A DNA stretch of 62,675 bases, counting the filler, from a bacterium (GTDB lineage: Bacteria; UBP18; UBA7526): NCBI GenBank assembly GCA_030615855.1. It is 5 parts of 5 records of this genome, joined end to end, with 100 filler letters (N's around TTAATTAATTAA, not from the genome) between each part and the next. Parts side by side here need not be neighbours in the genome. Positions count along the whole stretch, not along the records: positions 9,795 to 39,435 come from JAUWYL010000017.1; 4 more parts are not named here. The stretch is one strand, 5' to 3'. The translations under genes and the position numbers were made by a program. The notes beneath the pieces were generated by a model, which had not been told where the DNA came from, did no database searches, and saw nothing but the letters and a program-made list of their open reading frames with translations. This document shows, piece after piece, positions 1 to 62,675 of the stretch (position 1 is the first letter of the stretch; every line of letters starts with the position of its first letter).

Positions 1-952
1 TCACATCCTCTACCATCTGTCCCAGATTCATCTCTACAGTAAGATACCCTTTTATCCTCGAGGCATTCTCTAAAATGATCCCTTTAGGGAAAGGGAAGAG
101 GGTGATAGGTCTTATGAGCCCCACTTTTAATCCCTCTTTCCTTGCCCGATGCATGGCCTCCTTGCATATTCTGGCTGGCGTCCCGAAGGCCACCAGGATT
201 ACCTGAGCATCTTCTATTCCTATAGCCTCATATCTTATCTCTTTCTCCATCTCTTGATACTTCTTAGATAGTTTCTCATTATGCCTTTCTAGCACCCCTT
301 CTCCTAAGCGAAGGGACTTTATACTCCTTGGCTCTCTTCCCTGGCATCCATCCAGTATCCAATCTTTTTTAGGAAGTTTACGGTTCACGGTTAACGGTTC
401 ACGGTTAACGGTCTGCATGGGTTCCATCATCTGGCCCAGAACTCCATCCCCTAAGATAATGACCGGATTTCTATATCTATCCGCTAAATCAAAGGCCTCT
501 TTCGCTAGATGAAACATCTCCTGAACAGAATGGGGAGCCAAAACAAGGGTGCGATAGTCCCCATGCCCTCCCCCTCTTGTTGCCTGGAAGTAGTCTCCCT
601 GGGCCCCGGAGATATTCCCCAGTCCCGGGCCTCCCCTCTGGATATTGACTATGACACAGGGGAGCTCTGCTCCTGCCATATAGGAGATCCCTTCCTGCAT
701 CAAACTTATTCCAGGAGAAGAGGAAGAGGTCATGGCCCTTGCCCCAGTTAAAGAAGCGCCGTAGAGCATGCTGATGGCTGCCAATTCCGATTCTGACTGG
801 ATGAAGATTCCCCCTACCTGGGGCATCTTTTCTGCCATATAAGCAGTCAGCTCATTCTGGGGAGTGATGGGATAACCAGCGTAGAAGCGACATCCTGCAG
901 AAATCGCTCCTTCGCCAATGGCCTCATTCCCCCTCATCAGTCTCTTAGTCAT
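1..952 (-). CDS. vorB: 2-oxoacid:ferredoxin oxidoreductase alpha subunit (VorB/PorA-like), 3' end runs off the window
   Basis: Manual translation from ATG 952: MTKRLMRGNEAIGEGAISAGCRFYAGYPITPQNEL...QSESELAAISMLYGASLTGARAMTSSSSPG...QRGGPGLG. Absent from the ORF track because there is no stop in the window. Confidence 0.9.
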   Translation of the reverse strand, partial: MTKRLMRGNEAIGEGAISAGCRFYAGYPITPQNELTAYMAEKMPQVGGIFIQSESELAAISMLYGASLTGARAMTSSSSPGISLMQEGISYMAGAELPCVIVNIQRGGPGLGNISGAQGDYFQATRGGGHGDYRTLVLAPHSVQEMFHLAKEAFDLADRYRNPVIILGDGVLGQMMEPMQTVNREPLTVNRKLPKKDWILDGCQGREPRSIKSLRLGEGVLERHNEKLSKKYQEMEKEIRYEAIGIEDAQVILVAFGTPARICKEAMHRARKEGLKVGLIRPITLFPFPKGIILENASRIKGYLTVEMNLGQMVEDV

Positions 953-991
953 CTATGCCTCTTTCTAGTATAAGTTGATAGGTTAATGAAC

Positions 992-1072
992 GTTTACGAT
1001 TGAGCGGTGCATTTTACTTGCCCCGCTGATGAATAACTATTATTCAATTTGCCCGCCCTTCGGGCTGTTTAC
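992..1072 (-). repeat. 81-bp three-hairpin dispersed element, copy 1
   Basis: Near-identical to 32160-32240 (+) and 49099-49179 (-). Confidence 0.9.
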
Positions 1073-1120
1073 CGTTTACCGTAAACCGTTAACCGTAAAC
1101 CCTTGCTAATTTGTTAACTC

Positions 1121-1324
1121 TTACTTATAGACCTCAATGGCGACATCGGGACAGATTAGATAACAGAGTCCACAGGCAGTACATTCCCCTTCTCTTGCTT
1201 GCTCTGCTGGATGATATCCTTTACTATTCAATCTCTGGGACATGGTAATCAAGTTCGTGGGGCAAACTGGGATGCAGAGCCCGCATCCCTTGCATCTCTC
1301 CTCATCGATTACTATCTTAGCCAC
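1121..1324 (-). CDS. 2x[4Fe-4S] ferredoxin (delta subunit of 2-oxoacid oxidoreductase)
   Basis: Two CxxCxxCxxxCP motifs; directly upstream of the alpha subunit. Confidence 0.9.
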   Translation of the reverse strand: MAKIVIDEERCKGCGLCIPVCPTNLITMSQRLNSKGYHPAEQAREGECTACGLCYLICPDVAIEVYK

Positions 1325-1416
1325 TCAAATCTCCTGTAAGGTGATATGAAGTAAAAAGTAGCAAGTAAGAATTAAAAAGGCAAACCATTTTAAATTTTAC
1401 ATTTTGCATTTTGCAT

Positions 1417-2280
1417 TTATGAGGTGGTTCCTCCCCATTTTAATTTCTTCCTCAATATCTGATAGTAGCTCTTCTTTCTGGGAACGATGAGCCTCACCTT
1501 AAAGGGGGCCTTCCTTATCTGGATAACATCCCTCTCCCTTAATTTGATCACCTCCTGGCCATCTAAGGTGAGAGCAACGTCTGGATGGGGAGAGGCGATC
1601 CTTATCCTGATCTCCTCTTCTCCAGAGACGATGAGAGGACGGTTGCTCAAGGTATGGGGGCAGATGGGGGTGAGGATGATGGCTGGAATGCCCGGATGTA
1701 CGATGGGTCCTCCAGCAGAGAGGGAATGAGCAGTAGAGCCGGTAGGGGTGGAAATAATGAGTCCATCCGCAGCATAGGTTGTAAGATACTCTTTCCCAAT
1801 GAAGGCATCCAATCTGATTAGTCGGGAAAGAACCCCCTTGGTAATCACGCAATCGTTCAGGGCTAAGGAAGAGGTTATCCTCTTTTTCCCTCGATAGAGG
1901 GTGGCCTCAAGACCCATCCTCTCCTCCAATCGATACCTGCCCGCCAGGACATTATTCAGTGTCCCATAGAGTTCGCCTAAGGTAACCTCAGTCAGAAAAC
2001 CCAGTCCTCCCAGGTTCACTCCTAGAATGGGAACCTCTCTTCCTTTAAGCATCCTTACTGCTCTCAGAAGGGTTCCATCCCCACCTAAGGCAATGATCAG
2101 ATGGCATCTGGCATATGCTCTATTATCCCTTACCCCCAGTCTGGAACGTTTAATTAATCTGGCGCTCGCTTCATCAAGGACGATTGACTTCCTTTTCCTG
2201 CTTAGATAACTGACCAGCTTTTTAAGGGTCTCTTTTGCTTTGGGTTTTTGGGGGTTGGCGATTATTCCAATTCTCTCCAT
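1417..2280 (-). CDS. nadK: NAD kinase
   Basis: GGDGT, GVNLGGLGFL, ND and DGLIISTPTGSTAHSLSAGGP motifs. Confidence 0.95.
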   Translation of the reverse strand: MERIGIIANPQKPKAKETLKKLVSYLSRKRKSIVLDEASARLIKRSRLGVRDNRAYARCHLIIALGGDGTLLRAVRMLKGREVPILGVNLGGLGFLTEVTLGELYGTLNNVLAGRYRLEERMGLEATLYRGKKRITSSLALNDCVITKGVLSRLIRLDAFIGKEYLTTYAADGLIISTPTGSTAHSLSAGGPIVHPGIPAIILTPICPHTLSNRPLIVSGEEEIRIRIASPHPDVALTLDGQEVIKLRERDVIQIRKAPFKVRLIVPRKKSYYQILRKKLKWGGTTS

Positions 2281-3077
2281 TACTTCCCTCCGTGGGCGTA
2301 ATTGACCACTTCTTTTATTCTTTCTGGGATATTCTTTATTTCCTTTCCTTCTCTTGCCAGATAGACAAAATATTCTATATTTCCTGCCGGACCTCTTAGG
2401 GGTGAAGGGATTAACCCCCTTGTTTTAAGACCCTCCTCTTTCGCCTTATCCATAACCTTAAGAATTACCTCTCTGTGAACCCCGGGATCTCTTACCACCC
2501 CACCCCTCTTTACCTTTTCTCTCCCGGCTTCGAACTGGGGCTTGATAAGAGCAATCATCTCTCCCTTTGGGGTCAAGAGATTGCTGATTTCTTTTAAGAC
2601 CTTGGTCAAGGAGATGAAGGAGAGATCCAGGGTAACAAGGTCTACTTCTTCTTCTAATTCCTCTCTTTTTAAATAACGAATATTTCTTCTCTCCAGCACT
2701 ACTACCCGAGGATCCGTTCTCAATCTCCAGGCCAACTGGCCATAGCCAACATCGACCGCATAGACCTTCCTTGCTCCATGCTTCAAGAGACAGTCAGTGA
2801 ATCCTCCAGTAGAGGCTCCAGCATCCAGAGCAATCTTCCTCTGGCAATCGATCCCAAATTCTTTCAATGCTTTCTCTAGCTTCTCCCCCCCACGGCTGAC
2901 ATAGGGGCTTCTTTCTTTAACCTCTATCCCTGCCCCACTCTCCACCCTGGTTCCCGGCTTATCTATCCTCTTCCCCTCTAAGTAGACCTCTCCTGCCAGG
3001 ATGGCCCTTGTCGCCTTCTCTCTCGAAGAAAAGAGACCTCTTCTAAAGAGAAGTCTATCTAAGCGCTCTTTAACCAT
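2280..3077 (-). CDS. tlyA: TlyA family rRNA (cytidine-2'-O)-methyltransferase
   Basis: S4 domain, YVSRGGEKL, DAGASTGGFTDCLL and LIKPQFE; dxs-tlyA-nadK synteny. Confidence 0.95.
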   Translation of the reverse strand: MVKERLDRLLFRRGLFSSREKATRAILAGEVYLEGKRIDKPGTRVESGAGIEVKERSPYVSRGGEKLEKALKEFGIDCQRKIALDAGASTGGFTDCLLKHGARKVYAVDVGYGQLAWRLRTDPRVVVLERRNIRYLKREELEEEVDLVTLDLSFISLTKVLKEISNLLTPKGEMIALIKPQFEAGREKVKRGGVVRDPGVHREVILKVMDKAKEEGLKTRGLIPSPLRGPAGNIEYFVYLAREGKEIKNIPERIKEVVNYAHGGK

Positions 3078-4918
3078 CTTCTAATGGTCTTTAATATCCC
3101 CTGAGATGTCAGGCCATACTTGGAAAGCAGGATATGGCGCGGGCCATGCTCCAGGAATTTATCTGGAAGGCCGATGCATTTCACCTTAATATTGCCCAAG
3201 CCCTCTTCCTCTAAAAGCTCTAAGACCCTTGTTCCCACCCCTCCTTCCAGAATTCCTTCTTCAACAGTGACTATTTTACCACACTCTCTGGCTAAAGTAG
3301 TAATTATTTTTTTATCTAAAGGTTTTGCGAAGCGCAGATTAACTAGAGTAGCATCCAATTCTTCCGCCACTTCTAATGCCGGATAGACCGTAGAACCCAG
3401 AGCAAAGATGGCTAAACCTTCTCCTTTGCGCAAGACTTCAGCTTTGCCAATCCTTAAGGACTTTAAGCCCTTATCTAACCTTACTCCCCTTCCCTCGTCC
3501 TTGGGATAGCGTAAGGCTATAGGGCTATCATGTTTCAAGCCAGTATAGAGCATATGGCGAAGTTCATTCTCGTCCTTGGGAGCCATCAAGGCCAGATTTG
3601 GAATATGGGAAAGATAGGCGATATCGAATATCCCCTGGTGAGTCGCTCCATCCCCTTCCACAATACCTGCCCTATCGATGACAAAGAGAACCTTCAGGTT
3701 CTGTAAGGCGATGTCGTGGAGCACCTGATCATAGGCTCTCTGTAAAAAAGTAGAATAGATGGCAACCACTGGCCTGAAGCCCGAGACTGCCAAGCCAGCA
3801 GCAAAAGTAACTGCATGTTCCTCTGCAATCCCCACATCGAAGAACCTATCCGGGAACTCTTCCTTGAAGGCCTCCAGGCCTGTTCCCCCTCCCATGGCAG
3901 CGGTGATTCCGATTATCCTCTTATCTCTTCTGGCCAGTCTGAGTAAGGTCTCTCCAAAGACCTGGGTATAGGTTGGTTGCTTCTTTCTCTCCTTTAGTTT
4001 CCCTGTTTTAATGTCAAAGGGACCCAGTCCATGGAACTTGGCCGGATCTTCCTCTGCCAATCTAAATCCCTTGCCCTTCTTAGTAATGACATGAACCAGA
4101 ACCGGTCCCTCAATCTTCTTCACTCTCTCTAAGGTCTCGATGAGATGGGTTAAATTATGGCCATCCACTGGTCCAAAGTATCTGAAGCCCAGTTCCTCAA
4201 ACCAGATGCTGGGGATGAAGAGATTCTTCAGCCCTTCTTCAAGTCTCCGGGTAAACTTTAAGGCCCGGGGGCCGATGACCGGGGTCTTCTTCACCAGATA
4301 CTGAGTCCTTCTCCTCAACCTATTATATAAAGGGGTAGCCATAAGTTTATTTAAGTAAATTGATAGGGCGCCCACGTTCTTTGAGATGGACATCTCATTA
4401 TCGTTCAGGATAACCAGGAGGTTGGTTCCCAGGGCTCCTGCCTGATTCAGGGCCTCAAAGGCCATCCCTCCAGAGAGTGCGGCATCTCCAATAATAGCGG
4501 CTACGGTATAATCTTCATTCTTTAAGTCCCGGGCCTTGGCCATGCCCAGGGCGGCGGAGATGGAGGTTGAGGAGTGACCGGTTCCAAAGATATCATATCT
4601 ACTCTCTTCCCTTCTGGGAAATCCACTTAGTCCCTGGTATTGTCTGAGACTAGAAAATTTCTTTCTCCTACCAGTGAGGAGTTTATGGGCATATGTCTGG
4701 TGACCCACATCCCAGATGATCTTATCCTCTGGAGTATTGAGAACATAATGGAGGGCGATGGTCAGTTCCACCATACCTAAATTGGGAGCCAGATGGCCTC
4801 CGGTCTTCGATACCGTAGAGATAATCTCCTCCCTGATCTCAGAAGCAAGATGGGACAATTCCCCAATACTCAACCTCTTAAGATCCTTAGGACTATTAAT
4901 TTTGTCTAAGTAACGCAC
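3059..4918 (-). CDS. dxs: 1-deoxy-D-xylulose-5-phosphate synthase
   Basis: GGHLAPNLG, WDVGHQ, GHSSTSIS, DVGIAEEHA, YSTFLQRAYDQ and DRAG motifs. Confidence 0.97.
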   Translation of the reverse strand: MRYLDKINSPKDLKRLSIGELSHLASEIREEIISTVSKTGGHLAPNLGMVELTIALHYVLNTPEDKIIWDVGHQTYAHKLLTGRRKKFSSLRQYQGLSGFPRREESRYDIFGTGHSSTSISAALGMAKARDLKNEDYTVAAIIGDAALSGGMAFEALNQAGALGTNLLVILNDNEMSISKNVGALSIYLNKLMATPLYNRLRRRTQYLVKKTPVIGPRALKFTRRLEEGLKNLFIPSIWFEELGFRYFGPVDGHNLTHLIETLERVKKIEGPVLVHVITKKGKGFRLAEEDPAKFHGLGPFDIKTGKLKERKKQPTYTQVFGETLLRLARRDKRIIGITAAMGGGTGLEAFKEEFPDRFFDVGIAEEHAVTFAAGLAVSGFRPVVAIYSTFLQRAYDQVLHDIALQNLKVLFVIDRAGIVEGDGATHQGIFDIAYLSHIPNLALMAPKDENELRHMLYTGLKHDSPIALRYPKDEGRGVRLDKGLKSLRIGKAEVLRKGEGLAIFALGSTVYPALEVAEELDATLVNLRFAKPLDKKIITTLARECGKIVTVEEGILEGGVGTRVLELLEEEGLGNIKVKCIGLPDKFLEHGPRHILLSKYGLTSQGILKTIRRWLKSA

Positions 4919-4952
4919 CGATATATCTCCCTCTGCTCACCCGCCCACTTTC

Positions 4953-5798
4953 TCACTTTCTCACCTTCCTGCTTTCTGCTGCCTCAAAAACATTCTTAAG
5001 GAGCATAATAATGGTCATGGGACCCACCCCACCAGGAACGGGTGTGATATAGGAGGCTTTTTCTCTTACTTTCTCAAAATCAACATCCCCCACAATCTTA
5101 TTGCCTATTCTGTTTATTCCCACATCGATGACCACTGAGCCCTCCTTCACCATCCCTTCCTTGATGAACCCTGGCTTTCCCATGGCAACAACCAGGATAT
5201 CCCCCTCTTTAGTAATAGAGCCTAAGTCCTTTGTCTTGGAGTGGCAGATGGTAACCGTAGCATTCCTGGCAAGGAGTAAAAGGGCTAACGGTTTTCCTAC
5301 GATATCGCTTCTTCCCACAACCACCGCCCTCTTCCCCTCAAGGGGAATCTTATACCTATCCAGAAGTTCCATAATCCCCCTGGGAGTAGCGGGAACGAAG
5401 AAAGAAACCCCTTTTAATAACCTTCCCATATTCAGGGGATGGAAGCCATCCACATCTTTATCGGGAGAAATCCTCTCCAAGATTTTCTTTTCATCGAGAT
5501 GGCTGGGGAGGGGAAGTTGAAGGATAGTCCCATCTATTCTGGAATTACCGTTTAACTCTTCTATCAATTCTATTAATTCATCCTGCAAGGTACTCTCTTT
5601 TAGGGCGCGTTCCTCAAAATAGATTCCCACTTCTTCTGCTTTTTTCTTCTTATTCCGGACATAGATTAGGGAAGAGGGATTCTCCCCAACCCTTATGACC
5701 GCCAGCCCAGGAGTAATTCCTTCTTCCTTTACTTTTAGAGAGAGTTCTTTTTGGATTTCTTGGGCAATCTTCTTTCCATCTAGAATTATGGTGACCAT
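4953..5798 (-). CDS. folD: Methylenetetrahydrofolate dehydrogenase/cyclohydrolase
   Basis: KDVDGFHP, GRSDIVGKP and TPVPGGVGPMT motifs. Confidence 0.96.
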   Translation of the reverse strand: MVTIILDGKKIAQEIQKELSLKVKEEGITPGLAVIRVGENPSSLIYVRNKKKKAEEVGIYFEERALKESTLQDELIELIEELNGNSRIDGTILQLPLPSHLDEKKILERISPDKDVDGFHPLNMGRLLKGVSFFVPATPRGIMELLDRYKIPLEGKRAVVVGRSDIVGKPLALLLLARNATVTICHSKTKDLGSITKEGDILVVAMGKPGFIKEGMVKEGSVVIDVGINRIGNKIVGDVDFEKVREKASYITPVPGGVGPMTIIMLLKNVFEAAESRKVRK

Positions 5799-6571
5799 CT
5801 CTCTTGAATCCTTTCTATCTTTTTTGCTCTTCCTGTCTCAGAATCTATGTTAATTACTACCCCCTGAAGATAGATATTCTCCTTCTCAACCTCAAACCTA
5901 ATCGGTAACTGGGATAGAAACCTCTTTAAAGCCAGTTCCTTCTTTACTCCAATCACAGAGTCTAAGGAGCCCACCATTCCAACATCTGTAATATAGGCCG
6001 TCCCTTTAGACAGGATCCTCTCATCTGCTGTCGGGATATGGGTATGGGTTCCCACCATAGCCGACACCCGGCCATCGAGATACCAGCCCATAGCGGTCTT
6101 TTCACTGGTGATCTCAGCATGCATATCAACGACGATGATCTTTGTTTCCTGGGATAGCTTTTCAATCTCTTCATCTGCCTTTCTGAAGGGACAGTCCAGC
6201 TCTGCCAGGAAGACTCTCCCCATAAGGTTTAGAACCCCAACTTTATCACCTTTTTCTGTGGAGAAGATACAGGAACCCTTTCCGGGAACCTTTGGGGGAT
6301 AGTTTGCTGGCCTTAAGAAGTAAGGGTCCTTATCCAGGGTTCCATAGATCTCCTTATATTTCCAGACGTGATTCCCACTGGTAATAACATCTATCCCACT
6401 AGAATATAGTTCTTCAACGATCTTGGGGGTAATCCCCATCCCCCCAGCAGCGTTCTCTCCATTGGCGATCACCAGATCGAGTTTATGCTTTCTCTTCAAC
6501 TTGGGAAGGAGATCAGCAACTGCTTTTCTCCCCGGACTTCCGATAATATCACCAATGACTAAGATGTTCAC
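5786..6571 (-). CDS. ymdB: YmdB/TIGR00282 family metallophosphoesterase
   Basis: GDIIG, NGEN, GNH, DMHAE and GTHTH motifs; follows rny. Confidence 0.93.
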   Translation of the reverse strand: MNILVIGDIIGSPGRKAVADLLPKLKRKHKLDLVIANGENAAGGMGITPKIVEELYSSGIDVITSGNHVWKYKEIYGTLDKDPYFLRPANYPPKVPGKGSCIFSTEKGDKVGVLNLMGRVFLAELDCPFRKADEEIEKLSQETKIIVVDMHAEITSEKTAMGWYLDGRVSAMVGTHTHIPTADERILSKGTAYITDVGMVGSLDSVIGVKKELALKRFLSQLPIRFEVEKENIYLQGVVINIDSETGRAKKIERIQERWSP

Positions 6572-6609
6572 CTTCTCACCTGCTCACTTTCTCACTTTCC
6601 TACTCTTTA

Positions 6610-8184
6610 CTACTTCGCGTATTCTATGACCCTCCTCTCCCGAATGACGGTCACTTTTATCTGTCCCGGGTATTCCAGTTCCTTCTCAATTTTCTTACTT
6701 ATATCTCTTGCTAACTGGGCCGCCTGGGCATCGTCAACCTTCTCTACCTCCACCATAATCCTTATCTCTCTTCCTGCCTGAATAGCATAGGACTTCTGGA
6801 TCCCGGGAAAGGAGTCAGCGATATCCTCTAATCTCTCCAGCCTCTTGACATAGCTTTCCAGGGTCTCCCTTCTCATCCCCGGTCGGGAGGCAGAGATGGC
6901 ATCTGCTGCTAGAACCAAGACCGCTTCCACGCTCTTGGGTTCCACTTCCTCATGATGACTAACGATGGCTTGGATGACTCCCGGGGATTCCCGGTATCTT
7001 CTCGCCAGGTCGGCTCCAATCCGGGCATGGGTACCCTCTACCTCATGGTCCACCGCCTTCCCTATGTCATGGAGTAATCCCGCCCTCTTGGCCACCTTGC
7101 CCTGGGCTCCCAGTTCTGCGGCCATCATCCCGGCAAGATGGGCCACCTCCTTGGAATGCTCCAGGACATTCTGACCATAACTCGTCCGATACTTCAGCCT
7201 CCCTAGGAGCTTAAGCTCCTCTGGATGAAGGTTGGAAACCCCGACCTCAAGAGCCGTCTCTTGCCCCACTTTTCTTATGGTGGTCTCCATCTCCCTCTTC
7301 GCTCTGCCCACCATCTCCTCAATCCTGGCGGGCTGAATTCTGCCATCAGCGATTAGCCTTTTTAAGGCGATCTTGGCGATCTCCCTCCTCACGGGGTCGA
7401 AACTAGAGAGCACTACCGCTTCTGGGGTATCATCAACGATTAAGTCAACCCCGGTGGCGGCCTCAAAGGCCCTGATGTTCCTTCCCTCCCGACCAATGAT
7501 CCTTCCCTTCATCTCATCTGAAGGAAGGGAGACGGTAGAGACTGTGGTCTCTGTGGTATACTCTGGAGCGCACCTCTGAATGGCGGTAGAGATAATCTCC
7601 CTCGCTTTCCTATCCGCTTCCTCCCTTGCTTTATCCAAAGCGGTCTTAATCACCATTGCTTGCTCCTGAGTCATCTCTCTCTTTAGATTAGCAAGGAGCA
7701 TTCCCTTTGCTTCTTCCCTGGTTAGTCCGGATAGTCTCTCCAGGTTCTTTCTCTCTTCCTCCATAGTAGCCTTCAGGCTCTCCTCCTTTAAAGTAAGGGA
7801 CTTCTCCCTTGCCAGGATTTGATTAACCTTGAAGTTGAGATCCTTCTCCTTCTTCTCCAGTAGGTCAACCTTGCGGTTTAGTTCTTCCTCTTTTCTGGAG
7901 AGTTCTCGAGAAAGTCTTTCTATCTCCTGGCGTCTGGTTTTAGTTCTTTTCTCAAACTCTACCTCCTGCTTATGAGAGATATCTTTTGTTTCCAGGAGGG
8001 CCTCTCTTCTTTTGGCCTCTGCTTCCCTTTTGGCTTCCTCTAAAATTTTCTCTGCTTCTTTTTTGGCTGCTCCCAGGCGTATCCGGGTGATCTTCTGCCC
8101 GACTAAAAATCCTACCAGGAGGACACCTACTAGGCAGAGGAATAAGGCAATGGCAGGACCAAAAATCTCCCAATTAATGATCAT
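6610..8184 (-). CDS. rny: Ribonuclease Y
   Basis: N-terminal TM helix, coiled coil, KH domain ([12 protein letters not shown]) and HD domain (LLHDIGK). Confidence 0.97.
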
Positions 8185-8213
8185 CTATCTCCTCCTTTTC
8201 ATCACAGATTCAC

Positions 8214-8260
8214 CCCGCACCTTTGCCTTTTTGAGAAACGATTTCTAAAAAGGTGCGGGG
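8214..8260. mobile_element. Miniature inverted-repeat element CCCGCACCTTT...AAAGGTGCGGGG flanked by TTCAC direct repeats
   Basis: TTCAC at 8209-8213 and 8261-8265. Confidence 0.65.
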
Positions 8261-8360
8261 TTCACACAGATTGATTACAGATTTCCGCAGATCACAGATA
8301 ATGAAAATAATTAATTATAATTCGCGTAGATTCGCGTCTTGATTATCTTTCGTTTCTGCT

Positions 8361-8933
8361 TTACAGTTCGCGTAGATTCGCGTCAATGATTCGCGTCTCT
8401 GTTATCACCTTCGAAACCCTTCTATCGTGTTTCTTGCCAGAAATATTTTTTACCACCTGAAAGTTATAGGCCAGCCCAATCAATGGGATTCTTTTGGGGA
8501 TTTTTCTTAAGAAGCGATCGTAGTATCCCAGCCCATATCCTACCCTTCTCCCTTTTAGGTCAAAGGCAATCCCCGGAAGGATGACCAGATCGATCCCTTT
8601 GGGTGTTGCCTTCTTAGAGGCTTCTTTAGGCTCCAGGATGCCAAAGCTTCCCTTTTCTACATCCTTCTCCAGGTCTTTAATCTCACCCAGGTAGATCTCC
8701 CTTCTCCTTACCCTGGGAAGGAGGACTCTCTTTCCTTTCCTGAGGGCCTCCTCCATCATCTCTTTTGTCTTTACCTCGCTCCCTTTTGAGTAGTAGAAGA
8801 GGATGGTATGGGCCTCTTTAAACTCCTTCAGAGAGAAGAGCCTCTTCTTTATTCTGTGGCTCTTCTTCTTTCTTAGATCTTCTGGTTCTTTATCTCTTCT
8901 TGTTAATATCCTCTTTCGCAGGCTTTCCTTCAT
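8361..8933 (-). CDS. ygfA: 5-formyltetrahydrofolate cyclo-ligase
   Basis: K.SLRK N-terminus and DLVILPGIAFD..GRRVGYGLGYYDRFL. Confidence 0.93.
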   Translation of the reverse strand: MKESLRKRILTRRDKEPEDLRKKKSHRIKKRLFSLKEFKEAHTILFYYSKGSEVKTKEMMEEALRKGKRVLLPRVRRREIYLGEIKDLEKDVEKGSFGILEPKEASKKATPKGIDLVILPGIAFDLKGRRVGYGLGYYDRFLRKIPKRIPLIGLAYNFQVVKNISGKKHDRRVSKVITETRIIDANLREL

Positions 8934-9694
8934 CCCGCACCTTTTTTTGTATCCATCTTCTGCTCCTGCCCAAAGGTGCGGGGTTCATCTTCAACAATTC
9001 CTTCCCATTCTTCTAATCTCTTCTTTATTCTCGCCTCATAGCCATGTTCCGTGGGCCAATAATATCTTACTTTCTTGGGAAGATATTTTTGCTTGACATA
9101 CCCTCCCTTATATTCATGAGCATACTTATATCCCTTTCCATAACCCAACTTCTTCGCTCCTTCATAATGGGCGTTCTTGAGATGTTTGGGCACTAAAAGG
9201 GTTCTTTTCTCCTCAATATCCTTCAGGGCCTTCTCGATGCCCAGGTAGCTGGCATTCGATTTGGGGGCCGTGGCTATATAGATCGCTGCCTGAGCTAAGG
9301 GGATCCTGGCCTCTGGTAGACCGATAGATTCTGCCGCCCCTAAGGCCGCCTGGGCTAAGACTAAAGCCTGGGGATCGGCATTCCCCACATCCTCACTGGC
9401 ACAGATAACAATCCTTCTTGCGATGAACCTTGGATCCTCTCCGGCAGAGATCATCTTGGCCAGCCAGTATAATGTAGCATCTGGATCAGAGCCCCTCATA
9501 CTCTTAATGAAGGCCGATATGGTATCGTAGTGCTCGTCCTCGCCCCTATCATACCTCAGGGCCTTCTTCTGAATGGACTCCTGGGCCACCTCAAGATTGA
9601 AATCGATTATTCCTTCCTTATCTGGTTTAGTAGTCATGACCCCCAGTTCCAAGGCGTTCAAGGCTTTTCGGGCATCCCCATCACAATAGGTGGC
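8930..9694 (-). CDS. rarA: Replication-associated recombination protein A (MgsA/RarA), 5' truncated by contig end
   Basis: GDARKALNALE, HYDTISAFIKSMRGSDPDA, ASEDVGNADP and APKSNASY motifs. Confidence 0.93.
   Translation of the reverse strand, partial: ATYCDGDARKALNALELGVMTTKPDKEGIIDFNLEVAQESIQKKALRYDRGEDEHYDTISAFIKSMRGSDPDATLYWLAKMISAGEDPRFIARRIVICASEDVGNADPQALVLAQAALGAAESIGLPEARIPLAQAAIYIATAPKSNASYLGIEKALKDIEEKRTLLVPKHLKNAHYEGAKKLGYGKGYKYAHEYKGGYVKQKYLPKKVRYYWPTEHGYEARIKKRLEEWEGIVEDEPRTFGQEQKMDTKKGAG
8934..8983. mobile_element. Miniature inverted-repeat element of the same family, flanked by TTCAT direct repeats
   Basis: TTCAT at 8929-8933 (includes the ygfA ATG) and 8984-8988. Confidence 0.65.
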
Positions 9695-9794
9695 NNNNNN
9701 NNNNNNNNNNNNNNNNNNNNNNNNNNNNNNNNNNNNNNTTAATTAATTAANNNNNNNNNNNNNNNNNNNNNNNNNNNNNNNNNNNNNNNNNNNN
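9695..9794. other. Artificial contig spacer (N44-TTAATTAATTAA-N44)
   Basis: Same 100-bp six-frame-stop linker occurs four times in the window. Confidence 0.98.
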
Positions 9795-10134
9795 TACCTC
9801 AGAGATGATCCCAGATGAGACAATTGAAGAGAGGGTTCGCACTCTATCCAAGAGGATATACTGGACATTTGGGAAAGAGACCGTAGGGGCTGCCTTCCAT
9901 TTCCTGGATTCAAAAGAGATAGATGGACTCATCTACATCATCTCTTTTGAATGCGGCCCAGACTCTTTGTTGAAAGAGATCGTTGATGATAAGGCGCGAA
10001 AGAATAAGAAAGTAGCCTATATGTCCTTAGTAATCGATGAGCACACTGGCGAGACAGGAATGGATACCAGACTCGATGCCTTTGTTGAAATGATCAAACG
10101 ACGGCGCAATAAAAAAGTTACTAACAGTTACTAA
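9795..10134 (+). CDS. C-terminal part of an acyl-CoA dehydratase activase-related / 2-hydroxyacyl-CoA dehydratase-like protein (DUF2229, PlsA/PlsR-like), 5' truncated
   Basis: SFECGPDS...SLVIDEHTGETGMDTRLDAFVEMI is typical of this family's C-terminus. Confidence 0.7.
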
Positions 10135-10279
10135 ACCCCGATACTGTCGGGGCAGGGGTTACTAACAGTTACGAACGGTTACCAATGATTACTATGAAAG
10201 CAACCGTTAGTAACCTCTAGTAACAGCGAAGCCCTGTTACCAGATGGTACAGGGCGAAGCGTAGTAACCAATAGTAACC
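10117..10279. repeat. GTTACTAAC / TAGTAAC palindromic array with nested hairpins
   Basis: Related array at 45871-45985. Confidence 0.85.
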
Positions 10280-10289
10280 GAGGTTTTCT

Positions 10290-10943
10290 ATGGCTATCAA
10301 ATCAGTCTTTTTCCAGATCTACTGTGTTCTTTCTCTATATTTTGTCACCATAGTCGGGAGAAGGATACTTAACAGGGGAGAGGGATTTAATTATACTCGT
10401 CGTTTAGCAAGATTTATTCATCCCATCTATGCCTTTGGCCTAGTTGGCTTCATGATCTCAACCTTTATCATGGCCCATAAGAGCCCTTATCCGCTTCCCT
10501 TCTTGCCAGAATTCAACATTTCTCGCCCATTATCTCTTACCATTTCCCGATTACTCTTTCTCTTAGCTGCCGTAGTGGGCCTTCCCGGGATCGCAGGATT
10601 AGCTAATAGAAGAGTTGGCCCCTTGAGACTGATGACAGAAAAATTTGTGAAGGGAGGGATAAGGCGCTATCTGAGGAACCCCATGTCCTTGGGTGGATAT
10701 CTATTCCTCGTCGCTTATTCCATACGCTTTCTTTCCACTTATCTCCTATTTGCTACATTCATCGGCCTCATCCCTGCCCATATCTTCTATCTCAAGACCT
10801 ATGAGGAGAAGGAACTGGAACTCAAGTTCGGTGAAGAATACTTAAAGTATAAGAAAGAAGTACCCTTCCTACTACCGCGAATAAAAAAGCGCCGAAAGGC
10901 CGCAGAAAACAGAAAACGGTTAGGAGAAAACAGAAATCGGTAG
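10290..10943 (+). CDS. Isoprenylcysteine carboxylmethyltransferase / PEMT-like integral membrane methyltransferase
   Basis: Multiple TM helices; RYLRNPMSLG and EEKEL..KFGEEY..YKK.VP motifs. Confidence 0.8.
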   Translation: MAIKSVFFQIYCVLSLYFVTIVGRRILNRGEGFNYTRRLARFIHPIYAFGLVGFMISTFIMAHKSPYPLPFLPEFNISRPLSLTISRLLFLLAAVVGLPGIAGLANRRVGPLRLMTEKFVKGGIRRYLRNPMSLGGYLFLVAYSIRFLSTYLLFATFIGLIPAHIFYLKTYEEKELELKFGEEYLKYKKEVPFLLPRIKKRRKAAENRKRLGENRNR

Positions 10944-11063
10944 AGAAAACTGAGAACGGAAAACAGTTTTCAGTTCTCTGATTTCCGTACTGTTTTCAGA
11001 TTTCGGACAACAGATTTCCGTCTCTAGATTTCCCTATCCATTATCTATCACCCGGAGCATGCT

Positions 11064-11561
11064 ATGATTTCTTATCTCAAAGAAATCCTCTATAACCATC
11101 CCTACTGGGTATTTATCATTCTCCATATGACCCTGGGAAGGGGAGCCTCCATCCTCTATGGTGTCTTGAGGGGGATGAACGTTTTATATTTTCTTCCTTT
11201 AGGAGTCTTCTTCGATATGTTCCAGGTTTGGCCTCTTTATTTTCTCTATGAAACGACAGAATCCCGTATGCCTTTAATAAGAAAATTAAAGGAGAAGATG
11301 AACAGAAGAGAGAATAAATTCCTCCATTCCAGAATATTTAAGGGAGTAAAATCTTTAGGTCATCTGGGAGTGGCAGTAGTTGCTCTATTGCCAGTAAAAG
11401 GATGCGGGATGTGGAGCAGCATCTTGCTTGCCCATATCTTGAAGATCAGACGCTCCCGGGCTTATCTATTATTCTTTATAGGGAGCATTATCGGTTGTCT
11501 AATTCTGGTAGGCATTGGAGACATCATAAGAAGTATCTGGCACCAATTAGTTAGTCAATAG
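11064..11561 (+). CDS. Small multidrug-export-like membrane protein (COG2426-like)
   Basis: Four hydrophobic segments; ALLPVKGCGMWSS resembles the P..GxGxW motif. Confidence 0.6.
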   Translation: MISYLKEILYNHPYWVFIILHMTLGRGASILYGVLRGMNVLYFLPLGVFFDMFQVWPLYFLYETTESRMPLIRKLKEKMNRRENKFLHSRIFKGVKSLGHLGVAVVALLPVKGCGMWSSILLAHILKIRRSRAYLLFFIGSIIGCLILVGIGDIIRSIWHQLVSQ

Positions 11562-11761
11562 TCAATAGTCAGTAGTCTGTGCTACCGTAATTTTTGATTG
11601 TTTCGAATTAATATTGCCTTTTCAATTAGGGTATGCTAAACTAATAGCAATAGAAGAGCACAGAGTATCAGACATATTTAAATTCCAATTACCATCTGTG
11701 ATCTGTGGCAATCTGTAACCAATCTGTGAATATCTGTGTTTAGCAAAGGAGGTAAAAGAGT

Positions 11762-12502
11762 ATGTTAAAAAGAAGTGTATTATTGTTGTTGGTAGGGCTT
11801 TTGTTGGTAGGAGTGGGGAGTAAAGTCTGGGCACGCAAAGGATATAGTATGGTCGATGACCCCAGGATCTATCAGTATCGTAATGCCCGTGCCTCTATGA
11901 CCCAGCCCTATACCCTTTATGTGAAGAAGGTAGATGATAAGAGACCGGATTATGAAAGGCTCGCTGCCAATCCTCATTATATGTATACCCTTGATGGCTG
12001 GTGGCTAAGGGGGACTACCTTTGAAGGCCAGTTGACCGAGGTTATGACTGAAGAGTTGCGTCGTTCAAGTATCTTTCAAAAGGTTTCCAATACCCCGGAA
12101 GGAGCAGGCTATATCCTGGATACCTTGGTCAAGCACTGCTACGGAAAATACCAGAGAAGCGCTGCCTCCTACACCCCCTGGGGTGGCTACGCCCAGAACT
12201 ACATCTTCGGTGGTACCACTCTGCTCGTTACCCTGAAGAAGAAAGATGGAACCATAGTTATGCAGAAGGAGTACTCTGAGGAGGCGAAGGGAAAGGTCTC
12301 CGCCCAGAGAAGTGCGGCCTGGATGTATGTCATGCTCGGTGACTCCCTTGAGAGATGTATGGAAAGGATGCTCAAGGATGTTGACACCGCTATGGGAGGA
12401 AAGGGCTTAACCTTCGGCCAGGCTCCACCAAAGGAGAGAAAGAAAGCAAAGAAGGAGAAGAAGAAAGAAAAGAGAAAAGAGAAGAAAAAGAAAAAAGACT
12501 AA
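11762..12502 (+). CDS. Secreted hypothetical protein with Lys-rich tail
   Basis: Strong SD (AAGGAGGT), signal peptide, and KKEKKK C-terminus. Confidence 0.7.
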   Translation: MLKRSVLLLLVGLLLVGVGSKVWARKGYSMVDDPRIYQYRNARASMTQPYTLYVKKVDDKRPDYERLAANPHYMYTLDGWWLRGTTFEGQLTEVMTEELRRSSIFQKVSNTPEGAGYILDTLVKHCYGKYQRSAASYTPWGGYAQNYIFGGTTLLVTLKKKDGTIVMQKEYSEEAKGKVSAQRSAAWMYVMLGDSLERCMERMLKDVDTAMGGKGLTFGQAPPKERKKAKKEKKKEKRKEKKKKKD

Positions 12503-12598
12503 AAAAAGATTGACTTTCAAAGAAATCTGTGTTTGAAAGGAGGTGAAAATCAGATAACTATTAGGTAAAAAAACTAAAAAGAAAGGAGGTATATAAAA

Positions 12599-13222
12599 AT
12601 GCCGGAAAAATCAGCCACATTGGAATTCGTGAGAAGGGGGAAACTGTTAGAACTCCATTCTGGCCCAATGGTTTTTGTTCTATTGGCGGTACTGTTTTGT
12701 GCGGGTTGTGCAGGTCGTTCTGTTTATATGAGACCTACACCAGCTTTGTTGCAGCCAACCGAGGATAAGGCTTTGGTCCGTTTTATGAGACCTTCCGGCT
12801 ACGGATTTGCTATAAACTTCAATATTTTGGATGGGGAAAAGGTTATCGGAAATAGTGTGGCCAAATCTCAATTCGATTATCTCGCCGAGCCGGGGAAGCA
12901 CTTATTCATTGCCATAGCTGAAAACAAAGTTTTCCTCGAGGCTGACCTTGAGGCTGGGAAAACCTACTATGTATTTACGAAGGTCTACACCGGGGCCTGG
13001 AAAGCAAGGGTGGCTTTCATAGCTGTCAATAGGGGTTCTAAATACTGGAACCAAGTTAGAGCGTTTGAAAACAGATTAAGGAAGGTTAGTCCTGATACGA
13101 CGGCTTTGAAGACATGGGAAGACGCAAATAAGGCAAAGATTGAGAAACTTGTTTCTCAATATGAGACACAATGGAAAAATACTTATCAATGGCCCAAGTT
13201 AGCACCAGAAGATGGTAGATGA
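12599..13222 (+). CDS. Putative lipoprotein (DUF2846-like)
   Basis: SD GAAAGGAGGT; lipobox-like LFCAGC; ALVRFMRP...PGKH...LEAGKTYY. Confidence 0.65.
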   Translation: MPEKSATLEFVRRGKLLELHSGPMVFVLLAVLFCAGCAGRSVYMRPTPALLQPTEDKALVRFMRPSGYGFAINFNILDGEKVIGNSVAKSQFDYLAEPGKHLFIAIAENKVFLEADLEAGKTYYVFTKVYTGAWKARVAFIAVNRGSKYWNQVRAFENRLRKVSPDTTALKTWEDANKAKIEKLVSQYETQWKNTYQWPKLAPEDGR

Positions 13223-13619
13223 AGAAAGACTGAAGTAAATTCTTTCGTTTCCTTTTACTATGCTTCCATTAGTCTCTTATCTTCCAATCTTCGAGGATCG
13301 GAAGATGACACCTCCCATCTTATTTCTTTTTACTCCACTAACAAGCCTCCCATCTTATCTCGATATCCTCTCCACTTTATCTCTTTCCCTGTTTCCAAAT
13401 TCTTAAGAATTTGGAAATAATAAAAGTGTGGAATTTTGAAGTATCGGAATTTTAATAGTTCCGATGCTGAGGATTAGGGGGTTTGGGGGAAAGAATCTGC
13501 TTTCCCCCAAGGGGTGACAGTGGAGTCCCGATCCAGTGAATCGGGACGGAACGCCAGAGGGGTGAAACCCCTATGGAAGTATCCCCGGAGGGGATATCTT
13601 AACATGGCAGGAGCCTTAT

Positions 13620-13648
13620 TTGACAAATAGAGGCTATTAAGATATGAT
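13620..13648 (+). promoter_or_regulatory. Sigma70-type promoter for the 13675-24845 operon
   Basis: TTGACA-17 bp-TATGAT, 26 nt upstream of ATG 13675. Confidence 0.7.
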
Positions 13649-13674
13649 GTATAGAAGAAAGGCAGAGTTCTTTA

Positions 13675-14496
13675 ATGAAAAAGTGGCTTTTGAGTTTAAT
13701 AATTTTGTTTCTTTTTCTTTTGGGGGCTTGTGCGCCGAGGTATGTCAAGCCCACTATTTACAGAGAAGCGACTTTAGAGGAGTTAATAGAATTAATTCAA
13801 AGAAGAGAAAATAGAGTAAAGACCATTAAGGCCTCTTTAAGAATGGGCTTCAGGGATTTAGAGAAGAAGGGCTCCCAGCACTGCCTGGGAGTCTTTGTTT
13901 TTGAAAAGCCAGACAGATTCAGGATAAAGGGCTATCCCCAGATGGGACTCACTCTTTTTGAGGTTGTCTCGGATGGAGAGTCTCTCTGGGTATATATCCC
14001 AAAGGAAGGAAAGGCTTACTTCACCCGCCTGCGTCCGTCTTCGCCGGACTTCGGCGGGCAGGCCCAGAATCTCAAGAAGGGAACTTCAAAGACCGATTTC
14101 AATCTTCAGGATTTGAGGAGTGCTTTTTTGGTTGCAGAGGTACTTAATCAACCGGATGTCAATAGGTTCTTAGAGAAGAGAGAAAAAGAGTATATTCTCT
14201 ACCTTGTAAAGAAGAGGCTTTTAGAGAAAGTTTGGGTCGAAAGAAGTGATTTTTTGGTGACCAAGATTGAAAGGTTCGATGAGGATGGTTCTTTAGCCTT
14301 AGAAGTCTCTTTTAATAAATATCAGAAAATAAATAGAATCGATTTTCCAGAGAAAGTGAGAATTTATAACCCAAAGGAGAAGAGGATACTAACACTACTC
14401 ATCCAAAAAGTAAGACTCAATGAAGCTATCAAGCCCGAAGTCTTTCAATTTAAGGTTCCAAAAGGAATAGAAATCATCAGTACAGATAAAAAGTGA
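13675..14496 (+). CDS. LolA/LolB-fold lipoprotein (DUF4292-like)
   Basis: Lipobox LLGAC; FEKPDRFRI, SDGESLWVYIP and a C-terminal N....FQFKVP.G typical of the LolA fold. Confidence 0.75.
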   Translation: MKKWLLSLIILFLFLLGACAPRYVKPTIYREATLEELIELIQRRENRVKTIKASLRMGFRDLEKKGSQHCLGVFVFEKPDRFRIKGYPQMGLTLFEVVSDGESLWVYIPKEGKAYFTRLRPSSPDFGGQAQNLKKGTSKTDFNLQDLRSAFLVAEVLNQPDVNRFLEKREKEYILYLVKKRLLEKVWVERSDFLVTKIERFDEDGSLALEVSFNKYQKINRIDFPEKVRIYNPKEKRILTLLIQKVRLNEAIKPEVFQFKVPKGIEIISTDKK

Positions 14497-14685
14497 TTAG
14501 GTGGGAAAGTGAGCAGGCGGACTGTGATCGCTGAAAAACAGAAATCGGTTGTTAGAAAACTGTTCTCTATTCTCGGATTTCCCTACAGTTTTCCGACTTC
14601 TATCGACTGTTTTCGGATTTCATTGTTCAATGTTACTTGTTCAATGTTCAATGTAAAATGAGAGTAGGAAAGGGAGGCGAGAGCA

Positions 14686-15588
14686 ATGCCTAAACATCCT
14701 TTGGATAAGTATTTTCTTTATCGATTTGTTCGCTTTATGTCCTTTACTTTACCTCTGGGCATTGGCTACCTATTAGCAACCATAACTGGGATCATCGCTT
14801 ATTCCCTATCAAGAAAGAATAGAAGGGCAATAATCTCCAATCTAACTCAGGTTTTGGGTAAAGAAGTGAGTAGAAGAAGAATTTGTTCCTTATCCCGCAA
14901 TACTTTCTGTAATTATGCCAAGTATATTGTCGATTACTTCAGGTTTCCGCACATCAACAAAAATGACTGGAAGAGGATCATTCCTCAGTATGAGGGGGCA
15001 GATTTTATTGATAACACCCTGAAGAAGGGAAAAGGTCTTATGCTCTTGACCGCTCACATAGGGAACTGGGAGTTAGGAAGCCTACTATTCAATATATTGG
15101 GCTATTCCATGAATGTGGTTACCTTGGTTGATGAAAATTTGAAGATTGATGAGGTAAGGGAAAGATGGAGAAGAAGCCGGGGAATAAAGTCCTTGACTGT
15201 TGGTAATTCGATAACTGCGGCCAAGAATATCGCAGATGCTTTAGCAAAGAATGAAATCGTGGCCATGCTTGGGGATCGGGCAACCAAGACCAACAGGATG
15301 AAGATAAAGTTCTTCGGTAAAGAGACCTACTTTCCTACGGGAGCGATAATCTTAAGTCTATTAACTGGAGCGCCCATCGTTCCCGGTTTCGTCCTTTATA
15401 AGGGAAAAGGGAAATACTATGGAGTAGCAGAAGAGCCCATCTATGCTAAGGATACTGGCAATAGAGAGAAGGATATAAAAGAGACTCTGGAGAAAATAAT
15501 TGAGGTTTTCGAAAAGTATATCCGCAAATATCCAGATCAATGGTATAATTTTTATCCCTTCTGGCAAAACGCAGATGACCGCAGATAA
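14686..15588 (+). CDS. LpxL/HtrB-family (lipid A / lysophospholipid) acyltransferase
   Basis: TAHIGNWE, LGDR, FFG...FPTG and YPDQWYNF motifs. Confidence 0.88.
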   Translation: MPKHPLDKYFLYRFVRFMSFTLPLGIGYLLATITGIIAYSLSRKNRRAIISNLTQVLGKEVSRRRICSLSRNTFCNYAKYIVDYFRFPHINKNDWKRIIPQYEGADFIDNTLKKGKGLMLLTAHIGNWELGSLLFNILGYSMNVVTLVDENLKIDEVRERWRRSRGIKSLTVGNSITAAKNIADALAKNEIVAMLGDRATKTNRMKIKFFGKETYFPTGAIILSLLTGAPIVPGFVLYKGKGKYYGVAEEPIYAKDTGNREKDIKETLEKIIEVFEKYIRKYPDQWYNFYPFWQNADDRR

Positions 15589-15705
15589 AAGATAGTAGAA
15601 TAAGTGAATTGGTTGGACTGGGTAGATTAAAATCCAACTAATATACTAATCCAACTAATTCTCCCTTTAACTAATTGTTCAATGTTCATTGTTCAATGTT
15701 ACTTG
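15573..15705 (+). repeat. Composite intergenic repeat; second copy at 26788-26950
   Basis: AGATGACCGCAGATAAAAGATAGTA...ACTAATATACTA..CCAACTAATT...TTGTTCAATGTTCATTGTT. Confidence 0.8.
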
Positions 15706-15721
15706 ATAAAGAGGTGAATTT

Positions 15722-16378
15722 ATGAGGAGGACATTGTTGCTTCTGTTGGCAGTGATCCTTTTGGGGAGTTCTGTTTGGGCGGGGAATGACCTGGATAGTA
15801 TCTTGAAGAAGATGGATAAGAGGCAGAGGGGGATGAAAGACCTTAAGGCCTCATTCACCCAAGAGAAGATCTTGGAATTATTAGAAGAGAAGTTAATTTC
15901 TCAAGGGAAGATGAAATATAGAAAGCCGGATAGGATGTCCTGGGAATATTTCGAACCCGATCCTCTTTTAATGATTATTAAGGGAAAAAGAATGTGGCTC
16001 TATTATCCAGATATGAAGGTGGCCGAGAAGTATGATTTAGAAAGAGCAGGGGAAACCTTGGGGCTCTTCGTGGGCTTTGGAAAGTCTATGGAATACTTGA
16101 AGAAGAATTATCAGATCAGCCTCCTTGAAAAAAAGAAGGATTTTTATTCTTTGGAACTCATTCCCAAAAGAGAAGAGGAATTAAGATATTTATCCAAAAT
16201 AGTATTATGGATTGACACTAAAGAATACTGGCCAGTCAAAACTAAAATATATGAACCAAATGGAGATACCACCTTGATAGAATTTAGGAATATTGAACTC
16301 AATACTAAGATTCCAGACTCAGAGTTCGAGTTCAAGGTTCCCAAAGGGGTGGAGGTAGTAGAGCCCCTCAAGGAATGA
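15722..16378 (+). CDS. lolA: LolA-family outer-membrane lipoprotein carrier
   Basis: Signal peptide; ASFTQ, KPDRMSWEY..P and FEFKVPKGVEV motifs. Confidence 0.8.
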   Translation: MRRTLLLLLAVILLGSSVWAGNDLDSILKKMDKRQRGMKDLKASFTQEKILELLEEKLISQGKMKYRKPDRMSWEYFEPDPLLMIIKGKRMWLYYPDMKVAEKYDLERAGETLGLFVGFGKSMEYLKKNYQISLLEKKKDFYSLELIPKREEELRYLSKIVLWIDTKEYWPVKTKIYEPNGDTTLIEFRNIELNTKIPDSEFEFKVPKGVEVVEPLKE

Positions 16379-16383
16379 AAGAA

Positions 16384-16453
16384 GTTTACGGTTTACAGTT
16401 TACGGTAAACGGTAAACAGGCCCGACGGATGTCGGGACGAGTAAACGGTAAAC
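16384..16453. repeat. GTTTAC(G/A) / GTAAAC(G/A) heptamer palindromic array
   Basis: Three forward and four reverse units with an inserted CCCGAC..GTCGGG hairpin. Confidence 0.85.
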
Positions 16454-16466
16454 GGAAGAAAAACAT

Positions 16467-17303
16467 ATGGCTTTGAAGAGCGTGATTGTCTATTTTTCTC
16501 AGACGGGGAATACAGAGAAGGTAGCCCGAGCCATTGCCACAGGAATAAAAAGTACAAATAATTCCTGCACCCTAACCACTTTAAAAGAGGTGATATTAAA
16601 GAAATTAAGGGATTATGATTTAATCGGTATCGGCACCCCAGTCTTCTACTTCCAAGAGCCATGTAATGTAAGGAATTTTATCGCGAGACTCTCTTTCTTA
16701 AAAGATAAGTTGAGTTTTGTTTTCTGTACCCATGGTGGCCAGGATGCTAATACTTTAGCCCGCATGGCGAAAGGACTGAAGGAAAGAGGTTTGTTAGTTT
16801 TAGGGGGATTAAGTACCAGGGGTTATGATTCCTTTCAGCCCTATGTTGAGTTTGATTATAGCAAGGGCCATCCAGATGAAAAGGACCTAAAAGAAGCAGA
16901 AGAGTTTGGCCAAAAGATGGTCAAGAACTATGGATTAGTTAAAGAAAAGAATCAATTAGATATCCTTCCCGAATTTAAGTTTAGATTTTCATTACTTCAT
17001 CTCGCCTCTCTGTGGCTAACGGAGAAGAGAGTAAATAGGCACCTACCAAAGATAGAAGTAGATAGAGAAAATTGCACCAAATGTGGCAAGTGTGCCGAAA
17101 TATGTCCTTCAGAAGCAATTGAACTCAATCCCTATCCTGTACGTAAAGGAGACTGTATCAGATGTTATTATTGCGAGAAGGTATGTCCTCAAGGAGCAAT
17201 AGTTGTAAACTGGGGACCAACTAAGAGGCTCTTAGGTTACTTCAGAATATGCGATCGGGCTATAAAAGCCCCCTTTAAAATATTCAGAGCAAAAGGAGAT
17301 TGA
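16467..17303 (+). CDS. EFR1-type flavodoxin-ferredoxin fusion
   Basis: YFSQTGNT flavodoxin N-terminus plus two C-terminal CxxCxxCxxxCP motifs. Confidence 0.88.
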   Translation: MALKSVIVYFSQTGNTEKVARAIATGIKSTNNSCTLTTLKEVILKKLRDYDLIGIGTPVFYFQEPCNVRNFIARLSFLKDKLSFVFCTHGGQDANTLARMAKGLKERGLLVLGGLSTRGYDSFQPYVEFDYSKGHPDEKDLKEAEEFGQKMVKNYGLVKEKNQLDILPEFKFRFSLLHLASLWLTEKRVNRHLPKIEVDRENCTKCGKCAEICPSEAIELNPYPVRKGDCIRCYYCEKVCPQGAIVVNWGPTKRLLGYFRICDRAIKAPFKIFRAKGD

Positions 17304-18569
17304 ATGAAATTAAAACTAATTGTTCCGGTAGCCGTACAACAGAAGAGTTGGGTAAGGTATTTTGCCCTCCCCCCCTTAAACCTTCTCTATGTGGCAGCCC
17401 TGACTCCGAAAGACGTAGAGGTAATCCTTGTTGATGAGCATATAGATAGAATCGATTTTGAAAAAGAGGTCGATCTGGTGGGGATCACCTCCCTTACCGC
17501 CACCATCCCCCGGGCCTATGAGATTGCCGATGAATTCAAAAAGCGTGGGGTAAAAGTAGTCTTAGGTGGAATTCACCCCTCAGTACTTCCCGAGGAGGCC
17601 ATCCAGCATGCGGATAGCGTAGTCATCGGCGAAGCGGAAAATCTTTGGCCAGAGGCAATTGAGGATTTTAAAAAGAAAAGATTAAAGAAATTCTATCAAT
17701 CCTCTCAGAAACCGAGTTTGAAAAACCTCCCTCTTCCCAGAAGGGACTTACTCCAGGGAAAAAGATACCTGACCAAGAACTTCATCCAGACAACCAGGGG
17801 CTGTCCCTTTGACTGCGATTTCTGTTCCGTGACCAAATTCTTTGGTAAAAGACATCGTTTTCGGCCGGTAGGTGATGTCATCAAAGAGATCGAAAGCTTA
17901 GAAGGAAATTTTACTGTCTTTGCTGACGATAATGTGGTTGCTCATAAGAAGTATGCTAAAGAACTCTTTAAGGCTTTAATTCCCTGTAAGAAAAGATGGT
18001 TCAGCCAGGCGGATTTAACCATGGCTCAGGATGAGGAACTTCTCAAATTAGCTGCCCAGAGCGGTTGCGAGGGGGTCTATATTGGATTTGAATCTTTAAC
18101 TGACATCGGTCTAAAGAAGTTCAAAAAATATATCAATTTTAAGGATGCCATTAATAGACTCAGAAGTTATGGTATCAGGATAGAAGGTTCCTTTATCTTT
18201 GGTTTTGATTCTGATGATAAGAAAGTATTTGGAAAAACCCTCAAATTTGCTCAGGAGTTGAGGCTGGATATGGCTACTTTTCATTTATTAACTCCGTTAC
18301 CCGGAACCAAACTCTATGAAAAACTGGAAAAAGAGAATAGGATAATAGAACGAGATTGGTCAAAGTACGACTTATCAACAGTAGTCTTTGAGCCCAAACA
18401 GATGACCAGGGAGGAATTACAAGAGGGAGTTCGTTGGGCAATGAGAAAGTTCTATTCCCTTCCTTCTATAGCTAAAAGACTATTTCCCCCTCCCTTTAAG
18501 ACTTTGCCTCATATCGTAGCCTATAATCTAAGCCGTAAGGCTAATTTTCTTCGGTCGCTTAAAAGATGA
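17304..18569 (+). CDS. Cobalamin-binding radical SAM protein (paralog of 25443)
   Basis: B12-binding N-domain (GGIHPS, GEAE); RGCPFDCDFC, GFES and TPLPGT motifs. Confidence 0.92.
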   Translation: MKLKLIVPVAVQQKSWVRYFALPPLNLLYVAALTPKDVEVILVDEHIDRIDFEKEVDLVGITSLTATIPRAYEIADEFKKRGVKVVLGGIHPSVLPEEAIQHADSVVIGEAENLWPEAIEDFKKKRLKKFYQSSQKPSLKNLPLPRRDLLQGKRYLTKNFIQTTRGCPFDCDFCSVTKFFGKRHRFRPVGDVIKEIESLEGNFTVFADDNVVAHKKYAKELFKALIPCKKRWFSQADLTMAQDEELLKLAAQSGCEGVYIGFESLTDIGLKKFKKYINFKDAINRLRSYGIRIEGSFIFGFDSDDKKVFGKTLKFAQELRLDMATFHLLTPLPGTKLYEKLEKENRIIERDWSKYDLSTVVFEPKQMTREELQEGVRWAMRKFYSLPSIAKRLFPPPFKTLPHIVAYNLSRKANFLRSLKR

Positions 18570-18988
18570 AGTATCATGAAATTGAGATAAGGGTAAGGTT
18601 TAATGAGGTGGACCAATGGGGGATGGTCTGGCATGGCCACTATATCAGTTACTTCGAGATGGGAAGGATTAATCTCGCCCGAGGCTTCGACCTAACTCCT
18701 GCTGATTTCGTTAAGATGGGCTATACTGCTCCGGTAGTTGAATTAAAATGCAATTATAAAGAGCCGGCAAGAAATGATGAGGAACTTATAATCCGCACTA
18801 CCTTAGAGAAACCAACTAAGGCTGCTCTTACCTTTAAGTATCAAATCTTAAGAAAGAAGGATAAGAAGTTATTAGTCAAAGGTGAGACGACCCAGGTTCT
18901 CCTTGATAAAAAAGGCGAGTTAGTTTTGATTATTCCCGAAGAAATAAAGAAAAGGATTAATAAATTACTTGCCTACCTGGAAAAATGA
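18566..18988 (+). CDS. Acyl-CoA/ACP thioesterase (4HBT/YbgC hot-dog fold)
   Basis: VRFNEVDQWGMVWHGHY..YFE.GR motif. Confidence 0.88.
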   Translation: MKYHEIEIRVRFNEVDQWGMVWHGHYISYFEMGRINLARGFDLTPADFVKMGYTAPVVELKCNYKEPARNDEELIIRTTLEKPTKAALTFKYQILRKKDKKLLVKGETTQVLLDKKGELVLIIPEEIKKRINKLLAYLEK

Positions 18989-20502
18989 CTAGAGAAAAAT
19001 ATGATGTCATAGTAATCGGCGCAGGAATAGGAGGGTTGACCTGCGCTTCTTTATTGGCTAAGGCCGGGATGCGAGTCTTGGTAGCGGAACAATCTTCCCG
19101 ACCCGGAGGCTATGTTGGCTCTTTCAAAAGAAAGGGTTTCACCTTTGATTCTGCCGCCCACTTTGTTACCGGTTGCCATGAGGATGGCGTCATTGGAAAA
19201 TTATTGAGGGAATTAAAAGTAGAAAGAGAGATAGAGTTTATCAAGGTGGAAGCTCCGGTAAGGTTTATCTTTCCTGATTTTGAATTTTCTTTTTCCCTTA
19301 ATGACCTTGAAGGTGCAGAGAGAATCATTAAAGAGAGGTTTCCTCGAGAAGCAGAAAACTTGGATAGGTACAAAGAAACCTTAGAGAGGATCGGCCAGGA
19401 CATCGTTAGATTAGGCTCCTCCTTCCCGGTATGGAAGATACCCTTCTTTCCCATGCTCTTTCCCTCACTCCTTAAGTATAGAAACTATACCGTCAGAAAA
19501 CTGATGGATAAATGCTTTACTAACGAGAAACTGAAAACCATCCTTGCTATCTCGCCAGTTACTGTTCCTCCTTCCAAAGCCTCTCTACTTATGGCGGCAG
19601 TGATGAAGGCCGAATCACAAGAAGCCGGGATATACTATCCTAAAAGAGGGATGCAGTCTTTTGCTGATGTTTTGGTCAAAGGGTTAAGGAAATATAAGGG
19701 GGAATTATTACTCAATACCTTGATCACTAAGATTCTAATTGACAGGGGTAGAGTCCAGGGCGTGGAGTTAGCCGATGGTCGAAGAATAAAAGCCTCTTAT
19801 ATTGTTTCTAATGCCAGTCTCAAGCAAACCTTCTATAAACTTGTAGGAAAAGAACATCTTAAGCGAAGATTTATAAAGCGAATAGAAAAAAAGGAGCTGT
19901 CTCTATCCTGTTTCATCCTCTACCTGGGAGTCGATCTGGATTTAGAATCTTTGGGTTTAAATTTTCGCATCAATGTCTATCCCACCTATGATGCAGAAAG
20001 GCAGTATAAAATATGGAAGGCTGGGGAGATACCTGAAGAGTTTTCATTTATAATAAGTGTTTCTTCTCTCATCGATCCCACAACTGCCCCCAAAGATAAG
20101 CACACCCTGATTATCACCACTGCCGCTCCCTATCATTACCGGGAAGACTGGGGAGCTAAGGATAGACGAGGCGCAGAATATAGAAGACGGAAAAAAAATA
20201 TTATGGAGAGATTGATTGAGAAAGCAGAGAAAATCATCCCTGATCTATCTTCGCACATTATTTATCAGGAAGCAGCAACTCCCCTTACCCTAGAAAGAAA
20301 GACTCTCAATACTCAAGGGGCAATATATGGCCTGGCGGCCACGCCGGAACAGATCGGCCCGGGAAGGTTTAAGAATAAAACACCCATCAGGGGCCTCTAT
20401 CTCGTGGGCCATTATACCTATCTGGCACACGGGATAGGAGCAGTGACCCATTCTGGAAGAGCGGTGGCTGACATGATAGTTAAACGAGAAAAACAAAGAT
20501 GA
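18985..20502 (+). CDS. Phytoene desaturase / retinol saturase-like FAD oxidoreductase (COG1233)
   Basis: GAGIGGL Rossmann motif; GFTFD, YP.RG, ATPLT...GAIYG and TPIRGLYLVG motifs. Confidence 0.88.
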   Translation: MTREKYDVIVIGAGIGGLTCASLLAKAGMRVLVAEQSSRPGGYVGSFKRKGFTFDSAAHFVTGCHEDGVIGKLLRELKVEREIEFIKVEAPVRFIFPDFEFSFSLNDLEGAERIIKERFPREAENLDRYKETLERIGQDIVRLGSSFPVWKIPFFPMLFPSLLKYRNYTVRKLMDKCFTNEKLKTILAISPVTVPPSKASLLMAAVMKAESQEAGIYYPKRGMQSFADVLVKGLRKYKGELLLNTLITKILIDRGRVQGVELADGRRIKASYIVSNASLKQTFYKLVGKEHLKRRFIKRIEKKELSLSCFILYLGVDLDLESLGLNFRINVYPTYDAERQYKIWKAGEIPEEFSFIISVSSLIDPTTAPKDKHTLIITTAAPYHYREDWGAKDRRGAEYRRRKKNIMERLIEKAEKIIPDLSSHIIYQEAATPLTLERKTLNTQGAIYGLAATPEQIGPGRFKNKTPIRGLYLVGHYTYLAHGIGAVTHSGRAVADMIVKREKQR

Positions 20503-21965
20503 AAGAAGAATATGATGTTATAGTAATTGGTGCCGGCATTGGGGGATTGACCTGTGGTTCTTTATTAGCCAAAGAAGGGCTGAAGGTTTTAATTGTTGAA
20601 CAGGGTTCAAAGCCGGGAGGATATGCCACTTCCTATAAGAAAGATGGATTTGTCTTCGATTCCTGTATTCATTTTGTAGGTGGCTGCGGCGAGGGAGGAA
20701 TGGTTAGAAGACTTTTTACAAAATTAGAAATTGAAGAAGAGATAGAATTTATTGAAATAGCATCCCCGGTAGGAATAACCTTAAATACCAGGAGAGTATT
20801 CCTTCCCATTAAGGATTTTCCTGGTTTTAAAAAAACCCTCCGGAAATTTTTTCCGGAGGAAACTACTCAGATCCCGAAATACCTACAGATCTTACAAAAG
20901 ATTGCTAAAGAAATTTTAGACCTTGCTTCCCCTTCCTTTCTAAAACTTCTTTTTTTTCCTATAACCTATCCCCATCTCGTAAGATACCGGAAGAGCACCC
21001 TGAAGGATTTACTTGATAAATACCTTACCGATCCCGAACTGAAAAATATCCTTTCTTGCGCTCCTACTACTCTCCCTCCTTCCCGAATCTCTCTCTTCTT
21101 TATGGCCATGGTGACCACCCAGGGCCATGAGGCCTTCTATTATCCTAAAGGAGGGATTCAGCATTTCAGCGATACTTTAGTAAAGGGATTAAGGAAATAT
21201 AAAGGAGAACTATTGCTCGATACCTTAGTGAGCAAAATCTTAGTGGAGAAGAAAGGAGTCTGTGGGGTTGGGTTGGCCAGTGGTAGGAGAATAGGAACGA
21301 AGTACGTTGTTTCCAATACTACGTTGGAGCAGACTTTTAATAAATTAGTGGGAAGTGAAAATTTACCTGATAAGTATATGAGAAGAATAAAAAATCAAAA
21401 GGTTTCTTTATCCGGCTTTATTCTGCACATAGCGACGGATTTAGACCTCAAATCTCTGGGATTAAGTTTTACCAATGCTATTCTTCCTTCCGACCTGGAG
21501 AAGGAGTTTGAAGCATTAAATAACAACCAGATGCCAGATGAATCGAGTCTCATTATTAGCGTTCCCTCCCTGGTAGATACTACCCTGGCCCCACAGGGAA
21601 AGTATATCCTGAGCATCGTTGTTCCTGCTCCTTATAGCTATGATTGGCAGAATAAGAAAGAGGAGGTAGCCAGAAGAATTATTAAGCAAGCGGAGAAAGC
21701 AATCCCCAATCTTTCTACCCACATTATCTATCAGGATATCTCTACTCCTTTAACTTTAGAGAAGTATACTTTAAATACCAAGGGAGCGATGTATGGATTG
21801 CAGGTAACACCAGAGCAGTTTGGAATAAATAGGATAAGCCAGAAGACACCGATAAAGGGATTATACCTGGTTGGCCACTATACCCGTCCGGCACACGGAG
21901 TGCCGGGGGTGGCTATGTCCGGCCAGTTTGCTGCTCAAGCAGTACTTCATAGCAGAGAAAGTTAA
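20499..21965 (+). CDS. Second phytoene desaturase-like FAD oxidoreductase (tandem paralog)
   Basis: Same motif set as 18985-20502; ATGA-coupled to it. Confidence 0.88.
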   Translation: MKEEYDVIVIGAGIGGLTCGSLLAKEGLKVLIVEQGSKPGGYATSYKKDGFVFDSCIHFVGGCGEGGMVRRLFTKLEIEEEIEFIEIASPVGITLNTRRVFLPIKDFPGFKKTLRKFFPEETTQIPKYLQILQKIAKEILDLASPSFLKLLFFPITYPHLVRYRKSTLKDLLDKYLTDPELKNILSCAPTTLPPSRISLFFMAMVTTQGHEAFYYPKGGIQHFSDTLVKGLRKYKGELLLDTLVSKILVEKKGVCGVGLASGRRIGTKYVVSNTTLEQTFNKLVGSENLPDKYMRRIKNQKVSLSGFILHIATDLDLKSLGLSFTNAILPSDLEKEFEALNNNQMPDESSLIISVPSLVDTTLAPQGKYILSIVVPAPYSYDWQNKKEEVARRIIKQAEKAIPNLSTHIIYQDISTPLTLEKYTLNTKGAMYGLQVTPEQFGINRISQKTPIKGLYLVGHYTRPAHGVPGVAMSGQFAAQAVLHSRES

Positions 21966-22041
21966 CTAATAAACCAATTTTGTCTAAACCGATGCTGGGG
22001 ATCCCCCACTTGGGACCATTCGCGCGAAAGGTAGAATAGAT

Positions 22042-23205
22042 ATGAGAAAGAAATTTATAATCCTTTTTTGCTTAACAGTATTCTTTGTCAGCCTAACCCC
22101 TTTCTCTGCGGGGAAAGAAGCCTACGAAAAGGGATATTTAGAAGAGAGAAACGGAATCTTCGTCTTACATCTCAAGGGGAGTCCTTATGAGATGGGCTAC
22201 CAGCACGGGATGCTCACCAAGCACTTGATGGGCAAGAGCAAAGAGGCCTTTGATGAGGCGGTTCCATCGATAAAGGGAGGAAGGGCCGGGGAGTGGATTG
22301 TAAAGAGGTACCTCTTCTGGAAGTTAGGAAAGATGGAGAAGTATGTTCCTCAAGAGTTTATTGAGGAACTCAAAGGGATGGCGGATAGCATTACAGAGAA
22401 AGAGGTCGATTACAGAGAAATCCTACTCTACCACGCTATGCGAGATATCGGCCAGGTCTTGGCCTGCTCAAGTTTCGTTGCTCTACCCCAGACCACAAAG
22501 AACAAAGAACTTATTTATGGTCGGAACTTTGACTTCCTGAAAGGAAGCTCCTTAGAGAATCTGGTTACTTTTTATGAACCAGATAAAGGAAACTCTTTTG
22601 TTTCCATTGGCTGGCCGGGGATGATTGGGGTAGTGAGTGGGATGAATGATAAAGGACTTATCGTAGGGATACTCACCGCTTACTCAAAAGATGTCTCCTT
22701 TGATGGTATACCTTCTTGTTTTCTTACCAGAAAGGTTCTTCAGTATGCTAATAATATAAAAGAAGCAGAAGAGATCATCATTAAGAGCAAAAGGACTGGC
22801 CCCAATATCATCCTTTTAACGGATGAGAAAGAGGCTTTAATTATAGAATGCTCGGCGACAAAATATGCTCTGCGAAAACCACAGGATGGTCTTCTTTGTT
22901 CAAGCAATCATTTCTTAAGTGCTATCTATGAAAGGGATAAGAAGCGAAGGAAGACCTTGGAATCCGGGGATAGTGAGAAAAGGTATAAAAGGATGGAGAG
23001 ATTATTAAAAGAAAATAGTGGACAGATTGATATAGAATATGGTATTAAGATATTGGGGGATGATGTAATCTTAAAAGAGAACACTCTCCATTCTGTGATC
23101 TTTCTTCCCCGAACATTAGAATTCTTAATTGCCCCAGGCCCGCATGCTTCTGGTAATTTCATTAAGTTTCACCTAAAAACTTTAGAAGAAATTCACCATC
23201 AATGA
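22042..23205 (+). CDS. Secreted C45-family Ntn-hydrolase / acyltransferase
   Basis: Signal peptide; G.PYEMGYQHG, autoproteolysis site A-CSSF, GRNFDF, GMNDKGL and NHF motifs. Confidence 0.85.
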   Translation: MRKKFIILFCLTVFFVSLTPFSAGKEAYEKGYLEERNGIFVLHLKGSPYEMGYQHGMLTKHLMGKSKEAFDEAVPSIKGGRAGEWIVKRYLFWKLGKMEKYVPQEFIEELKGMADSITEKEVDYREILLYHAMRDIGQVLACSSFVALPQTTKNKELIYGRNFDFLKGSSLENLVTFYEPDKGNSFVSIGWPGMIGVVSGMNDKGLIVGILTAYSKDVSFDGIPSCFLTRKVLQYANNIKEAEEIIIKSKRTGPNIILLTDEKEALIIECSATKYALRKPQDGLLCSSNHFLSAIYERDKKRRKTLESGDSEKRYKRMERLLKENSGQIDIEYGIKILGDDVILKENTLHSVIFLPRTLEFLIAPGPHASGNFIKFHLKTLEEIHHQ

Positions 23206-23297
23206 CATTAGATCTGTGATCTGTGTAAATCTGCCCCGAAGGGATCCCTTTGGGATAAACAATCTGTGTCTATCTGTGTTATAAAAAGGAGGTATTC

Positions 23298-24845
23298 ATG
23301 CGCGTATTCTTAGTTGATGCCCCCCATAAAGTCTGGCCGGTGATGAGAGGGTGGACGCCCAATCCTGGAATTTTGCCTTTGGGTGCCTATTTAGAGAAGG
23401 ACTTTGATGTTAAGGTGGTGGATGGAACGGTTCTGGAAGATTCCTGGAGGGACTTAGAAAAGATAATGAAAAAAGAGAAGCCAAAGATCGTAGGGATATC
23501 CTGCATCGCCACCTGCTTCATCTATGATACTATGAACGCCTGCCGCTTGATTAAAGAGGTAAGTCCTAAAACAATTATCGTTGCTGGGGGTAGCCATCCT
23601 GCCCTGGTTCCGGAAGAGACCCTAAGGAGTTGTAGAGAGATAAATTACATTGTGGTGGGTGAGGGGGAGGTTACTTTCTATGAGTTCCTGAAGGCCTTTG
23701 AGAAGGGAGAGAAGAACTTCTCAAAGATCAAGGGATTGGCCTATTTAGACGGAGATAGATTCGTCTATACCGGGGATCGACCTCTGATTGAAGATTTGGA
23801 TACCCTGCCCATGAATGCCTATCACCTCTTCGATATGTCCAACCCCAGATACAATATCGCCTCAGAGGGAAGAAACTCTCTATCCGTCACCTTCAGCCGT
23901 GGATGTGACTACAAGTGTACCTTCTGCTCAGAGACCGTTCTTTGGCGCCATAGATGGAGAAGAAAGAGTGCCCAGAAGATGGTGGATGAGTTCCAGTTAC
24001 TGAAAGAGAAGTATGGGAGAACGGCCTTCTTCGTGGGAGACGACATGTTCAACTGGGATAGAAAACATACTGAGGAATTCTGTGATGAGATGATTAAAAG
24101 GAAGGTAGGGGTAAACTTCTGGATTCAGACCAGGGCTGATTTTCTCTTAAGGGATAAGGATTTAATTCCCAGATTGAGGGAGGCCGGATGTTATCAGATT
24201 ATGATGGGTTTAGAACACCATAGCCAGAAGGTTTTGGATGCCATAAAGAAGAAGGCTTTGATTAAGGAGAGTCTGGAAGCCATGAGACTCATAAAGAAGC
24301 ATAGAATCTCTGTTATGGCTACCCTAATGCTCGGCCACTGGAATGATACTAAAGAGGATATGTACGATCTCTACCGCTTTGTCAGACCCTATCTTCATCA
24401 CTACGGCCAGGGGGTGATTACCCCTCTGCCCGGAACCCCATTCTATAGAGAGATGAAGAAGTTAGGTAGGATAAAAGTAACCGATTACTCAAAGTATGAC
24501 TACATCCACGCCATAATGCCTACCAAGACCATGTCTCCTGAAGAAATCACAGGTACGCTATTAAACCTTCACAGGAAGTTCTATCTCAACTGGCGCTTCT
24601 TCTGGCAGACCATCTTTCCCGAGCATCCTATGATTAGACCTATTCACATACATTTTTTAAAGTATGCTTGGGATACCTTTAGGCAGGAGGCCTTTGGTGC
24701 CCCAGAGTGGGTCCAGCCAGGATACCAGACCTACGAAGAATACTTAAAGGAGAAAGAAACAAGGAACGCGAAACGTGGAACGCCTGCCAAAAGCGAGGTC
24801 TCGCCCCTCCGGGCCGGACGAAACGCTAAACGCACTATTTCTTGA
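23298..24845 (+). CDS. Cobalamin-binding radical SAM protein, BchE-like clade (paralog of 29744)
   Basis: GGSHP, GEGE, SRGCDYKCTFC and TPLPGT motifs. Confidence 0.92.
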   Translation: MRVFLVDAPHKVWPVMRGWTPNPGILPLGAYLEKDFDVKVVDGTVLEDSWRDLEKIMKKEKPKIVGISCIATCFIYDTMNACRLIKEVSPKTIIVAGGSHPALVPEETLRSCREINYIVVGEGEVTFYEFLKAFEKGEKNFSKIKGLAYLDGDRFVYTGDRPLIEDLDTLPMNAYHLFDMSNPRYNIASEGRNSLSVTFSRGCDYKCTFCSETVLWRHRWRRKSAQKMVDEFQLLKEKYGRTAFFVGDDMFNWDRKHTEEFCDEMIKRKVGVNFWIQTRADFLLRDKDLIPRLREAGCYQIMMGLEHHSQKVLDAIKKKALIKESLEAMRLIKKHRISVMATLMLGHWNDTKEDMYDLYRFVRPYLHHYGQGVITPLPGTPFYREMKKLGRIKVTDYSKYDYIHAIMPTKTMSPEEITGTLLNLHRKFYLNWRFFWQTIFPEHPMIRPIHIHFLKYAWDTFRQEAFGAPEWVQPGYQTYEEYLKEKETRNAKRGTPAKSEVSPLRAGRNAKRTIS

Positions 24846-25161
24846 GGAGCTTATCTATCTCTTCCACCCACTTCTGAGATATCTTTAAGACCTTTGGCCA
24901 GCCGAAGGCACGAATGCGAACCTTTAGAATCTGAGAAACGTTATTCTCATCCTGATAATCAATGGTTAAAAAGACCTTTATCCAGGTATGAATATAATCC
25001 TTTATTACAGAGGCCTTAAATATTCTGGAAAGGGGAATGTTATAAAGGGGAAAGCCCCGCACTTTACACTCTATTCCTTCTTTGGCTAGAACTAACTTTC
25101 CTGGCCGCTGTTTTGCAGGATAACCCGGTATTCCACTGTAGTAGATAACCTTGTTCTTCAA
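24835..25161 (-). CDS. Hypothetical protein; probable TTG start supplied by a repeat, with a possible original ATG at 25319
   Basis: Only antisense gene in the cluster. GAGGTGAGG SD precedes TTG 25161; promoter, SD and ATG 25319 lie upstream. Confidence 0.55.
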   Translation of the reverse strand: MKNKVIYYSGIPGYPAKQRPGKLVLAKEGIECKVRGFPLYNIPLSRIFKASVIKDYIHTWIKVFLTIDYQDENNVSQILKVRIRAFGWPKVLKISQKWVEEIDKLLKK

Positions 25162-25313
25162 GATAGGCCTCACCTCGTTCGGCAATCTTCACAGATTAGC
25201 GCAGATTGACTAAACTGATTAGCACGGATTTAGTGCGATGAGGATCAGTGCTAATCCGTGTCTTTTAATCTGTGCCCATCTGTGTAACTATTCAAATTCC
25301 GATACCTTAAAAT
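25159..25313 (-). repeat. ~155-bp composite leader repeat, copy 1
   Basis: Highly similar to 58310-58463. Confidence 0.9.
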
Positions 25314-25338
25314 AGCCATAACTCCTCCTTCTTTCTAT

Positions 25339-25367
25339 ATCTTATAGGTTAAGTCCTTAAAAGTCAA
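25339..25367 (-). promoter_or_regulatory. Sigma70-type promoter for the antisense gene
   Basis: On the minus strand, TTGACT-17 bp-TAAGAT followed by AAGGAGGAG and ATG. Confidence 0.6.
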
Positions 25368-25429
25368 CCCCGCACCTTTTCAATATTCATTTTTTATCTT
25401 AATACTTTGAATGGATAAAAGGTGCGGGG
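25368..25429. mobile_element. Miniature inverted-repeat element of the same family
   Basis: CCCCGCACCTTTT...AAAAGGTGCGGGG; minus-strand flanks TTAAC/TTGAC. Confidence 0.6.
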
Positions 25430-25442
25430 TTAAGGAATCAAG

Positions 25443-26738
25443 ATGAAACTTCTACTAATCTTTCCTATGGGAAAGGGCCGGGTGATGGGCAAGCATTCTT
25501 TTTTCAAACTTGTGCCCTTGACTCTGCCCTATATCGCCGCCCTTACTCCAGAGGATGTAGAGGTTACCATTACCGATGACCTGGTGGATGAGATAGACTT
25601 TGAGGCCGATGTGGATCTGGTGGGATTGACCGTTCTCACCCCTTTGGCTCCCCGGGCCTATGAGATTGCAGACAGGTTTCGAGCAAGAGGGGTAAAGGTA
25701 GTCCTGGGAGGGGTGCATGTCACCATGTGTCCTAAGGAGGCCTCTCCCCATGCAGATGCCTTAGTCCTAGGAGAAGCAGAGGAGACTTGGCCACAGCTCA
25801 TCGAAGATTTTAAAAAGGGAAGACTGAAGAAATACTATCGCTGTCCTGGGCCTCCTGACTTAAAAAGGATTCCTGTGCCCAGGTGGGATCTATTGAAGAT
25901 GAGATATCTTCCCACCTATTCCGTTCAGACCAGCCGGGGTTGCCCCCATGACTGCGATTTCTGTTCCGTGACCACCTTCTTCGGTGGAAAGTATAGACTG
26001 AGACCGGTAGAGGATGTGGTAAATGAGGTCCAGACTCTAATCGAGAGTAGACGTCAGAAAGCCCCTTTAGGAAATATCTTCTTCTTCAATGATGATAATA
26101 TCTTTGCTAATCCCAGCCATAGCAAGAGGCTCTTTAAGGCGTTAACTCCGCTTAGGATAAAGTGGTTGGGCCAGGCGCCGATTACCATGGCCTGGAACGA
26201 GGAATTACTAAAGATCGGTGCCGACTCTGGATGTATCGGGGTTTTAATCGGCTTCGAGTCTCTATCTCAGAAGAATATCGATAAGATGGGAAAGAGGATT
26301 AATAGAGTGAAAGAGTATGAGGAGGCAATCAAAAGGATTCATGCCTATGGGATCAAGATCATGGGTTCCTTTATGTTCGGCCTGGACGAGGACGATAGAG
26401 GGGCCTTCGAAAGGGTAGTGCAATTCATGGAGAAGACCCATATCGATGTCCCGGGATTGGGAATCGCTACCCCCTATCCTGGAACAAGATTCTATAAAAG
26501 GCTGCGTAGAGAGAACCGGATATTTGATAATGATTGGGCAAATTATGATAGTACGCGTAGCGTCCATCGTCCTCTCCGGATGAGCCCTCGGGAAGCGGAT
26601 GAGGGTTTAATCTGGGCCTGGAAGAGGACAACATCCATTCCCTCCATATTTAAGAGGACGGTCTTTCCTTCCAACCGTTCCCTCTTCTATTTCCTCTTCA
26701 ACTTCGTCTTCCGCCAGACAGTACGGCGCATGTTCTAA
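25443..26738 (+). CDS. Cobalamin-binding radical SAM protein (paralog of 17304)
   Basis: AALTPEDVEV, GGVH, SRGCPHDCDFC and TPYPGT motifs. Confidence 0.92.
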   Translation: MKLLLIFPMGKGRVMGKHSFFKLVPLTLPYIAALTPEDVEVTITDDLVDEIDFEADVDLVGLTVLTPLAPRAYEIADRFRARGVKVVLGGVHVTMCPKEASPHADALVLGEAEETWPQLIEDFKKGRLKKYYRCPGPPDLKRIPVPRWDLLKMRYLPTYSVQTSRGCPHDCDFCSVTTFFGGKYRLRPVEDVVNEVQTLIESRRQKAPLGNIFFFNDDNIFANPSHSKRLFKALTPLRIKWLGQAPITMAWNEELLKIGADSGCIGVLIGFESLSQKNIDKMGKRINRVKEYEEAIKRIHAYGIKIMGSFMFGLDEDDRGAFERVVQFMEKTHIDVPGLGIATPYPGTRFYKRLRRENRIFDNDWANYDSTRSVHRPLRMSPREADEGLIWAWKRTTSIPSIFKRTVFPSNRSLFYFLFNFVFRQTVRRMF

Positions 26739-26967
26739 GACGCTGATTATCGCAGATCGAAACGCTGATTGCCACTGATAATACCATAGATGACCGCAGA
26801 TAAAAGATAGTAAAATAGGTAGATTAGTTGGACTGGTTTCCGCCAGAGGCAGATCCGCCTTTAGCTGAGGATTAAAAATCTACCAAATCCACTAATATAC
26901 TAGCCCAACTAATTTTTCATTGTTAATTGTTCAATGTTCATTGTTAATTGAAAGTGGAGTGCGAGAG

Positions 26968-27342
26968 ATGAAAAAGGTTTTGGTCTTGATTTTGGTGGTT
27001 TTCTTGGCAGGTTTTACTGTGGCGAGCGCTAACGAGAAAAAAGAAGTAAAGCCAATAAAGATTAGCCAGATAGTGGATGGAGTTTACCTGGGGAAAAGCG
27101 GTGGAATTACAGGAGTAAAAGTAGAAGTCACTATTAAAAAGGGTAGGATTACAAAGATTGAGATACTAAAGGCCCGAGGCTTTCCCAAATATAAGAAGAG
27201 GGCCCTCAAAGAGATGCCGGGGAGGATCATTAAAGCCCAATCTTTAAGAGTAGATGCAGTAACTGGAGCCACAAAATCCTCAAGAAGCATTCTCAAAGCA
27301 GTAGGAAACGCACTCCTAAAACAGGAGAAAAGTAAGAAGTAG
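26968..27342 (+). CDS. Secreted FMN-binding protein (covalent flavinylation motif)
   Basis: Signal peptide MKKVLVL...; DGVYLG and VDAVTGAT.SS motifs. Start moved to ATG 26968 because the upstream extension is repeat-derived. Confidence 0.85.
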   Translation: MKKVLVLILVVFLAGFTVASANEKKEVKPIKISQIVDGVYLGKSGGITGVKVEVTIKKGRITKIEILKARGFPKYKKRALKEMPGRIIKAQSLRVDAVTGATKSSRSILKAVGNALLKQEKSKK

Positions 27343-27378
27343 GTGAAACCGTAAACGGTACACGGTAAACGGTTAACG

Positions 27379-28953
27379 ATGCAGAAGACAGACTGTCTCT
27401 TTATCAACACCCCCAAGATGAATAGTTACTATAAGCCCTTGGGGAATTTTATTCTGGATACCTATATGCCCATGGGCTTATTAGCTATGGCCGATTCATT
27501 GACTAAAAAAGGTTTCTCTTCTAAGATTATCCACTTAGGAGTGGAATGGATCCTAAACCACGATTTCTCTATTCTGAATTACTTCAAAGGTAGGAAAGTT
27601 AAAGTAATTGCCATTCCTCTCCACTGGCATCATCAGTCCTATGATGCCATTGAACTAGCCAGGAAGATAAAGAAAGCCCATCCTAAAGTCTATATTGTCT
27701 TAGGAGGCTATACCGCCAGTTATTTTGATGAGGAGATTCTAAGAAGATTCTCATTTATCGATGGGATTATAAGAGGGGATGGAGAGAAACCTATCCTTTC
27801 TCTGGTAAGAGCCATCATTAAGAAGAGAGCTCTATCGAGGGTTCCTAACTTGACTTGGAAAAAAGGAGAGAGAATCATCAGAAATAGGCTTTCTTACATT
27901 GCTACCCAGGAAGACTTGGATGAACTATCCTTCACCAATTTTAAACTATTGAAGAATTATCAGACTTATGTCAGACATATTGGTTTCTTACCCTTCTTTG
28001 CCAAGAATTTCTCCAAAGAGGCCAACTACTTAATGTTCTCCTACCGCAGCTCCACCTTTCCTCTCTTTACCGGTCGGGGGTGTCTGGCTAATTGCACTTA
28101 TTGTGGAGGAGGGAAGAGGGCTCAGGAGTATATTAGTGGAAGAAAAGAGCCTATATTCAGGTCTCAAGAAAAAGTTTTAGAGTCTATAAAAGAGGCTCAG
28201 GAGTATGGGTATGAGACGGTTCTCATGGACTTTTATCCTTCTCCACAAAGTGATGATTATTACATAAAACTCTTTCAGATGATCAGAAAAGAGAGGATAG
28301 ATATTGAGTGCCTCTTTGGCTGTTTCTTTCTCCCCTCTAAAGAATTTGCCGAGGAGTTTCACAAGACCTTTCCGGGTAGAAAATCGGCCATCTGGCTCTC
28401 CCCAGAAAGCGGGGTAGAGATGGTGAGAAAGAAAATAAGGGGGTTCTTCTATACTAATGGCCAGATTATGGAGGCCTTAGAAAATCTCAATAGATTGCAT
28501 ATTATTACTGAGCTCTATTTTACCTTCGGCTTTCCCTTTGAGAAAGAAGAGGATGTCTTGAAGACCAAGAGATTTGCTTTCTATTTGAAAAAGAGATTTA
28601 AATCTATCTGGGCCATCAGGGCCTATCCCCTAGAGATGGAGCCCGCCTCTCCCTGGCAAAGAGACCCAGAAAAGTTCGGTGTGGTATCAAATAGAAAGAG
28701 TTTTATTGACTTCTACAAAGCAAATAGTCAGAAGAATCCAGAGGTTCTCAACAGCCTGGGTTACTATATCCCGGGTTTCTTCAATGAAGAGGCTTCTGAC
28801 TTTGCTTCGTTTGAAAGAAAGATGCAGAGATTGAAGTGCAGGCATTTCTGCCTCATCCATCCTAATGCCCGAAAATCAGGCCCTCCCTGGCTGGGAAAAC
28901 TCATGTGTCGGGGAATGAGCTTCTATCAAAAACTGAGAAGAAAAAAGACTTGA
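27379..28953 (+). CDS. Cobalamin-binding radical SAM protein (third clade)
   Basis: LHWHHQSY, GGYTAS, RGDGE and GRGCLANCTYCGG motifs; C-terminal C..FC. Confidence 0.9.
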   Translation: MQKTDCLFINTPKMNSYYKPLGNFILDTYMPMGLLAMADSLTKKGFSSKIIHLGVEWILNHDFSILNYFKGRKVKVIAIPLHWHHQSYDAIELARKIKKAHPKVYIVLGGYTASYFDEEILRRFSFIDGIIRGDGEKPILSLVRAIIKKRALSRVPNLTWKKGERIIRNRLSYIATQEDLDELSFTNFKLLKNYQTYVRHIGFLPFFAKNFSKEANYLMFSYRSSTFPLFTGRGCLANCTYCGGGKRAQEYISGRKEPIFRSQEKVLESIKEAQEYGYETVLMDFYPSPQSDDYYIKLFQMIRKERIDIECLFGCFFLPSKEFAEEFHKTFPGRKSAIWLSPESGVEMVRKKIRGFFYTNGQIMEALENLNRLHIITELYFTFGFPFEKEEDVLKTKRFAFYLKKRFKSIWAIRAYPLEMEPASPWQRDPEKFGVVSNRKSFIDFYKANSQKNPEVLNSLGYYIPGFFNEEASDFASFERKMQRLKCRHFCLIHPNARKSGPPWLGKLMCRGMSFYQKLRRKKT

Positions 28954-29007
28954 CTTTTATTTTTTTCTTTGGTATAGTTTAATTAAAATAGTTTAACTAT
29001 AATAGTT
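28950..29007 (+). promoter_or_regulatory. Sigma70 promoter with overlapping palindromes (candidate PadR operator)
   Basis: TTGACT-17 bp-TATAGT with TGn; ATAGTT-T-AACTAT (28988-29000) and AACTAT-A-ATAGTT (28995-29007). Confidence 0.6.
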
Positions 29008-29219
29008 GTCCGAGGTCCCAAACCTAACAGTTGTTGGTGGGCGGGTTAGGGTAAGGTAGTGGGTTTAGTAATTGGGTAAGGGTTAGATACTTAAAGACCA
29101 ACTACCTGACCCAACGACCAAACTAACATCTTAACCTTAACCCTAACCAAATGTTTTCTTATTAACTTGTCAACTAATCAACTTATCAACTGATTCTGAC
29201 TTTGGACAGGAGGACTCTT

Positions 29220-29747
29220 ATGGAGAAAGAACTCATTCTTCTCGGCCTTCTGAAGGAAGGGCCAAGGCATGGCTATGAATTAAAGAGAATAGTCGATGAG
29301 AAGATATCCACTTTTGCCCCTATCAGTGCTGGTTCTATTTACTATACTTTGAAGGGATTGGCAAAGGATGGCTTGGTAAGTATGACCAGGAAGAGAAGGG
29401 GCAAGTATCCAGAGAAAGAGGTCTATAGAATAACAACGAAGGGAGAGAAGAGACTTAGGGAATTACTTGAGGAGACCTGCTTCAATATCAAGAGGCTTTA
29501 CCGGAGTATGGATATCGTTCTATACTTTATGAATTATCTCAAGCCAAAAGAAGTGATTAGAGGGCTAAGAAATAGGATTGGGCAGATCAAAGGAATAAGA
29601 GAGGAAACCAAAGGGATCTATATGAAGATAAGGAGGGAGAGATATCCTTATTACATTCAGGCCATTGCCCAGAGGAATATAAGGTTTATGGATAAGGAAA
29701 TAGAATGGATGGAGGACTTCATAAAAGAGATTAGGAGGAAATCGTGA
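29220..29747 (+). CDS. PadR family transcriptional regulator
   Basis: LLGLL..GP.HGYEL, GSIYYTL and Y.IT.KG motifs; AGGAGG SD before ATG 29220. Confidence 0.92.
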   Translation: MEKELILLGLLKEGPRHGYELKRIVDEKISTFAPISAGSIYYTLKGLAKDGLVSMTRKRRGKYPEKEVYRITTKGEKRLRELLEETCFNIKRLYRSMDIVLYFMNYLKPKEVIRGLRNRIGQIKGIREETKGIYMKIRRERYPYYIQAIAQRNIRFMDKEIEWMEDFIKEIRRKS

Positions 29748-31273
29748 AGGTGTTCTTGATTGATCCGCCGCATAAGATCTGGAGCGAGATGAGGGGTTGG
29801 GTACCGGCTCCAGCCCTGACCGCTTTGGGGGCCTATCTAGAGAAGGATTTCGATATTCGGGTTCTGGACTGCTCGGTGATGGAACATCCCTGGAGGGATT
29901 TAGAGGAGGCGGTAAGAGAAGAGAAGCCAGAGGTAGTGGGAATTACTACCATTGCCCTCATGTTCTATTATGATACCTTGAATGCTGCAAAACTGATAAA
30001 AATGGTCTCTCCTAAGACCAAGGTAATAGTTGGTGGGCCAGATCCCTCTCTAATTCCAGAGGAATTTTTAAGGGATGCTAAAGGAGATATTGACTTCATT
30101 GTGGTGGGTGAGGGGGAGATTACTGCCTACGAGTTATTAAAAGCCATAGAGAGAAAAGAGAAGGACTTTTCCAAGATAAAGGGATTGGCCTATCTTGAGA
30201 ATGATAAGTATGTCTATACCGGAGATCGGGAATTCATCAAGGATTTAGATAGCCTGCCTATGCCTGCTTATCATTTCCTTCCCATGGATAATCCCATGTA
30301 TGGAATACCAGCCTTCATGCCCCCTCATACGGTGACCATCTGTACTTCCCGGGGCTGCCCCTATAGATGCACCTTCTGTACCCAGACTGTGATGTGGAGG
30401 CACACCTGGAGGGGAAGGAGTGCTAAGAAAGTAGTGGATGAGATAGAACTGTTGGTTACTAAATATAAGAAAAGGGCGATTCTGGTAGGGGATAACGACT
30501 TTTTAATAAATAGGAAGCGAAATATCGAGTTCTGTGATGAGATGGAAAAGAGAAAGATCAAGATAGACCATATCTGGGTTCAGGCAAATCCAGCTCATAT
30601 TATAAGGGATAAGAATCTTCTCACTCGCTTTAAGAAGGTCGGGATTTTCATGACCCTACTGGGAACAGAGTCTGCCACTCAGAAGATCGTGGACAAGTAT
30701 CATAAGCCCATGGGCGTGGAACAGAACATCGAGGCCTTCAAACTATTGAGGAAGAACAAGATACTGGTCTTAGCAAGCATGATGATTGGTGGGGAGTACG
30801 AGACCATAGAGACCATCAATGAGATGGCCAGATTGGGCAGGAAGTATGGCGACTTTCCTACCTGGGCCCATGCCACTCCTTTTCCCGGGACCCCTTACTA
30901 TGAAGAATGTAAGAAGAAGGGGCTGATTGAAGTAACAGATTACAGAAAATATGACTGGGCCAGCGCCATCACCCCTTCCCGCACTCTTTCTCGAGAAGAG
31001 TTGGAGAAGTTGCGCATCGGTTTATTCCAGAGGGTGTATGGCCTGCGGCTCTTTGTCAAAGCCTTTTTTTCTCCCAACCCCAATATCAGGAGATATGAAA
31101 GATTTGCGGCCAACGAGTGGCTGGCAAGACAGATCTTCAAGAGGCCCTGGGTGGCACCAAATTATCAGAGCTTTGAGGATTATATGAAGGAACACGGAGC
31201 TACACCCCATACCATCGCCTCCGGCGAGCTACGGGGCAGGCGAAATAACACGAAACAAAAGAATGCAAAATGA
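29744..31273 (+). CDS. Cobalamin-binding radical SAM protein, BchE-like clade (paralog of 23298)
   Basis: SRGCPYRCTFC and TPFPGT motifs; N-terminus nearly identical to 23298. Confidence 0.92.
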   Translation: MKVFLIDPPHKIWSEMRGWVPAPALTALGAYLEKDFDIRVLDCSVMEHPWRDLEEAVREEKPEVVGITTIALMFYYDTLNAAKLIKMVSPKTKVIVGGPDPSLIPEEFLRDAKGDIDFIVVGEGEITAYELLKAIERKEKDFSKIKGLAYLENDKYVYTGDREFIKDLDSLPMPAYHFLPMDNPMYGIPAFMPPHTVTICTSRGCPYRCTFCTQTVMWRHTWRGRSAKKVVDEIELLVTKYKKRAILVGDNDFLINRKRNIEFCDEMEKRKIKIDHIWVQANPAHIIRDKNLLTRFKKVGIFMTLLGTESATQKIVDKYHKPMGVEQNIEAFKLLRKNKILVLASMMIGGEYETIETINEMARLGRKYGDFPTWAHATPFPGTPYYEECKKKGLIEVTDYRKYDWASAITPSRTLSREELEKLRIGLFQRVYGLRLFVKAFFSPNPNIRRYERFAANEWLARQIFKRPWVAPNYQSFEDYMKEHGATPHTIASGELRGRRNNTKQKNAK

Positions 31274-31405
31274 CACACGAAATAACACGAATCAAAGGAT
31301 ACGAAACAATACGAATAAAGAACGTAAAGGTTTTATTTTCCTATCTGTGATCTGTGCTGGTCTGTAAATATCTGTGGAAATCTGTGTTGTAGGAGGTCTA
31401 ACGGG

Positions 31406-32119
31406 ATGAAGATTTTGGGAATCTGTGGGACACATAAGAGGCAGGATCAGGAGTCTTCCAGTGAATGGCTGTTGAAGGAGGCCCTGAAGGCCGCAGAGAA
31501 GAAGGGAGCAGAGACGAAATCTATAAGACTCATTAACTATAAGATTACTCCCTGCTTAGCCTGTAATAAGTGTCGGATTGGGGAGAAGTGTCCTTTATTG
31601 GAAGACCCCAATGATGATGTCAAAAAGATCTTTGATATGATTGATGAGGCGGATGCTCTAATCTTCTCCTCCCCTACCTATGCCTATCAGCAGCCGGCGG
31701 TCACCTTAAGCCTTTTCCACCGAGTCATTCCCTTGCACGAGATCGAGAGGTCTAAGGAGTGGGGACTGGATATCCGGGCCTATAAGTGCAATCCCTTCCA
31801 TGGGAAACCGGTGGGGAATATGGCGGTCGGTGCTGGATTGGGGATGGAGGGAGCCCTCTATTATCTCTTCCATGTCTTGAAGGCCCTGGGTGCTACCTCT
31901 GTTATCTGTACCGGGATAAGTCTATTGGAGGCAGAGACCAAGAACCTCTTCGCCGCTGCCCCCATGGATCCAGCGATAAAGAAACTCTTGGAGATGCCGG
32001 GGACCAAACTTGAAGAGAATGAGTGCGCTATCGAACTCGCCCGGGCAGTGGGTAAGAGAGTAGTGGATGTCTATCATTCAGAGGTCTTCCAGTCACTCAA
32101 GGATGTTTTGAAATACTAG
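31406..32119 (+). CDS. Iron-sulfur flavoprotein / NADPH-dependent FMN reductase family
   Basis: MKILGICG, CLACNKC....C and ADALIFSSPTY motifs. Confidence 0.85.
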   Translation: MKILGICGTHKRQDQESSSEWLLKEALKAAEKKGAETKSIRLINYKITPCLACNKCRIGEKCPLLEDPNDDVKKIFDMIDEADALIFSSPTYAYQQPAVTLSLFHRVIPLHEIERSKEWGLDIRAYKCNPFHGKPVGNMAVGAGLGMEGALYYLFHVLKALGATSVICTGISLLEAETKNLFAAAPMDPAIKKLLEMPGTKLEENECAIELARAVGKRVVDVYHSEVFQSLKDVLKY

Positions 32120-32159
32120 AGGTTAACGGTTTACGGTGTACGGTAAAAAACTGTAAACA

Positions 32160-32240
32160 GTAAACAGCCCGAAGGGCGGGCGAATTGAATAATAGTTATT
32201 CATCAGCGGGGCAAGTAAAACGCGCCGCTCAACAGTAAAC
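32160..32240 (+). repeat. 81-bp three-hairpin dispersed element, copy 2
   Basis: GTAAACAGCCCGAAGGGCGGGC..ATTGAATAATAGTTATTCA.CAGCGGGGCAAGTAAAA.GC.CCGCTCAA..GTAAAC. Confidence 0.9.
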
Positions 32241-32266
32241 GAACCCTATCTTAAAGGAGGTCCTAA

Positions 32267-32512
32267 ATGGATTGGGACGAGAAGGCTTATGAGGATTTTA
32301 AAAAGTTGATCGGCCAGGCGCCGGTCTTTTCGAGAAGGACGGCAGAGAGATTAGTCTCTCAGAAGGCGGAGGAGAATGCTAAGGCCAGGGGTTCAAATAG
32401 GATCGAGGAAGAGGATATGATAAGGGCTTTCTTAAGCGAGACCCCAGGTCCCTTCAAGAGACGGATGTTCGCCGATATGGAGAGGTTCGGCATTGATTAT
32501 AAGAAGTATTAG
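32267..32512 (+). CDS. Small helical protein, DUF2621/PCP-reductase C-terminal-like
   Basis: SD AAGGAGG; W...A.......P.F.R..A......AE..A..RG...IEEED...AF; homologous to the C-terminus of 34486-35934. Confidence 0.75.
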   Translation: MDWDEKAYEDFKKLIGQAPVFSRRTAERLVSQKAEENAKARGSNRIEEEDMIRAFLSETPGPFKRRMFADMERFGIDYKKY

Positions 32513-32595
32513 AAATGATCTGTAAATTTTGTAATAAGGAGGCCTTGCCGCAAAGCGGCAAGAACCTTGTTTCTTCACTTCGTTCAGAAATAGAG

Positions 32596-32628
32596 AGACT
32601 TTCGCATTCGCGCGAATACGAAAGTGCT
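32596..32628. repeat. 33-bp palindrome, copy 1
   Basis: AGACTTTCGCATTCGCGCGAATACGAAAGTGCT. Confidence 0.9.
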
Positions 32629-32650
32629 ATATGGGAGGTATCAATATAAA

Positions 32651-33865
32651 ATGAATAAGGAGCCGCGGCCAAGAGTTGCCATAGTAGGAGGAGGATTGAG
32701 CGGATTAGCTGCTGCCTATTTCTTGAAGAAGAAGGGGACAGAGGTCACGGTCTATGAGAAAACCTCTGAAGTGGGAGGGAAGTTAGCCCGAGTAATAGTG
32801 GATGGAGTCTCCATCGATACTGGTGCTTTACTCTATTCCAAGGAACTCAATCCCAACTTTGATGTCTTAATAAATGAATTAGGAGTAGAGTGCGAAAGGA
32901 GATATCTGAATACCTTTGCTCTTCAAATCGAGGATAAGATTACTGCCTTGAATCCTTTAGCCCTAGCAAAGTCGAGACTCTTTTCCTTTGGAGAATTCTT
33001 GAAATGGAGGAAGGTGAAGAAGTTCATCAATTCCTTAAGTTTTGATCTGGATGAGGTGGACGAAAGGATTGATAAACTACACCAGATATCCTTAGAGAAA
33101 TATTTAAGGGACGTTGGTTTCCGGCAGGAACTCATCGACTCCTTCTTTCGGGCTTTCTGCTCCTTCGCCTATGTGGATGGAGCGAAAGATTTGGCTGCTG
33201 ATTTCGGCCTCTTCCTCTTAGCCTTCCCCCTGAAGACTATCATGGCTCCGGTTAAAGGGATGAGCGAGGTAGCTCTAGAACTGAAGAGAAGGTTGGGAGA
33301 TAGTGTAAGACTGAATACCAGAGTAGTTAATATATCCCAGAATCTGGACAGAACCTTTACCGTAAGAACGGAAAAAGAAGGAAAAGTTTCTGAAGAGACC
33401 TTTGACTATTGTATCTTAGCAACAGGAAGGAGAAATTTTAAGAATATCTTCCCAGAAGTTGACTTTGAGATAGAGATTACCAAGGCCCGGGGAGTGATTC
33501 TGGAATCAGACTGCCCTACTTATAAGAAGTATAACGTGCTCATCATCTCCAAGTATAAGAATGAGCATGGGGTTCAGGGAGGGAAGATTAAGCACCTGCC
33601 GGATGGAAGGAGTTTCTATGGCATGATGCTCTATCGACCGGATGCTGACCTGGGGAAAGTATTCGGGAAGCACAAGGTCCATCACAGGTTCGGCTGGTCA
33701 CCAGCCATGGCCTGGATGTCTCCGGGATGCAAAATACCGGATGTCAAGACTAACATTTCTAAATGCTTTGTCATCGGTGACTTCGACCACTATCCCGGCG
33801 TTGAGCCCTGCATCTTCGCCGCCCAAAAGGCAGTGAAATCCATCTTAAAAGAAACAACATCTTAA
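32651..33865 (+). CDS. FAD-dependent oxidoreductase (protoporphyrinogen oxidase / amine oxidase-like)
   Basis: VAIVGGGLSGLAAAY, E....VGGK and DTGA motifs; ATG 32651 preferred as start. Confidence 0.8.
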   Translation: MNKEPRPRVAIVGGGLSGLAAAYFLKKKGTEVTVYEKTSEVGGKLARVIVDGVSIDTGALLYSKELNPNFDVLINELGVECERRYLNTFALQIEDKITALNPLALAKSRLFSFGEFLKWRKVKKFINSLSFDLDEVDERIDKLHQISLEKYLRDVGFRQELIDSFFRAFCSFAYVDGAKDLAADFGLFLLAFPLKTIMAPVKGMSEVALELKRRLGDSVRLNTRVVNISQNLDRTFTVRTEKEGKVSEETFDYCILATGRRNFKNIFPEVDFEIEITKARGVILESDCPTYKKYNVLIISKYKNEHGVQGGKIKHLPDGRSFYGMMLYRPDADLGKVFGKHKVHHRFGWSPAMAWMSPGCKIPDVKTNISKCFVIGDFDHYPGVEPCIFAAQKAVKSILKETTS

Positions 33866-33891
33866 TGCGCTCTCGTTTTTATTGAGAAAAA

Positions 33892-33924
33892 AGACTTTCG
33901 CATTCGCGCGAATGCGAAAGTGCT
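33892..33924. repeat. 33-bp palindrome, copy 2
   Basis: AGACTTTCGCATTCGCGCGAATGCGAAAGTGCT; one mismatch to copy 1. Confidence 0.9.
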
Positions 33925-33959
33925 TTAACATATCATAATTCAGATTTAAGGAGGTTTTG

Positions 33960-34445
33960 ATGAAGATTTTGATTGTTTATTATTCCAAGACGGGGAAGAC
34001 GAAGGAGATTGCCCATACTATGGCCAATGAATTGGCGGATGGGAACGAGGTGAAGTTAAGAAAAATAAGGATGAAGGACGAGAGAGGTCTTCTGGCTACT
34101 TATCTTTTGGATACCAAAAAGGCATTAAGAAGAGAGAAACCGGAGATTGAAGTGCTCGACTTTGACCATAAGGAGTATGATCTCATCATTTTAGGAACCC
34201 CAGTATGGAGTGCCAATACCGCCCCAGCCATAAATACTTATCTTGAGAAAAGTGACTTCCGGAATAAGAAGGTAGCCCTCTTCGTTACCCTGCGCCTGAT
34301 GGGAGGAGAGAAGGTGGTGGGGATTTTAACCGAAGAGATAGAAAAGAAAGGAGGAAAGGTCATCGATTTTATCATCATCAAGACCGGTCTGTGTCACAAG
34401 AAAAAAATGCTTCAGGAAGCCCGCCGATTCGCAAGTAAACTTTGA
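33960..34445 (+). CDS. Flavodoxin
   Basis: YYSKTGKT and YDLIILGTPVW motifs. Confidence 0.85.
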   Translation: MKILIVYYSKTGKTKEIAHTMANELADGNEVKLRKIRMKDERGLLATYLLDTKKALRREKPEIEVLDFDHKEYDLIILGTPVWSANTAPAINTYLEKSDFRNKKVALFVTLRLMGGEKVVGILTEEIEKKGGKVIDFIIIKTGLCHKKKMLQEARRFASKL

Positions 34446-34485
34446 TTACGGGGCGCTAATCTGTGCCTAAAGGAGGTAAAGTAAA

Positions 34486-35934
34486 ATGAAACTATCAATA
34501 CCTTGTAATTGGGATATGGAGTTAATAAAAGCAACAAAAGACTTGCCTGTCTATGATTTTTATGGTGCTATAGCCACCACGCCGATCGGACATGGTAGAC
34601 CGGCGCTCATTATTCCTGATGTGGATGAGGATTTCGTAGCAGAATATATTAAAAAGGTTCATTCTACAAACCGAAAATTTTCTTATGTACTTAATGCTAC
34701 CAGTATGGGTAATTTAGAGTTCGATCCCAAGTTTCATAGGAAAATACTAAACTATCTTCACTGGTTAGTTGATATAGGGGTAGATGCGGTTCATGTATCA
34801 ATTCCGTACCTGATGGAAATAATTATACATCAATTTCCTAAATTGAAGGTAACCACATCAGTGATGGCCCATACTTGTTCTGTTGATATGGCGAAAGAAT
34901 TTGAAAGGCTGGGTGTATCAGCAATAAATCTGAGTTTGGAAATTAACAGAGATTTTAAAGCTATAAGGGCAATAAGAAAGGCGGTAAAAATTCCTCTGGT
35001 ATTAATTCCTAACTTAGCAGACTTACATCAATGTCCCTACAGGCATTATCATTATAGTATACTTGGTTTTACTTCCCAAACCCATAGTAAGGATAAAGCT
35101 CGAAGATACTGGGCTATGCAGCCCTGCAAGATGTATTGTAATGATCGGAAATTAAGTGAGCCGTTAGAAATTTTAAAATCATGCTTTATCAGACCTGAAG
35201 ACTTAAAATTTTATGAAAAGGAAGGGATAGATATTTTTAAGTTGTCAGGAAGGCATCAAAATACTGAATGGATAATGAAAGTAGCAAAAGCATATGCTAA
35301 CCGGGAGTATAAAGGAAATCTTGTGGATATCATAGATGCCATTATAATGAACAAAAAGGATATTAGAGAGTTTCATCCGGAGTTTATAACTGAATCAGAT
35401 CCAGAAATCCAGGCAGTTCCTGAATTTTATAGCTGGAGCAGATTAGATCTTAGTGCGTCTGATGTTGTTAACATAGATAATAGCAAATTAGACGGATTTA
35501 TTGATCATTTTGTGAATAATGGTTGCAACCCTTCTATTGATTGTGATGAGTGTGGCTATTGCGCAAAATGGGTTGATAAAGCAGTTAAAATAAACCCTGA
35601 TTTGTCTAAACAATATTTAGAAGCCATAAAGAAACATCGCAATGCGTTACTGATGAGTAAATTTGCAAAAGAAGTTGAGGCGCTGGAGTGGGATAAGAAA
35701 GTGAGGATTATTTTTGAAAATATGATAAGTTCAATCCCGCAGGTGGTTAGAAAAGTTGCCAAAACTGCAGTTTCTGTAAATGCAGAGAAACTTGCCAAGG
35801 AAAGAGGCGCTTTTATTGTGGAGGAAGAAGATTTGGCCAAAGCTTTTCTGGAAAGTTGCCCTTCTGAATTTCAGGACCAGATGGGAGAGAAGTTAAAATC
35901 CCACGGGATTGATATAGCTAAATTTAGAGATTAA
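34486..35934 (+). CDS. U32-family (Fe-S hydroxylase/peptidase-like) protein with C-terminal DUF2621-like domain
   Basis: GHGRP, YVLN, FIRPEDL..Y...G...FKLSGR motifs; Cys-rich C..C..C.YC; C-terminal ~85 aa resembles ORF 32267. Confidence 0.85.
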   Translation: MKLSIPCNWDMELIKATKDLPVYDFYGAIATTPIGHGRPALIIPDVDEDFVAEYIKKVHSTNRKFSYVLNATSMGNLEFDPKFHRKILNYLHWLVDIGVDAVHVSIPYLMEIIIHQFPKLKVTTSVMAHTCSVDMAKEFERLGVSAINLSLEINRDFKAIRAIRKAVKIPLVLIPNLADLHQCPYRHYHYSILGFTSQTHSKDKARRYWAMQPCKMYCNDRKLSEPLEILKSCFIRPEDLKFYEKEGIDIFKLSGRHQNTEWIMKVAKAYANREYKGNLVDIIDAIIMNKKDIREFHPEFITESDPEIQAVPEFYSWSRLDLSASDVVNIDNSKLDGFIDHFVNNGCNPSIDCDECGYCAKWVDKAVKINPDLSKQYLEAIKKHRNALLMSKFAKEVEALEWDKKVRIIFENMISSIPQVVRKVAKTAVSVNAEKLAKERGAFIVEEEDLAKAFLESCPSEFQDQMGEKLKSHGIDIAKFRD

Positions 35935-36083
35935 AATGAAGGATTATGTTGAAATTTCAACACCCATGAAAGGTAGGGCCCTGAACCATTACGGTACAGG
36001 GCAAGGGTTTGTTGTTACGGACCTGATTCGTACCAGATATTTCACCCCTGTATTTTTAATCACATATTAACTGCTTGAAGTAT

Positions 36084-36116
36084 AGCCACTATATCTCTAT
36101 GGTGTAGTGGCTTTTT
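36084..36116 (+). terminator. Intrinsic terminator
   Basis: AGCCACTATA...TGTAGTGGCT stem followed by a T-run. Confidence 0.65.
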
Positions 36117-36118
36117 GT

Positions 36119-36147
36119 TTGACCTATTTTGTCTAATATGGTATATT
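36119..36147 (+). promoter_or_regulatory. Sigma70-type promoter for the MMPL gene
   Basis: TTGACC-17 bp-TATATT with extended -10 TG. Confidence 0.6.
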
Positions 36148-36172
36148 ACCTGAAGAAGAGAGGTCATAAATT

Positions 36173-38725
36173 GTGAGGAAAAGAATTCTCAAGAAGATTG
36201 CTCGGATTTCATATCATAGATACAGATTAGTTTTAAGTATCGCTTTAATTCTGACCATTGTTTCACTTCTCTTATCCTTCCGTCTGGAACTAAAGACGGA
36301 TATCATCAATCTCCTTCCTCCAGAATCCAAGGCAGCCAAGGTATTCTGTCGGGCCATCTCATCCTTCGGCACTTTTGATTACCTTATCGTCTTCATCCGT
36401 ACAACGGATACTCAACGCACTTCGTTTGCCTTGAGATATTCCACGGATAAAAACACGGATATTAAGCGATTAGAGAATTTTAGTGATTCCTTTGCCTATG
36501 AATTAGGAAAGTCCGACCTTATTGAAGGGATAGACTATAAGATTTCGGAAGAGATAAAGAGGTTCTTTCAGGAGGAGTTATTAAAGCGTCCTTACCTTTA
36601 CCTTTCTTCAAGCGATATTAGAAAGTTGAAGACTAAACTGAGCGATGAGGCCATCTATCGTCAGATAAAGGAGAACAAGCGCCTCTTAGCCAGCCCCATC
36701 TCATTCGCTACAAAGGACTTCATCCAGAAAGACCCCTTTAATTTACGAAGCATATTTAAAGGCTATATCCTGCAGCAGAAAGGCCCCTATAACCTCGACC
36801 TCAGTAGAGGCTATTACCTCTCTCCTGATCAGAAGGCCCTCCTGATGATTATCAAGCCCAAGAGGCCGCCCACGGATATTGATTTTGATAAGAAGTTGCT
36901 AAAAACCATTAAGGAGGCAGAGAAGAAGGCCTATAAAGAAGGAGTAAGAGTAGATTATACCGGTGGCTACATCATGGCCCTGGATGATGAGAGAATGATT
37001 AAGAGGGACATCATACTTACCCTTTCCCTCGCCTTCTTTTTAGTCCTCACTCTATTCTTTCTTACTTTTAGAAGGAAGGAGACCTTCTTCTTTGTGAGCG
37101 TTCCCCTTTTAATGGGTCTGGCCTGGACGGTGGGGATCGCTTCTCTATATCCCAGGCATCTCAATATGGTCACCTTCGGCTTCTTTCCCATCCTAATCGG
37201 CTTAGGAGTGGATTATGCCATCCACATCTACAACCGCTACTTAGAAGAGAAGAGAAAAGGCAAGGATACCTTGAGCTCATTGGAGATTACTCTCTCTCAG
37301 ACAGGGGAGGGGATACTGACCGGTGCTCTGACTACTGCGGTTGCCTTTTATTCTTTAACCTTCACTAAATTCCGGGGACTATCTGAGTTAGGATTCCTTT
37401 CCGGGACAGGGATCTTAGCCTGCCTCCTGTCCATGTTCTTCATCCTTCCGGCTATTTTGAGCTGGCAAGTCAAGAGGAAGAGATTTGTACCGAAACTCTT
37501 GCATCCCTTTGGATTGGAAAAGATTTCTAAGATTCTTTTAAAGTCTCCCAAGATTACCTTAATCGTTGCTATCTTTATCACTTTAATTTTGGGCTTAAGT
37601 GCTTTAGGGATCACCTTTGATAGTGACTTTCGGAACTTGAGACCAAAGGAGACTCCAGCCTTCAAGGTTCGGAATGAGATGGGGAAGAAGTTTGGCTCTC
37701 CTTCTGATCCCTTGATGATTATCGCTTCTGGAAAAAACAAAGAAGAAGTTCTTCAGGTAAATGAGAGAATAACCCAGAGAATAGAGGAATTAAAAAAAGA
37801 AGGGAGAATGGAATATTATCAATCCCCAATTAGTTTTCTTCCTTCAAAGAAGAGGGCTCGTGAGAATATTGAAGAGTTAAGAAGGTTTGACTTTGAGAGC
37901 ATAATTACTACCTTTAAAGAAGCCCTCTTAAAGAATGGCTTCAGAATAGAGGCTTACCAAAGATATATAGATGAAATAAGAAATTTAGAGGCGAGGCTAA
38001 AAGGACCCGTCTCTATTTCAGGGAAGGATCTGGAGAAGATGACCAAACGCTATCTTATCGAAGACGAAGAAGGATTCAAGACTCTTACCCTGGCTTATCC
38101 TGTGAAGAAGATCCTTTCTCCAAAAGAAGTAGATGAGTTCGAAGAGAGAATAAAAGGAAACGAGAAGGGGATTAAGATTACTGGGGTGGGGATTATTGCC
38201 AGTGAACTCAAGAGGTTAATCACTAAGGATTTTATCTTAGCTACAGTCCTTGCCTTTACTGGGGTCTTCATTATGCTTTTAATCCACTTTAGAAGAATAA
38301 AGATAGTAATTCTTGCTCTCATTCCCCTGATCTGTGGTATAATCTGGATGTTAGGGATTATGAGGCTTATCGGCCTTAGGATGAACTTCATCAATATCGT
38401 AGTTACTCCTCTCATCTTAGGAATTGGGATAGACGATGGGATCCATATCATCCACCGCTACTTAGAAAAAGGACTTGTCCCCCGAAGCCTTGGCGTAGGG
38501 GGGGTAGAAGATGCCATTCATCATACGGGAAGGGCGGTGGTCATGACCTCTCTCACTACTATGGTGGGATTTGGGAGTCTGGTCTTTGCTCAGTATAGAG
38601 GATTGGCCACCATGGGAGCCCTTGCCCTTCTTGGCGTAGGCCTATGTCTCATCGCTTCTTTAACCATTTTGCCAGTATTACTTAAGATAATGGAAAACAC
38701 GAAACGACACGAACTAGAAAAATGA
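36173..38725 (+). CDS. MMPL/RND family lipid exporter (HpnN-like)
   Basis: Two repeats with GLGVDYAIH / GIGIDDGIH motifs and large periplasmic loops. Confidence 0.92.
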   Translation: MRKRILKKIARISYHRYRLVLSIALILTIVSLLLSFRLELKTDIINLLPPESKAAKVFCRAISSFGTFDYLIVFIRTTDTQRTSFALRYSTDKNTDIKRLENFSDSFAYELGKSDLIEGIDYKISEEIKRFFQEELLKRPYLYLSSSDIRKLKTKLSDEAIYRQIKENKRLLASPISFATKDFIQKDPFNLRSIFKGYILQQKGPYNLDLSRGYYLSPDQKALLMIIKPKRPPTDIDFDKKLLKTIKEAEKKAYKEGVRVDYTGGYIMALDDERMIKRDIILTLSLAFFLVLTLFFLTFRRKETFFFVSVPLLMGLAWTVGIASLYPRHLNMVTFGFFPILIGLGVDYAIHIYNRYLEEKRKGKDTLSSLEITLSQTGEGILTGALTTAVAFYSLTFTKFRGLSELGFLSGTGILACLLSMFFILPAILSWQVKRKRFVPKLLHPFGLEKISKILLKSPKITLIVAIFITLILGLSALGITFDSDFRNLRPKETPAFKVRNEMGKKFGSPSDPLMIIASGKNKEEVLQVNERITQRIEELKKEGRMEYYQSPISFLPSKKRARENIEELRRFDFESIITTFKEALLKNGFRIEAYQRYIDEIRNLEARLKGPVSISGKDLEKMTKRYLIEDEEGFKTLTLAYPVKKILSPKEVDEFEERIKGNEKGIKITGVGIIASELKRLITKDFILATVLAFTGVFIMLLIHFRRIKIVILALIPLICGIIWMLGIMRLIGLRMNFINIVVTPLILGIGIDDGIHIIHRYLEKGLVPRSLGVGGVEDAIHHTGRAVVMTSLTTMVGFGSLVFAQYRGLATMGALALLGVGLCLIASLTILPVLLKIMENTKRHELEK

Positions 38726-38750
38726 AAAGTTTAAGGTAACTAAGACACGA

Positions 38751-38807
38751 ATTACAGGATGCGCTTCGCTGGCATCCTAGAGAGCATAAATAATTAAGCA
38801 TTGGCAC
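38751..38807 (+). repeat. 57-bp dispersed element; second copy at 44063-44119 (-)
   Basis: ATTACAGGATGCGCTTCGCTGGCATCC.AGAGAGCATAAATAATTAAGCATTG.CAC. Confidence 0.88.
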
Positions 38808-38839
38808 GAATATCTGAAGAAAGGGTGAAGGGAATAAAA

Positions 38840-39435
38840 ATGAAGAGAATAATAGTAATTTTAGTTCTGATGATGGGAATAACGACAGTAGGATGGGCTC
38901 AGGATTATGAGTTTGTCAAGAAGTGGGGGGATTGCGGAAGGTGGGATGGCGCCTTCCAGTATCCCATGGGTATTACCCTGGATGCTCGGGGGAATATCTA
39001 TGTAGCAGATAAGCAGAATAACTCTTTTCAGAAGTTTGATTCCCAAGGCAATTTTAGTGCTCGATGGCCCAGGGAATCCGAACTCGGTGCTGAACTATAC
39101 TACCCCTATGATTTAGCAGTAGATATGCTGGGTTATATCTATGTTGTCAATTCCTATGGGCACTCTGTTAAGAAATTCACTTCCCAGGGGAAGTTCGTTG
39201 CCAGATGGGGTACGGAAGGCCAGGGAGATGGTCAGTTCTACTATCCCTTTGGCATAGATGTTGATTCCTGGGGGAATATCTACGTTGCCGACACTAAGAA
39301 TAATAGAATCCAGAAGTTTGATTCCCAGGGGAAGTTCCTTCTCTCCTTTGGGGAAGAGGGGAAGAAGGAAGGGGAGTTTAGAGTTCCTTCTGATCTTGCT
39401 GTTAATAGATTGGGAAATATCTATGTCGTTGACTC
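38840..39435 (+). CDS. Secreted NHL-repeat beta-propeller protein, 3' truncated
   Basis: Signal peptide; repeated P.GI..D..GNIYVAD..N.RIQKFD units. Confidence 0.88.
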
Positions 39436-39535
39436 NNNNNNNNNNNNNNNNNNNNNNNNNNNNNNNNNNNNNNNNNNNNTTAATTAATTAANNNNNNNNN
39501 NNNNNNNNNNNNNNNNNNNNNNNNNNNNNNNNNNN
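39436..39535. other. Artificial contig spacer
   Basis: N-TTAATTAATTAA-N linker. Confidence 0.98.
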
Positions 39536-40307
39536 ATCCCTCTTCTCCTTTGGGAAGGGGCCGAAGTAAGAGATTCTGCAGTGTCTTGGATAGGGTAGTT
39601 TCATCCAGATCCCTGGTTAGCCTTCCCCCAACCGCCAGAGATATCTTCCCCGTCTCTTCAGAGACAACGATCACTATGGCATCCGTCTCCTCCGAGAGAC
39701 CCAGAGCCGCCCTATGCCTCATCCCCATCCTCTTGGAAACATCTGGATTCCTGGTAAAGGGCAAGAGACATCCCGCAGCAGCAACTCTATTGCCCTGGAT
39801 GATGACCGCTCCATCGTGGAGGGGAGTGGAGGGTAGAAAGATGGTGGATAGTAGTTCTCGACTCACCTCGCTATCGATCCTTATCCCAGTCTCGATGTAG
39901 GTCTTTAATCCTGTCTCTCTTTCCAGAGCGATGAGCGCTCCCTTCTTCTTCTTGGAAAGGATAGCTACCGCCGCTATTATTTGGTCAAAATAGCCGGGTT
40001 TGGCTTCCTTTAAGAATCCTCTGAAGAAGCGCCTCTGGCCAACCTCTGCTAAGGCCCTCCTTATCTCCGGAGCAAATAAAATAACAAAGGCAAGTATCAA
40101 GACCTGCCAAAGGCCTTTCACTAAGAAGTTGAATGTAGTAAGTCCCAGTCTTTGAGCGATAAAGGCCGCAATAAGCAGAATGAGTAAACCTTTTAAAACC
40201 TGAACCGCTCTAGTTCCCCTTACAAGTAGGAAAAGCCAATAGAAAAGAATGGTCACTACCAGGACGTCAATAACATATAACCCATACCTTACAATTACTT
40301 CTCTCAT
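39536..40307 (-). CDS. cdaA: Diadenylate cyclase CdaA; its stop codon is seen in the overlapping contig end at 59536-59538
   Basis: Three TM helices; HDGA, RHRAA and VSEETG motifs. Confidence 0.95.
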
Positions 40308-40371
40308 CTCTCCCTCGCTACGCTCGCTGTGATCTGTGATCGGTGATCGGTGATCGGTAACTGTTCACGGT

Positions 40372-41607
40372 TCACTGTTCTCTGAGAATGGCATCTGTCA
40401 TATTTACCACCCTTTTCATCTCTTTTACATCATGAACCCTTATAATATCTGCTCCATTTAAAATAGAAGCGGCCACTGTGGCCGCTGTTCCCTCTAACCT
40501 CTCTTCTACGGGAAGGTTCAACACATTCCCGATTACCGACTTTCGGGAAGGGCCGACCAGTATTGGTCGACCCAAAGATTTGAACTCTGAGAGTCTATTG
40601 AAAATCTCTAAGCTATGTTCCGTTTTCTTACCGAAGCCAATTCCTGGATCAATGATTATTCCCTCTTCATCTATTCCCTCTTCCTTAGCAAAAGCAATCC
40701 TCTTTCTTAAGAAAGAGATTATCTCTCCTACTACATCCCCATATCTGGGATTCTTCTGCATGTTGCGTGGCCTTCCCTGCATATGCATCAAGACCAAGGG
40801 GGCCTTATATCTTGAGACCACCCCAACCATTTTCTTATCCATGCGCAGGGCACTGGTATCGTTCACCAGGGAGGCTCCAGAGTCCAGGGCTTCTCTTGCC
40901 ACCCGGCTCTTATAGGTATCGATTGAGATGGGAAGGTTGATCTTTCTAACAAGTTCTTTAATTACTGGAATGGTTCTTCTCGTCTCCTCTTTTAAAGGAA
41001 CGAGCCTTGCTCCCGGCCTGGTTGACTCCCCGCCGACATCGATGATATCCGCTCCTTCCTCGGCCATTCGCTCTGCCTTTTGGAGAGCAGAATCTATCCT
41101 GTTATATCTTCCCCCATCAGCGAAGGAGTCTGGGGTGACATTCAGTATCCCCATGATAAGGGTTCTTCCACCGAGCCTCAAAGTATATTTAGCGCATTCT
41201 ATTTCCCATCTCTTGCGCTTAAAATCAGTAAGGAGGTTCTTCATCTCCTCTGCAATCTCTGCTAAACCAAAGGGCTGTCTCTTTAATTTCTCAACGAGCA
41301 ATCGGTACTGCTTCTCTGTTCCCAATAATAAGATATCCGTTCTCTTCCTTTTAAGATCAATTACTTCCCGGCTGATGGCCGCCTCTGCTCCTAAGGATAG
41401 GGCCTCCTGCTTCAGTATATTGGCTGCCTGGGGCCTTATCTTTTCTAACTTTACAGCAAAGGAAAGGGCCTTGAGAGCCATGAGCCTCAGGCCATAGGAG
41501 TCAACCCCGATCCTCTTTAGTTCCTCCTTTGCTCGAGAAAGATTATCAATCATTACTACCCGTGCATTACTCAAGAGTATCTCCCATCGATGTTTGTCGT
41601 TCGTCAA
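40372..41607 (-). CDS. folP: Dihydropteroate synthase with N-terminal extension
   Basis: MGILNVTPDSF, GGESTRPG, DPGIGFGK, SRKS and RVHDV motifs. Confidence 0.95.
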   Translation of the reverse strand: MTNDKHRWEILLSNARVVMIDNLSRAKEELKRIGVDSYGLRLMALKALSFAVKLEKIRPQAANILKQEALSLGAEAAISREVIDLKRKRTDILLLGTEKQYRLLVEKLKRQPFGLAEIAEEMKNLLTDFKRKRWEIECAKYTLRLGGRTLIMGILNVTPDSFADGGRYNRIDSALQKAERMAEEGADIIDVGGESTRPGARLVPLKEETRRTIPVIKELVRKINLPISIDTYKSRVAREALDSGASLVNDTSALRMDKKMVGVVSRYKAPLVLMHMQGRPRNMQKNPRYGDVVGEIISFLRKRIAFAKEEGIDEEGIIIDPGIGFGKKTEHSLEIFNRLSEFKSLGRPILVGPSRKSVIGNVLNLPVEERLEGTAATVAASILNGADIIRVHDVKEMKRVVNMTDAILREQ

Positions 41608-41609
41608 TC

Positions 41610-41793
41610 GGTTAGGGTAACGATGCCTGTTCCGTCTACGCTGAGAAATTAAATATTAAAATCACAGATTAAAATTTAAAATTTTGCATTTTGTCCGTCT
41701 GGGACGGATCATTTTAATTTTTACATTTTGATTTTTGATATTACAATATATCATTTGATACGGGCTTCCTAACCGTAATCTTTAAACATAACC
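41610..41793. repeat. GGTTA..ACGATGCC / GATACGGGCTTC..AACC terminal-repeat element, copy 1
   Basis: Shares both arms with 48181-48421 and 52770-52874; interior differs. Confidence 0.75.
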
Positions 41794-41808
41794 TAATTGG
41801 TAACTCGA

Positions 41809-42366
41809 TTAGCTCCGGATGAGAGCTAAGGCCTCTGCCCGAGCAGCGGTCCTCTTCCGGAAGACCCCTCTTACCGCAGAGGTGATGGTTACTGAACCCA
41901 GCTTCTTTATTCCCCTGATGATCATACAGAGATGCTCGGCCTCCACTACTACTAAGACCCCCTGGGGCTTCAGGGCATCCATAATGGTATCCGCGATCTC
42001 CTTGGTGAGCCTCTCCTGCATCTGGGGCTTCTTGGATAGGATGTCCACTACCCGGACCAGCTTGGATAATCCGGTTACCCTCCCTCCACCAGGGATATAG
42101 GCAAGATGAACCCTGCCATAGAAGGGGAGGAGGTGATGCTCGCACATAGAATAGAGGGGGATATCCTTAACCAGAACCAGTTCGTCATGCTTTATGGGAG
42201 CAAGGGTAAGGACCTTCTTGGGGTCCTTTCCAATCCCAGAGAATATCTCGCTATAGAGCTCTGCCACTCTCTTGGGAGTATCTACTAAACCCTTCCTCCT
42301 GGGGTTCTCACCAATAGCCTTCAGGATATCTTGAACGGCCTTTACAATCCTCTTCTTATCCGTCAT
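41809..42366 (-). CDS. folE: GTP cyclohydrolase I
   Basis: [18 protein letters not shown] and AEHLCM motifs. Confidence 0.96.
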
Positions 42367-43853
42367 CTCTTTTTCTTAGGGAATTCCTTCTTAATGCCTA
42401 CTAACTTAGCCACCTCTTCCCCATCCATGACTTCTCTTTCCAACAGAGTCTCAGCCAAGAGCGAAAGCTTCTTCTTATTTTTCTTCAGTAGTTCTCTGGC
42501 CCGGGCATAGCACTCATCCACAATCTTGCGCACCTCCTGATCTATGACTCGGGCGGTCTCTTCACTATAATCCTTCTCTTCTGTTATATCCCGGCCTAAG
42601 AATATCTGCTCGTGTGGTCTACCAAAGGTAAGGTGACCCAGTTTTTCACTCATTCCATACCTGGTCACCATCCTCCGCGCCTCATCCGTAACTACCCGCA
42701 GGTCGAGGCCAGCGCCAGTCGATACCTCATTGAAAATAATTTCCTCACTTGCCCGGCCACCCAAGGTCTTGGTGATCTCAGCCATTAATTTCTTCTTAGT
42801 AGAGATGTATCTATCCTCTATGGGAGGGGTGATGGTATAGCCCAAAGCCAGACCACGAGGCAGGATGGATACCTTATGTAGCGGATCGGCCTCTGGCACT
42901 AGGAGGGCCAAGAGGGCATGGCCTGATTCATGATAGGCGGTTATTTTCTTCTCTTCCGTGCTGATCACCTTTGACTTTCTCTCCGGACCAGCCATGACCC
43001 GATCTATGGACTCCTCGATCTCCTCCATGGTTACCTGCTTCTTATTCTTCCTGGCTGCCAAAAGTGCGGCCTCATTGGCCACATTAGCCAGATCCGCCCC
43101 AGAGAAGCCCGGTGTCCGGCGAGCGATGACCTTGAGGTCCGCATCCTTAGCTAAGGGAATCTTCCTAGTGTGAACCTTTAGTATGGCCTCCCTTCCGTTT
43201 ATGTCTGGTCGATCGACCACGATACGCCGATCGAAGCGACCCGGTCGCAACAATGCCGGATCTAAGACATCCGGCCGATTAGTGGCTGCGATCAGGATCA
43301 CCCCTTCATTAGGATCGAAACCATCCATTTCAACGAATAACTGATTCAGGGTCTGTTCCCGCTCATCATGGCCTCCTCCCAATCCAGCGAACCTCTGTCT
43401 TCCCACGGCATCTATCTCATCGATGAAGATGATGGAGGGAGCGTTCTTCTTCCCTTGTTGGAATAGAGAACGCACCCTACTGGCTCCTACACCAACGAAC
43501 ATCTCGACGAAGTCCGAACCGCTAATGGAGAAGAAGGGAACCCCAGCCTCACCGGCCACCGCTTTAGCCAAGAGGGTCTTTCCCGTTCCCGGAGGACCCA
43601 TTAAGAGTACTCCTTTAGGGATCTTCCCTCCTAGCTTCTGGAACTTCCTGGGGTCTTTTAAGAACTCGATGATCTCCTTTAATTCCTCCTTTGCCTCATC
43701 ACATCCCGCGACATCCTTGAAGGTGATCTTTATCTTGGGCTCGGTATGTAACTTGGCCTTCGCCTGGCCGAAGGACATGGCCTGACGACCAGCCCCCTCC
43801 ACCCGGCGGAAGAGGAAGAACCAGAGAAGACCGAAGATAAATACTATTGGAAG
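42363..43853 (-). CDS. ftsH: ATP-dependent zinc metalloprotease FtsH, 5' truncated
   Basis: [19 protein letters not shown] and HESGH motifs; second TM helix at the contig edge. Confidence 0.97.
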
Positions 43854-43953
43854 NNNNNNNNNNNNNNNNNNNNNNNNNNNNNNNNNNNNNNNNNNNNTTA
43901 ATTAATTAANNNNNNNNNNNNNNNNNNNNNNNNNNNNNNNNNNNNNNNNNNNN
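43854..43953. other. Artificial contig spacer
   Basis: N-TTAATTAATTAA-N linker. Confidence 0.98.
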
Positions 43954-44003
43954 GCCAGAACCCCCGGTTTATTCTCTACCAAAACATTAATGATATGCTT
44001 CAT
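43954..44003 (-). CDS. ilvN: Acetolactate synthase small subunit, N-terminal fragment
   Basis: MKHIINVLVENKPGVL after SD GGAGGT, downstream of ilvB. Confidence 0.88.
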
Positions 44004-44147
44004 TTTACACCTCCGGTGCACGGATGATCACGGATTTCGTACGGATGATCACGGATAAATCGGTGTCAATGCTTAATTATTTATGCTCTCTCGGATGCCA
44101 GCGAAGCGCATCCTGTAATCCGTGTTGTTATCTGTGCTAATCTGTGT

Positions 44148-45824
44148 CTAAGCGAGGCCGCGGAGCATCTCTGTAAGCGGCGCCCCACCAGGCACCATAG
44201 GAAAGACATTCGCCTCTGGATCGATGATAAAATCTAAGACTACTGGTTTATTGATAGAGATTGCTTTCTTCAGGGCAGGAAGAACATCCTCCTTCTTCTC
44301 CACTCTGATGCCCACTGCTCCGTAGGCCTCAGCTACTTTGACAAAGTCCGGATTTCCACTCAAATCAACGGCAGAGTATCGCCTCTTATAGAAAAGTTCC
44401 TGCCACTGTCTGACCAGACCCAAATAGCCATTATCCAAAATGGCCACCTTTACCGGTATCTTATTGTGAACCGCAGTAGCCAGTTCCTGAATGTTCATCT
44501 GGAAAGAGCCGTCACCAGCGATATCGAAGACGATTTTGTTTGGACAACCCACTTTGGCCCCGATGCTCGCTGGAAAGCCATAGCCCATGGTGCCCAATCC
44601 GCCAGAGGATAAAAAGGCCCGGGGCTTGGTATATTGATAGTACTGGGCAGCCCACATCTGGTTCTGACCCACTTCAGTAGCGATAATGGCCTCACCCTCA
44701 GTCACCTCATAGATTTTCTCCACAACGTATTGAGGCTTTAATCTCCCGCCCCTTTTATAGGTCAGGGGATGGTTCTTCTTCCACTGCTCGATCTGCTTCA
44801 ACCAAGCAGATATCTTGGGCTTAGTAACGATCTTGTTGAGCTCTTTCAAGACATTCTTCACATCCCCCACAATGGGAATATCTACCTGAACGTTCTTACT
44901 TATGGCACTGGGATCGATATCGATATGGATAATCTTCGCCTCAGGAGCAAACTTATCTAACCTTCCTGTAACCCGATCGTCGAATCGAGCACCGATGGCG
45001 ATGATGAGATCGGAATCCATGATGGCATAGTTGGCATACTCTGTTCCATGCATTCCCAGCATCCCTAAAGATAAGGGAGAGTCTTCCGGAAAAGCGCCCA
45101 AAGCCATGAGGGTAGTGGCCACAGGAATATCTGTCTTATTTGCTAACTGGATGAGTTCCTTACTAGCCCCTGATAATATCACTCCTCCTCCAGCATAGAT
45201 GAGAGGCCTAGTGGCCCTTGATATCATCTGGGCGGCCTTCTTTATCTGTCCCGGATGACCAGAAAGTGTTGGCTTATATCCTCGGATCTCTGCTTCCTTG
45301 GGGAACTTGGCCTCCGTTTCCTGAATCTGAACATCCTTGGGAAGATCGATCAATACCGGGCCTGGTCTTCCGGTAGAGGCGATATGGAAGGCTTCCTTCA
45401 CCGTCCTTGCCAAGTCCTTAACATCCTTAACTAAGAAGTTATGTTTAGTGATGGGTCTGGTAATTCCCGTAACATCTGCCTCCTGAAAGGCATCATTTCC
45501 TACCAGATGGGTGGGAACCTGACCGGTGATGGCTACGATGGGAATGGAGTCCATATGGGCGGTAGCGATGCCTGTAGTTAAGTTCGTTGCTCCTGGGCCA
45601 GAGGTGGCCATGCAGACCCCTACTCTGCCCGTTGCCCGAGCATAGCCATCTGCCATATGGGCTGCCCCCTGCTCATGCCTGGTTAGAATAAACCTTATAG
45701 GAGCATCATATAAGACATCAAATACCGGAAGGACGGCTCCTCCACAGATGCCGAATATGACCTCCACCTTCTCCCTTATCAGACTCTCAATTAAGATCTC
45801 TGCACCGGTCATCTTCTTGGCCAT
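44148..45824 (-). CDS. ilvB: Acetolactate synthase large subunit
   Basis: [21 protein letters not shown] and GDGSFQMN motifs. Confidence 0.97.
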
Positions 45825-45870
45825 TATTTCCTCCTCTCAATACACGGGTTATCAGGGGAAACAGCTGAAG

Positions 45871-45985
45871 GTTACTAACAGTTACTAAGGGTTACTAAAC
45901 AGTTACTAACAGTTACAGTAACCGATAGTAACAGCGAAGTGTAGTAACCGATAGTAACAGTTCCGCATTGGCGGAACGTAGTAAC
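45871..45985. repeat. GTTACTAAC / TAGTAAC palindromic array
   Basis: Related to 10117-10279. Confidence 0.85.
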
Positions 45986-45999
45986 ATTGTCCTCCTTAC

Positions 46000-47664
46000 T
46001 TACCCCTTTCCTAATATCGCTCCCTTATCCGCTGAACTGACTAGCTGGGCATACCTGGCTAAGTAGCCCTTTTTAATCTTGGGCTCCGGAGCCTTCCACT
46101 TGGAAAGTCTTTCCTTTATCTCTTCTTCACTTAATTCTATATCTATTTTTTTACCGGGAATATTAATACGTATAATATCCCCATCTTTGACTATGGCTAT
46201 CGGCCCTCCTTTAGCTGCCTCTGGTGAGATATGGCCGATACACGGACCACGCGTTCCTCCTGAGAACCTCCCATCCGTAATGAGAGCCACATCCTTCTCC
46301 CGGCCCATGCCACAGACACTGGAAGTAGGAGTGAGCATCTCCCTCATCCCCGGACCTCCTTTGGGACCCTCATACCTTATGACGATTACCTCTCCTTTCT
46401 TTATCTTGCCTCCTAAGATGGCCTCCACCGCCTCCTCCTCAGAGTCAAAGACCCTCGCCGGGCCTTTATGCTTGAGCATCTCCTTAGAGACAGCGATCTG
46501 TTTAACCACCCCACTATCCGGGGCAAGGTTTCCTCTTAGAATAGCGATCCCTCCCTCTTTATGGAGGGGATTTTCAAGGCTTTTTATTACCTCTTTTCTC
46601 TTTATCTCCCTTCCCTTAATATTTTCTCCAATTCTTTCACCACTAACTGTTAGCTCATCGAGGTTCAGAAGATTTTTCTTTGCTAATTCATTCATAAGAG
46701 CCGGTATTCCTCCCGCCTCATCTAAGTCCTGCATATGATACTTCCCGGAAGGGGAAATATCGCATAAATGGGGAGTACGAGCACTGATTTCATCGAAGAG
46801 TTCTAGATCTAATTCTATTCCTGCCTCATGAGCAATGGCCGGAAGGTGTAAGACGGTATTTGAGGAACAACCCAGAGCCATATCAACAGTAATGGCATTC
46901 TCAAAGGCTTCCTTGGTCATTATCTGTGAGGGGTTAATATTTTCTTTAACCAATTCCATAATCTGCTTTCCAGCAAGTCTTGCTAATTCTTTTCTCTTAT
47001 TCGAGACGGCCAGAATGGTCCCATTTCCCGGGAGGGCCATCCCTAAAGCCTCAGAGAGACAGTTCATACTGTTGGCGGTAAATATTCCCGCACAGCATCC
47101 CTCTCCCGGGCAGGCAAGGTCTTCTAACTCCTTTAGCTCCCCTTCTGTCATCTTACCAATAGCTACCTTTCCCACTCCCTCAAAGACATTGATAAGATCC
47201 ACATCCTCTCCTTTATACTTGCCAGCGAGCATCGGGCCACCAGAAATAATGACGGAAGGAATATTGAGCCGGGCAGCGGCCATGAGCATCCCGGGGGTGA
47301 TTTTATCGCAGTTGGTAAGTAGTACCAATCCATCGAAGGGGTGAGCAATGGCCATGCTCTCCACAGAATCAGCGATGAGTTCTCGAGAGGCTAAGGAATA
47401 CTTCATCCCCGGATGGTTCATGGCGATACCATCGCAGATTCCAATGATCCCGAACTCAATGGGTGTTCCCCCGGCTTCTCTTATCCCTCTCTTTATTTCC
47501 TTCGCCAATTTGTCGAGATGGATGTGACCAGGAACGATTTCATTCGCTGCATTAGCGATGCCAATAATGGGCTTGGCAATATCTCCGTCTTTTAAGCCCA
47601 GGGCTTTCATGAGGGACCGGTGGGGCGCTTTCTCATACCCCTTCTTCATAATATCGCTTCTCAT
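46000..47664 (-). CDS. ilvD: Dihydroxy-acid dehydratase
   Basis: [24 protein letters not shown] and TDGRFSG motifs. Confidence 0.97.
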
Positions 47665-47700
47665 CTTCTAGCTCCTATTAGAGTAATTATTTAGTATATC

Positions 47701-48165
47701 TCACAAATTTAATCTTGTCAAATCTTTGTTCCCCATAATTAAAGCATCCTCACTTGTATCGCTATAATATCCCTTTTGGATGCCCCCTATTTCGAAACCG
47801 AACTTCTTATACAAATTCTGGGCTGGTGAGTTAGAAGGTCTTACTTCTAAAGTGGCCCTCTTTACCCCCTTCGATACCGCTAATTTTAAAAGAAACCTTA
47901 TGAGTCTCTCCCCAATCTTCTTTTTCCTATATTCTGGATGGACGGCAAGGTTTGTAATATGTGCTTCATCAAAGATAAGCCAGAATCCAGCATAGCCCAC
48001 TACTCTGCCTTCGCTTTTAGCAACCAAGAAGCAGGAAGAATCCCTCTCTTTCAGTTCTGTCAGGAAGGCCTCCCTCGACCAGGGGGAAGGGAAAGAAGCC
48101 TCCTCAATCTCCAGGATCTCGTCAATATTTTCCCTTCTCATATCCTCAATAGTAATGGGAATCAA
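47701..48165 (-). CDS. rimI: Ribosomal-protein-alanine N-acetyltransferase
   Basis: SFPSPWS, HITNLAVHP, LEVRPSN and YY...EDA motifs. Confidence 0.92.
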   Translation of the reverse strand: MIPITIEDMRRENIDEILEIEEASFPSPWSREAFLTELKERDSSCFLVAKSEGRVVGYAGFWLIFDEAHITNLAVHPEYRKKKIGERLIRFLLKLAVSKGVKRATLEVRPSNSPAQNLYKKFGFEIGGIQKGYYSDTSEDALIMGNKDLTRLNL

Positions 48166-48180
48166 GGATTACCTCTATTC

Positions 48181-48421
48181 GGTTAGGGTTAAGGTTACGA
48201 TGCCCGTTTCGTCTTTCGGTTACGGTTACGTTGTTTTTTGTTGTGAGATCAAGGAGTGAGTTGTGTGTCGGATTGTGGAGGTGGGGTTGGGTTTTACTAC
48301 CTCACCCTCACAACTCATCCCCGACCCACTACTTACTACCCATCCTCACCCTAATTATACCTTACCTAATCCTTTAACGTTACCGATACGGGCTTCGTTG
48401 CCGTAACCTTTAAACCTAACC
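48181..48421. repeat. Terminal-repeat element, copy 2
   Basis: GGTTAGGGTTAAGGTTACGATGCCCGTTTCG ... CGATACGGGCTTCGTTGCCGTAACCTTTAAACCTAACC. Confidence 0.8.
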
Positions 48422-48438
48422 TTTTACCCTGAAGCCCT

Positions 48439-49095
48439 TCATTTCCCCATTGGTGCTCGAACGTAGATAGGTCTTAAGGTAAGGAGTTCTGTCTTTTTAC
48501 TTCTCCTCAATTTCCTTAATCCCAACTCAGCAATGGATGAAGCATTCGGTAGTCTTCTTGATTTAGGAGCGAAGACCGCTTTTCCTCCTAATCTCTTCCT
48601 TATCAAATCCCCATAAACCTCAATCCCATCCCCCAAAAATATGACTTTGGACTTTATCTTCTTCAACAACTCACCCGGCTCACAAGCCATATACTTACTA
48701 ATTCTCTTTCCATTCTTATATAAAGCAGAATAGACCTCTCCTTTTCGAGCATCCAGAATGGGACAGATCAAATCCTTACAATGGAAGAGATTAAAGGCCA
48801 GTCCATCCAGAGTTGGTATCCCAACAATAGGGATATTTAGTCCTTGAGCCAATCCCTTAGCAGTGGCAATCCCAATGCGCAAGCCAGTAAAAGAACCAGG
48901 CCCTAAAGAGACAGCGATTCCATCTATATCTTTCATAGTCAAAGAAGCATCCTTCAGCACCCTATCCATAGCAGGCATAAGCCTTGAAGTATGAGTCTCC
49001 TTTAAATTTAGAGTATACTCTGCAATCAATCTTTCCTTATCCATCAGAGCAACGGAACCAGTCATGGTCGAGGTCTCAATGCCAAGAATTGTCAT
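48439..49095 (-). CDS. tsaB: t6A biosynthesis protein TsaB
   Basis: ILGIETS, GPGSFTGLRIG and DARKGEVY motifs. Confidence 0.95.
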   Translation of the reverse strand: MTILGIETSTMTGSVALMDKERLIAEYTLNLKETHTSRLMPAMDRVLKDASLTMKDIDGIAVSLGPGSFTGLRIGIATAKGLAQGLNIPIVGIPTLDGLAFNLFHCKDLICPILDARKGEVYSALYKNGKRISKYMACEPGELLKKIKSKVIFLGDGIEVYGDLIRKRLGGKAVFAPKSRRLPNASSIAELGLRKLRRSKKTELLTLRPIYVRAPMGK

Positions 49096-49098
49096 ATC

Positions 49099-49179
49099 GT
49101 TTACCGTTGAGCGGTGCGTTTTACTTGCCCCGCTGGTGAATAACTATTATTCAATCTGCCCGCCCTTCGGGCTGTTTAC
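49099..49179 (-). repeat. 81-bp three-hairpin dispersed element, copy 3
   Basis: Near-identical to copies 1 and 2. Confidence 0.9.
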
Positions 49180-49181
49180 CG

Positions 49182-49637
49182 TTAACCGTAAAGCTTTTTT
49201 ATTATATTCTGATAACGCTTCCCCTTGGGAATAAACCCTATCTTTCTTCTATTCCCATCAATAATTTCCAGATTTATGATTAGAACCTCTTTTGGCAAGA
49301 GTTTCTTAATCTTCTCTGCCCACTCAATGATGGTCACTCCCTCTCCATAGAGGTATTCCTCATAGCCCAGATCATAGACCTCTTTAAGATTATCTATCCT
49401 ATAAAGATCAATATGATAGACAGGTAATCTTCCCTTATGCTCCTTAATCAAGGTAAAGGAAGGACTGGTTACATAATCCTTTTTCTTCACTCCTAAGCCC
49501 TCTGCTAAACCCTGAGTCAGGGTAGTCTTCCCACTCCCCAACTTCCCAATCAGAGCAACAACATCTCCCGGTCGAAGTAGTTTACCTGTCTTCTTTCCCA
49601 GTCTTATTGTCTCTTTTGCGCTCTTCGTCTCTATAAT
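49182..49637 (-). CDS. tsaE: t6A biosynthesis ATPase TsaE, probable non-canonical ATT start
   Basis: IIETKSAKETIRLG...GDVVALIGKLGSGKT, VTSPSFTL, HIDLYR and IEWAE. The conserved N-terminus extends upstream of the ORF-track TTG. Confidence 0.9.
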   Translation of the reverse strand: MIETKSAKETIRLGKKTGKLLRPGDVVALIGKLGSGKTTLTQGLAEGLGVKKKDYVTSPSFTLIKEHKGRLPVYHIDLYRIDNLKEVYDLGYEEYLYGEGVTIIEWAEKIKKLLPKEVLIINLEIIDGNRRKIGFIPKGKRYQNIIKKLYG

Positions 49638-49642
49638 CTTAT

Positions 49643-50437
49643 TTACTCCTGCTTGGCTTTTAGTCTTTGAATACGTCTCTGGGCATTTTTAACTTCTTCA
49701 CTCTCAGGATAGATTTCTATAACCTTTTGATAAGCCTGCATTGCCTGATCATACATTTTTAATTTTTCATACCATTTCCCAATCTGATATTGATTGCGGC
49801 TAGCGTATTCTTCCACAGAATAATTATCTATTACTTTTTGACTTTCCACTATTGCCAGTTTATATTTCTTCTGTTCCGCATAGAGGACAGCAATGCCAGA
49901 CTGGGCCAGAGCAGCAGCTTCACTTCCAGGGTAGTCGGCTATAACCTTTCGGAATTTCTCTCGGGCCTGTTTATCTCGTCCCAGTTTACCATAGCACATT
50001 CCAATCGTAGCCTGAACGAATGCTTTAAAGTCACCTTTGGAGAGTTTATCAACAGATTTTTCAAGTTGCTTAAGTGCTCGCCGGTGTTTATCTAAGTCCA
50101 AGTAAGCTATTCCCAGACTAACTGAGGCAAGTGCAAGGGCACGTCTTTCTGGACAGTTTTTAATAACTTCGCGATACACTTTTATTGCCTGCTTTGGCTT
50201 GTTCAATTCCCTATAACATAATCCAATCTGAATTTGTACAGCATAGACGGGAAGTAACAGGCGGTCACGGAGTTCTTGATATGCCTCCATTGCTTCTTTG
50301 TATTTTTCTTCTTTATATAGCTTGTTGGCTTTTCTGGAAAGTTCTTTAGTCGGAGATAAGTCCTCAGCAGAAGTGGCTATTACAAATCCTATCATTAAAA
50401 TTGTCACTATGCTACTTTTTACTAATCCTCTGCCCAT
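49643..50437 (-). CDS. Secreted tetratricopeptide-repeat protein
   Basis: Signal peptide; repeated IG.CY......A...Y..VI..YP TPR units. Confidence 0.85.
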   Translation of the reverse strand: MGRGLVKSSIVTILMIGFVIATSAEDLSPTKELSRKANKLYKEEKYKEAMEAYQELRDRLLLPVYAVQIQIGLCYRELNKPKQAIKVYREVIKNCPERRALALASVSLGIAYLDLDKHRRALKQLEKSVDKLSKGDFKAFVQATIGMCYGKLGRDKQAREKFRKVIADYPGSEAAALAQSGIAVLYAEQKKYKLAIVESQKVIDNYSVEEYASRNQYQIGKWYEKLKMYDQAMQAYQKVIEIYPESEEVKNAQRRIQRLKAKQE

Positions 50438-50570
50438 TTTTCTATGCTCCTTTCATTTTTATTTAGATTTTTGTTTTCCCTCAAGAACAGAATTTAATAC
50501 TTTCAGATTAACTGGCAAACTATCCAGTATTCGCAACCATTTGCATTTTTTGATTCGCGTATATTCGCGT

Positions 50571-51041
50571 CTAGGCTTCGCCTTTAGCAATGGCCCTCAC
50601 CACATCCGCCTTTCCTACAATGCCTACGATCTTATTCTTCTCCATAACAGGTAGAAGATACTTTCTCTCTGTGGACATTAGAGTTGCGATATCCTCGATA
50701 TAGGTATCCGGTGTTATGGTGATTACTTCCTTGGTCATTGCTTCGGAGACCTTTTGGCCTAAGATCCTGCCCATCTCCTCCTCAAACCTCTTGGGGCTCT
50801 CTAAATAGATTACTCCTTCCAAAAGCTGGACCACAGTAGGAATATGAACCTTCTTATCTCTGATGATTAAATCCGCCTCAGTCACGATTCCCTTTAATTT
50901 ATTGTTTTCATCCACCACCGGTGCTCCGCTTATTCTATGATTTACCAGAAACTTCGCCACCTCCTTTATCGTCATATCATCTTTCACTGTTAATACTTCT
51001 TTAGTCATAATATCCTTTGCCTGTACCACCATTTTCATCAC
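50571..51041 (-). CDS. CBS-domain pair protein
   Basis: AKDIMT, ISGAPVVD, GIVTEADL and GIVG.AD motifs. Confidence 0.9.
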   Translation of the reverse strand: MMKMVVQAKDIMTKEVLTVKDDMTIKEVAKFLVNHRISGAPVVDENNKLKGIVTEADLIIRDKKVHIPTVVQLLEGVIYLESPKRFEEEMGRILGQKVSEAMTKEVITITPDTYIEDIATLMSTERKYLLPVMEKNKIVGIVGKADVVRAIAKGEA

Positions 51042-52717
51042 TCCTTTCTTAGGCTTTTGAAGGCCTGGGGTAGTTTCTCCAAAACATCAGAGGCAACGAG
51101 AGACTCCTCTCCCTTCTCTTGGGCAGCCAAATCCCCTGCCAGACCATGGAGATAGACTCCTGTCTTCGCTGCTTCTAAAGGTTCCTTTCTCTGGGCTAAG
51201 AAGGAACCGATCATCCCCGTCAGAACATCCCCCACTCCCGCAGAGGCCATCCCTGGATTTCCCGTGGGATTGATATAGGTGTTCCCTCCTGGATCAGAGA
51301 TGACTGTCCTTGCTCCTTTCAAAACAACGATCACTTTGTATCTTTTGGCAAAGTCGCCTGCAATCTTTATTCTATTCTCCTGTACCTCTTTTACTGTCTT
51401 ACTGATGAGCCTTGCCATCTCACCAGGATGGGGAGTAATTATGCGGAATGCGGAATGCGGAATGCGAGAATGTAGGAGAGAGAGGTGACCAACGAGGGCA
51501 TTAAGGGCATCGGCGTCAATGACCATGGAGAGAGAAATCTTTTTTATTAGATTCCTTACCAGTTGTTGAGTCTCTTTATCGGTAGATAGCCCAGGTCCAA
51601 GAGCAAGAGCATCTGCCTTTTTAGAAAATTCTATGATCTCTTTTTCTGCTTTCAAAGAAAGGGTTTTCTTTTTTGTCTCTGGTAGGGGTAAGGTCATCCC
51701 TTCAGTTAATTTAATCTCCATGATTTCATTCAGACTCTCTGGGATGCCCAGGGTGACTAAACCTACTCCACTTCTTAGAGCCCCAAAGCAGAGAGAGGCC
51801 GCCTGAGAAGTTAAGGTTGCAGCACCAGTCATACCCACACTTCCCGCAATGACCAAGAGGTGACCATAGGTTCCTTTATGAGTATCTGGCCTCCTCGGCA
51901 AAAAATAAGCGGAAATCTCTTCTTTAGCAATTAGGTTTACTTTAATCCTTTCATCCTCTAAGAATTTCTTGGGGAATCCGATGCGAGCTACCTCTAATTT
52001 TCCCACATATTCTGCTCCGGGATAGACGACCAACCCAATCTTGGGAAGACCGAAGGTTATGGTCAAATCTGCCCTTATTGCTTCTCCGGGGACCCTGCCT
52101 GTGCTTCCTTCCACTCCAGAGGGAATGTCCACAGAGACAATAGGTTTCTTCAGGGTATTGATAAACTTAATGATTTTTGCTTCTATTCCTTTAGGTGCTC
52201 CCTTTATTCCTGTTCCCAGAATAGCATCAACGATTAAATCTGACTTTTTAATTTCTTGTTTAAGTCTCTCTAATTTTCGAGAAGTATCTATCTCTATAAT
52301 TTCTATCCACCTCATCGGTGGATCCGCCAAAGAGGCGGATTCTTTTAGCACTCTTTTCAGATTGGTCTTCGGATCTTTCTTGAGTTCTTCCTTCTTTGTT
52401 AATAAGAATACCTTTACCCTTGCCCCGTTGGAAGTAATCCGACCCCGAAGGGGACGGATGCCTCGCCTCTGGCGAGGACTTCCAATGGGGTTTGCTTTTT
52501 CTTTTGCTAAAAGACGAGCCACTACCAGTCCATCTCCACCATTATTCCCCTTGCCACAGAAGATAGAGACCCTTTTCCCTTTAAGAGGTGCGTAGCAGGA
52601 TTTGATTACTCTGGCTACTGCTCTTCCCGCATTCTCCATAAGTTCTATAGAAGGAATTCCAGAGGCAATGGTCTTCCTATCAATCTCCCTCATCTCTTCT
52701 GCAGTGACAATCTTCAT
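51038..52717 (-). CDS. nnr: Bifunctional NAD(P)H-hydrate epimerase/dehydratase, with three repeat-derived in-frame insertions
   Basis: LMENAG, GKGNNGGDG, DIPSG, HKGTYG, DADAL, TPHPGE and G.GDVL motifs. Confidence 0.95.
   Translation of the reverse strand: MKIVTAEEMREIDRKTIASGIPSIELMENAGRAVARVIKSCYAPLKGKRVSIFCGKGNNGGDGLVVARLLAKEKANPIGSPRQRRGIRPLRGRITSNGARVKVFLLTKKEELKKDPKTNLKRVLKESASLADPPMRWIEIIEIDTSRKLERLKQEIKKSDLIVDAILGTGIKGAPKGIEAKIIKFINTLKKPIVSVDIPSGVEGSTGRVPGEAIRADLTITFGLPKIGLVVYPGAEYVGKLEVARIGFPKKFLEDERIKVNLIAKEEISAYFLPRRPDTHKGTYGHLLVIAGSVGMTGAATLTSQAASLCFGALRSGVGLVTLGIPESLNEIMEIKLTEGMTLPLPETKKKTLSLKAEKEIIEFSKKADALALGPGLSTDKETQQLVRNLIKKISLSMVIDADALNALVGHLSLLHSRIPHSAFRIITPHPGEMARLISKTVKEVQENRIKIAGDFAKRYKVIVVLKGARTVISDPGGNTYINPTGNPGMASAGVGDVLTGMIGSFLAQRKEPLEAAKTGVYLHGLAGDLAAQEKGEESLVASDVLEKLPQAFKSLRKE
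52424..52490. mobile_element. In-frame composite palindromic element within nnr
   Basis: CCCGTTGGAAGT...ACTTCCAATGGGG with two inner hairpins; flanks CTTGC/TTTGC; 67+5=72 bp, i.e. 24 codons. Confidence 0.7.
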
Positions 52718-52769
52718 CGTTTCCCCCGAAAAGAAGTTAATAAGTTGACTAGTTGATAAAGTAACATTT

Positions 52770-52874
52770 GGTTATGGTCAGGGTTACGATGCCCGTTTCG
52801 GCTACGTTATTCGGTTACGTAACCGTAACCCCTAAACGATACGGGCTTCGTTACCGTTACCTTTTGACCTAACC
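52770..52874. repeat. Terminal-repeat element, copy 3 (nearly empty)
   Basis: Same arms with a ~35-bp interior. Confidence 0.8.
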
Positions 52875-53287
52875 TATGGCTTGTTAACTTGTTTCCTTGT
52901 TAACTTGTTACTCTTCTTTATTGCTATGGCTTGAGCAATAGCATACTCTTTGGTATGGGACATAGATACCAGGACTTCGTCTATCTCTAATCTCTTGGCA
53001 ATCTCTTTAGTCTTTCCCACTAATCTAACTTCTGGCTTTCCATCATTATTATGAATTACCTGAATATCCTTCCATCTTACCCCTTTTCTCCATCCCGTTC
53101 CCAGGGTCTTCATCACCGCTTCCTTGGTAGCGAAATGGGCTCCATAGAACTGGTATCTATCCTTTTTCTTCTCTCCCCGAGCAATCTCTTCCTTAGTAAA
53201 GACTCTTTCTAAGAACCTACCATTATTATCGATGGCCCTTTTGATTCTTTCTATTTTAACAAGGTCTATTCCCACACCCTTAATCAT
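52874..53287 (-). CDS. acpS: Holo-ACP synthase
   Basis: GVGIDLV, FATKEAVMK.LGTG, GKP and SMSH motifs. Confidence 0.95.
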   Translation of the reverse strand: MIKGVGIDLVKIERIKRAIDNNGRFLERVFTKEEIARGEKKKDRYQFYGAHFATKEAVMKTLGTGWRKGVRWKDIQVIHNNDGKPEVRLVGKTKEIAKRLEIDEVLVSMSHTKEYAIAQAIAIKKSNKLTRKQVNKP

Positions 53288-53304
53288 CTCATTCTCCTCA
53301 TTTC

Positions 53305-53333
53305 AGTATACTATATTTTTCTTTAAGAAGCAA
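53305..53333 (-). promoter_or_regulatory. Sigma70-type promoter upstream of acpS
   Basis: TTGCTT-17 bp-TATACT on the minus strand. Confidence 0.55.
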
Positions 53334-53335
53334 AC

Positions 53336-53366
53336 AAAAAGCCTATCTTAAAAAAGACAGGCTTTG
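53336..53366 (-). terminator. Probable intrinsic terminator after nagB
   Basis: AAAGCCT.TCTT/AAGA.AGGCTTT hairpin with a T-run on the minus strand. Confidence 0.55.
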
Positions 53367-53409
53367 AGTCAGGTTAAAGTGAAACAAAGACTACGCGGAT
53401 TTTAAGGAG

Positions 53410-54372
53410 TTATCTCAGATCGCTTAGATAAATCTCTTTAGAAGACAGGATACTCTCTTTGCCTAAGATATCCTTTGCCGCTAGCTCATCAACAATATAG
53501 ATCATCTTTCCTTTCTTAGCATACTCTTGAGAAAAAGAGATAGGTAGATTGCAAGTTACTGGCCCCAGAAGAGAACCAGCGATGGTCTCTCTCTTTCTCT
53601 CCCCATTGGCTAAAAGGAGGATCAGGGGGGCCTCATAGACCAACCCGGCTCCCATAGAGACGGCATAGTGGGGGGATTCCTCTACACTGGAGAAATGGCC
53701 ATCCTTCACTGCATTCTGAATGGTATTCTCATCTAACTTAACCAGAAGCATCCTCTCTTCCAAAGGGATGCCACACTCATGGAAGCCGATGTGTCCCTTT
53801 TCTCCCACTCCTACTACCTGAAGGTCGATTCCCCCATAGGATTTAATCAATTCCTCATAACCATCCAGGATCTTTTCCTTAATCCAGGAGAGATAATCGC
53901 TGGGGGTAGTATCTGGAATCGAGACCGCTTTCCCAAAATCGGTTCCTTTTAATCCGTAATAGGAAGGATCGACTTTGTGGCTTTCCAATTCGTGAATTAA
54001 TCTCTCCTCTTTTACCTCAGTACCTTTCGGGATAAAGGTCTTAGCAAAAGGTGGCGTGAGTTTCTGAAAGAGTTGCTCAGACATAAAATGGACGTAGCTC
54101 TCCGGATGTCTGACCCTCTCTTCCGGGGTAGCCCCGGGTAATCCGACATATTCATCGAGGTTGAAGGAGACTATCCTCTGGGCATCGAAGAGATGCTGAC
54201 TGCTGGCGATAATATCATAGAGGCCGGTAGGAGTGCTTCCCGTAGCCAACCCCAGGACTATTTTTTCTTTCTCTTCACTGGGGATAAAACTCAAGATCTG
54301 CCCCAATACGATCTGGGCAGCCACCTGGCTCATCTGTTTCTTATCTTTAGTAATATAGACTTGAAATCCCAT
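53410..54372 (-). CDS. nagB: Glucosamine-6-phosphate deaminase-like protein with internal insertion
   Basis: LGLATGSTP, FNLDEYVGL and GGIDLQVVGVG..GHIGF motifs. Confidence 0.8.
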   Translation of the reverse strand: MGFQVYITKDKKQMSQVAAQIVLGQILSFIPSEEKEKIVLGLATGSTPTGLYDIIASSQHLFDAQRIVSFNLDEYVGLPGATPEERVRHPESYVHFMSEQLFQKLTPPFAKTFIPKGTEVKEERLIHELESHKVDPSYYGLKGTDFGKAVSIPDTTPSDYLSWIKEKILDGYEELIKSYGGIDLQVVGVGEKGHIGFHECGIPLEERMLLVKLDENTIQNAVKDGHFSSVEESPHYAVSMGAGLVYEAPLILLLANGERKRETIAGSLLGPVTCNLPISFSQEYAKKGKMIYIVDELAAKDILGKESILSSKEIYLSDLR

Positions 54373-54390
54373 TTCTACCTCTCTTGACTT

Positions 54391-55689
54391 TCATTCCTTT
54401 GTTCCCCTACCCTTGGCTTCCATGAAGATCCTCGTAATGGCTCGGGCCAACTTATCTGGCTCATGGCGCAGGTAGTCCTTGGTGCTCATGAGATTGGCCT
54501 TAGCTATTTTTAATCCCATCTTTTCTATCTTCTCCTCATCCACCACTACCTGGAAGGCCTTCTCCTCTTCATACTTTTTGGCAAGTTCTGGAGGACCCTG
54601 GCTGGTATTTACCAGAACATAGTCCAGAAACTTACTCTTAGTATGCCTATAGATGGCCTCTATATGGTCTGAGGCGGAGTAATTGTCCGTCTCTCCCGCC
54701 TGGGTCATGATGTTGCAGACGTAGATCTTAATGGCCCTTGAGTTCTTTATGGCCTCTATCATCCCTTTTGTTAAAAGGTTAGGCATCACACTGGTATAGA
54801 GAGAGCCCGGGCCGATAATAATTACCTCTGCTTCCTTTATGGCCTTCAGGGCCTCGGGATAGGAAGGAGCATCAGAAGGCAAAAGGGAGAGCTTCTCTAT
54901 CTCACCTCCCGCCTCAGGAATCTCTGCCTCCCCTTTTATTACTCTCCCGTCTTTCATCTTTGCCTGGAGAGAAACGTCGCTTAGGGAAGAGGGAAGGACC
55001 CGACCACGAATGGCCAATACCTTGCTGGTAGCCCTCACGGCGCTGGCAAAGTTCTTGGTCACTTCACGCATTGCGGTGATAAAGAGATTCCCAAAGGAGT
55101 GACCCTCCAGTTCGCTGGGACCTTTGAATCTATATTGAAAGAGATCCTCCATCAGGGGCTCGGTATCTGCCAAGGCCACCAGGCAATTCCTGATATCCCC
55201 TGGGGGAGGCATGCCGAAGTCTTTTCTTAATCTTCCCGAGCTTCCTCCGGAATCAGCCACAGTGACGATGGCCGTTAGATTAGAAGTATACTCCTTTATT
55301 CCCTTTAAGAGGCTGGAGAGGCCATGCCCCCCTCCAATGCCTACCACCCTCGGGCCCCTTCGCAGTTGCCTTTTCTCATAGACCACATCAACCAAATCCT
55401 TCTTTTCCTGGGGAGCGAAAAGGGAGTAGATGGATTTTAACAATCGTTGCAGGCCCAAGGCAATACAGATTACGCCTATAAAGAAAATAAGCATAACTAC
55501 CGGCCTGGTTACCAGGGCCTCAGAGAGAAAGATTCTTTCAAAACCTTTTACAAATTGGGGAGGCCTGGGAAGACGCAATAGGCCACCCAATCCCGTTCCA
55601 AGAAAGATAATCCCGACAAGTAAAAGGATTATCCACCTCTTAATGAGCATCCCGGGATAGAACCACTTCAATATCTTCTTTAATTTCAC
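54391..55689 (-). CDS. yvcK: YvcK/GlmR (CofD-like) family protein with N-terminal TM helices
   Basis: GGGHGL, VTVADSGGSSG, PPGDIRN, GHSFGNL and GPGSLYTS motifs. Confidence 0.92.
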   Translation of the reverse strand: MKLKKILKWFYPGMLIKRWIILLLVGIIFLGTGLGGLLRLPRPPQFVKGFERIFLSEALVTRPVVMLIFFIGVICIALGLQRLLKSIYSLFAPQEKKDLVDVVYEKRQLRRGPRVVGIGGGHGLSSLLKGIKEYTSNLTAIVTVADSGGSSGRLRKDFGMPPPGDIRNCLVALADTEPLMEDLFQYRFKGPSELEGHSFGNLFITAMREVTKNFASAVRATSKVLAIRGRVLPSSLSDVSLQAKMKDGRVIKGEAEIPEAGGEIEKLSLLPSDAPSYPEALKAIKEAEVIIIGPGSLYTSVMPNLLTKGMIEAIKNSRAIKIYVCNIMTQAGETDNYSASDHIEAIYRHTKSKFLDYVLVNTSQGPPELAKKYEEEKAFQVVVDEEKIEKMGLKIAKANLMSTKDYLRHEPDKLARAITRIFMEAKGRGTKE

Positions 55690-55873
55690 CTTATCAGACC
55701 TCCTTCAGTTAACAGCAGTTAATAACGGTTAATAAGGATGCCTTTCGCTAACGCTCAAGAACCTTGTTTCTTCGCTTCGCTCAGAAATAACAGTTGCGTT
55801 AAAGGTAACCGATATTAACCCCTGCCTGCCGGCAGGCAAGGATATTAACAGTTTTTAACCGATTTTAACCTAT

Positions 55874-56593
55874 CTATCTTCGCCTTTTGATAAGATTAAG
55901 CATCTCTTTGACCGCTTGCTTCATCCCCACCATTACTGCTCGGGCAATAATGTTATGGCCGATATTTAACTCCTCTATCTCGGGAATCTTGACTATTCGA
56001 GGGACATTCCGATAGGTAAGGCCGTGACCAGCACTTACCGCAAGGCCTAACTCTCGCGCTTCTTTGGCTGCTCTTGAAATGCGGGTGAGTTCTTTACCTT
56101 TCTTCTTCTTGCTTTTCGCTTCTGCATAGCATCCGGTATGTAACTCCACCATCTGAGCCCCTGTCTTAGTAGAGGTCTTGACCTGTTTTAGATCAGGGTC
56201 TATGAATAGACTCACCATGATATCTTTCTTCTTCAATCTCTTGACCGCCTGAGAAATCTTCCTCAAGTTTCCCGTTACATCCAATCCCCCTTCAGTAGTC
56301 AGTTCTTGTCTTTTCTCTGGTACCAGGGTAGCCTGATCCGGTTTTATTCTGCAGGCGATCTTTAGGATTTCTTCTGTTACCGCCATCTCTAAGTTGAGCC
56401 TCTTGACCTTTTTCCTTAGGAGTCTTACATCCCTATCCTGGATGTGGCGTCGATCCTCTCTCAAATGAACGATAATAGAGTCTGCTCCTGCTCTCTGGGC
56501 CAAGAGGGCGGCCTCTAAGGGGTCTGGCTCTGGGACCCCTCTGGCCTGCCTTACCGTAGCCACATGGTCGACATTTACTCCTAACCTAACCAT
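55874..56593 (-). CDS. pdxJ: Pyridoxine 5'-phosphate synthase
   Basis: LGVNVDHVAT, HLREDRRHI, ELTTEGG, AGHGL and ELNIGH motifs. Confidence 0.97.
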   Translation of the reverse strand: MVRLGVNVDHVATVRQARGVPEPDPLEAALLAQRAGADSIIVHLREDRRHIQDRDVRLLRKKVKRLNLEMAVTEEILKIACRIKPDQATLVPEKRQELTTEGGLDVTGNLRKISQAVKRLKKKDIMVSLFIDPDLKQVKTSTKTGAQMVELHTGCYAEAKSKKKKGKELTRISRAAKEARELGLAVSAGHGLTYRNVPRIVKIPEIEELNIGHNIIARAVMVGMKQAVKEMLNLIKRRR

Positions 56594-56965
56594 CTCTTTA
56601 CATTCCCAATTATGTGAAATTCGTCTTTCGTTTATCGGTTACCTGCCTGCCATCGCTACGCTCAGGCGTTAGCAGGCGGGCGAGGCTCGTGTAATTAGAG
56701 TATCAGATTACCAGAATACCAGATGGAGAACTTAGGTATCAGAGGGTCAGATTAAATCTGTTATTTTGAGCGAAGCGAAAAACAAGGTTCTTCGATGAAA
56801 TCGGAGGTTCTTATTCTGACCTTCTGACCATCTCATTCTGATACTCTGATGTTCTGATAGTCTATAAAAACGAGCTGCGCAACCGCCCCTCGCCGTTGGC
56901 TCGGGATACTTCACTTCGGCGAGGTATCCTGAACGAAGTGAAGGGCAACCGTATGACGTAACCTG

Positions 56966-58312
56966 TTAACTTAGTTTCTTTTTAATGACTTTGCTTATGT
57001 CTCGGGCAATGGTCTCAATCTCTTCTCTCTCTCTTCCCTCAACCATTACCCTGATAAAAGGCTCGGTGCCTGAAGGACGGACTAAAATTCTCCCGCCACT
57101 ACCGAGTTTCTTCTCTGCCCTCTCAATCTCTTTCTTAATCTCGGGAACTTTTAATGGGCTTTTCTTCTTCTTGACCCTGACGTTGATTAGAACCTGAGGG
57201 AATTTTTCCATAACCTGGGCCAGTTCAGAAAGAGGCTTATTCCTTCTCTTCATGATGGAGAGTATCCGGAGGGTAGTGATTATTCCATCTCCCGTCGTAT
57301 TATGCTCTAAGAAGATGATGTGTCCTGACTGCTCCCCACCCAAAGTTAGATTCTCTCTTAGCATTTTATCCAGAACGTATCTGTCACCAACCGGGGTTCT
57401 CAGAACTTCTCCGCCCATCCTTTCTAATGCTAAATCCAGTCCCAGATTACTCATCACTGTGGCCACCAGGGTCTTTTTAGGAAGTCTCTCCATCCTTATC
57501 AGCTCCTGGGCGCAGAAAGCCATCACCTGATCCCCATCGACCACCTCTCCCTTCTCATCTATGGGGATTACTCGATCCCCATCCCCATCAAGTGATATCC
57601 CAACATCTGCCTTCTCTTTTAACACCCTCTTTCGGGTTACTTCGGGATAAAGTGGGCCGCAGTTTTCATTAATATTTGTTCCATCTGACTTGTTATTCAA
57701 AACGATCACTTCTGCCCCGAGTTCCCTTAAAATCTGGGGTGCTACTTGGTAGGTAGCACCATTTGCACAATCGACTACTATCCTATATCCTCTGAGGTTC
57801 AAACCTCGATGGAAAGATTTTAGGACAAACCCCTCGTATCTTTTGGGAGCATCGTCAATAGGGCAGATCCTACCGATCCTCTTTCCCGTGGGGCGGGGTA
57901 CTTTTTTCTTCCTGAAGAGGAGTTCTTCAATCTTCTTCTCATAATCATCGGAGAGCTTAAAGCCCCTTCGGGAGAAGAACTTAATTCCATTATCATAATA
58001 TGGGTTATGGGAAGCGGAGATGACAATCCCAGCATCGGCCTTTAGAGATTTTGTGAGATAGGCGATGGCGGGGGTGGGAAGGATGCCCAATTTAAAAACA
58101 TCTCCCCCTGCAGAGGATATTCCACTAGATATGGCTTCTTCAAGCATGGGACCGGAAAGACGGGTATCGCGACCGATGGTCAGGGAGGCCTTCTCCGTAT
58201 CCTTCTTGAAGAAAGTAGCAGCTGCCTTCCCTAATTGAAAGGCGAGTTCTGGAGTCATGGGATGGAGATTGGCTACTCCTCTTATTCCATCGGTACCGAA
58301 AAGTCTACGCAA
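56966..58312 (-). CDS. glmM: Phosphoglucosamine mutase, probable TTG start at 58312
   Basis: LFGTDGIRG, SASHNP, DGDGDR, GGEQSGH and RPSGTEP motifs. Confidence 0.96.
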   Translation of the reverse strand: MRRLFGTDGIRGVANLHPMTPELAFQLGKAAATFFKKDTEKASLTIGRDTRLSGPMLEEAISSGISSAGGDVFKLGILPTPAIAYLTKSLKADAGIVISASHNPYYDNGIKFFSRRGFKLSDDYEKKIEELLFRKKKVPRPTGKRIGRICPIDDAPKRYEGFVLKSFHRGLNLRGYRIVVDCANGATYQVAPQILRELGAEVIVLNNKSDGTNINENCGPLYPEVTRKRVLKEKADVGISLDGDGDRVIPIDEKGEVVDGDQVMAFCAQELIRMERLPKKTLVATVMSNLGLDLALERMGGEVLRTPVGDRYVLDKMLRENLTLGGEQSGHIIFLEHNTTGDGIITTLRILSIMKRRNKPLSELAQVMEKFPQVLINVRVKKKKSPLKVPEIKKEIERAEKKLGSGGRILVRPSGTEPFIRVMVEGREREEIETIARDISKVIKKKLS

Positions 58313-58463
58313 GTTAGGCCTCACTTTCGTTCGGCAATCTTCACAGATTAGCACAGATTGACTAAACTGATTAGCACGGATTTAGAAATGAGAATCAGTG
58401 CTAATCCGTATCTTTTAATCTGTGCCCATCCGTGTGACTATTGAAATTCCGCTACCTCAAAAT
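58310..58463 (-). repeat. ~155-bp composite leader repeat, copy 2; fills the whole cdaR-glmM spacer
   Basis: Highly similar to 25159-25313. Confidence 0.9.
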
Positions 58464-59399
58464 TTACTCCATAAATACTATCTTGCTGCCTAAAGTGACC
58501 TTGAAAATAGAAGGGGTGATAGAGACTACCTCGATCTTGGGGGGCACAGTAACCTCTGGCTTCAGTTTGTAGGTGCCCCGAGAGAGGTCACTGACATCTA
58601 TGGCTACCGTGACATCCGTAGCCTTCAGGGTTGCCATCGCCTCCTGGGGCCCCCTTAAGAGAATGGTTGCTTCCTTCTCTTTTAGTCGGGCCTCAAGGAG
58701 TGAGGAAGGGGGTTGCATAATCTTGACCGGAATATCCTTGAATCTCTTCTCTACCAATTCCCGGACTAGATCTATCGATACCTGAATGGGCACCTCTCCT
58801 ATGATCTTTAAGTCCCTCTCTGCCAGATCTGCCTTCACTACCCGAGCAATATTGCTTGAGATACCACTTACATCTATGGGGGTAGTCGGTATTCCTGGCA
58901 AGGCCTTTAGTCTGCTCTCCGGTCCACGAACCTTGAGACTCTTCGGACTAGAGGTAGCCTTCCCTATTCCATAGCCCGGAGCCGGCTTCCCCAGAATAGT
59001 AGGTCTTATCTCAATCTCCTTGGTAACCAAAGGCTCTAGATTGACCGAGACTACCCTCGGTGTTATCTTGACCACCCTCACCCCTTCGGGACATTTTATC
59101 TTGAAGTCCTCTAGGGGATAAAAGAACTGGCCCTTCTCCTTTCCTTTGAGATCGAGGTAGACCTTGATCTGCTTTCTCTCCAGCCCCAGAATGATGTTGC
59201 GTGGACCCTGGAGGCTTACTGAGATTGTCTCTGGGGTTATGCTAGGAGCGAGGTTGCCAGGAACGTTATAGAAATCAAGCGGCACATCACCGAAAGAGAT
59301 GGGCTCTCCTTGCTGGCCCAGGACATAGAAGAATAAGGCCAAGGCACAGGCCAAAGAGGCCAATTTAATCCCCAGATTATGACGAAACCAATTCTTCAT
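58464..59399 (-). CDS. cdaR: CdaR/YbbR family protein
   Basis: N-terminal TM helix and repeated P..V.V.GP YbbR domains; lies between cdaA and glmM. Confidence 0.9.
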   Translation of the reverse strand: MKNWFRHNLGIKLASLACALALFFYVLGQQGEPISFGDVPLDFYNVPGNLAPSITPETISVSLQGPRNIILGLERKQIKVYLDLKGKEKGQFFYPLEDFKIKCPEGVRVVKITPRVVSVNLEPLVTKEIEIRPTILGKPAPGYGIGKATSSPKSLKVRGPESRLKALPGIPTTPIDVSGISSNIARVVKADLAERDLKIIGEVPIQVSIDLVRELVEKRFKDIPVKIMQPPSSLLEARLKEKEATILLRGPQEAMATLKATDVTVAIDVSDLSRGTYKLKPEVTVPPKIEVVSITPSIFKVTLGSKIVFME

Positions 59400-59534
59400 C
59401 CCGCCCCTCCCTGTGTAATTTCACCCTCGCCCCTCTTTGAGGGGCGGGGTTCACAAAATTGACTTATAGAAAGTATAAAAATTACCCGCTGATAAGTTCT
59501 ATTGAGCAACATTTTAATAAAAAGAGGGGCGGGA
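59400..59534. mobile_element. Miniature element CCCGCCCCTC...GAGGGGCGGGA between cdaA and cdaR, with a nested copy at 59425-59449
   Basis: Outer flanks TTCAT/CTCAT; inner flanks TTCAC/TTCAC. Confidence 0.65.
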
Positions 59535-59535
59535 C

Positions 59536-59678
59536 TCATCCCTCTTCTCCTTTGGGAAGGGGCCGAAGTAAGAGATTCTGCAGTGTCTTGGATAGGGTAG
59601 TTTCATCCAGATCCCTGGTTAGCCTTCCCCCAACCGCCAGAGATATCTTCCCCGTCTCTTCAGAGACAACGATCACTA
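59536..59678 (-). other. cdaA: 3' end of cdaA; 59538-59678 is an exact 141-bp assembly overlap with 39536-39676
   Basis: Identical sequence at both contig ends; TGA stop at 59536-59538. Confidence 0.93.
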
Positions 59679-59778
59679 NNNNNNNNNNNNNNNNNNNNNN
59701 NNNNNNNNNNNNNNNNNNNNNNTTAATTAATTAANNNNNNNNNNNNNNNNNNNNNNNNNNNNNNNNNNNNNNNNNNNN
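59679..59778. other. Artificial contig spacer
   Basis: N-TTAATTAATTAA-N linker. Confidence 0.98.
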
Positions 59779-60353
59779 TTACCGTCAGGAACAGTGATCT
59801 GTTCCGCCGCTTTCTCGGTCTTTACTCCTCTCTTCTTCCTCTCCGTCACCATCACCTCAGAGCTGTTCCAGATAAGATCAACGTGGTAGCAACATAATTT
59901 ATCAATTCTATGATAAATCCAGTTAAGAGCCGGGTTAGCAAATCGGCGGGGAGTATAATCTACAGTATAGTAAACAACTCTTTTGGTTATTCTGAGACTG
60001 CGCAATACAAGAGTACTTAATGCATTAAGGTTATCGAAGGCCAGGCAAAAATCAAATTTCTCTCCAAGTTTTAAAGCAAAAAAGATAGTGAAAAAGAAAT
60101 CTTTAAGATAATAAAGAATGTCTGGGCCAACGATCTTGGGTGCTAAAATTGTTTTACTAGGTTTACCTTTTTTATATATAGTAAGCGACGAGCGCTTCTT
60201 TCTAGCATAAGAAAATGGGTGATCAATAAAAACCAAGAGAGAGACTTTATTCTTAAGGAATGCTACAAATTCTTGAGAAGGCCCAGTAGCATAGGAATGA
60301 GTAATAATCAAAGCCTTTAAACTCTTTAGATTAAGTTTATTCTTTTTCGTCAT
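59779..60353 (-). CDS. Glycosyltransferase (GT4-like) N-terminal part, truncated
   Basis: YYTVDY.P.RF and D..WNSS...TVP.G pattern; glycan-locus context. Confidence 0.65.
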
Positions 60354-60362
60354 AAGAAATGC

Positions 60363-61121
60363 CTAAGAAGTTTCATTAGCTTTAATGCCCTTGATAAAAT
60401 TGAAAGCAGCAAAATTTCCTAAAAACCGATTTTTGGCGATAAAGAAGTTTATTTTCAGAACAAAAGGAAGGTAGTTTATTAGTCGCGCTGGTAAAAAGCC
60501 ATACCTCTTAACCTGAATATTGGTTAAGCCAACCTCAGAAAAAATTTTTCTTAAGTTCCCAATGGTACTTTTAACAAAATGCTTCTCTATTTTCCACTCC
60601 GCCTCAGGAGAAAACCAATAATAAGGATAAAAGAAAGGGTTTAGAGGATTGGGTTCGAGCACTACTACCTTTCCTCCTTTTTTTACTGCCCTAACCAAGT
60701 TTTTTAAAATTTCGATTCTCACCTTCTCTTTGTCTGAAAGAAGGTGAAAAGTGCTAATACAGTATGCTCCGTCAAAAACATTCTCAAAAACAGTTTGATA
60801 AAAGTCGTTCTCTAAAATTTTAAGATTTTTTTTCAAACCAATTTTTTGGGCATTTTTTGTTAAAATTCTCAAGGCCTCTTTGGCTATATCAACCCCGGTA
60901 ATTTTATAACCCAATTTTAAAAGGGGAATCGCGTATCTACCGCTTCCACAACCTAAGTCAATAAGAAATGAGCCAGGAGGAAGATCAAGAAATTTAAGAA
61001 AAGTCTGGAACTCTAAGGCATCACCAGGGGGTTTATTTAAAAAATCTGCGTCTTTATATTTTTTAGCGAAACTTTCAAAAAAATATTTCTTTTTTTGGTC
61101 AAATCGCTCTGTTCTATTCAT
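60363..61121 (-). CDS. Class I SAM-dependent methyltransferase
   Basis: IDLGCGSG, GVD and KKGG...EPN motifs. Confidence 0.9.
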   Translation of the reverse strand: MNRTERFDQKKKYFFESFAKKYKDADFLNKPPGDALEFQTFLKFLDLPPGSFLIDLGCGSGRYAIPLLKLGYKITGVDIAKEALRILTKNAQKIGLKKNLKILENDFYQTVFENVFDGAYCISTFHLLSDKEKVRIEILKNLVRAVKKGGKVVVLEPNPLNPFFYPYYWFSPEAEWKIEKHFVKSTIGNLRKIFSEVGLTNIQVKRYGFLPARLINYLPFVLKINFFIAKNRFLGNFAAFNFIKGIKANETS

Positions 61122-61126
61122 ATTAG

Positions 61127-62554
61127 CTAAGAAAAACTCGCTCTTGACCGGGCAGAAGTAATAATACTTAATACTTCAGCAACGTCTCTTTTCAGCTTGG
61201 CCCAAGAAGTGATGTCTTTCTTAATCCTTCTTTTTATATAGTAGGGAGTAAAGTAAAAAGCTTTATAGCCCCCTCTTCTCATTTTATCCATTTCTTCCCT
61301 TGTTGTTCCATCCGATATATAAACTGGCCAATGATCACGAAAACTGTCACCTAATTTCCCTGTAATGTATTGATCTATAATATCTTCAGGAATTTTCTTT
61401 TCCTTAACTGCTCGCGTAAATAACTCCGCTCCCGGCAAAGGAACTGGTAGCATTATGGCAATATATTCTAGACACCTTATTCCCGTGTCAATTAATTTTC
61501 TACCAAACATAACTGTCTTTTCCTTTTCTTTCTTCGTTTCTGTAGGAAAACCTATAATAAATGCCAGTTGAATATTTAAAAAAGGATACCTATTACAAAG
61601 GTTTAAAGCCTGGTAAATTTGACTATCCTTGATTCCCTTGTGGACAATTGAATTTCTTACCCTTTCGCTTCCGCTTTCAATGCCAAAGCAAAAACCGGTA
61701 CAACCAGCCTTAACCATTAACTCCAGTAATTGCTCATCAATCTGATCCGCTCTTACCCCGCCAGCTGACCAGCGAACCTTTAACCTACGCCTGAGAACCT
61801 CTTGGCAAAGATCAATTACCGCGCCGCGATTAATGGTAAAAGAATCATCCCAAAAGTCAAAGGGGCCCCCATATTTATCCAAAATAGTTTCCATTTCATC
61901 AACAATATTTTTTCCGCTCCTCGAGCGAACTAATCTTCCAAATCCCCCCATTCCGGGCCGACTGCAAAAAATGCATCTGTAGGGGCAACCACGGGTTCCC
62001 AATATGGGAAAGCCGGTCATCCCTCGTTTTTTGTACTTCTCCATATCCACTAAGTGATAGGCTGGGAAAGGAATAGTATCTAAATTCTTAACCGGCTCAC
62101 CAATAAAAAGACCTTTGACTTTTTGTCCCTGGAGTATCTTTTTTACTATTACTGGAAAGATTTTTTCTCCCTCACCAATAACCCCAAAATCAAATACCGG
62201 ATATCTTTCTATTAAGCCAGGATCAGCAGAAATATGGCAACCTCCAATGCCTATCCTAATATCTTTACCAAACCTTTCTCTTACAGCTCGGGCTATCTCA
62301 ACGGCACTTTTAATCTGGCAGGTTGTCGAAGAAATACCGATAATCTTAGGCTCTTCTTTTTTAATCACCTTGAGAATCTCTTTTAAAGAAAGCGAAGCAT
62401 CCAGGTCATCTAATATTTCTACCCTAATCCTTTCTCTTTCTAAGACAGCCGCTAAATATAGAATGCCCAAGGGAGGAACATTGTCGTAACCCCCGGCAAT
62501 GACTGTATTAAAAGATGTTGGTGGATGAATTAAAAGGACATCATTTTTTGCCAT
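61127..62554 (-). CDS. Cobalamin-binding radical SAM protein
   Basis: PPLGILYLAA, GGCH, GEGE, RGCPYRCIFC and GIESG motifs; ATG 62554 preferred as start. Confidence 0.92.
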   Translation of the reverse strand: MAKNDVLLIHPPTSFNTVIAGGYDNVPPLGILYLAAVLERERIRVEILDDLDASLSLKEILKVIKKEEPKIIGISSTTCQIKSAVEIARAVRERFGKDIRIGIGGCHISADPGLIERYPVFDFGVIGEGEKIFPVIVKKILQGQKVKGLFIGEPVKNLDTIPFPAYHLVDMEKYKKRGMTGFPILGTRGCPYRCIFCSRPGMGGFGRLVRSRSGKNIVDEMETILDKYGGPFDFWDDSFTINRGAVIDLCQEVLRRRLKVRWSAGGVRADQIDEQLLELMVKAGCTGFCFGIESGSERVRNSIVHKGIKDSQIYQALNLCNRYPFLNIQLAFIIGFPTETKKEKEKTVMFGRKLIDTGIRCLEYIAIMLPVPLPGAELFTRAVKEKKIPEDIIDQYITGKLGDSFRDHWPVYISDGTTREEMDKMRRGGYKAFYFTPYYIKRRIKKDITSWAKLKRDVAEVLSIITSARSRASFS

Positions 62555-62675
62555 ATTTTTTATACCACTCAATCGTCTCTTTCAATCCTTCTTCTAATGA
62601 ATAATTTGGTTTAAATCCTAATAATTTTTTAGATTTTGCGATATCAACTAACCGCTGGGGTTGTCCCTTTGGTTT
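62541..62675 (-). CDS. C-terminus of an NAD-dependent epimerase/dehydratase, 5' truncated
   Basis: Manual translation: KPKGQPQRLVDIAKSKKLLGFKPNYSLEEGLKETIEWY. Confidence 0.8.
   Translation of the reverse strand, partial: KPKGQPQRLVDIAKSKKLLGFKPNYSLEEGLKETIEWYKKYGKK

Follow-up and report, generated by a model that had tools for sequence, protein, structure and literature searches.

A 'ladderane-type' extended FASII cluster has been under discussion since Rattray et al. 2009 (PMC2649909), and a KS/CLF heterodimer lies within the anammox version of this cluster (bioRxiv 10.64898/2026.05.19.726425). As far as these sources report the literature, it holds no direct experimental link from the anammox cluster genes to ladderanes. 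Precedents for lipid chemistry by B12-dependent radical SAM enzymes include methylases, ring synthases and one desaturase (PMC13459092; bioRxiv 10.1101/2025.10.20.683597), and aryl-polyene clusters carry an export set of acyltransferase, thioesterase, LolA-like and RND proteins (PMC8253772).

The window analysed here (62,675 nt) consists of MAG contigs strung together with N spacers, which are 44-N runs either side of TTAATTAATTAA at 9695-9794, at 39436-39535 and at two further places. Because such spacers stand at both its ends, 9795-39435 is one complete contig of 29,641 bp, a size equal to that on record for the contig that encodes its C45 protein, and the housekeeping genes flanking it in the window are not its true neighbours. 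The contig starts within a DUF2229/HGD-D gene and ends within an NHL-repeat gene. Unitigs of the probable source run covered 19436-39435 at 0-1 differences, one of them extending 500 nt beyond the contig end at 39435, and read joints at this end fold back inside the NHL repeats. The contig contains 27 ORFs, all 27 on the + strand, and every gene family listed in an initial annotation of this DNA was found with Pfam/NCBIfam models:

9795..10134, +, 3' end of a DUF2229/HGD-D gene ('Red1'-type, PlsA-like), cut by the contig start
10290..10943, +, PEMT/ICMT-type membrane methyltransferase (PF04191 28 bits, cut-off 25)
11064..11561, +, Sm_multidrug_ex small membrane protein (PF06695 57.2 bits)
11762..12502, +, unk246, exported protein with a signal-peptide-like N-terminus
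12599..13222, +, unk207, lipoprotein with a lipobox-like N-terminus
13675..14496, +, LolA-like/DUF4292 lipoprotein (PF17131 44.3 bits, PF14125 43.9 bits; lipobox-like N-terminus)
14686..15588, +, LpxL/PatA-type acyltransferase (PF03279 116.8 bits)
15722..16378, +, LolA-family periplasmic carrier (PF03548 94.6 bits; signal peptide)
16467..17303, +, EFR1-family flavodoxin-ferredoxin fusion (Flavodoxin_5 and Fer4; NF038196 131.6 bits, cut-off 75)
17304..18569, +, B12 radical SAM 1 (Radical_SAM 62.5 bits, B12-binding 59 bits)
18566..18988, +, hot-dog acyl-CoA/ACP thioesterase, YbgC/FadM type (4HBT_2 50.1 bits; TIGR00051 74.5 bits, cut-off 68.7)
18985..20502, +, CrtI-family FAD enzyme 1, CrtI1 (Amino_oxidase 82.2 bits; crtI_fam 196.1 bits, cut-off 238.1)
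20499..21965, +, CrtI-family FAD enzyme 2, CrtI2 (Amino_oxidase 79.1 bits)
22042..23205, +, exported C45 (Ntn) acyltransferase/hydrolase (PF03417 88.8 bits; NF040521 218.6, cut-off 85; signal peptide)
23298..24845, +, B12 radical SAM 2, BchE-like (BchE model 271.7 bits, cut-off 481)
25443..26738, +, B12 radical SAM 3 (B12-binding and Radical_SAM)
26920..27342, +, exported FMN_bind domain protein (PF04205 45.7 bits; signal peptide)
27379..28953, +, B12 radical SAM 4, TIGR04190-like (238.9 bits, cut-off 500)
29202..29747, +, PadR-family regulator (PF03551 63 bits)
29744..31273, +, B12 radical SAM 5, BchE-like (BchE model 254.7 bits, cut-off 481)
31406..32119, +, FMN reductase-type flavoprotein (PF03358 74.4 bits)
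32267..32512, +, PCP_red-like protein, 81 aa (PF08369 23.1 bits, under the cut-off of 32.5)
32624..33865, +, amine-oxidase/PPO-like FAD enzyme (PF01593 86.1 bits; HpnE model 56.9, cut-off 283)
33957..34445, +, flavodoxin (PF12682 45.4 bits)
34486..35934, +, U32-family Fe-S enzyme with a PCP_red/DUF2621-like C-terminal domain (PF01136 54.6 bits)
36173..38725, +, MMPL/HpnN-like RND exporter (PF03176 148.5 bits; HpnN model 294.2, cut-off 751.85)
38801..39435, +, exported NHL-repeat protein (PF01436 86.4 bits), cut by the contig end

The HGD-D fragment scored under the Pfam cut-off (22.1 bits, E 1.3e-4) and has 93% identity to the C-terminus of HGD334 from a sister genome (G001) and 91% identity to a DUF2229 protein (344 aa) from another (G005). 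The membrane methyltransferase has four hydrophobic segments and gave weak NCBIfam matches to MddA, LmtA and ICMT (~27 bits each). No match to unk246 was found in Pfam, NCBIfam or PDB sequences, and none to unk207 in Pfam or NCBIfam; unk207 has 1572 representatives at E<=0.001, and its predicted model (pLDDT 92.4) is a beta-sandwich with helices whose best structural match reached only Z 7.1. The LpxL-type acyltransferase fell under every NCBIfam equivalog cut-off and diverges more than any other of the 5-8 PF03279 paralogues per sister genome. The thioesterase gene overlaps each neighbour by 4 nt. CrtI1, whose best PDB match is the phytoene dehydrogenase 4dgk (103.6 bits), has 49% identity to CrtI2, and a CrtI1 homologue is present in four of the five genomes of the phylum. 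An ApbE flavin transferase is encoded just past the cluster in G005.

All five radical SAM proteins contain a CxxxCxxC motif together with B12-binding and Radical_SAM domains. None of the five reached a curated family (equivalog) cut-off in NCBIfam, so the reactions of all five are guesses. Radical SAMs 1 and 3 are paralogues (50% identity), as are radical SAMs 2 and 5 (46% identity). Homologues of radical SAM 1 at 52-58% identity occur in Nitrospirota, Bacillota and other phyla, and proteins of this type are widespread and multi-copy in genomes where their contexts were not seen to be lipid-related. The 81-aa PCP_red-like protein, 91% conserved in two sister genomes (G001 and G002), is a paralogue of the C-terminal domain of the U32 protein (37% identity with residues ~400-481, E 1.6e-15). 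In the U32 protein six cysteines are invariant across 23 homologues, including a C-x5-C-x2-C-x2-C motif.

We compared the contig with five sister genomes from the same 5-species phylum, all fragmentary MAGs of 0.8-1.3 Mb, and the genes do co-occur there as a unit. G001 holds the complete order from the Sm_multidrug_ex gene to the NHL gene at 71-99% identity, G002 holds the same order interrupted by an unrelated 4.8-kb insert, and G004 and G005 hold reduced versions in which the C45 gene is absent or degraded. Upstream, contigs C27 of G001 and C101 of G004 carry PurA followed by an ATP-grasp protein, a DUF3473 deacetylase, HGD368, a BcrAD activase, HGD331, HGD363, HGD334 and the PEMT gene; in all four close metagenome contigs the PEMT gene is immediately preceded by an HGD gene or the 3' part of one, and three of these contigs hold whole genes. 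The upstream activase has 42% identity to the Act part, and the four HGD proteins 22-29% identity to the Red1/Red2 parts, of the genome's own fused 1402-aa protein; judged by these identities, the upstream set is a split PlsA-type module of one activase and two Red1/Red2 pairs. LpxC is present in all five sister genomes, and an outer membrane is therefore expected.

Neither a ketosynthase nor a PP-binding match was detected with Pfam in the 27 ORFs or in the small ORFs tested, as the initial annotation had reported. This is a property of the 29,641-bp fragment only and a contig-end artefact, because in sister genomes a FAS-like core lies directly downstream of the MMPL and NHL genes; both this core and the upstream module are known from those genomes, the window's own contig ending in the NHL gene. 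By Pfam the core comprises a class I methyltransferase (MT), a FabD-like transferase, FabG, a dedicated ACP, FabZ and two KS proteins, one active and one dead; in the dead KS the catalytic Cys and the two His are absent. Contig C3 of G005 carries MMPL (79%), an NHL remnant, MT, FabD, FabG, ACP, FabZ and KS, and in G001 one MT gene is split over the end of C74 (residues 7-76) and the start of C43 (residues 79-290), with 2 residues missing. A flanking FAS core had been set beforehand as a refuting check, and such a core was found next to the cluster in relatives. Thus the gene content in the annotation stood, the missing KS and ACP were true of the fragment only, and the suggestion drawn from them, that finished lipids may be tailored, did not hold.

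The contig is probably the middle of a cluster of ~40 genes (42-45 kb) that makes, modifies and exports a specialised lipid of the cell envelope independently of O2, and that represents a larger relative of the orphan ladderane-type FASII cluster. As read from sequence, this proposal draws on gene content, synteny in sister genomes, the downstream FAS core, the upstream PlsA-type module and 14 gene families shared with an anammox locus. The steps below, including the radical SAM roles, are suggested by the genes alone. Chains would be extended on the dedicated ACP by the KS/dead-KS pair, and double bonds may be added or moved by the flavoenzymes CrtI1 and CrtI2 and by the amine-oxidase-type enzyme. 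The five class-B radical SAMs could methylate, cyclise or desaturate unactivated carbons, with electrons supplied by the EFR1 flavodoxin-ferredoxin, a likely electron donor, the flavodoxin and the FMN reductase. The U32 Fe-S enzyme would carry out an O2-free hydroxylation, and the PlsA-like reductases may perform ketyl-radical chemistry on an ester or hydroxyacyl thioester. The YbgC-type thioesterase and LpxL-type acyltransferase would then transfer the chain onto an envelope acceptor, and delivery of the product to the outer membrane could fall to MMPL, both LolA-type carriers and the remaining exported proteins.

A cluster without its own enzymes for chain building, which would only modify membrane lipids completed elsewhere (fatty acyl, hopanoid or ether lipids), is an unlikely reading. 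The contig itself holds no KS or ACP, the class-B radical SAMs HpnP/R, Grs, Gmm and Ted are described as using finished lipids (PMC13459092; bioRxiv 10.1101/2025.10.20.683597), and in G005 the radical SAM block runs into the housekeeping genes MreB, MreC and PBP2 instead of a FAS core, with MMPL and the FAS core on another contig, so that parts of the cluster are separable. However, the contig is truncated on either side, MMPL-NHL runs directly into the FAS core in G005 and reaches it in G001 over a contig gap of 2 residues, and in the homologous anammox locus KS, ACP, FabG and FabZ are mixed with the genes for tailoring and export. Also rather unlikely is a mosaic in which two or three independent systems lie next to one another. 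Here a ladderane-type core and exporter would neighbour a distinct redox module, made up of PCP_red, the amine-oxidase-type enzyme, flavodoxin, U32 and perhaps some of the radical SAMs, that acts on another hydrophobic molecule, e.g., an isoprenoid or quinone-like cofactor. The PCP_red to U32 block may be an independent add-on: it occurs in the window, G001 and G002, the corresponding position in G005 lacks it, no U32 gene turned up in G003-G005, and both C45 and radical SAM 1 also vary in presence between species. Named U32 homologues among the matches listed are Asgard archaeal save for one Deferrimicrobium entry and one metagenome label, and three anammox genomes have no close U32 homologue (none in G042, and E values from 2e-6 to 3e-7 for the remaining pair). 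Against a mosaic, the block, where present, is co-oriented with the radical SAM and MMPL genes, lies between them with small gaps and shows 80-99% identity in G001/G002, a PCP_red-like ORF also adjoins a radical SAM 1 homologue in one Nitrospirota genome, and no quinone or tetrapyrrole pathway gene was seen in the cluster ORFs (contig, upstream and FAS core).

The product might also be an outer-membrane-bound polyene of the pigment type (aryl-polyene/flexirubin-like), not a structural lipid, with KS/CLF, KR and DH yielding a conjugated chain where no enoyl reductase acts; this we regard as very improbable. No enoyl reductase was found among the annotated cluster ORFs (contig, upstream and FAS core), and the more distant C45 homologues (~33%) belong mainly to Bacteroidota such as Chryseobacterium and Dyadobacter, genera that make flexirubin. 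The KS/dead-KS pair, thioesterase, acyltransferase, LolA-like and RND proteins likewise match the E. coli apeA-R set, but the gene list given for that cluster holds no counterpart to the five B12 radical SAMs or the PlsA-type module (PMC8253772). Further, the scanned ORFs gave no match to an adenylating/aryl-starter enzyme, DUF3261 or COG4648-type protein, and the gene-for-gene match is to the anammox FASII-type locus.

This locus belongs to a genome (G042) identified as anammox by its hydrazine synthase alpha (1576 bits), and 14 gene families are common to it and the ~42-45 kb unit, a stronger link to the anammox ladderane cluster than had been claimed. Identities were 51-59% for ATP-grasp, 45% for the deacetylase, 70% over 181 aa for unk207, 40% for the LpxL acyltransferase, 29% for LolA (15722..16378), 44% over 431 aa for the radical SAM 3 type, 30% between CrtI1 and a PDH-like ORF, 28% between MMPL and the locus transporter, 41% for MT, 50% for FabG, 40% for ACP, 43% for FabZ, 41% for KS and 26% for the dead KS. 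The same tailoring and export genes are interleaved there with KS, ACP, FabG and FabZ. The O2-independent, lipid-type tailoring and export proposed initially is supported, together with the anammox link, whereas 'new pathway' was too strong a term: by gene content this is a larger form of the orphan cluster type that has been debated from Rattray et al. 2009 (PMC2649909) onwards. Compared with the ladderane-type cluster, the TIGR04072 radical SAM is missing here (none in the five sister genomes), and the cluster described here adds five other B12 radical SAMs, the U32 protein, the C45 hydrolase and the PlsA-like module.

The stretch that carries the gene cluster proved to coincide exactly with a single 29,641-bp contig, a length that agrees with the one on record for the contig of its C45 protein. 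At 9695-9794, 39436-39535, 43854-43953 and 59679-59778 the window is interrupted by four N44-TTAATTAATTAA-N44 spacers, each a six-frame stop linker, so that it consists of five strung MAG contigs:

1-9694, first contig
9795-39435, second contig, bearing the cluster
39536-43853, third contig
43954-59678, fourth contig
59779-62675, fifth contig

Gene neighbourhood across the spacer points is not real. The seeming neighbours RNase Y, FolD, Dxs, CdaA, FolP and FtsH lie on other contigs, and genes are truncated at the joints (MgsA, 8930-9661; FtsH, 42363-43802; the NHL gene). The cluster contig opens inside a DUF2229/HGD-D gene and stops inside NHL repeats. Unitigs of the probable source run tiled 19436-39435 with almost no differences, one of them extending 500 nt beyond the contig end, and the contig breaks at the NHL gene because read joints fold back within these repeats. 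Concatenated MAG contigs in a window can make a cluster seem to be without core genes.

Short word repeats (TTGTTCAATG-like, ACGGTAAAC-like and ATCTGTG-like) occupied intergenic spacers between the cluster genes, for example at 14622-14665, 15674-15717, 16388-16417, 26912-26955, 27348-27377 and 32119-32148, and the gaps near 25.2, 32.2 and 38.75 kb displayed raised read depth and were linked by contig joints. No Rfam family matched at gathering thresholds across the whole window. The separate 2.9-kb contig at 59779-62675, in which G+C falls to 0.36, encoded on the - strand a sixth B12-binding radical SAM protein (61127-62572), a class I methyltransferase (60363-61121) and a 208-aa ORF without a family.

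All the gene families named for the cluster in the initial annotation were recovered on the + strand between 9805 and 39435 (ORF listing, Pfam/NCBIfam). The genes discussed by name are:

10290-10943, + strand, methyltransferase PEMT
11762-12502, + strand, unk246, an exported ORF without a named family
12599-13222, + strand, unk207, a lipoprotein without a named family
17304-18569, + strand, B12 radical SAM protein rSAM1
18985-20502, + strand, CrtI-like enzyme CrtI1
20499-21965, + strand, CrtI-like enzyme CrtI2
23298-24845, + strand, B12 radical SAM protein rSAM2
25443-26738, + strand, B12 radical SAM protein rSAM3
27379-28953, + strand, B12 radical SAM protein rSAM4
29744-31273, + strand, B12 radical SAM protein rSAM5
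34486-35934, + strand, U32 protein

The CxxxCxxC motif was present in all five B12-binding radical SAM proteins, and none of the five reached a curated family cut-off among the NCBIfam models. The BchE model (TIGR02026, cut-off 481.35 bits) gave 128.4 bits for rSAM1, 88.8 for rSAM3 and 47.6 for rSAM4, and no HpnP model was among those matching the cluster radical SAMs.

Scores of the cluster radical SAM proteins against curated models
rSAM2, BchE: 271.7 bits (cut-off 481)
rSAM5, BchE: 254.7 bits (cut-off 481)
rSAM4, TIGR04190: 238.9 bits (cut-off 500)
All five, TIGR04072 (rSAM_ladder_B12): at most 108.9 bits (cut-off 360)
Best for HpnR, rSAM2: 150.2 bits (cut-off 650)
Best for HpnJ, rSAM2: 147.4 bits (cut-off 577.6)

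Paralogue pairs within the cluster (rSAM1/rSAM3, 50% identity; rSAM2/rSAM5, 46%; CrtI1/CrtI2, 49%) indicate that it was enlarged partly by duplication; an 81-aa PCP_red-like ORF also matches the U32 C-terminal domain at 37% identity. Seven products carried signal-peptide or lipobox-like N-termini (unk246, unk207, a LolA-like protein, LolA, C45, FMN_bind and NHL), so that a large share of the system works outside the cytoplasm. Neither unk207 nor unk246 had a PDB sequence match. The predicted model of unk207 was confident; Foldseek returned nothing for it at E ≤ 0.001, and a wide structural search returned common beta-sandwich matches only (Z ≤ 7.1). Protein-atlas neighbours of rSAM4 and of the amine-oxidase-type enzyme were generic family members only. 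Proteins of the rSAM1 type were widespread at 52-58% identity, with 4-8 copies in two Nitrospirota genomes. In two non-anammox Planctomycetota a 33% relative has as neighbours a TIGR04072 enzyme, an acyltransferase, an ACP and a KS pair. Sister assemblies, small as they are, hold 5-10 B12-type radical SAM genes each (TIGR04190 search; G001-G003 among them), and further radical SAM arrays stand outside the cluster, with seven matches in ~12 kb of G002:C21 and six in ~11 kb of G003:C57; G001:C42 was also noted.

The phylum of the sister genomes comprises five species genomes only (G001-G005), of 0.8-1.3 Mb as assembled. With C45 as anchor, 20 loci were retrieved from species genomes and the cluster was present at two (L001, L002); the loci of C45 homologues from Nitrospirota, Planctomycetota and others (24-42% identity) were without it. 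A CrtI1 homologue was detected in four of the five sister genomes. In G001 the gene order was complete, starting at the small membrane protein and running through to NHL, with identities of 71-99%; G002 had the same order with a 4.8-kb insert between rSAM4 and PadR. This insert (L035 8221-12558, G002:C20), seen in one species only, encodes a 1134-aa TSP3-repeat/helix-hairpin-helix protein and a 295-aa ORF of no known function. The G004 cluster lacked CrtI1 and C45, and the G005 cluster lacked rSAM1 and retained C45 as a remnant only. Behind the FMN reductase in G005, where the PCP_red-to-U32 block was not at its place, a plain radical SAM, an M54 peptidase and ApbE were followed by MreB, MreC and PBP2; on L054 (6365-9051, G005:C6) the peptidase is of archaemetzincin type. 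ApbE is the flavin transferase that would be required for loading the exported FMN_bind protein. U32 was found in G001 and G002, and not in G003-G005. The cluster is a real and conserved, yet modular, unit. PEMT as anchor in metagenome contigs gave 34 loci, four of them from close relatives. On two unrelated metagenome contigs (L064 1569-3534, L067 8474-10441) a BchE-like B12 radical SAM with 31-32% identity to rSAM2 directly preceded a PEMT-type methyltransferase (34%), and the two may form a recurring pair.

The initial annotation had found no ketosynthase (KS) or ACP, a claim that did not hold once the contig ends were followed into sister genomes. On a single contig of G005 (C3), an MMPL transporter with 79% identity to that of the window is followed by an NHL remnant and then by a class I methyltransferase (MT), FabD, FabG, ACP, FabZ and KS. 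G001:C43 has the order class I methyltransferase, FabD-type transferase, FabG, 87-aa ACP, FabZ, an active KS (KS1), a dead KS (KS2) and an Omp85/PD40 protein. The last 210 bases of the G001 cluster contig encode MT residues 7-76 and C43 starts with residues 79-290, so that the two contigs abut with two codons missing. The core therefore lies directly behind MMPL-NHL in G005 and across a two-codon gap in G001, and its PP-binding and KS domains were found by Pfam in the sister genomes and not in the window's own contig. This arrangement argues that the KS/ACP gap is a contig-end artefact, which for the window's organism we infer from two sister genomes. KS1 keeps the Cys-His-His triad and scored 501.7 bits against the FabF model (cut-off 493.75), and KS2 has lost all three catalytic residues. 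Every sister genome holds a housekeeping FabF and, elsewhere, an adjacent KS pair. For the downstream MT, an AmxMT1-type methyltransferase was considered and rejected, as its PDB matches were generic class I methyltransferases only.

Beyond the upstream edge, G001:C27 and G004:C101 shared the order PurA, ATP-grasp, a DUF3473 polysaccharide-deacetylase-type protein (TIGR03006, 262.9 bits; cut-off 276.2), DUF2229 (368 aa) and a BcrAD/BadFG activase (319 aa), continuing with DUF2229/HGD-D proteins of 331, 363 and 334 aa and then PEMT. The first ORF of the cluster contig corresponds to the C-terminal 109 residues of the 334-aa protein (93% identity), and an HGD gene or its 3' end stood just before PEMT in all four close metagenome contigs (whole genes in three). 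A long fused activase-activase-reductase-reductase protein occurs in every sister genome (1402 aa in G001). The G001 protein has 42% identity to the cluster activase, 28-29% to the two Red1-type cluster proteins and 22-28% to the two Red2-type ones. This layout is that described for the plasmalogen synthase PlsA and the ester reductase Ger (PMC12838417, PMC13159169). Of an Act1-Act2-Red1-Red2 set, the cluster encodes an Act-type protein once and Red1-type and Red2-type proteins twice each, every one from its own gene. Likened via the genome's own fused protein and the published layout, the cluster module resembles PlsA/PlsR and Ger in its kinds of domain; it differs in that its genes are split and duplicated, with reductase parts only 22-29% identical to the fused protein of G001. 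No curated NCBIfam family matched these PlsA-like proteins. DUF2229 also gave matches in the control genomes of T. maritima, in which Ger has been described (PMC13159169), and L. lactis; the plasmalogen synthases were described in L. cremoris, another Lactococcus than this control (PMC12838417).

The U32 protein scored 54.6 bits for PF01136 (cut-off 22.4), and C183, C218, C347, C353, C356 and C359 were invariant in 23 sequences, which would fit Fe-S clusters. UbiU/UbiV, TrhP and RlhA are oxygen-independent U32 hydroxylases. The cluster protein resembles them in its U32 domain, conserved cysteines, anaerobic setting and accompanying flavodoxins, but stands apart in an added C-terminal PCP_red/DUF2621-like domain, of which the cluster also holds a free-standing paralogue, and in its distance from TrhP (NF011996, 30.1 bits; cut-off 534). 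The UbiU, UbiV and RlhA models gave no match to it at E ≤ 0.001. The family is small, with 222 relatives at E ≤ 1e-10. Among the best 120 of these (including P0244-P0361), named members were Asgard archaeal (Prometh-, Loki-, Hermod-, Hel-, Thor-, Hod- and Sigyn-archaeal labels among the matches listed; 35-58% identity), with the exceptions of one Deferrimicrobium and one marine sediment metagenome label. Weak matches (30-36% identity) were found in three of 201 genomes of a small-genome archaeal phylum. The mostly Asgard labels among the matches listed hint that this bacterial phylum and Asgard archaea of the sediment have exchanged genes.

Ladderane synthesis has long awaited an explanation; the candidate clusters have not yielded to experiment, and the TIGR04072 radical SAM family is the usual candidate for the cyclobutane-forming enzyme. 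Among 401 Planctomycetota sampled, 22 had a TIGR04072 score above the cut-off, and three matching genomes also scored >1500 bits for hydrazine synthase alpha, identifying them as anammox bacteria. The TIGR04072 match of the anammox genome G042 is embedded in a co-directional locus (G042:C1, about 3.712-3.737 Mb), with which the cluster proteins were compared by tblastn.

Identity between proteins of the cluster and of the G042 anammox locus
unk207 lipoprotein: 70% over 181 aa
ATP-grasp: 51-59%
FabG: 50%
DUF3473 deacetylase: 45%
rSAM3-type (rSAM1/3-type) B12 radical SAM: 44% over 431 aa
FabZ: 43%
KS (two KS/short-KS pairs in the G042 locus): 41%
Class I MT (next to MMPL): 41%
LpxL-type acyltransferase: 40%
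ACP: 40%
CrtI-like (PDH-like ORF beside MMPL in G042): 30%
LolA: 29%
MMPL: 28%
rSAM2 with the TIGR04072 radical SAM of the locus: 27%
Dead KS: 26%

Fourteen families were common to both, with the genes co-directional, and a 20-kb stretch of a second anammox genome (G142) repeated the G042 order from deacetylase to CrtI-like. By gene content, the G042 locus would correspond to the extended FASII cluster type of K. stuttgartiensis (Rattray et al., 2009; PMC2649909). Of the traits that mark a ladderane-type cluster, a PDH-like FAD enzyme was present in the cluster (two CrtI-family genes), a dedicated ACP with an active and a triad-less KS was present in sister genomes and not in the window, and homology extended beyond generic FAS parts (unk207, ATP-grasp, deacetylase, rSAM3-type, MT and LpxL-type). 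The loci differ in that the anammox one has two KS pairs, against one here, and a TIGR04072 radical SAM, for which none of the five sister genomes passed the cut-off (best 159 bits). Across 45 kb of the anammox locus (E 1e-6) there was no match for the PlsA-like module, PEMT, thioesterase, C45, rSAM4, close rSAM2/5 types, FMN_bind, PadR, FMN reductase, flavodoxins, PCP_red, the amine-oxidase-type enzyme, U32, NHL or FabD, and a close U32 homologue was absent from the anammox genomes searched.

Other pathways were weighed against a lipid of this type and set aside. A tetrapyrrole route would account for the BchE-like, PCP_red-like and PPO-like proteins together, but their scores lay far under the family cut-offs and the cluster held no further tetrapyrrole gene. 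Ordinary lipid A synthesis could likewise employ an LpxL-type acyltransferase, and LpxC was present in all five sister genomes with 5-8 LpxL-type genes each; the cluster copy is, however, the most divergent of these paralogues, so that it is not the ordinary lipid A acyltransferase, and each genome holds 4-7 further higher-scoring PF03279 genes, some in tandem arrays. Such arrays of 3-4 LpxL-type paralogues were located at G002:C11 3300-7097, G001:C80 651-4487, G004:C191 and G005:C15; they share a contig with LpxC in G002 and G005, and 5-8 such genes is the number per ~1-Mb assembly.

The best-supported account of the cluster, read from its genes, is that of an ACP-built, remodelled and exported lipid. 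A dedicated ACP-based line would build the chain, flavin and radical enzymes would remodel its product, and the remodelled chain would be passed on to an acceptor in the envelope, with MMPL and LolA-type carriers as its exporters. The same logic has been put forward both for aryl-polyene lipids (PMC8253772) and for anammox clusters. Methylation, ring formation and desaturation are the reactions of the known class-B lipid enzymes (PMC13459092; bioRxiv 10.1101/2025.10.20.683597). The pathway had been annotated as a candidate new one. The cluster type is in fact known, though orphan; what is new is the host, the accessory genes and the added modules. The candidate phylum of the host counts five species, whose assemblies are very small, and the unit accounts for about 42-45 kb out of 1.3 Mb. 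Several accessory genes stand closer to the anammox locus than would be expected, a TIGR04072 enzyme is absent, and the additions are a PlsA-like module, C45 and a U32 of a family otherwise largely Asgard-labelled among the matches listed.

The cluster offers itself naturally for comparison: a large part of the anammox locus, in places at 50-70% identity, recurs in an unrelated phylum, with added modules that have clear chemical precedents (ether formation, anaerobic hydroxylation, C-methylation). Comparison narrows the genes generic to the lipid type as against those maybe specific to ladderanes, and yields an enzyme list for anaerobic expression. A more far-reaching joint reading, which as a whole we consider improbable, would have an enlarged ladderane-type pathway take up ~3% of the DNA assembled for a small-genome sediment phylum outside anammox. 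The core of 14 families shared with the anammox locus would be the ancestral equipment for making a chain that is bound to ACP and remodelled by radical SAM enzymes. The place of the TIGR04072 enzyme would be taken by five other B12 radical SAMs, a pair of split PlsA-type reductases and a U32 hydroxylase of Asgard type, and their product would be an outer-membrane lipid that is polymethylated or polycyclic, ether-linked and hydroxylated. If true, this lipid would be an unrecognised sedimentary biomarker class, and comparing the cluster with the anammox locus would indicate the genes specific for cyclobutane formation.

The FabZ of the core matched canonical FabZ structures at 134 bits against 89-95 bits for 7qv0 and 8ayb-8ayi, which we take to be amxFabZ (the entry titles name no organism). 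The best PDB sequence match of the dead KS was 9s5h, an entry with two different KS chains. Among characterized systems, the aryl-polyene (APE) cluster of E. coli CFT073 (apeA-R) comprises KS/CLF, KR, DH, a SAM methyltransferase, a thioesterase, an acyltransferase, a LolA-like carrier and an RND transporter directed to the outer membrane (PMC8253772). The cluster shares with it a KS/CLF pair, KR, DH, methyltransferase, thioesterase, acyltransferase, LolA-like carrier and RND transporter; the apeA-R gene list as given in that source holds no radical SAM, CrtI-type, U32 or PlsA-type genes. The APE markers (acyl-ACP synthetase/adenylating aryl starter, DUF3261, COG4648) had no Pfam match among 27 window, 7 upstream and 8 downstream ORFs, two of the window ORFs having no family, so that a divergent form could hide there. 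As far as the accounts of the anammox clusters extend, none of their genes has been tied to ladderanes by experiment (bioRxiv 10.64898/2026.05.19.726425; PMC13459092). Cluster I of K. stuttgartiensis (KustE3603-3608) consists of amxACP, amxFabZ, amxFabF2/amxFabFmut, a PDH-like enzyme and a B12 radical SAM, and its KS pair has just been described as KS/chain-length-factor-like (bioRxiv 10.64898/2026.05.19.726425), a pair that the predicted KS1/KS2 matches; the anammox pair has been assayed for heterodimer formation and for malonyl-ACP decarboxylation. Compared with Cluster I, the cluster described here is far larger and its radical SAMs belong to other subfamilies, but both have a dedicated ACP, FabZ, an active and a triad-less KS, a CrtI/PDH-like enzyme and B12 radical SAM.
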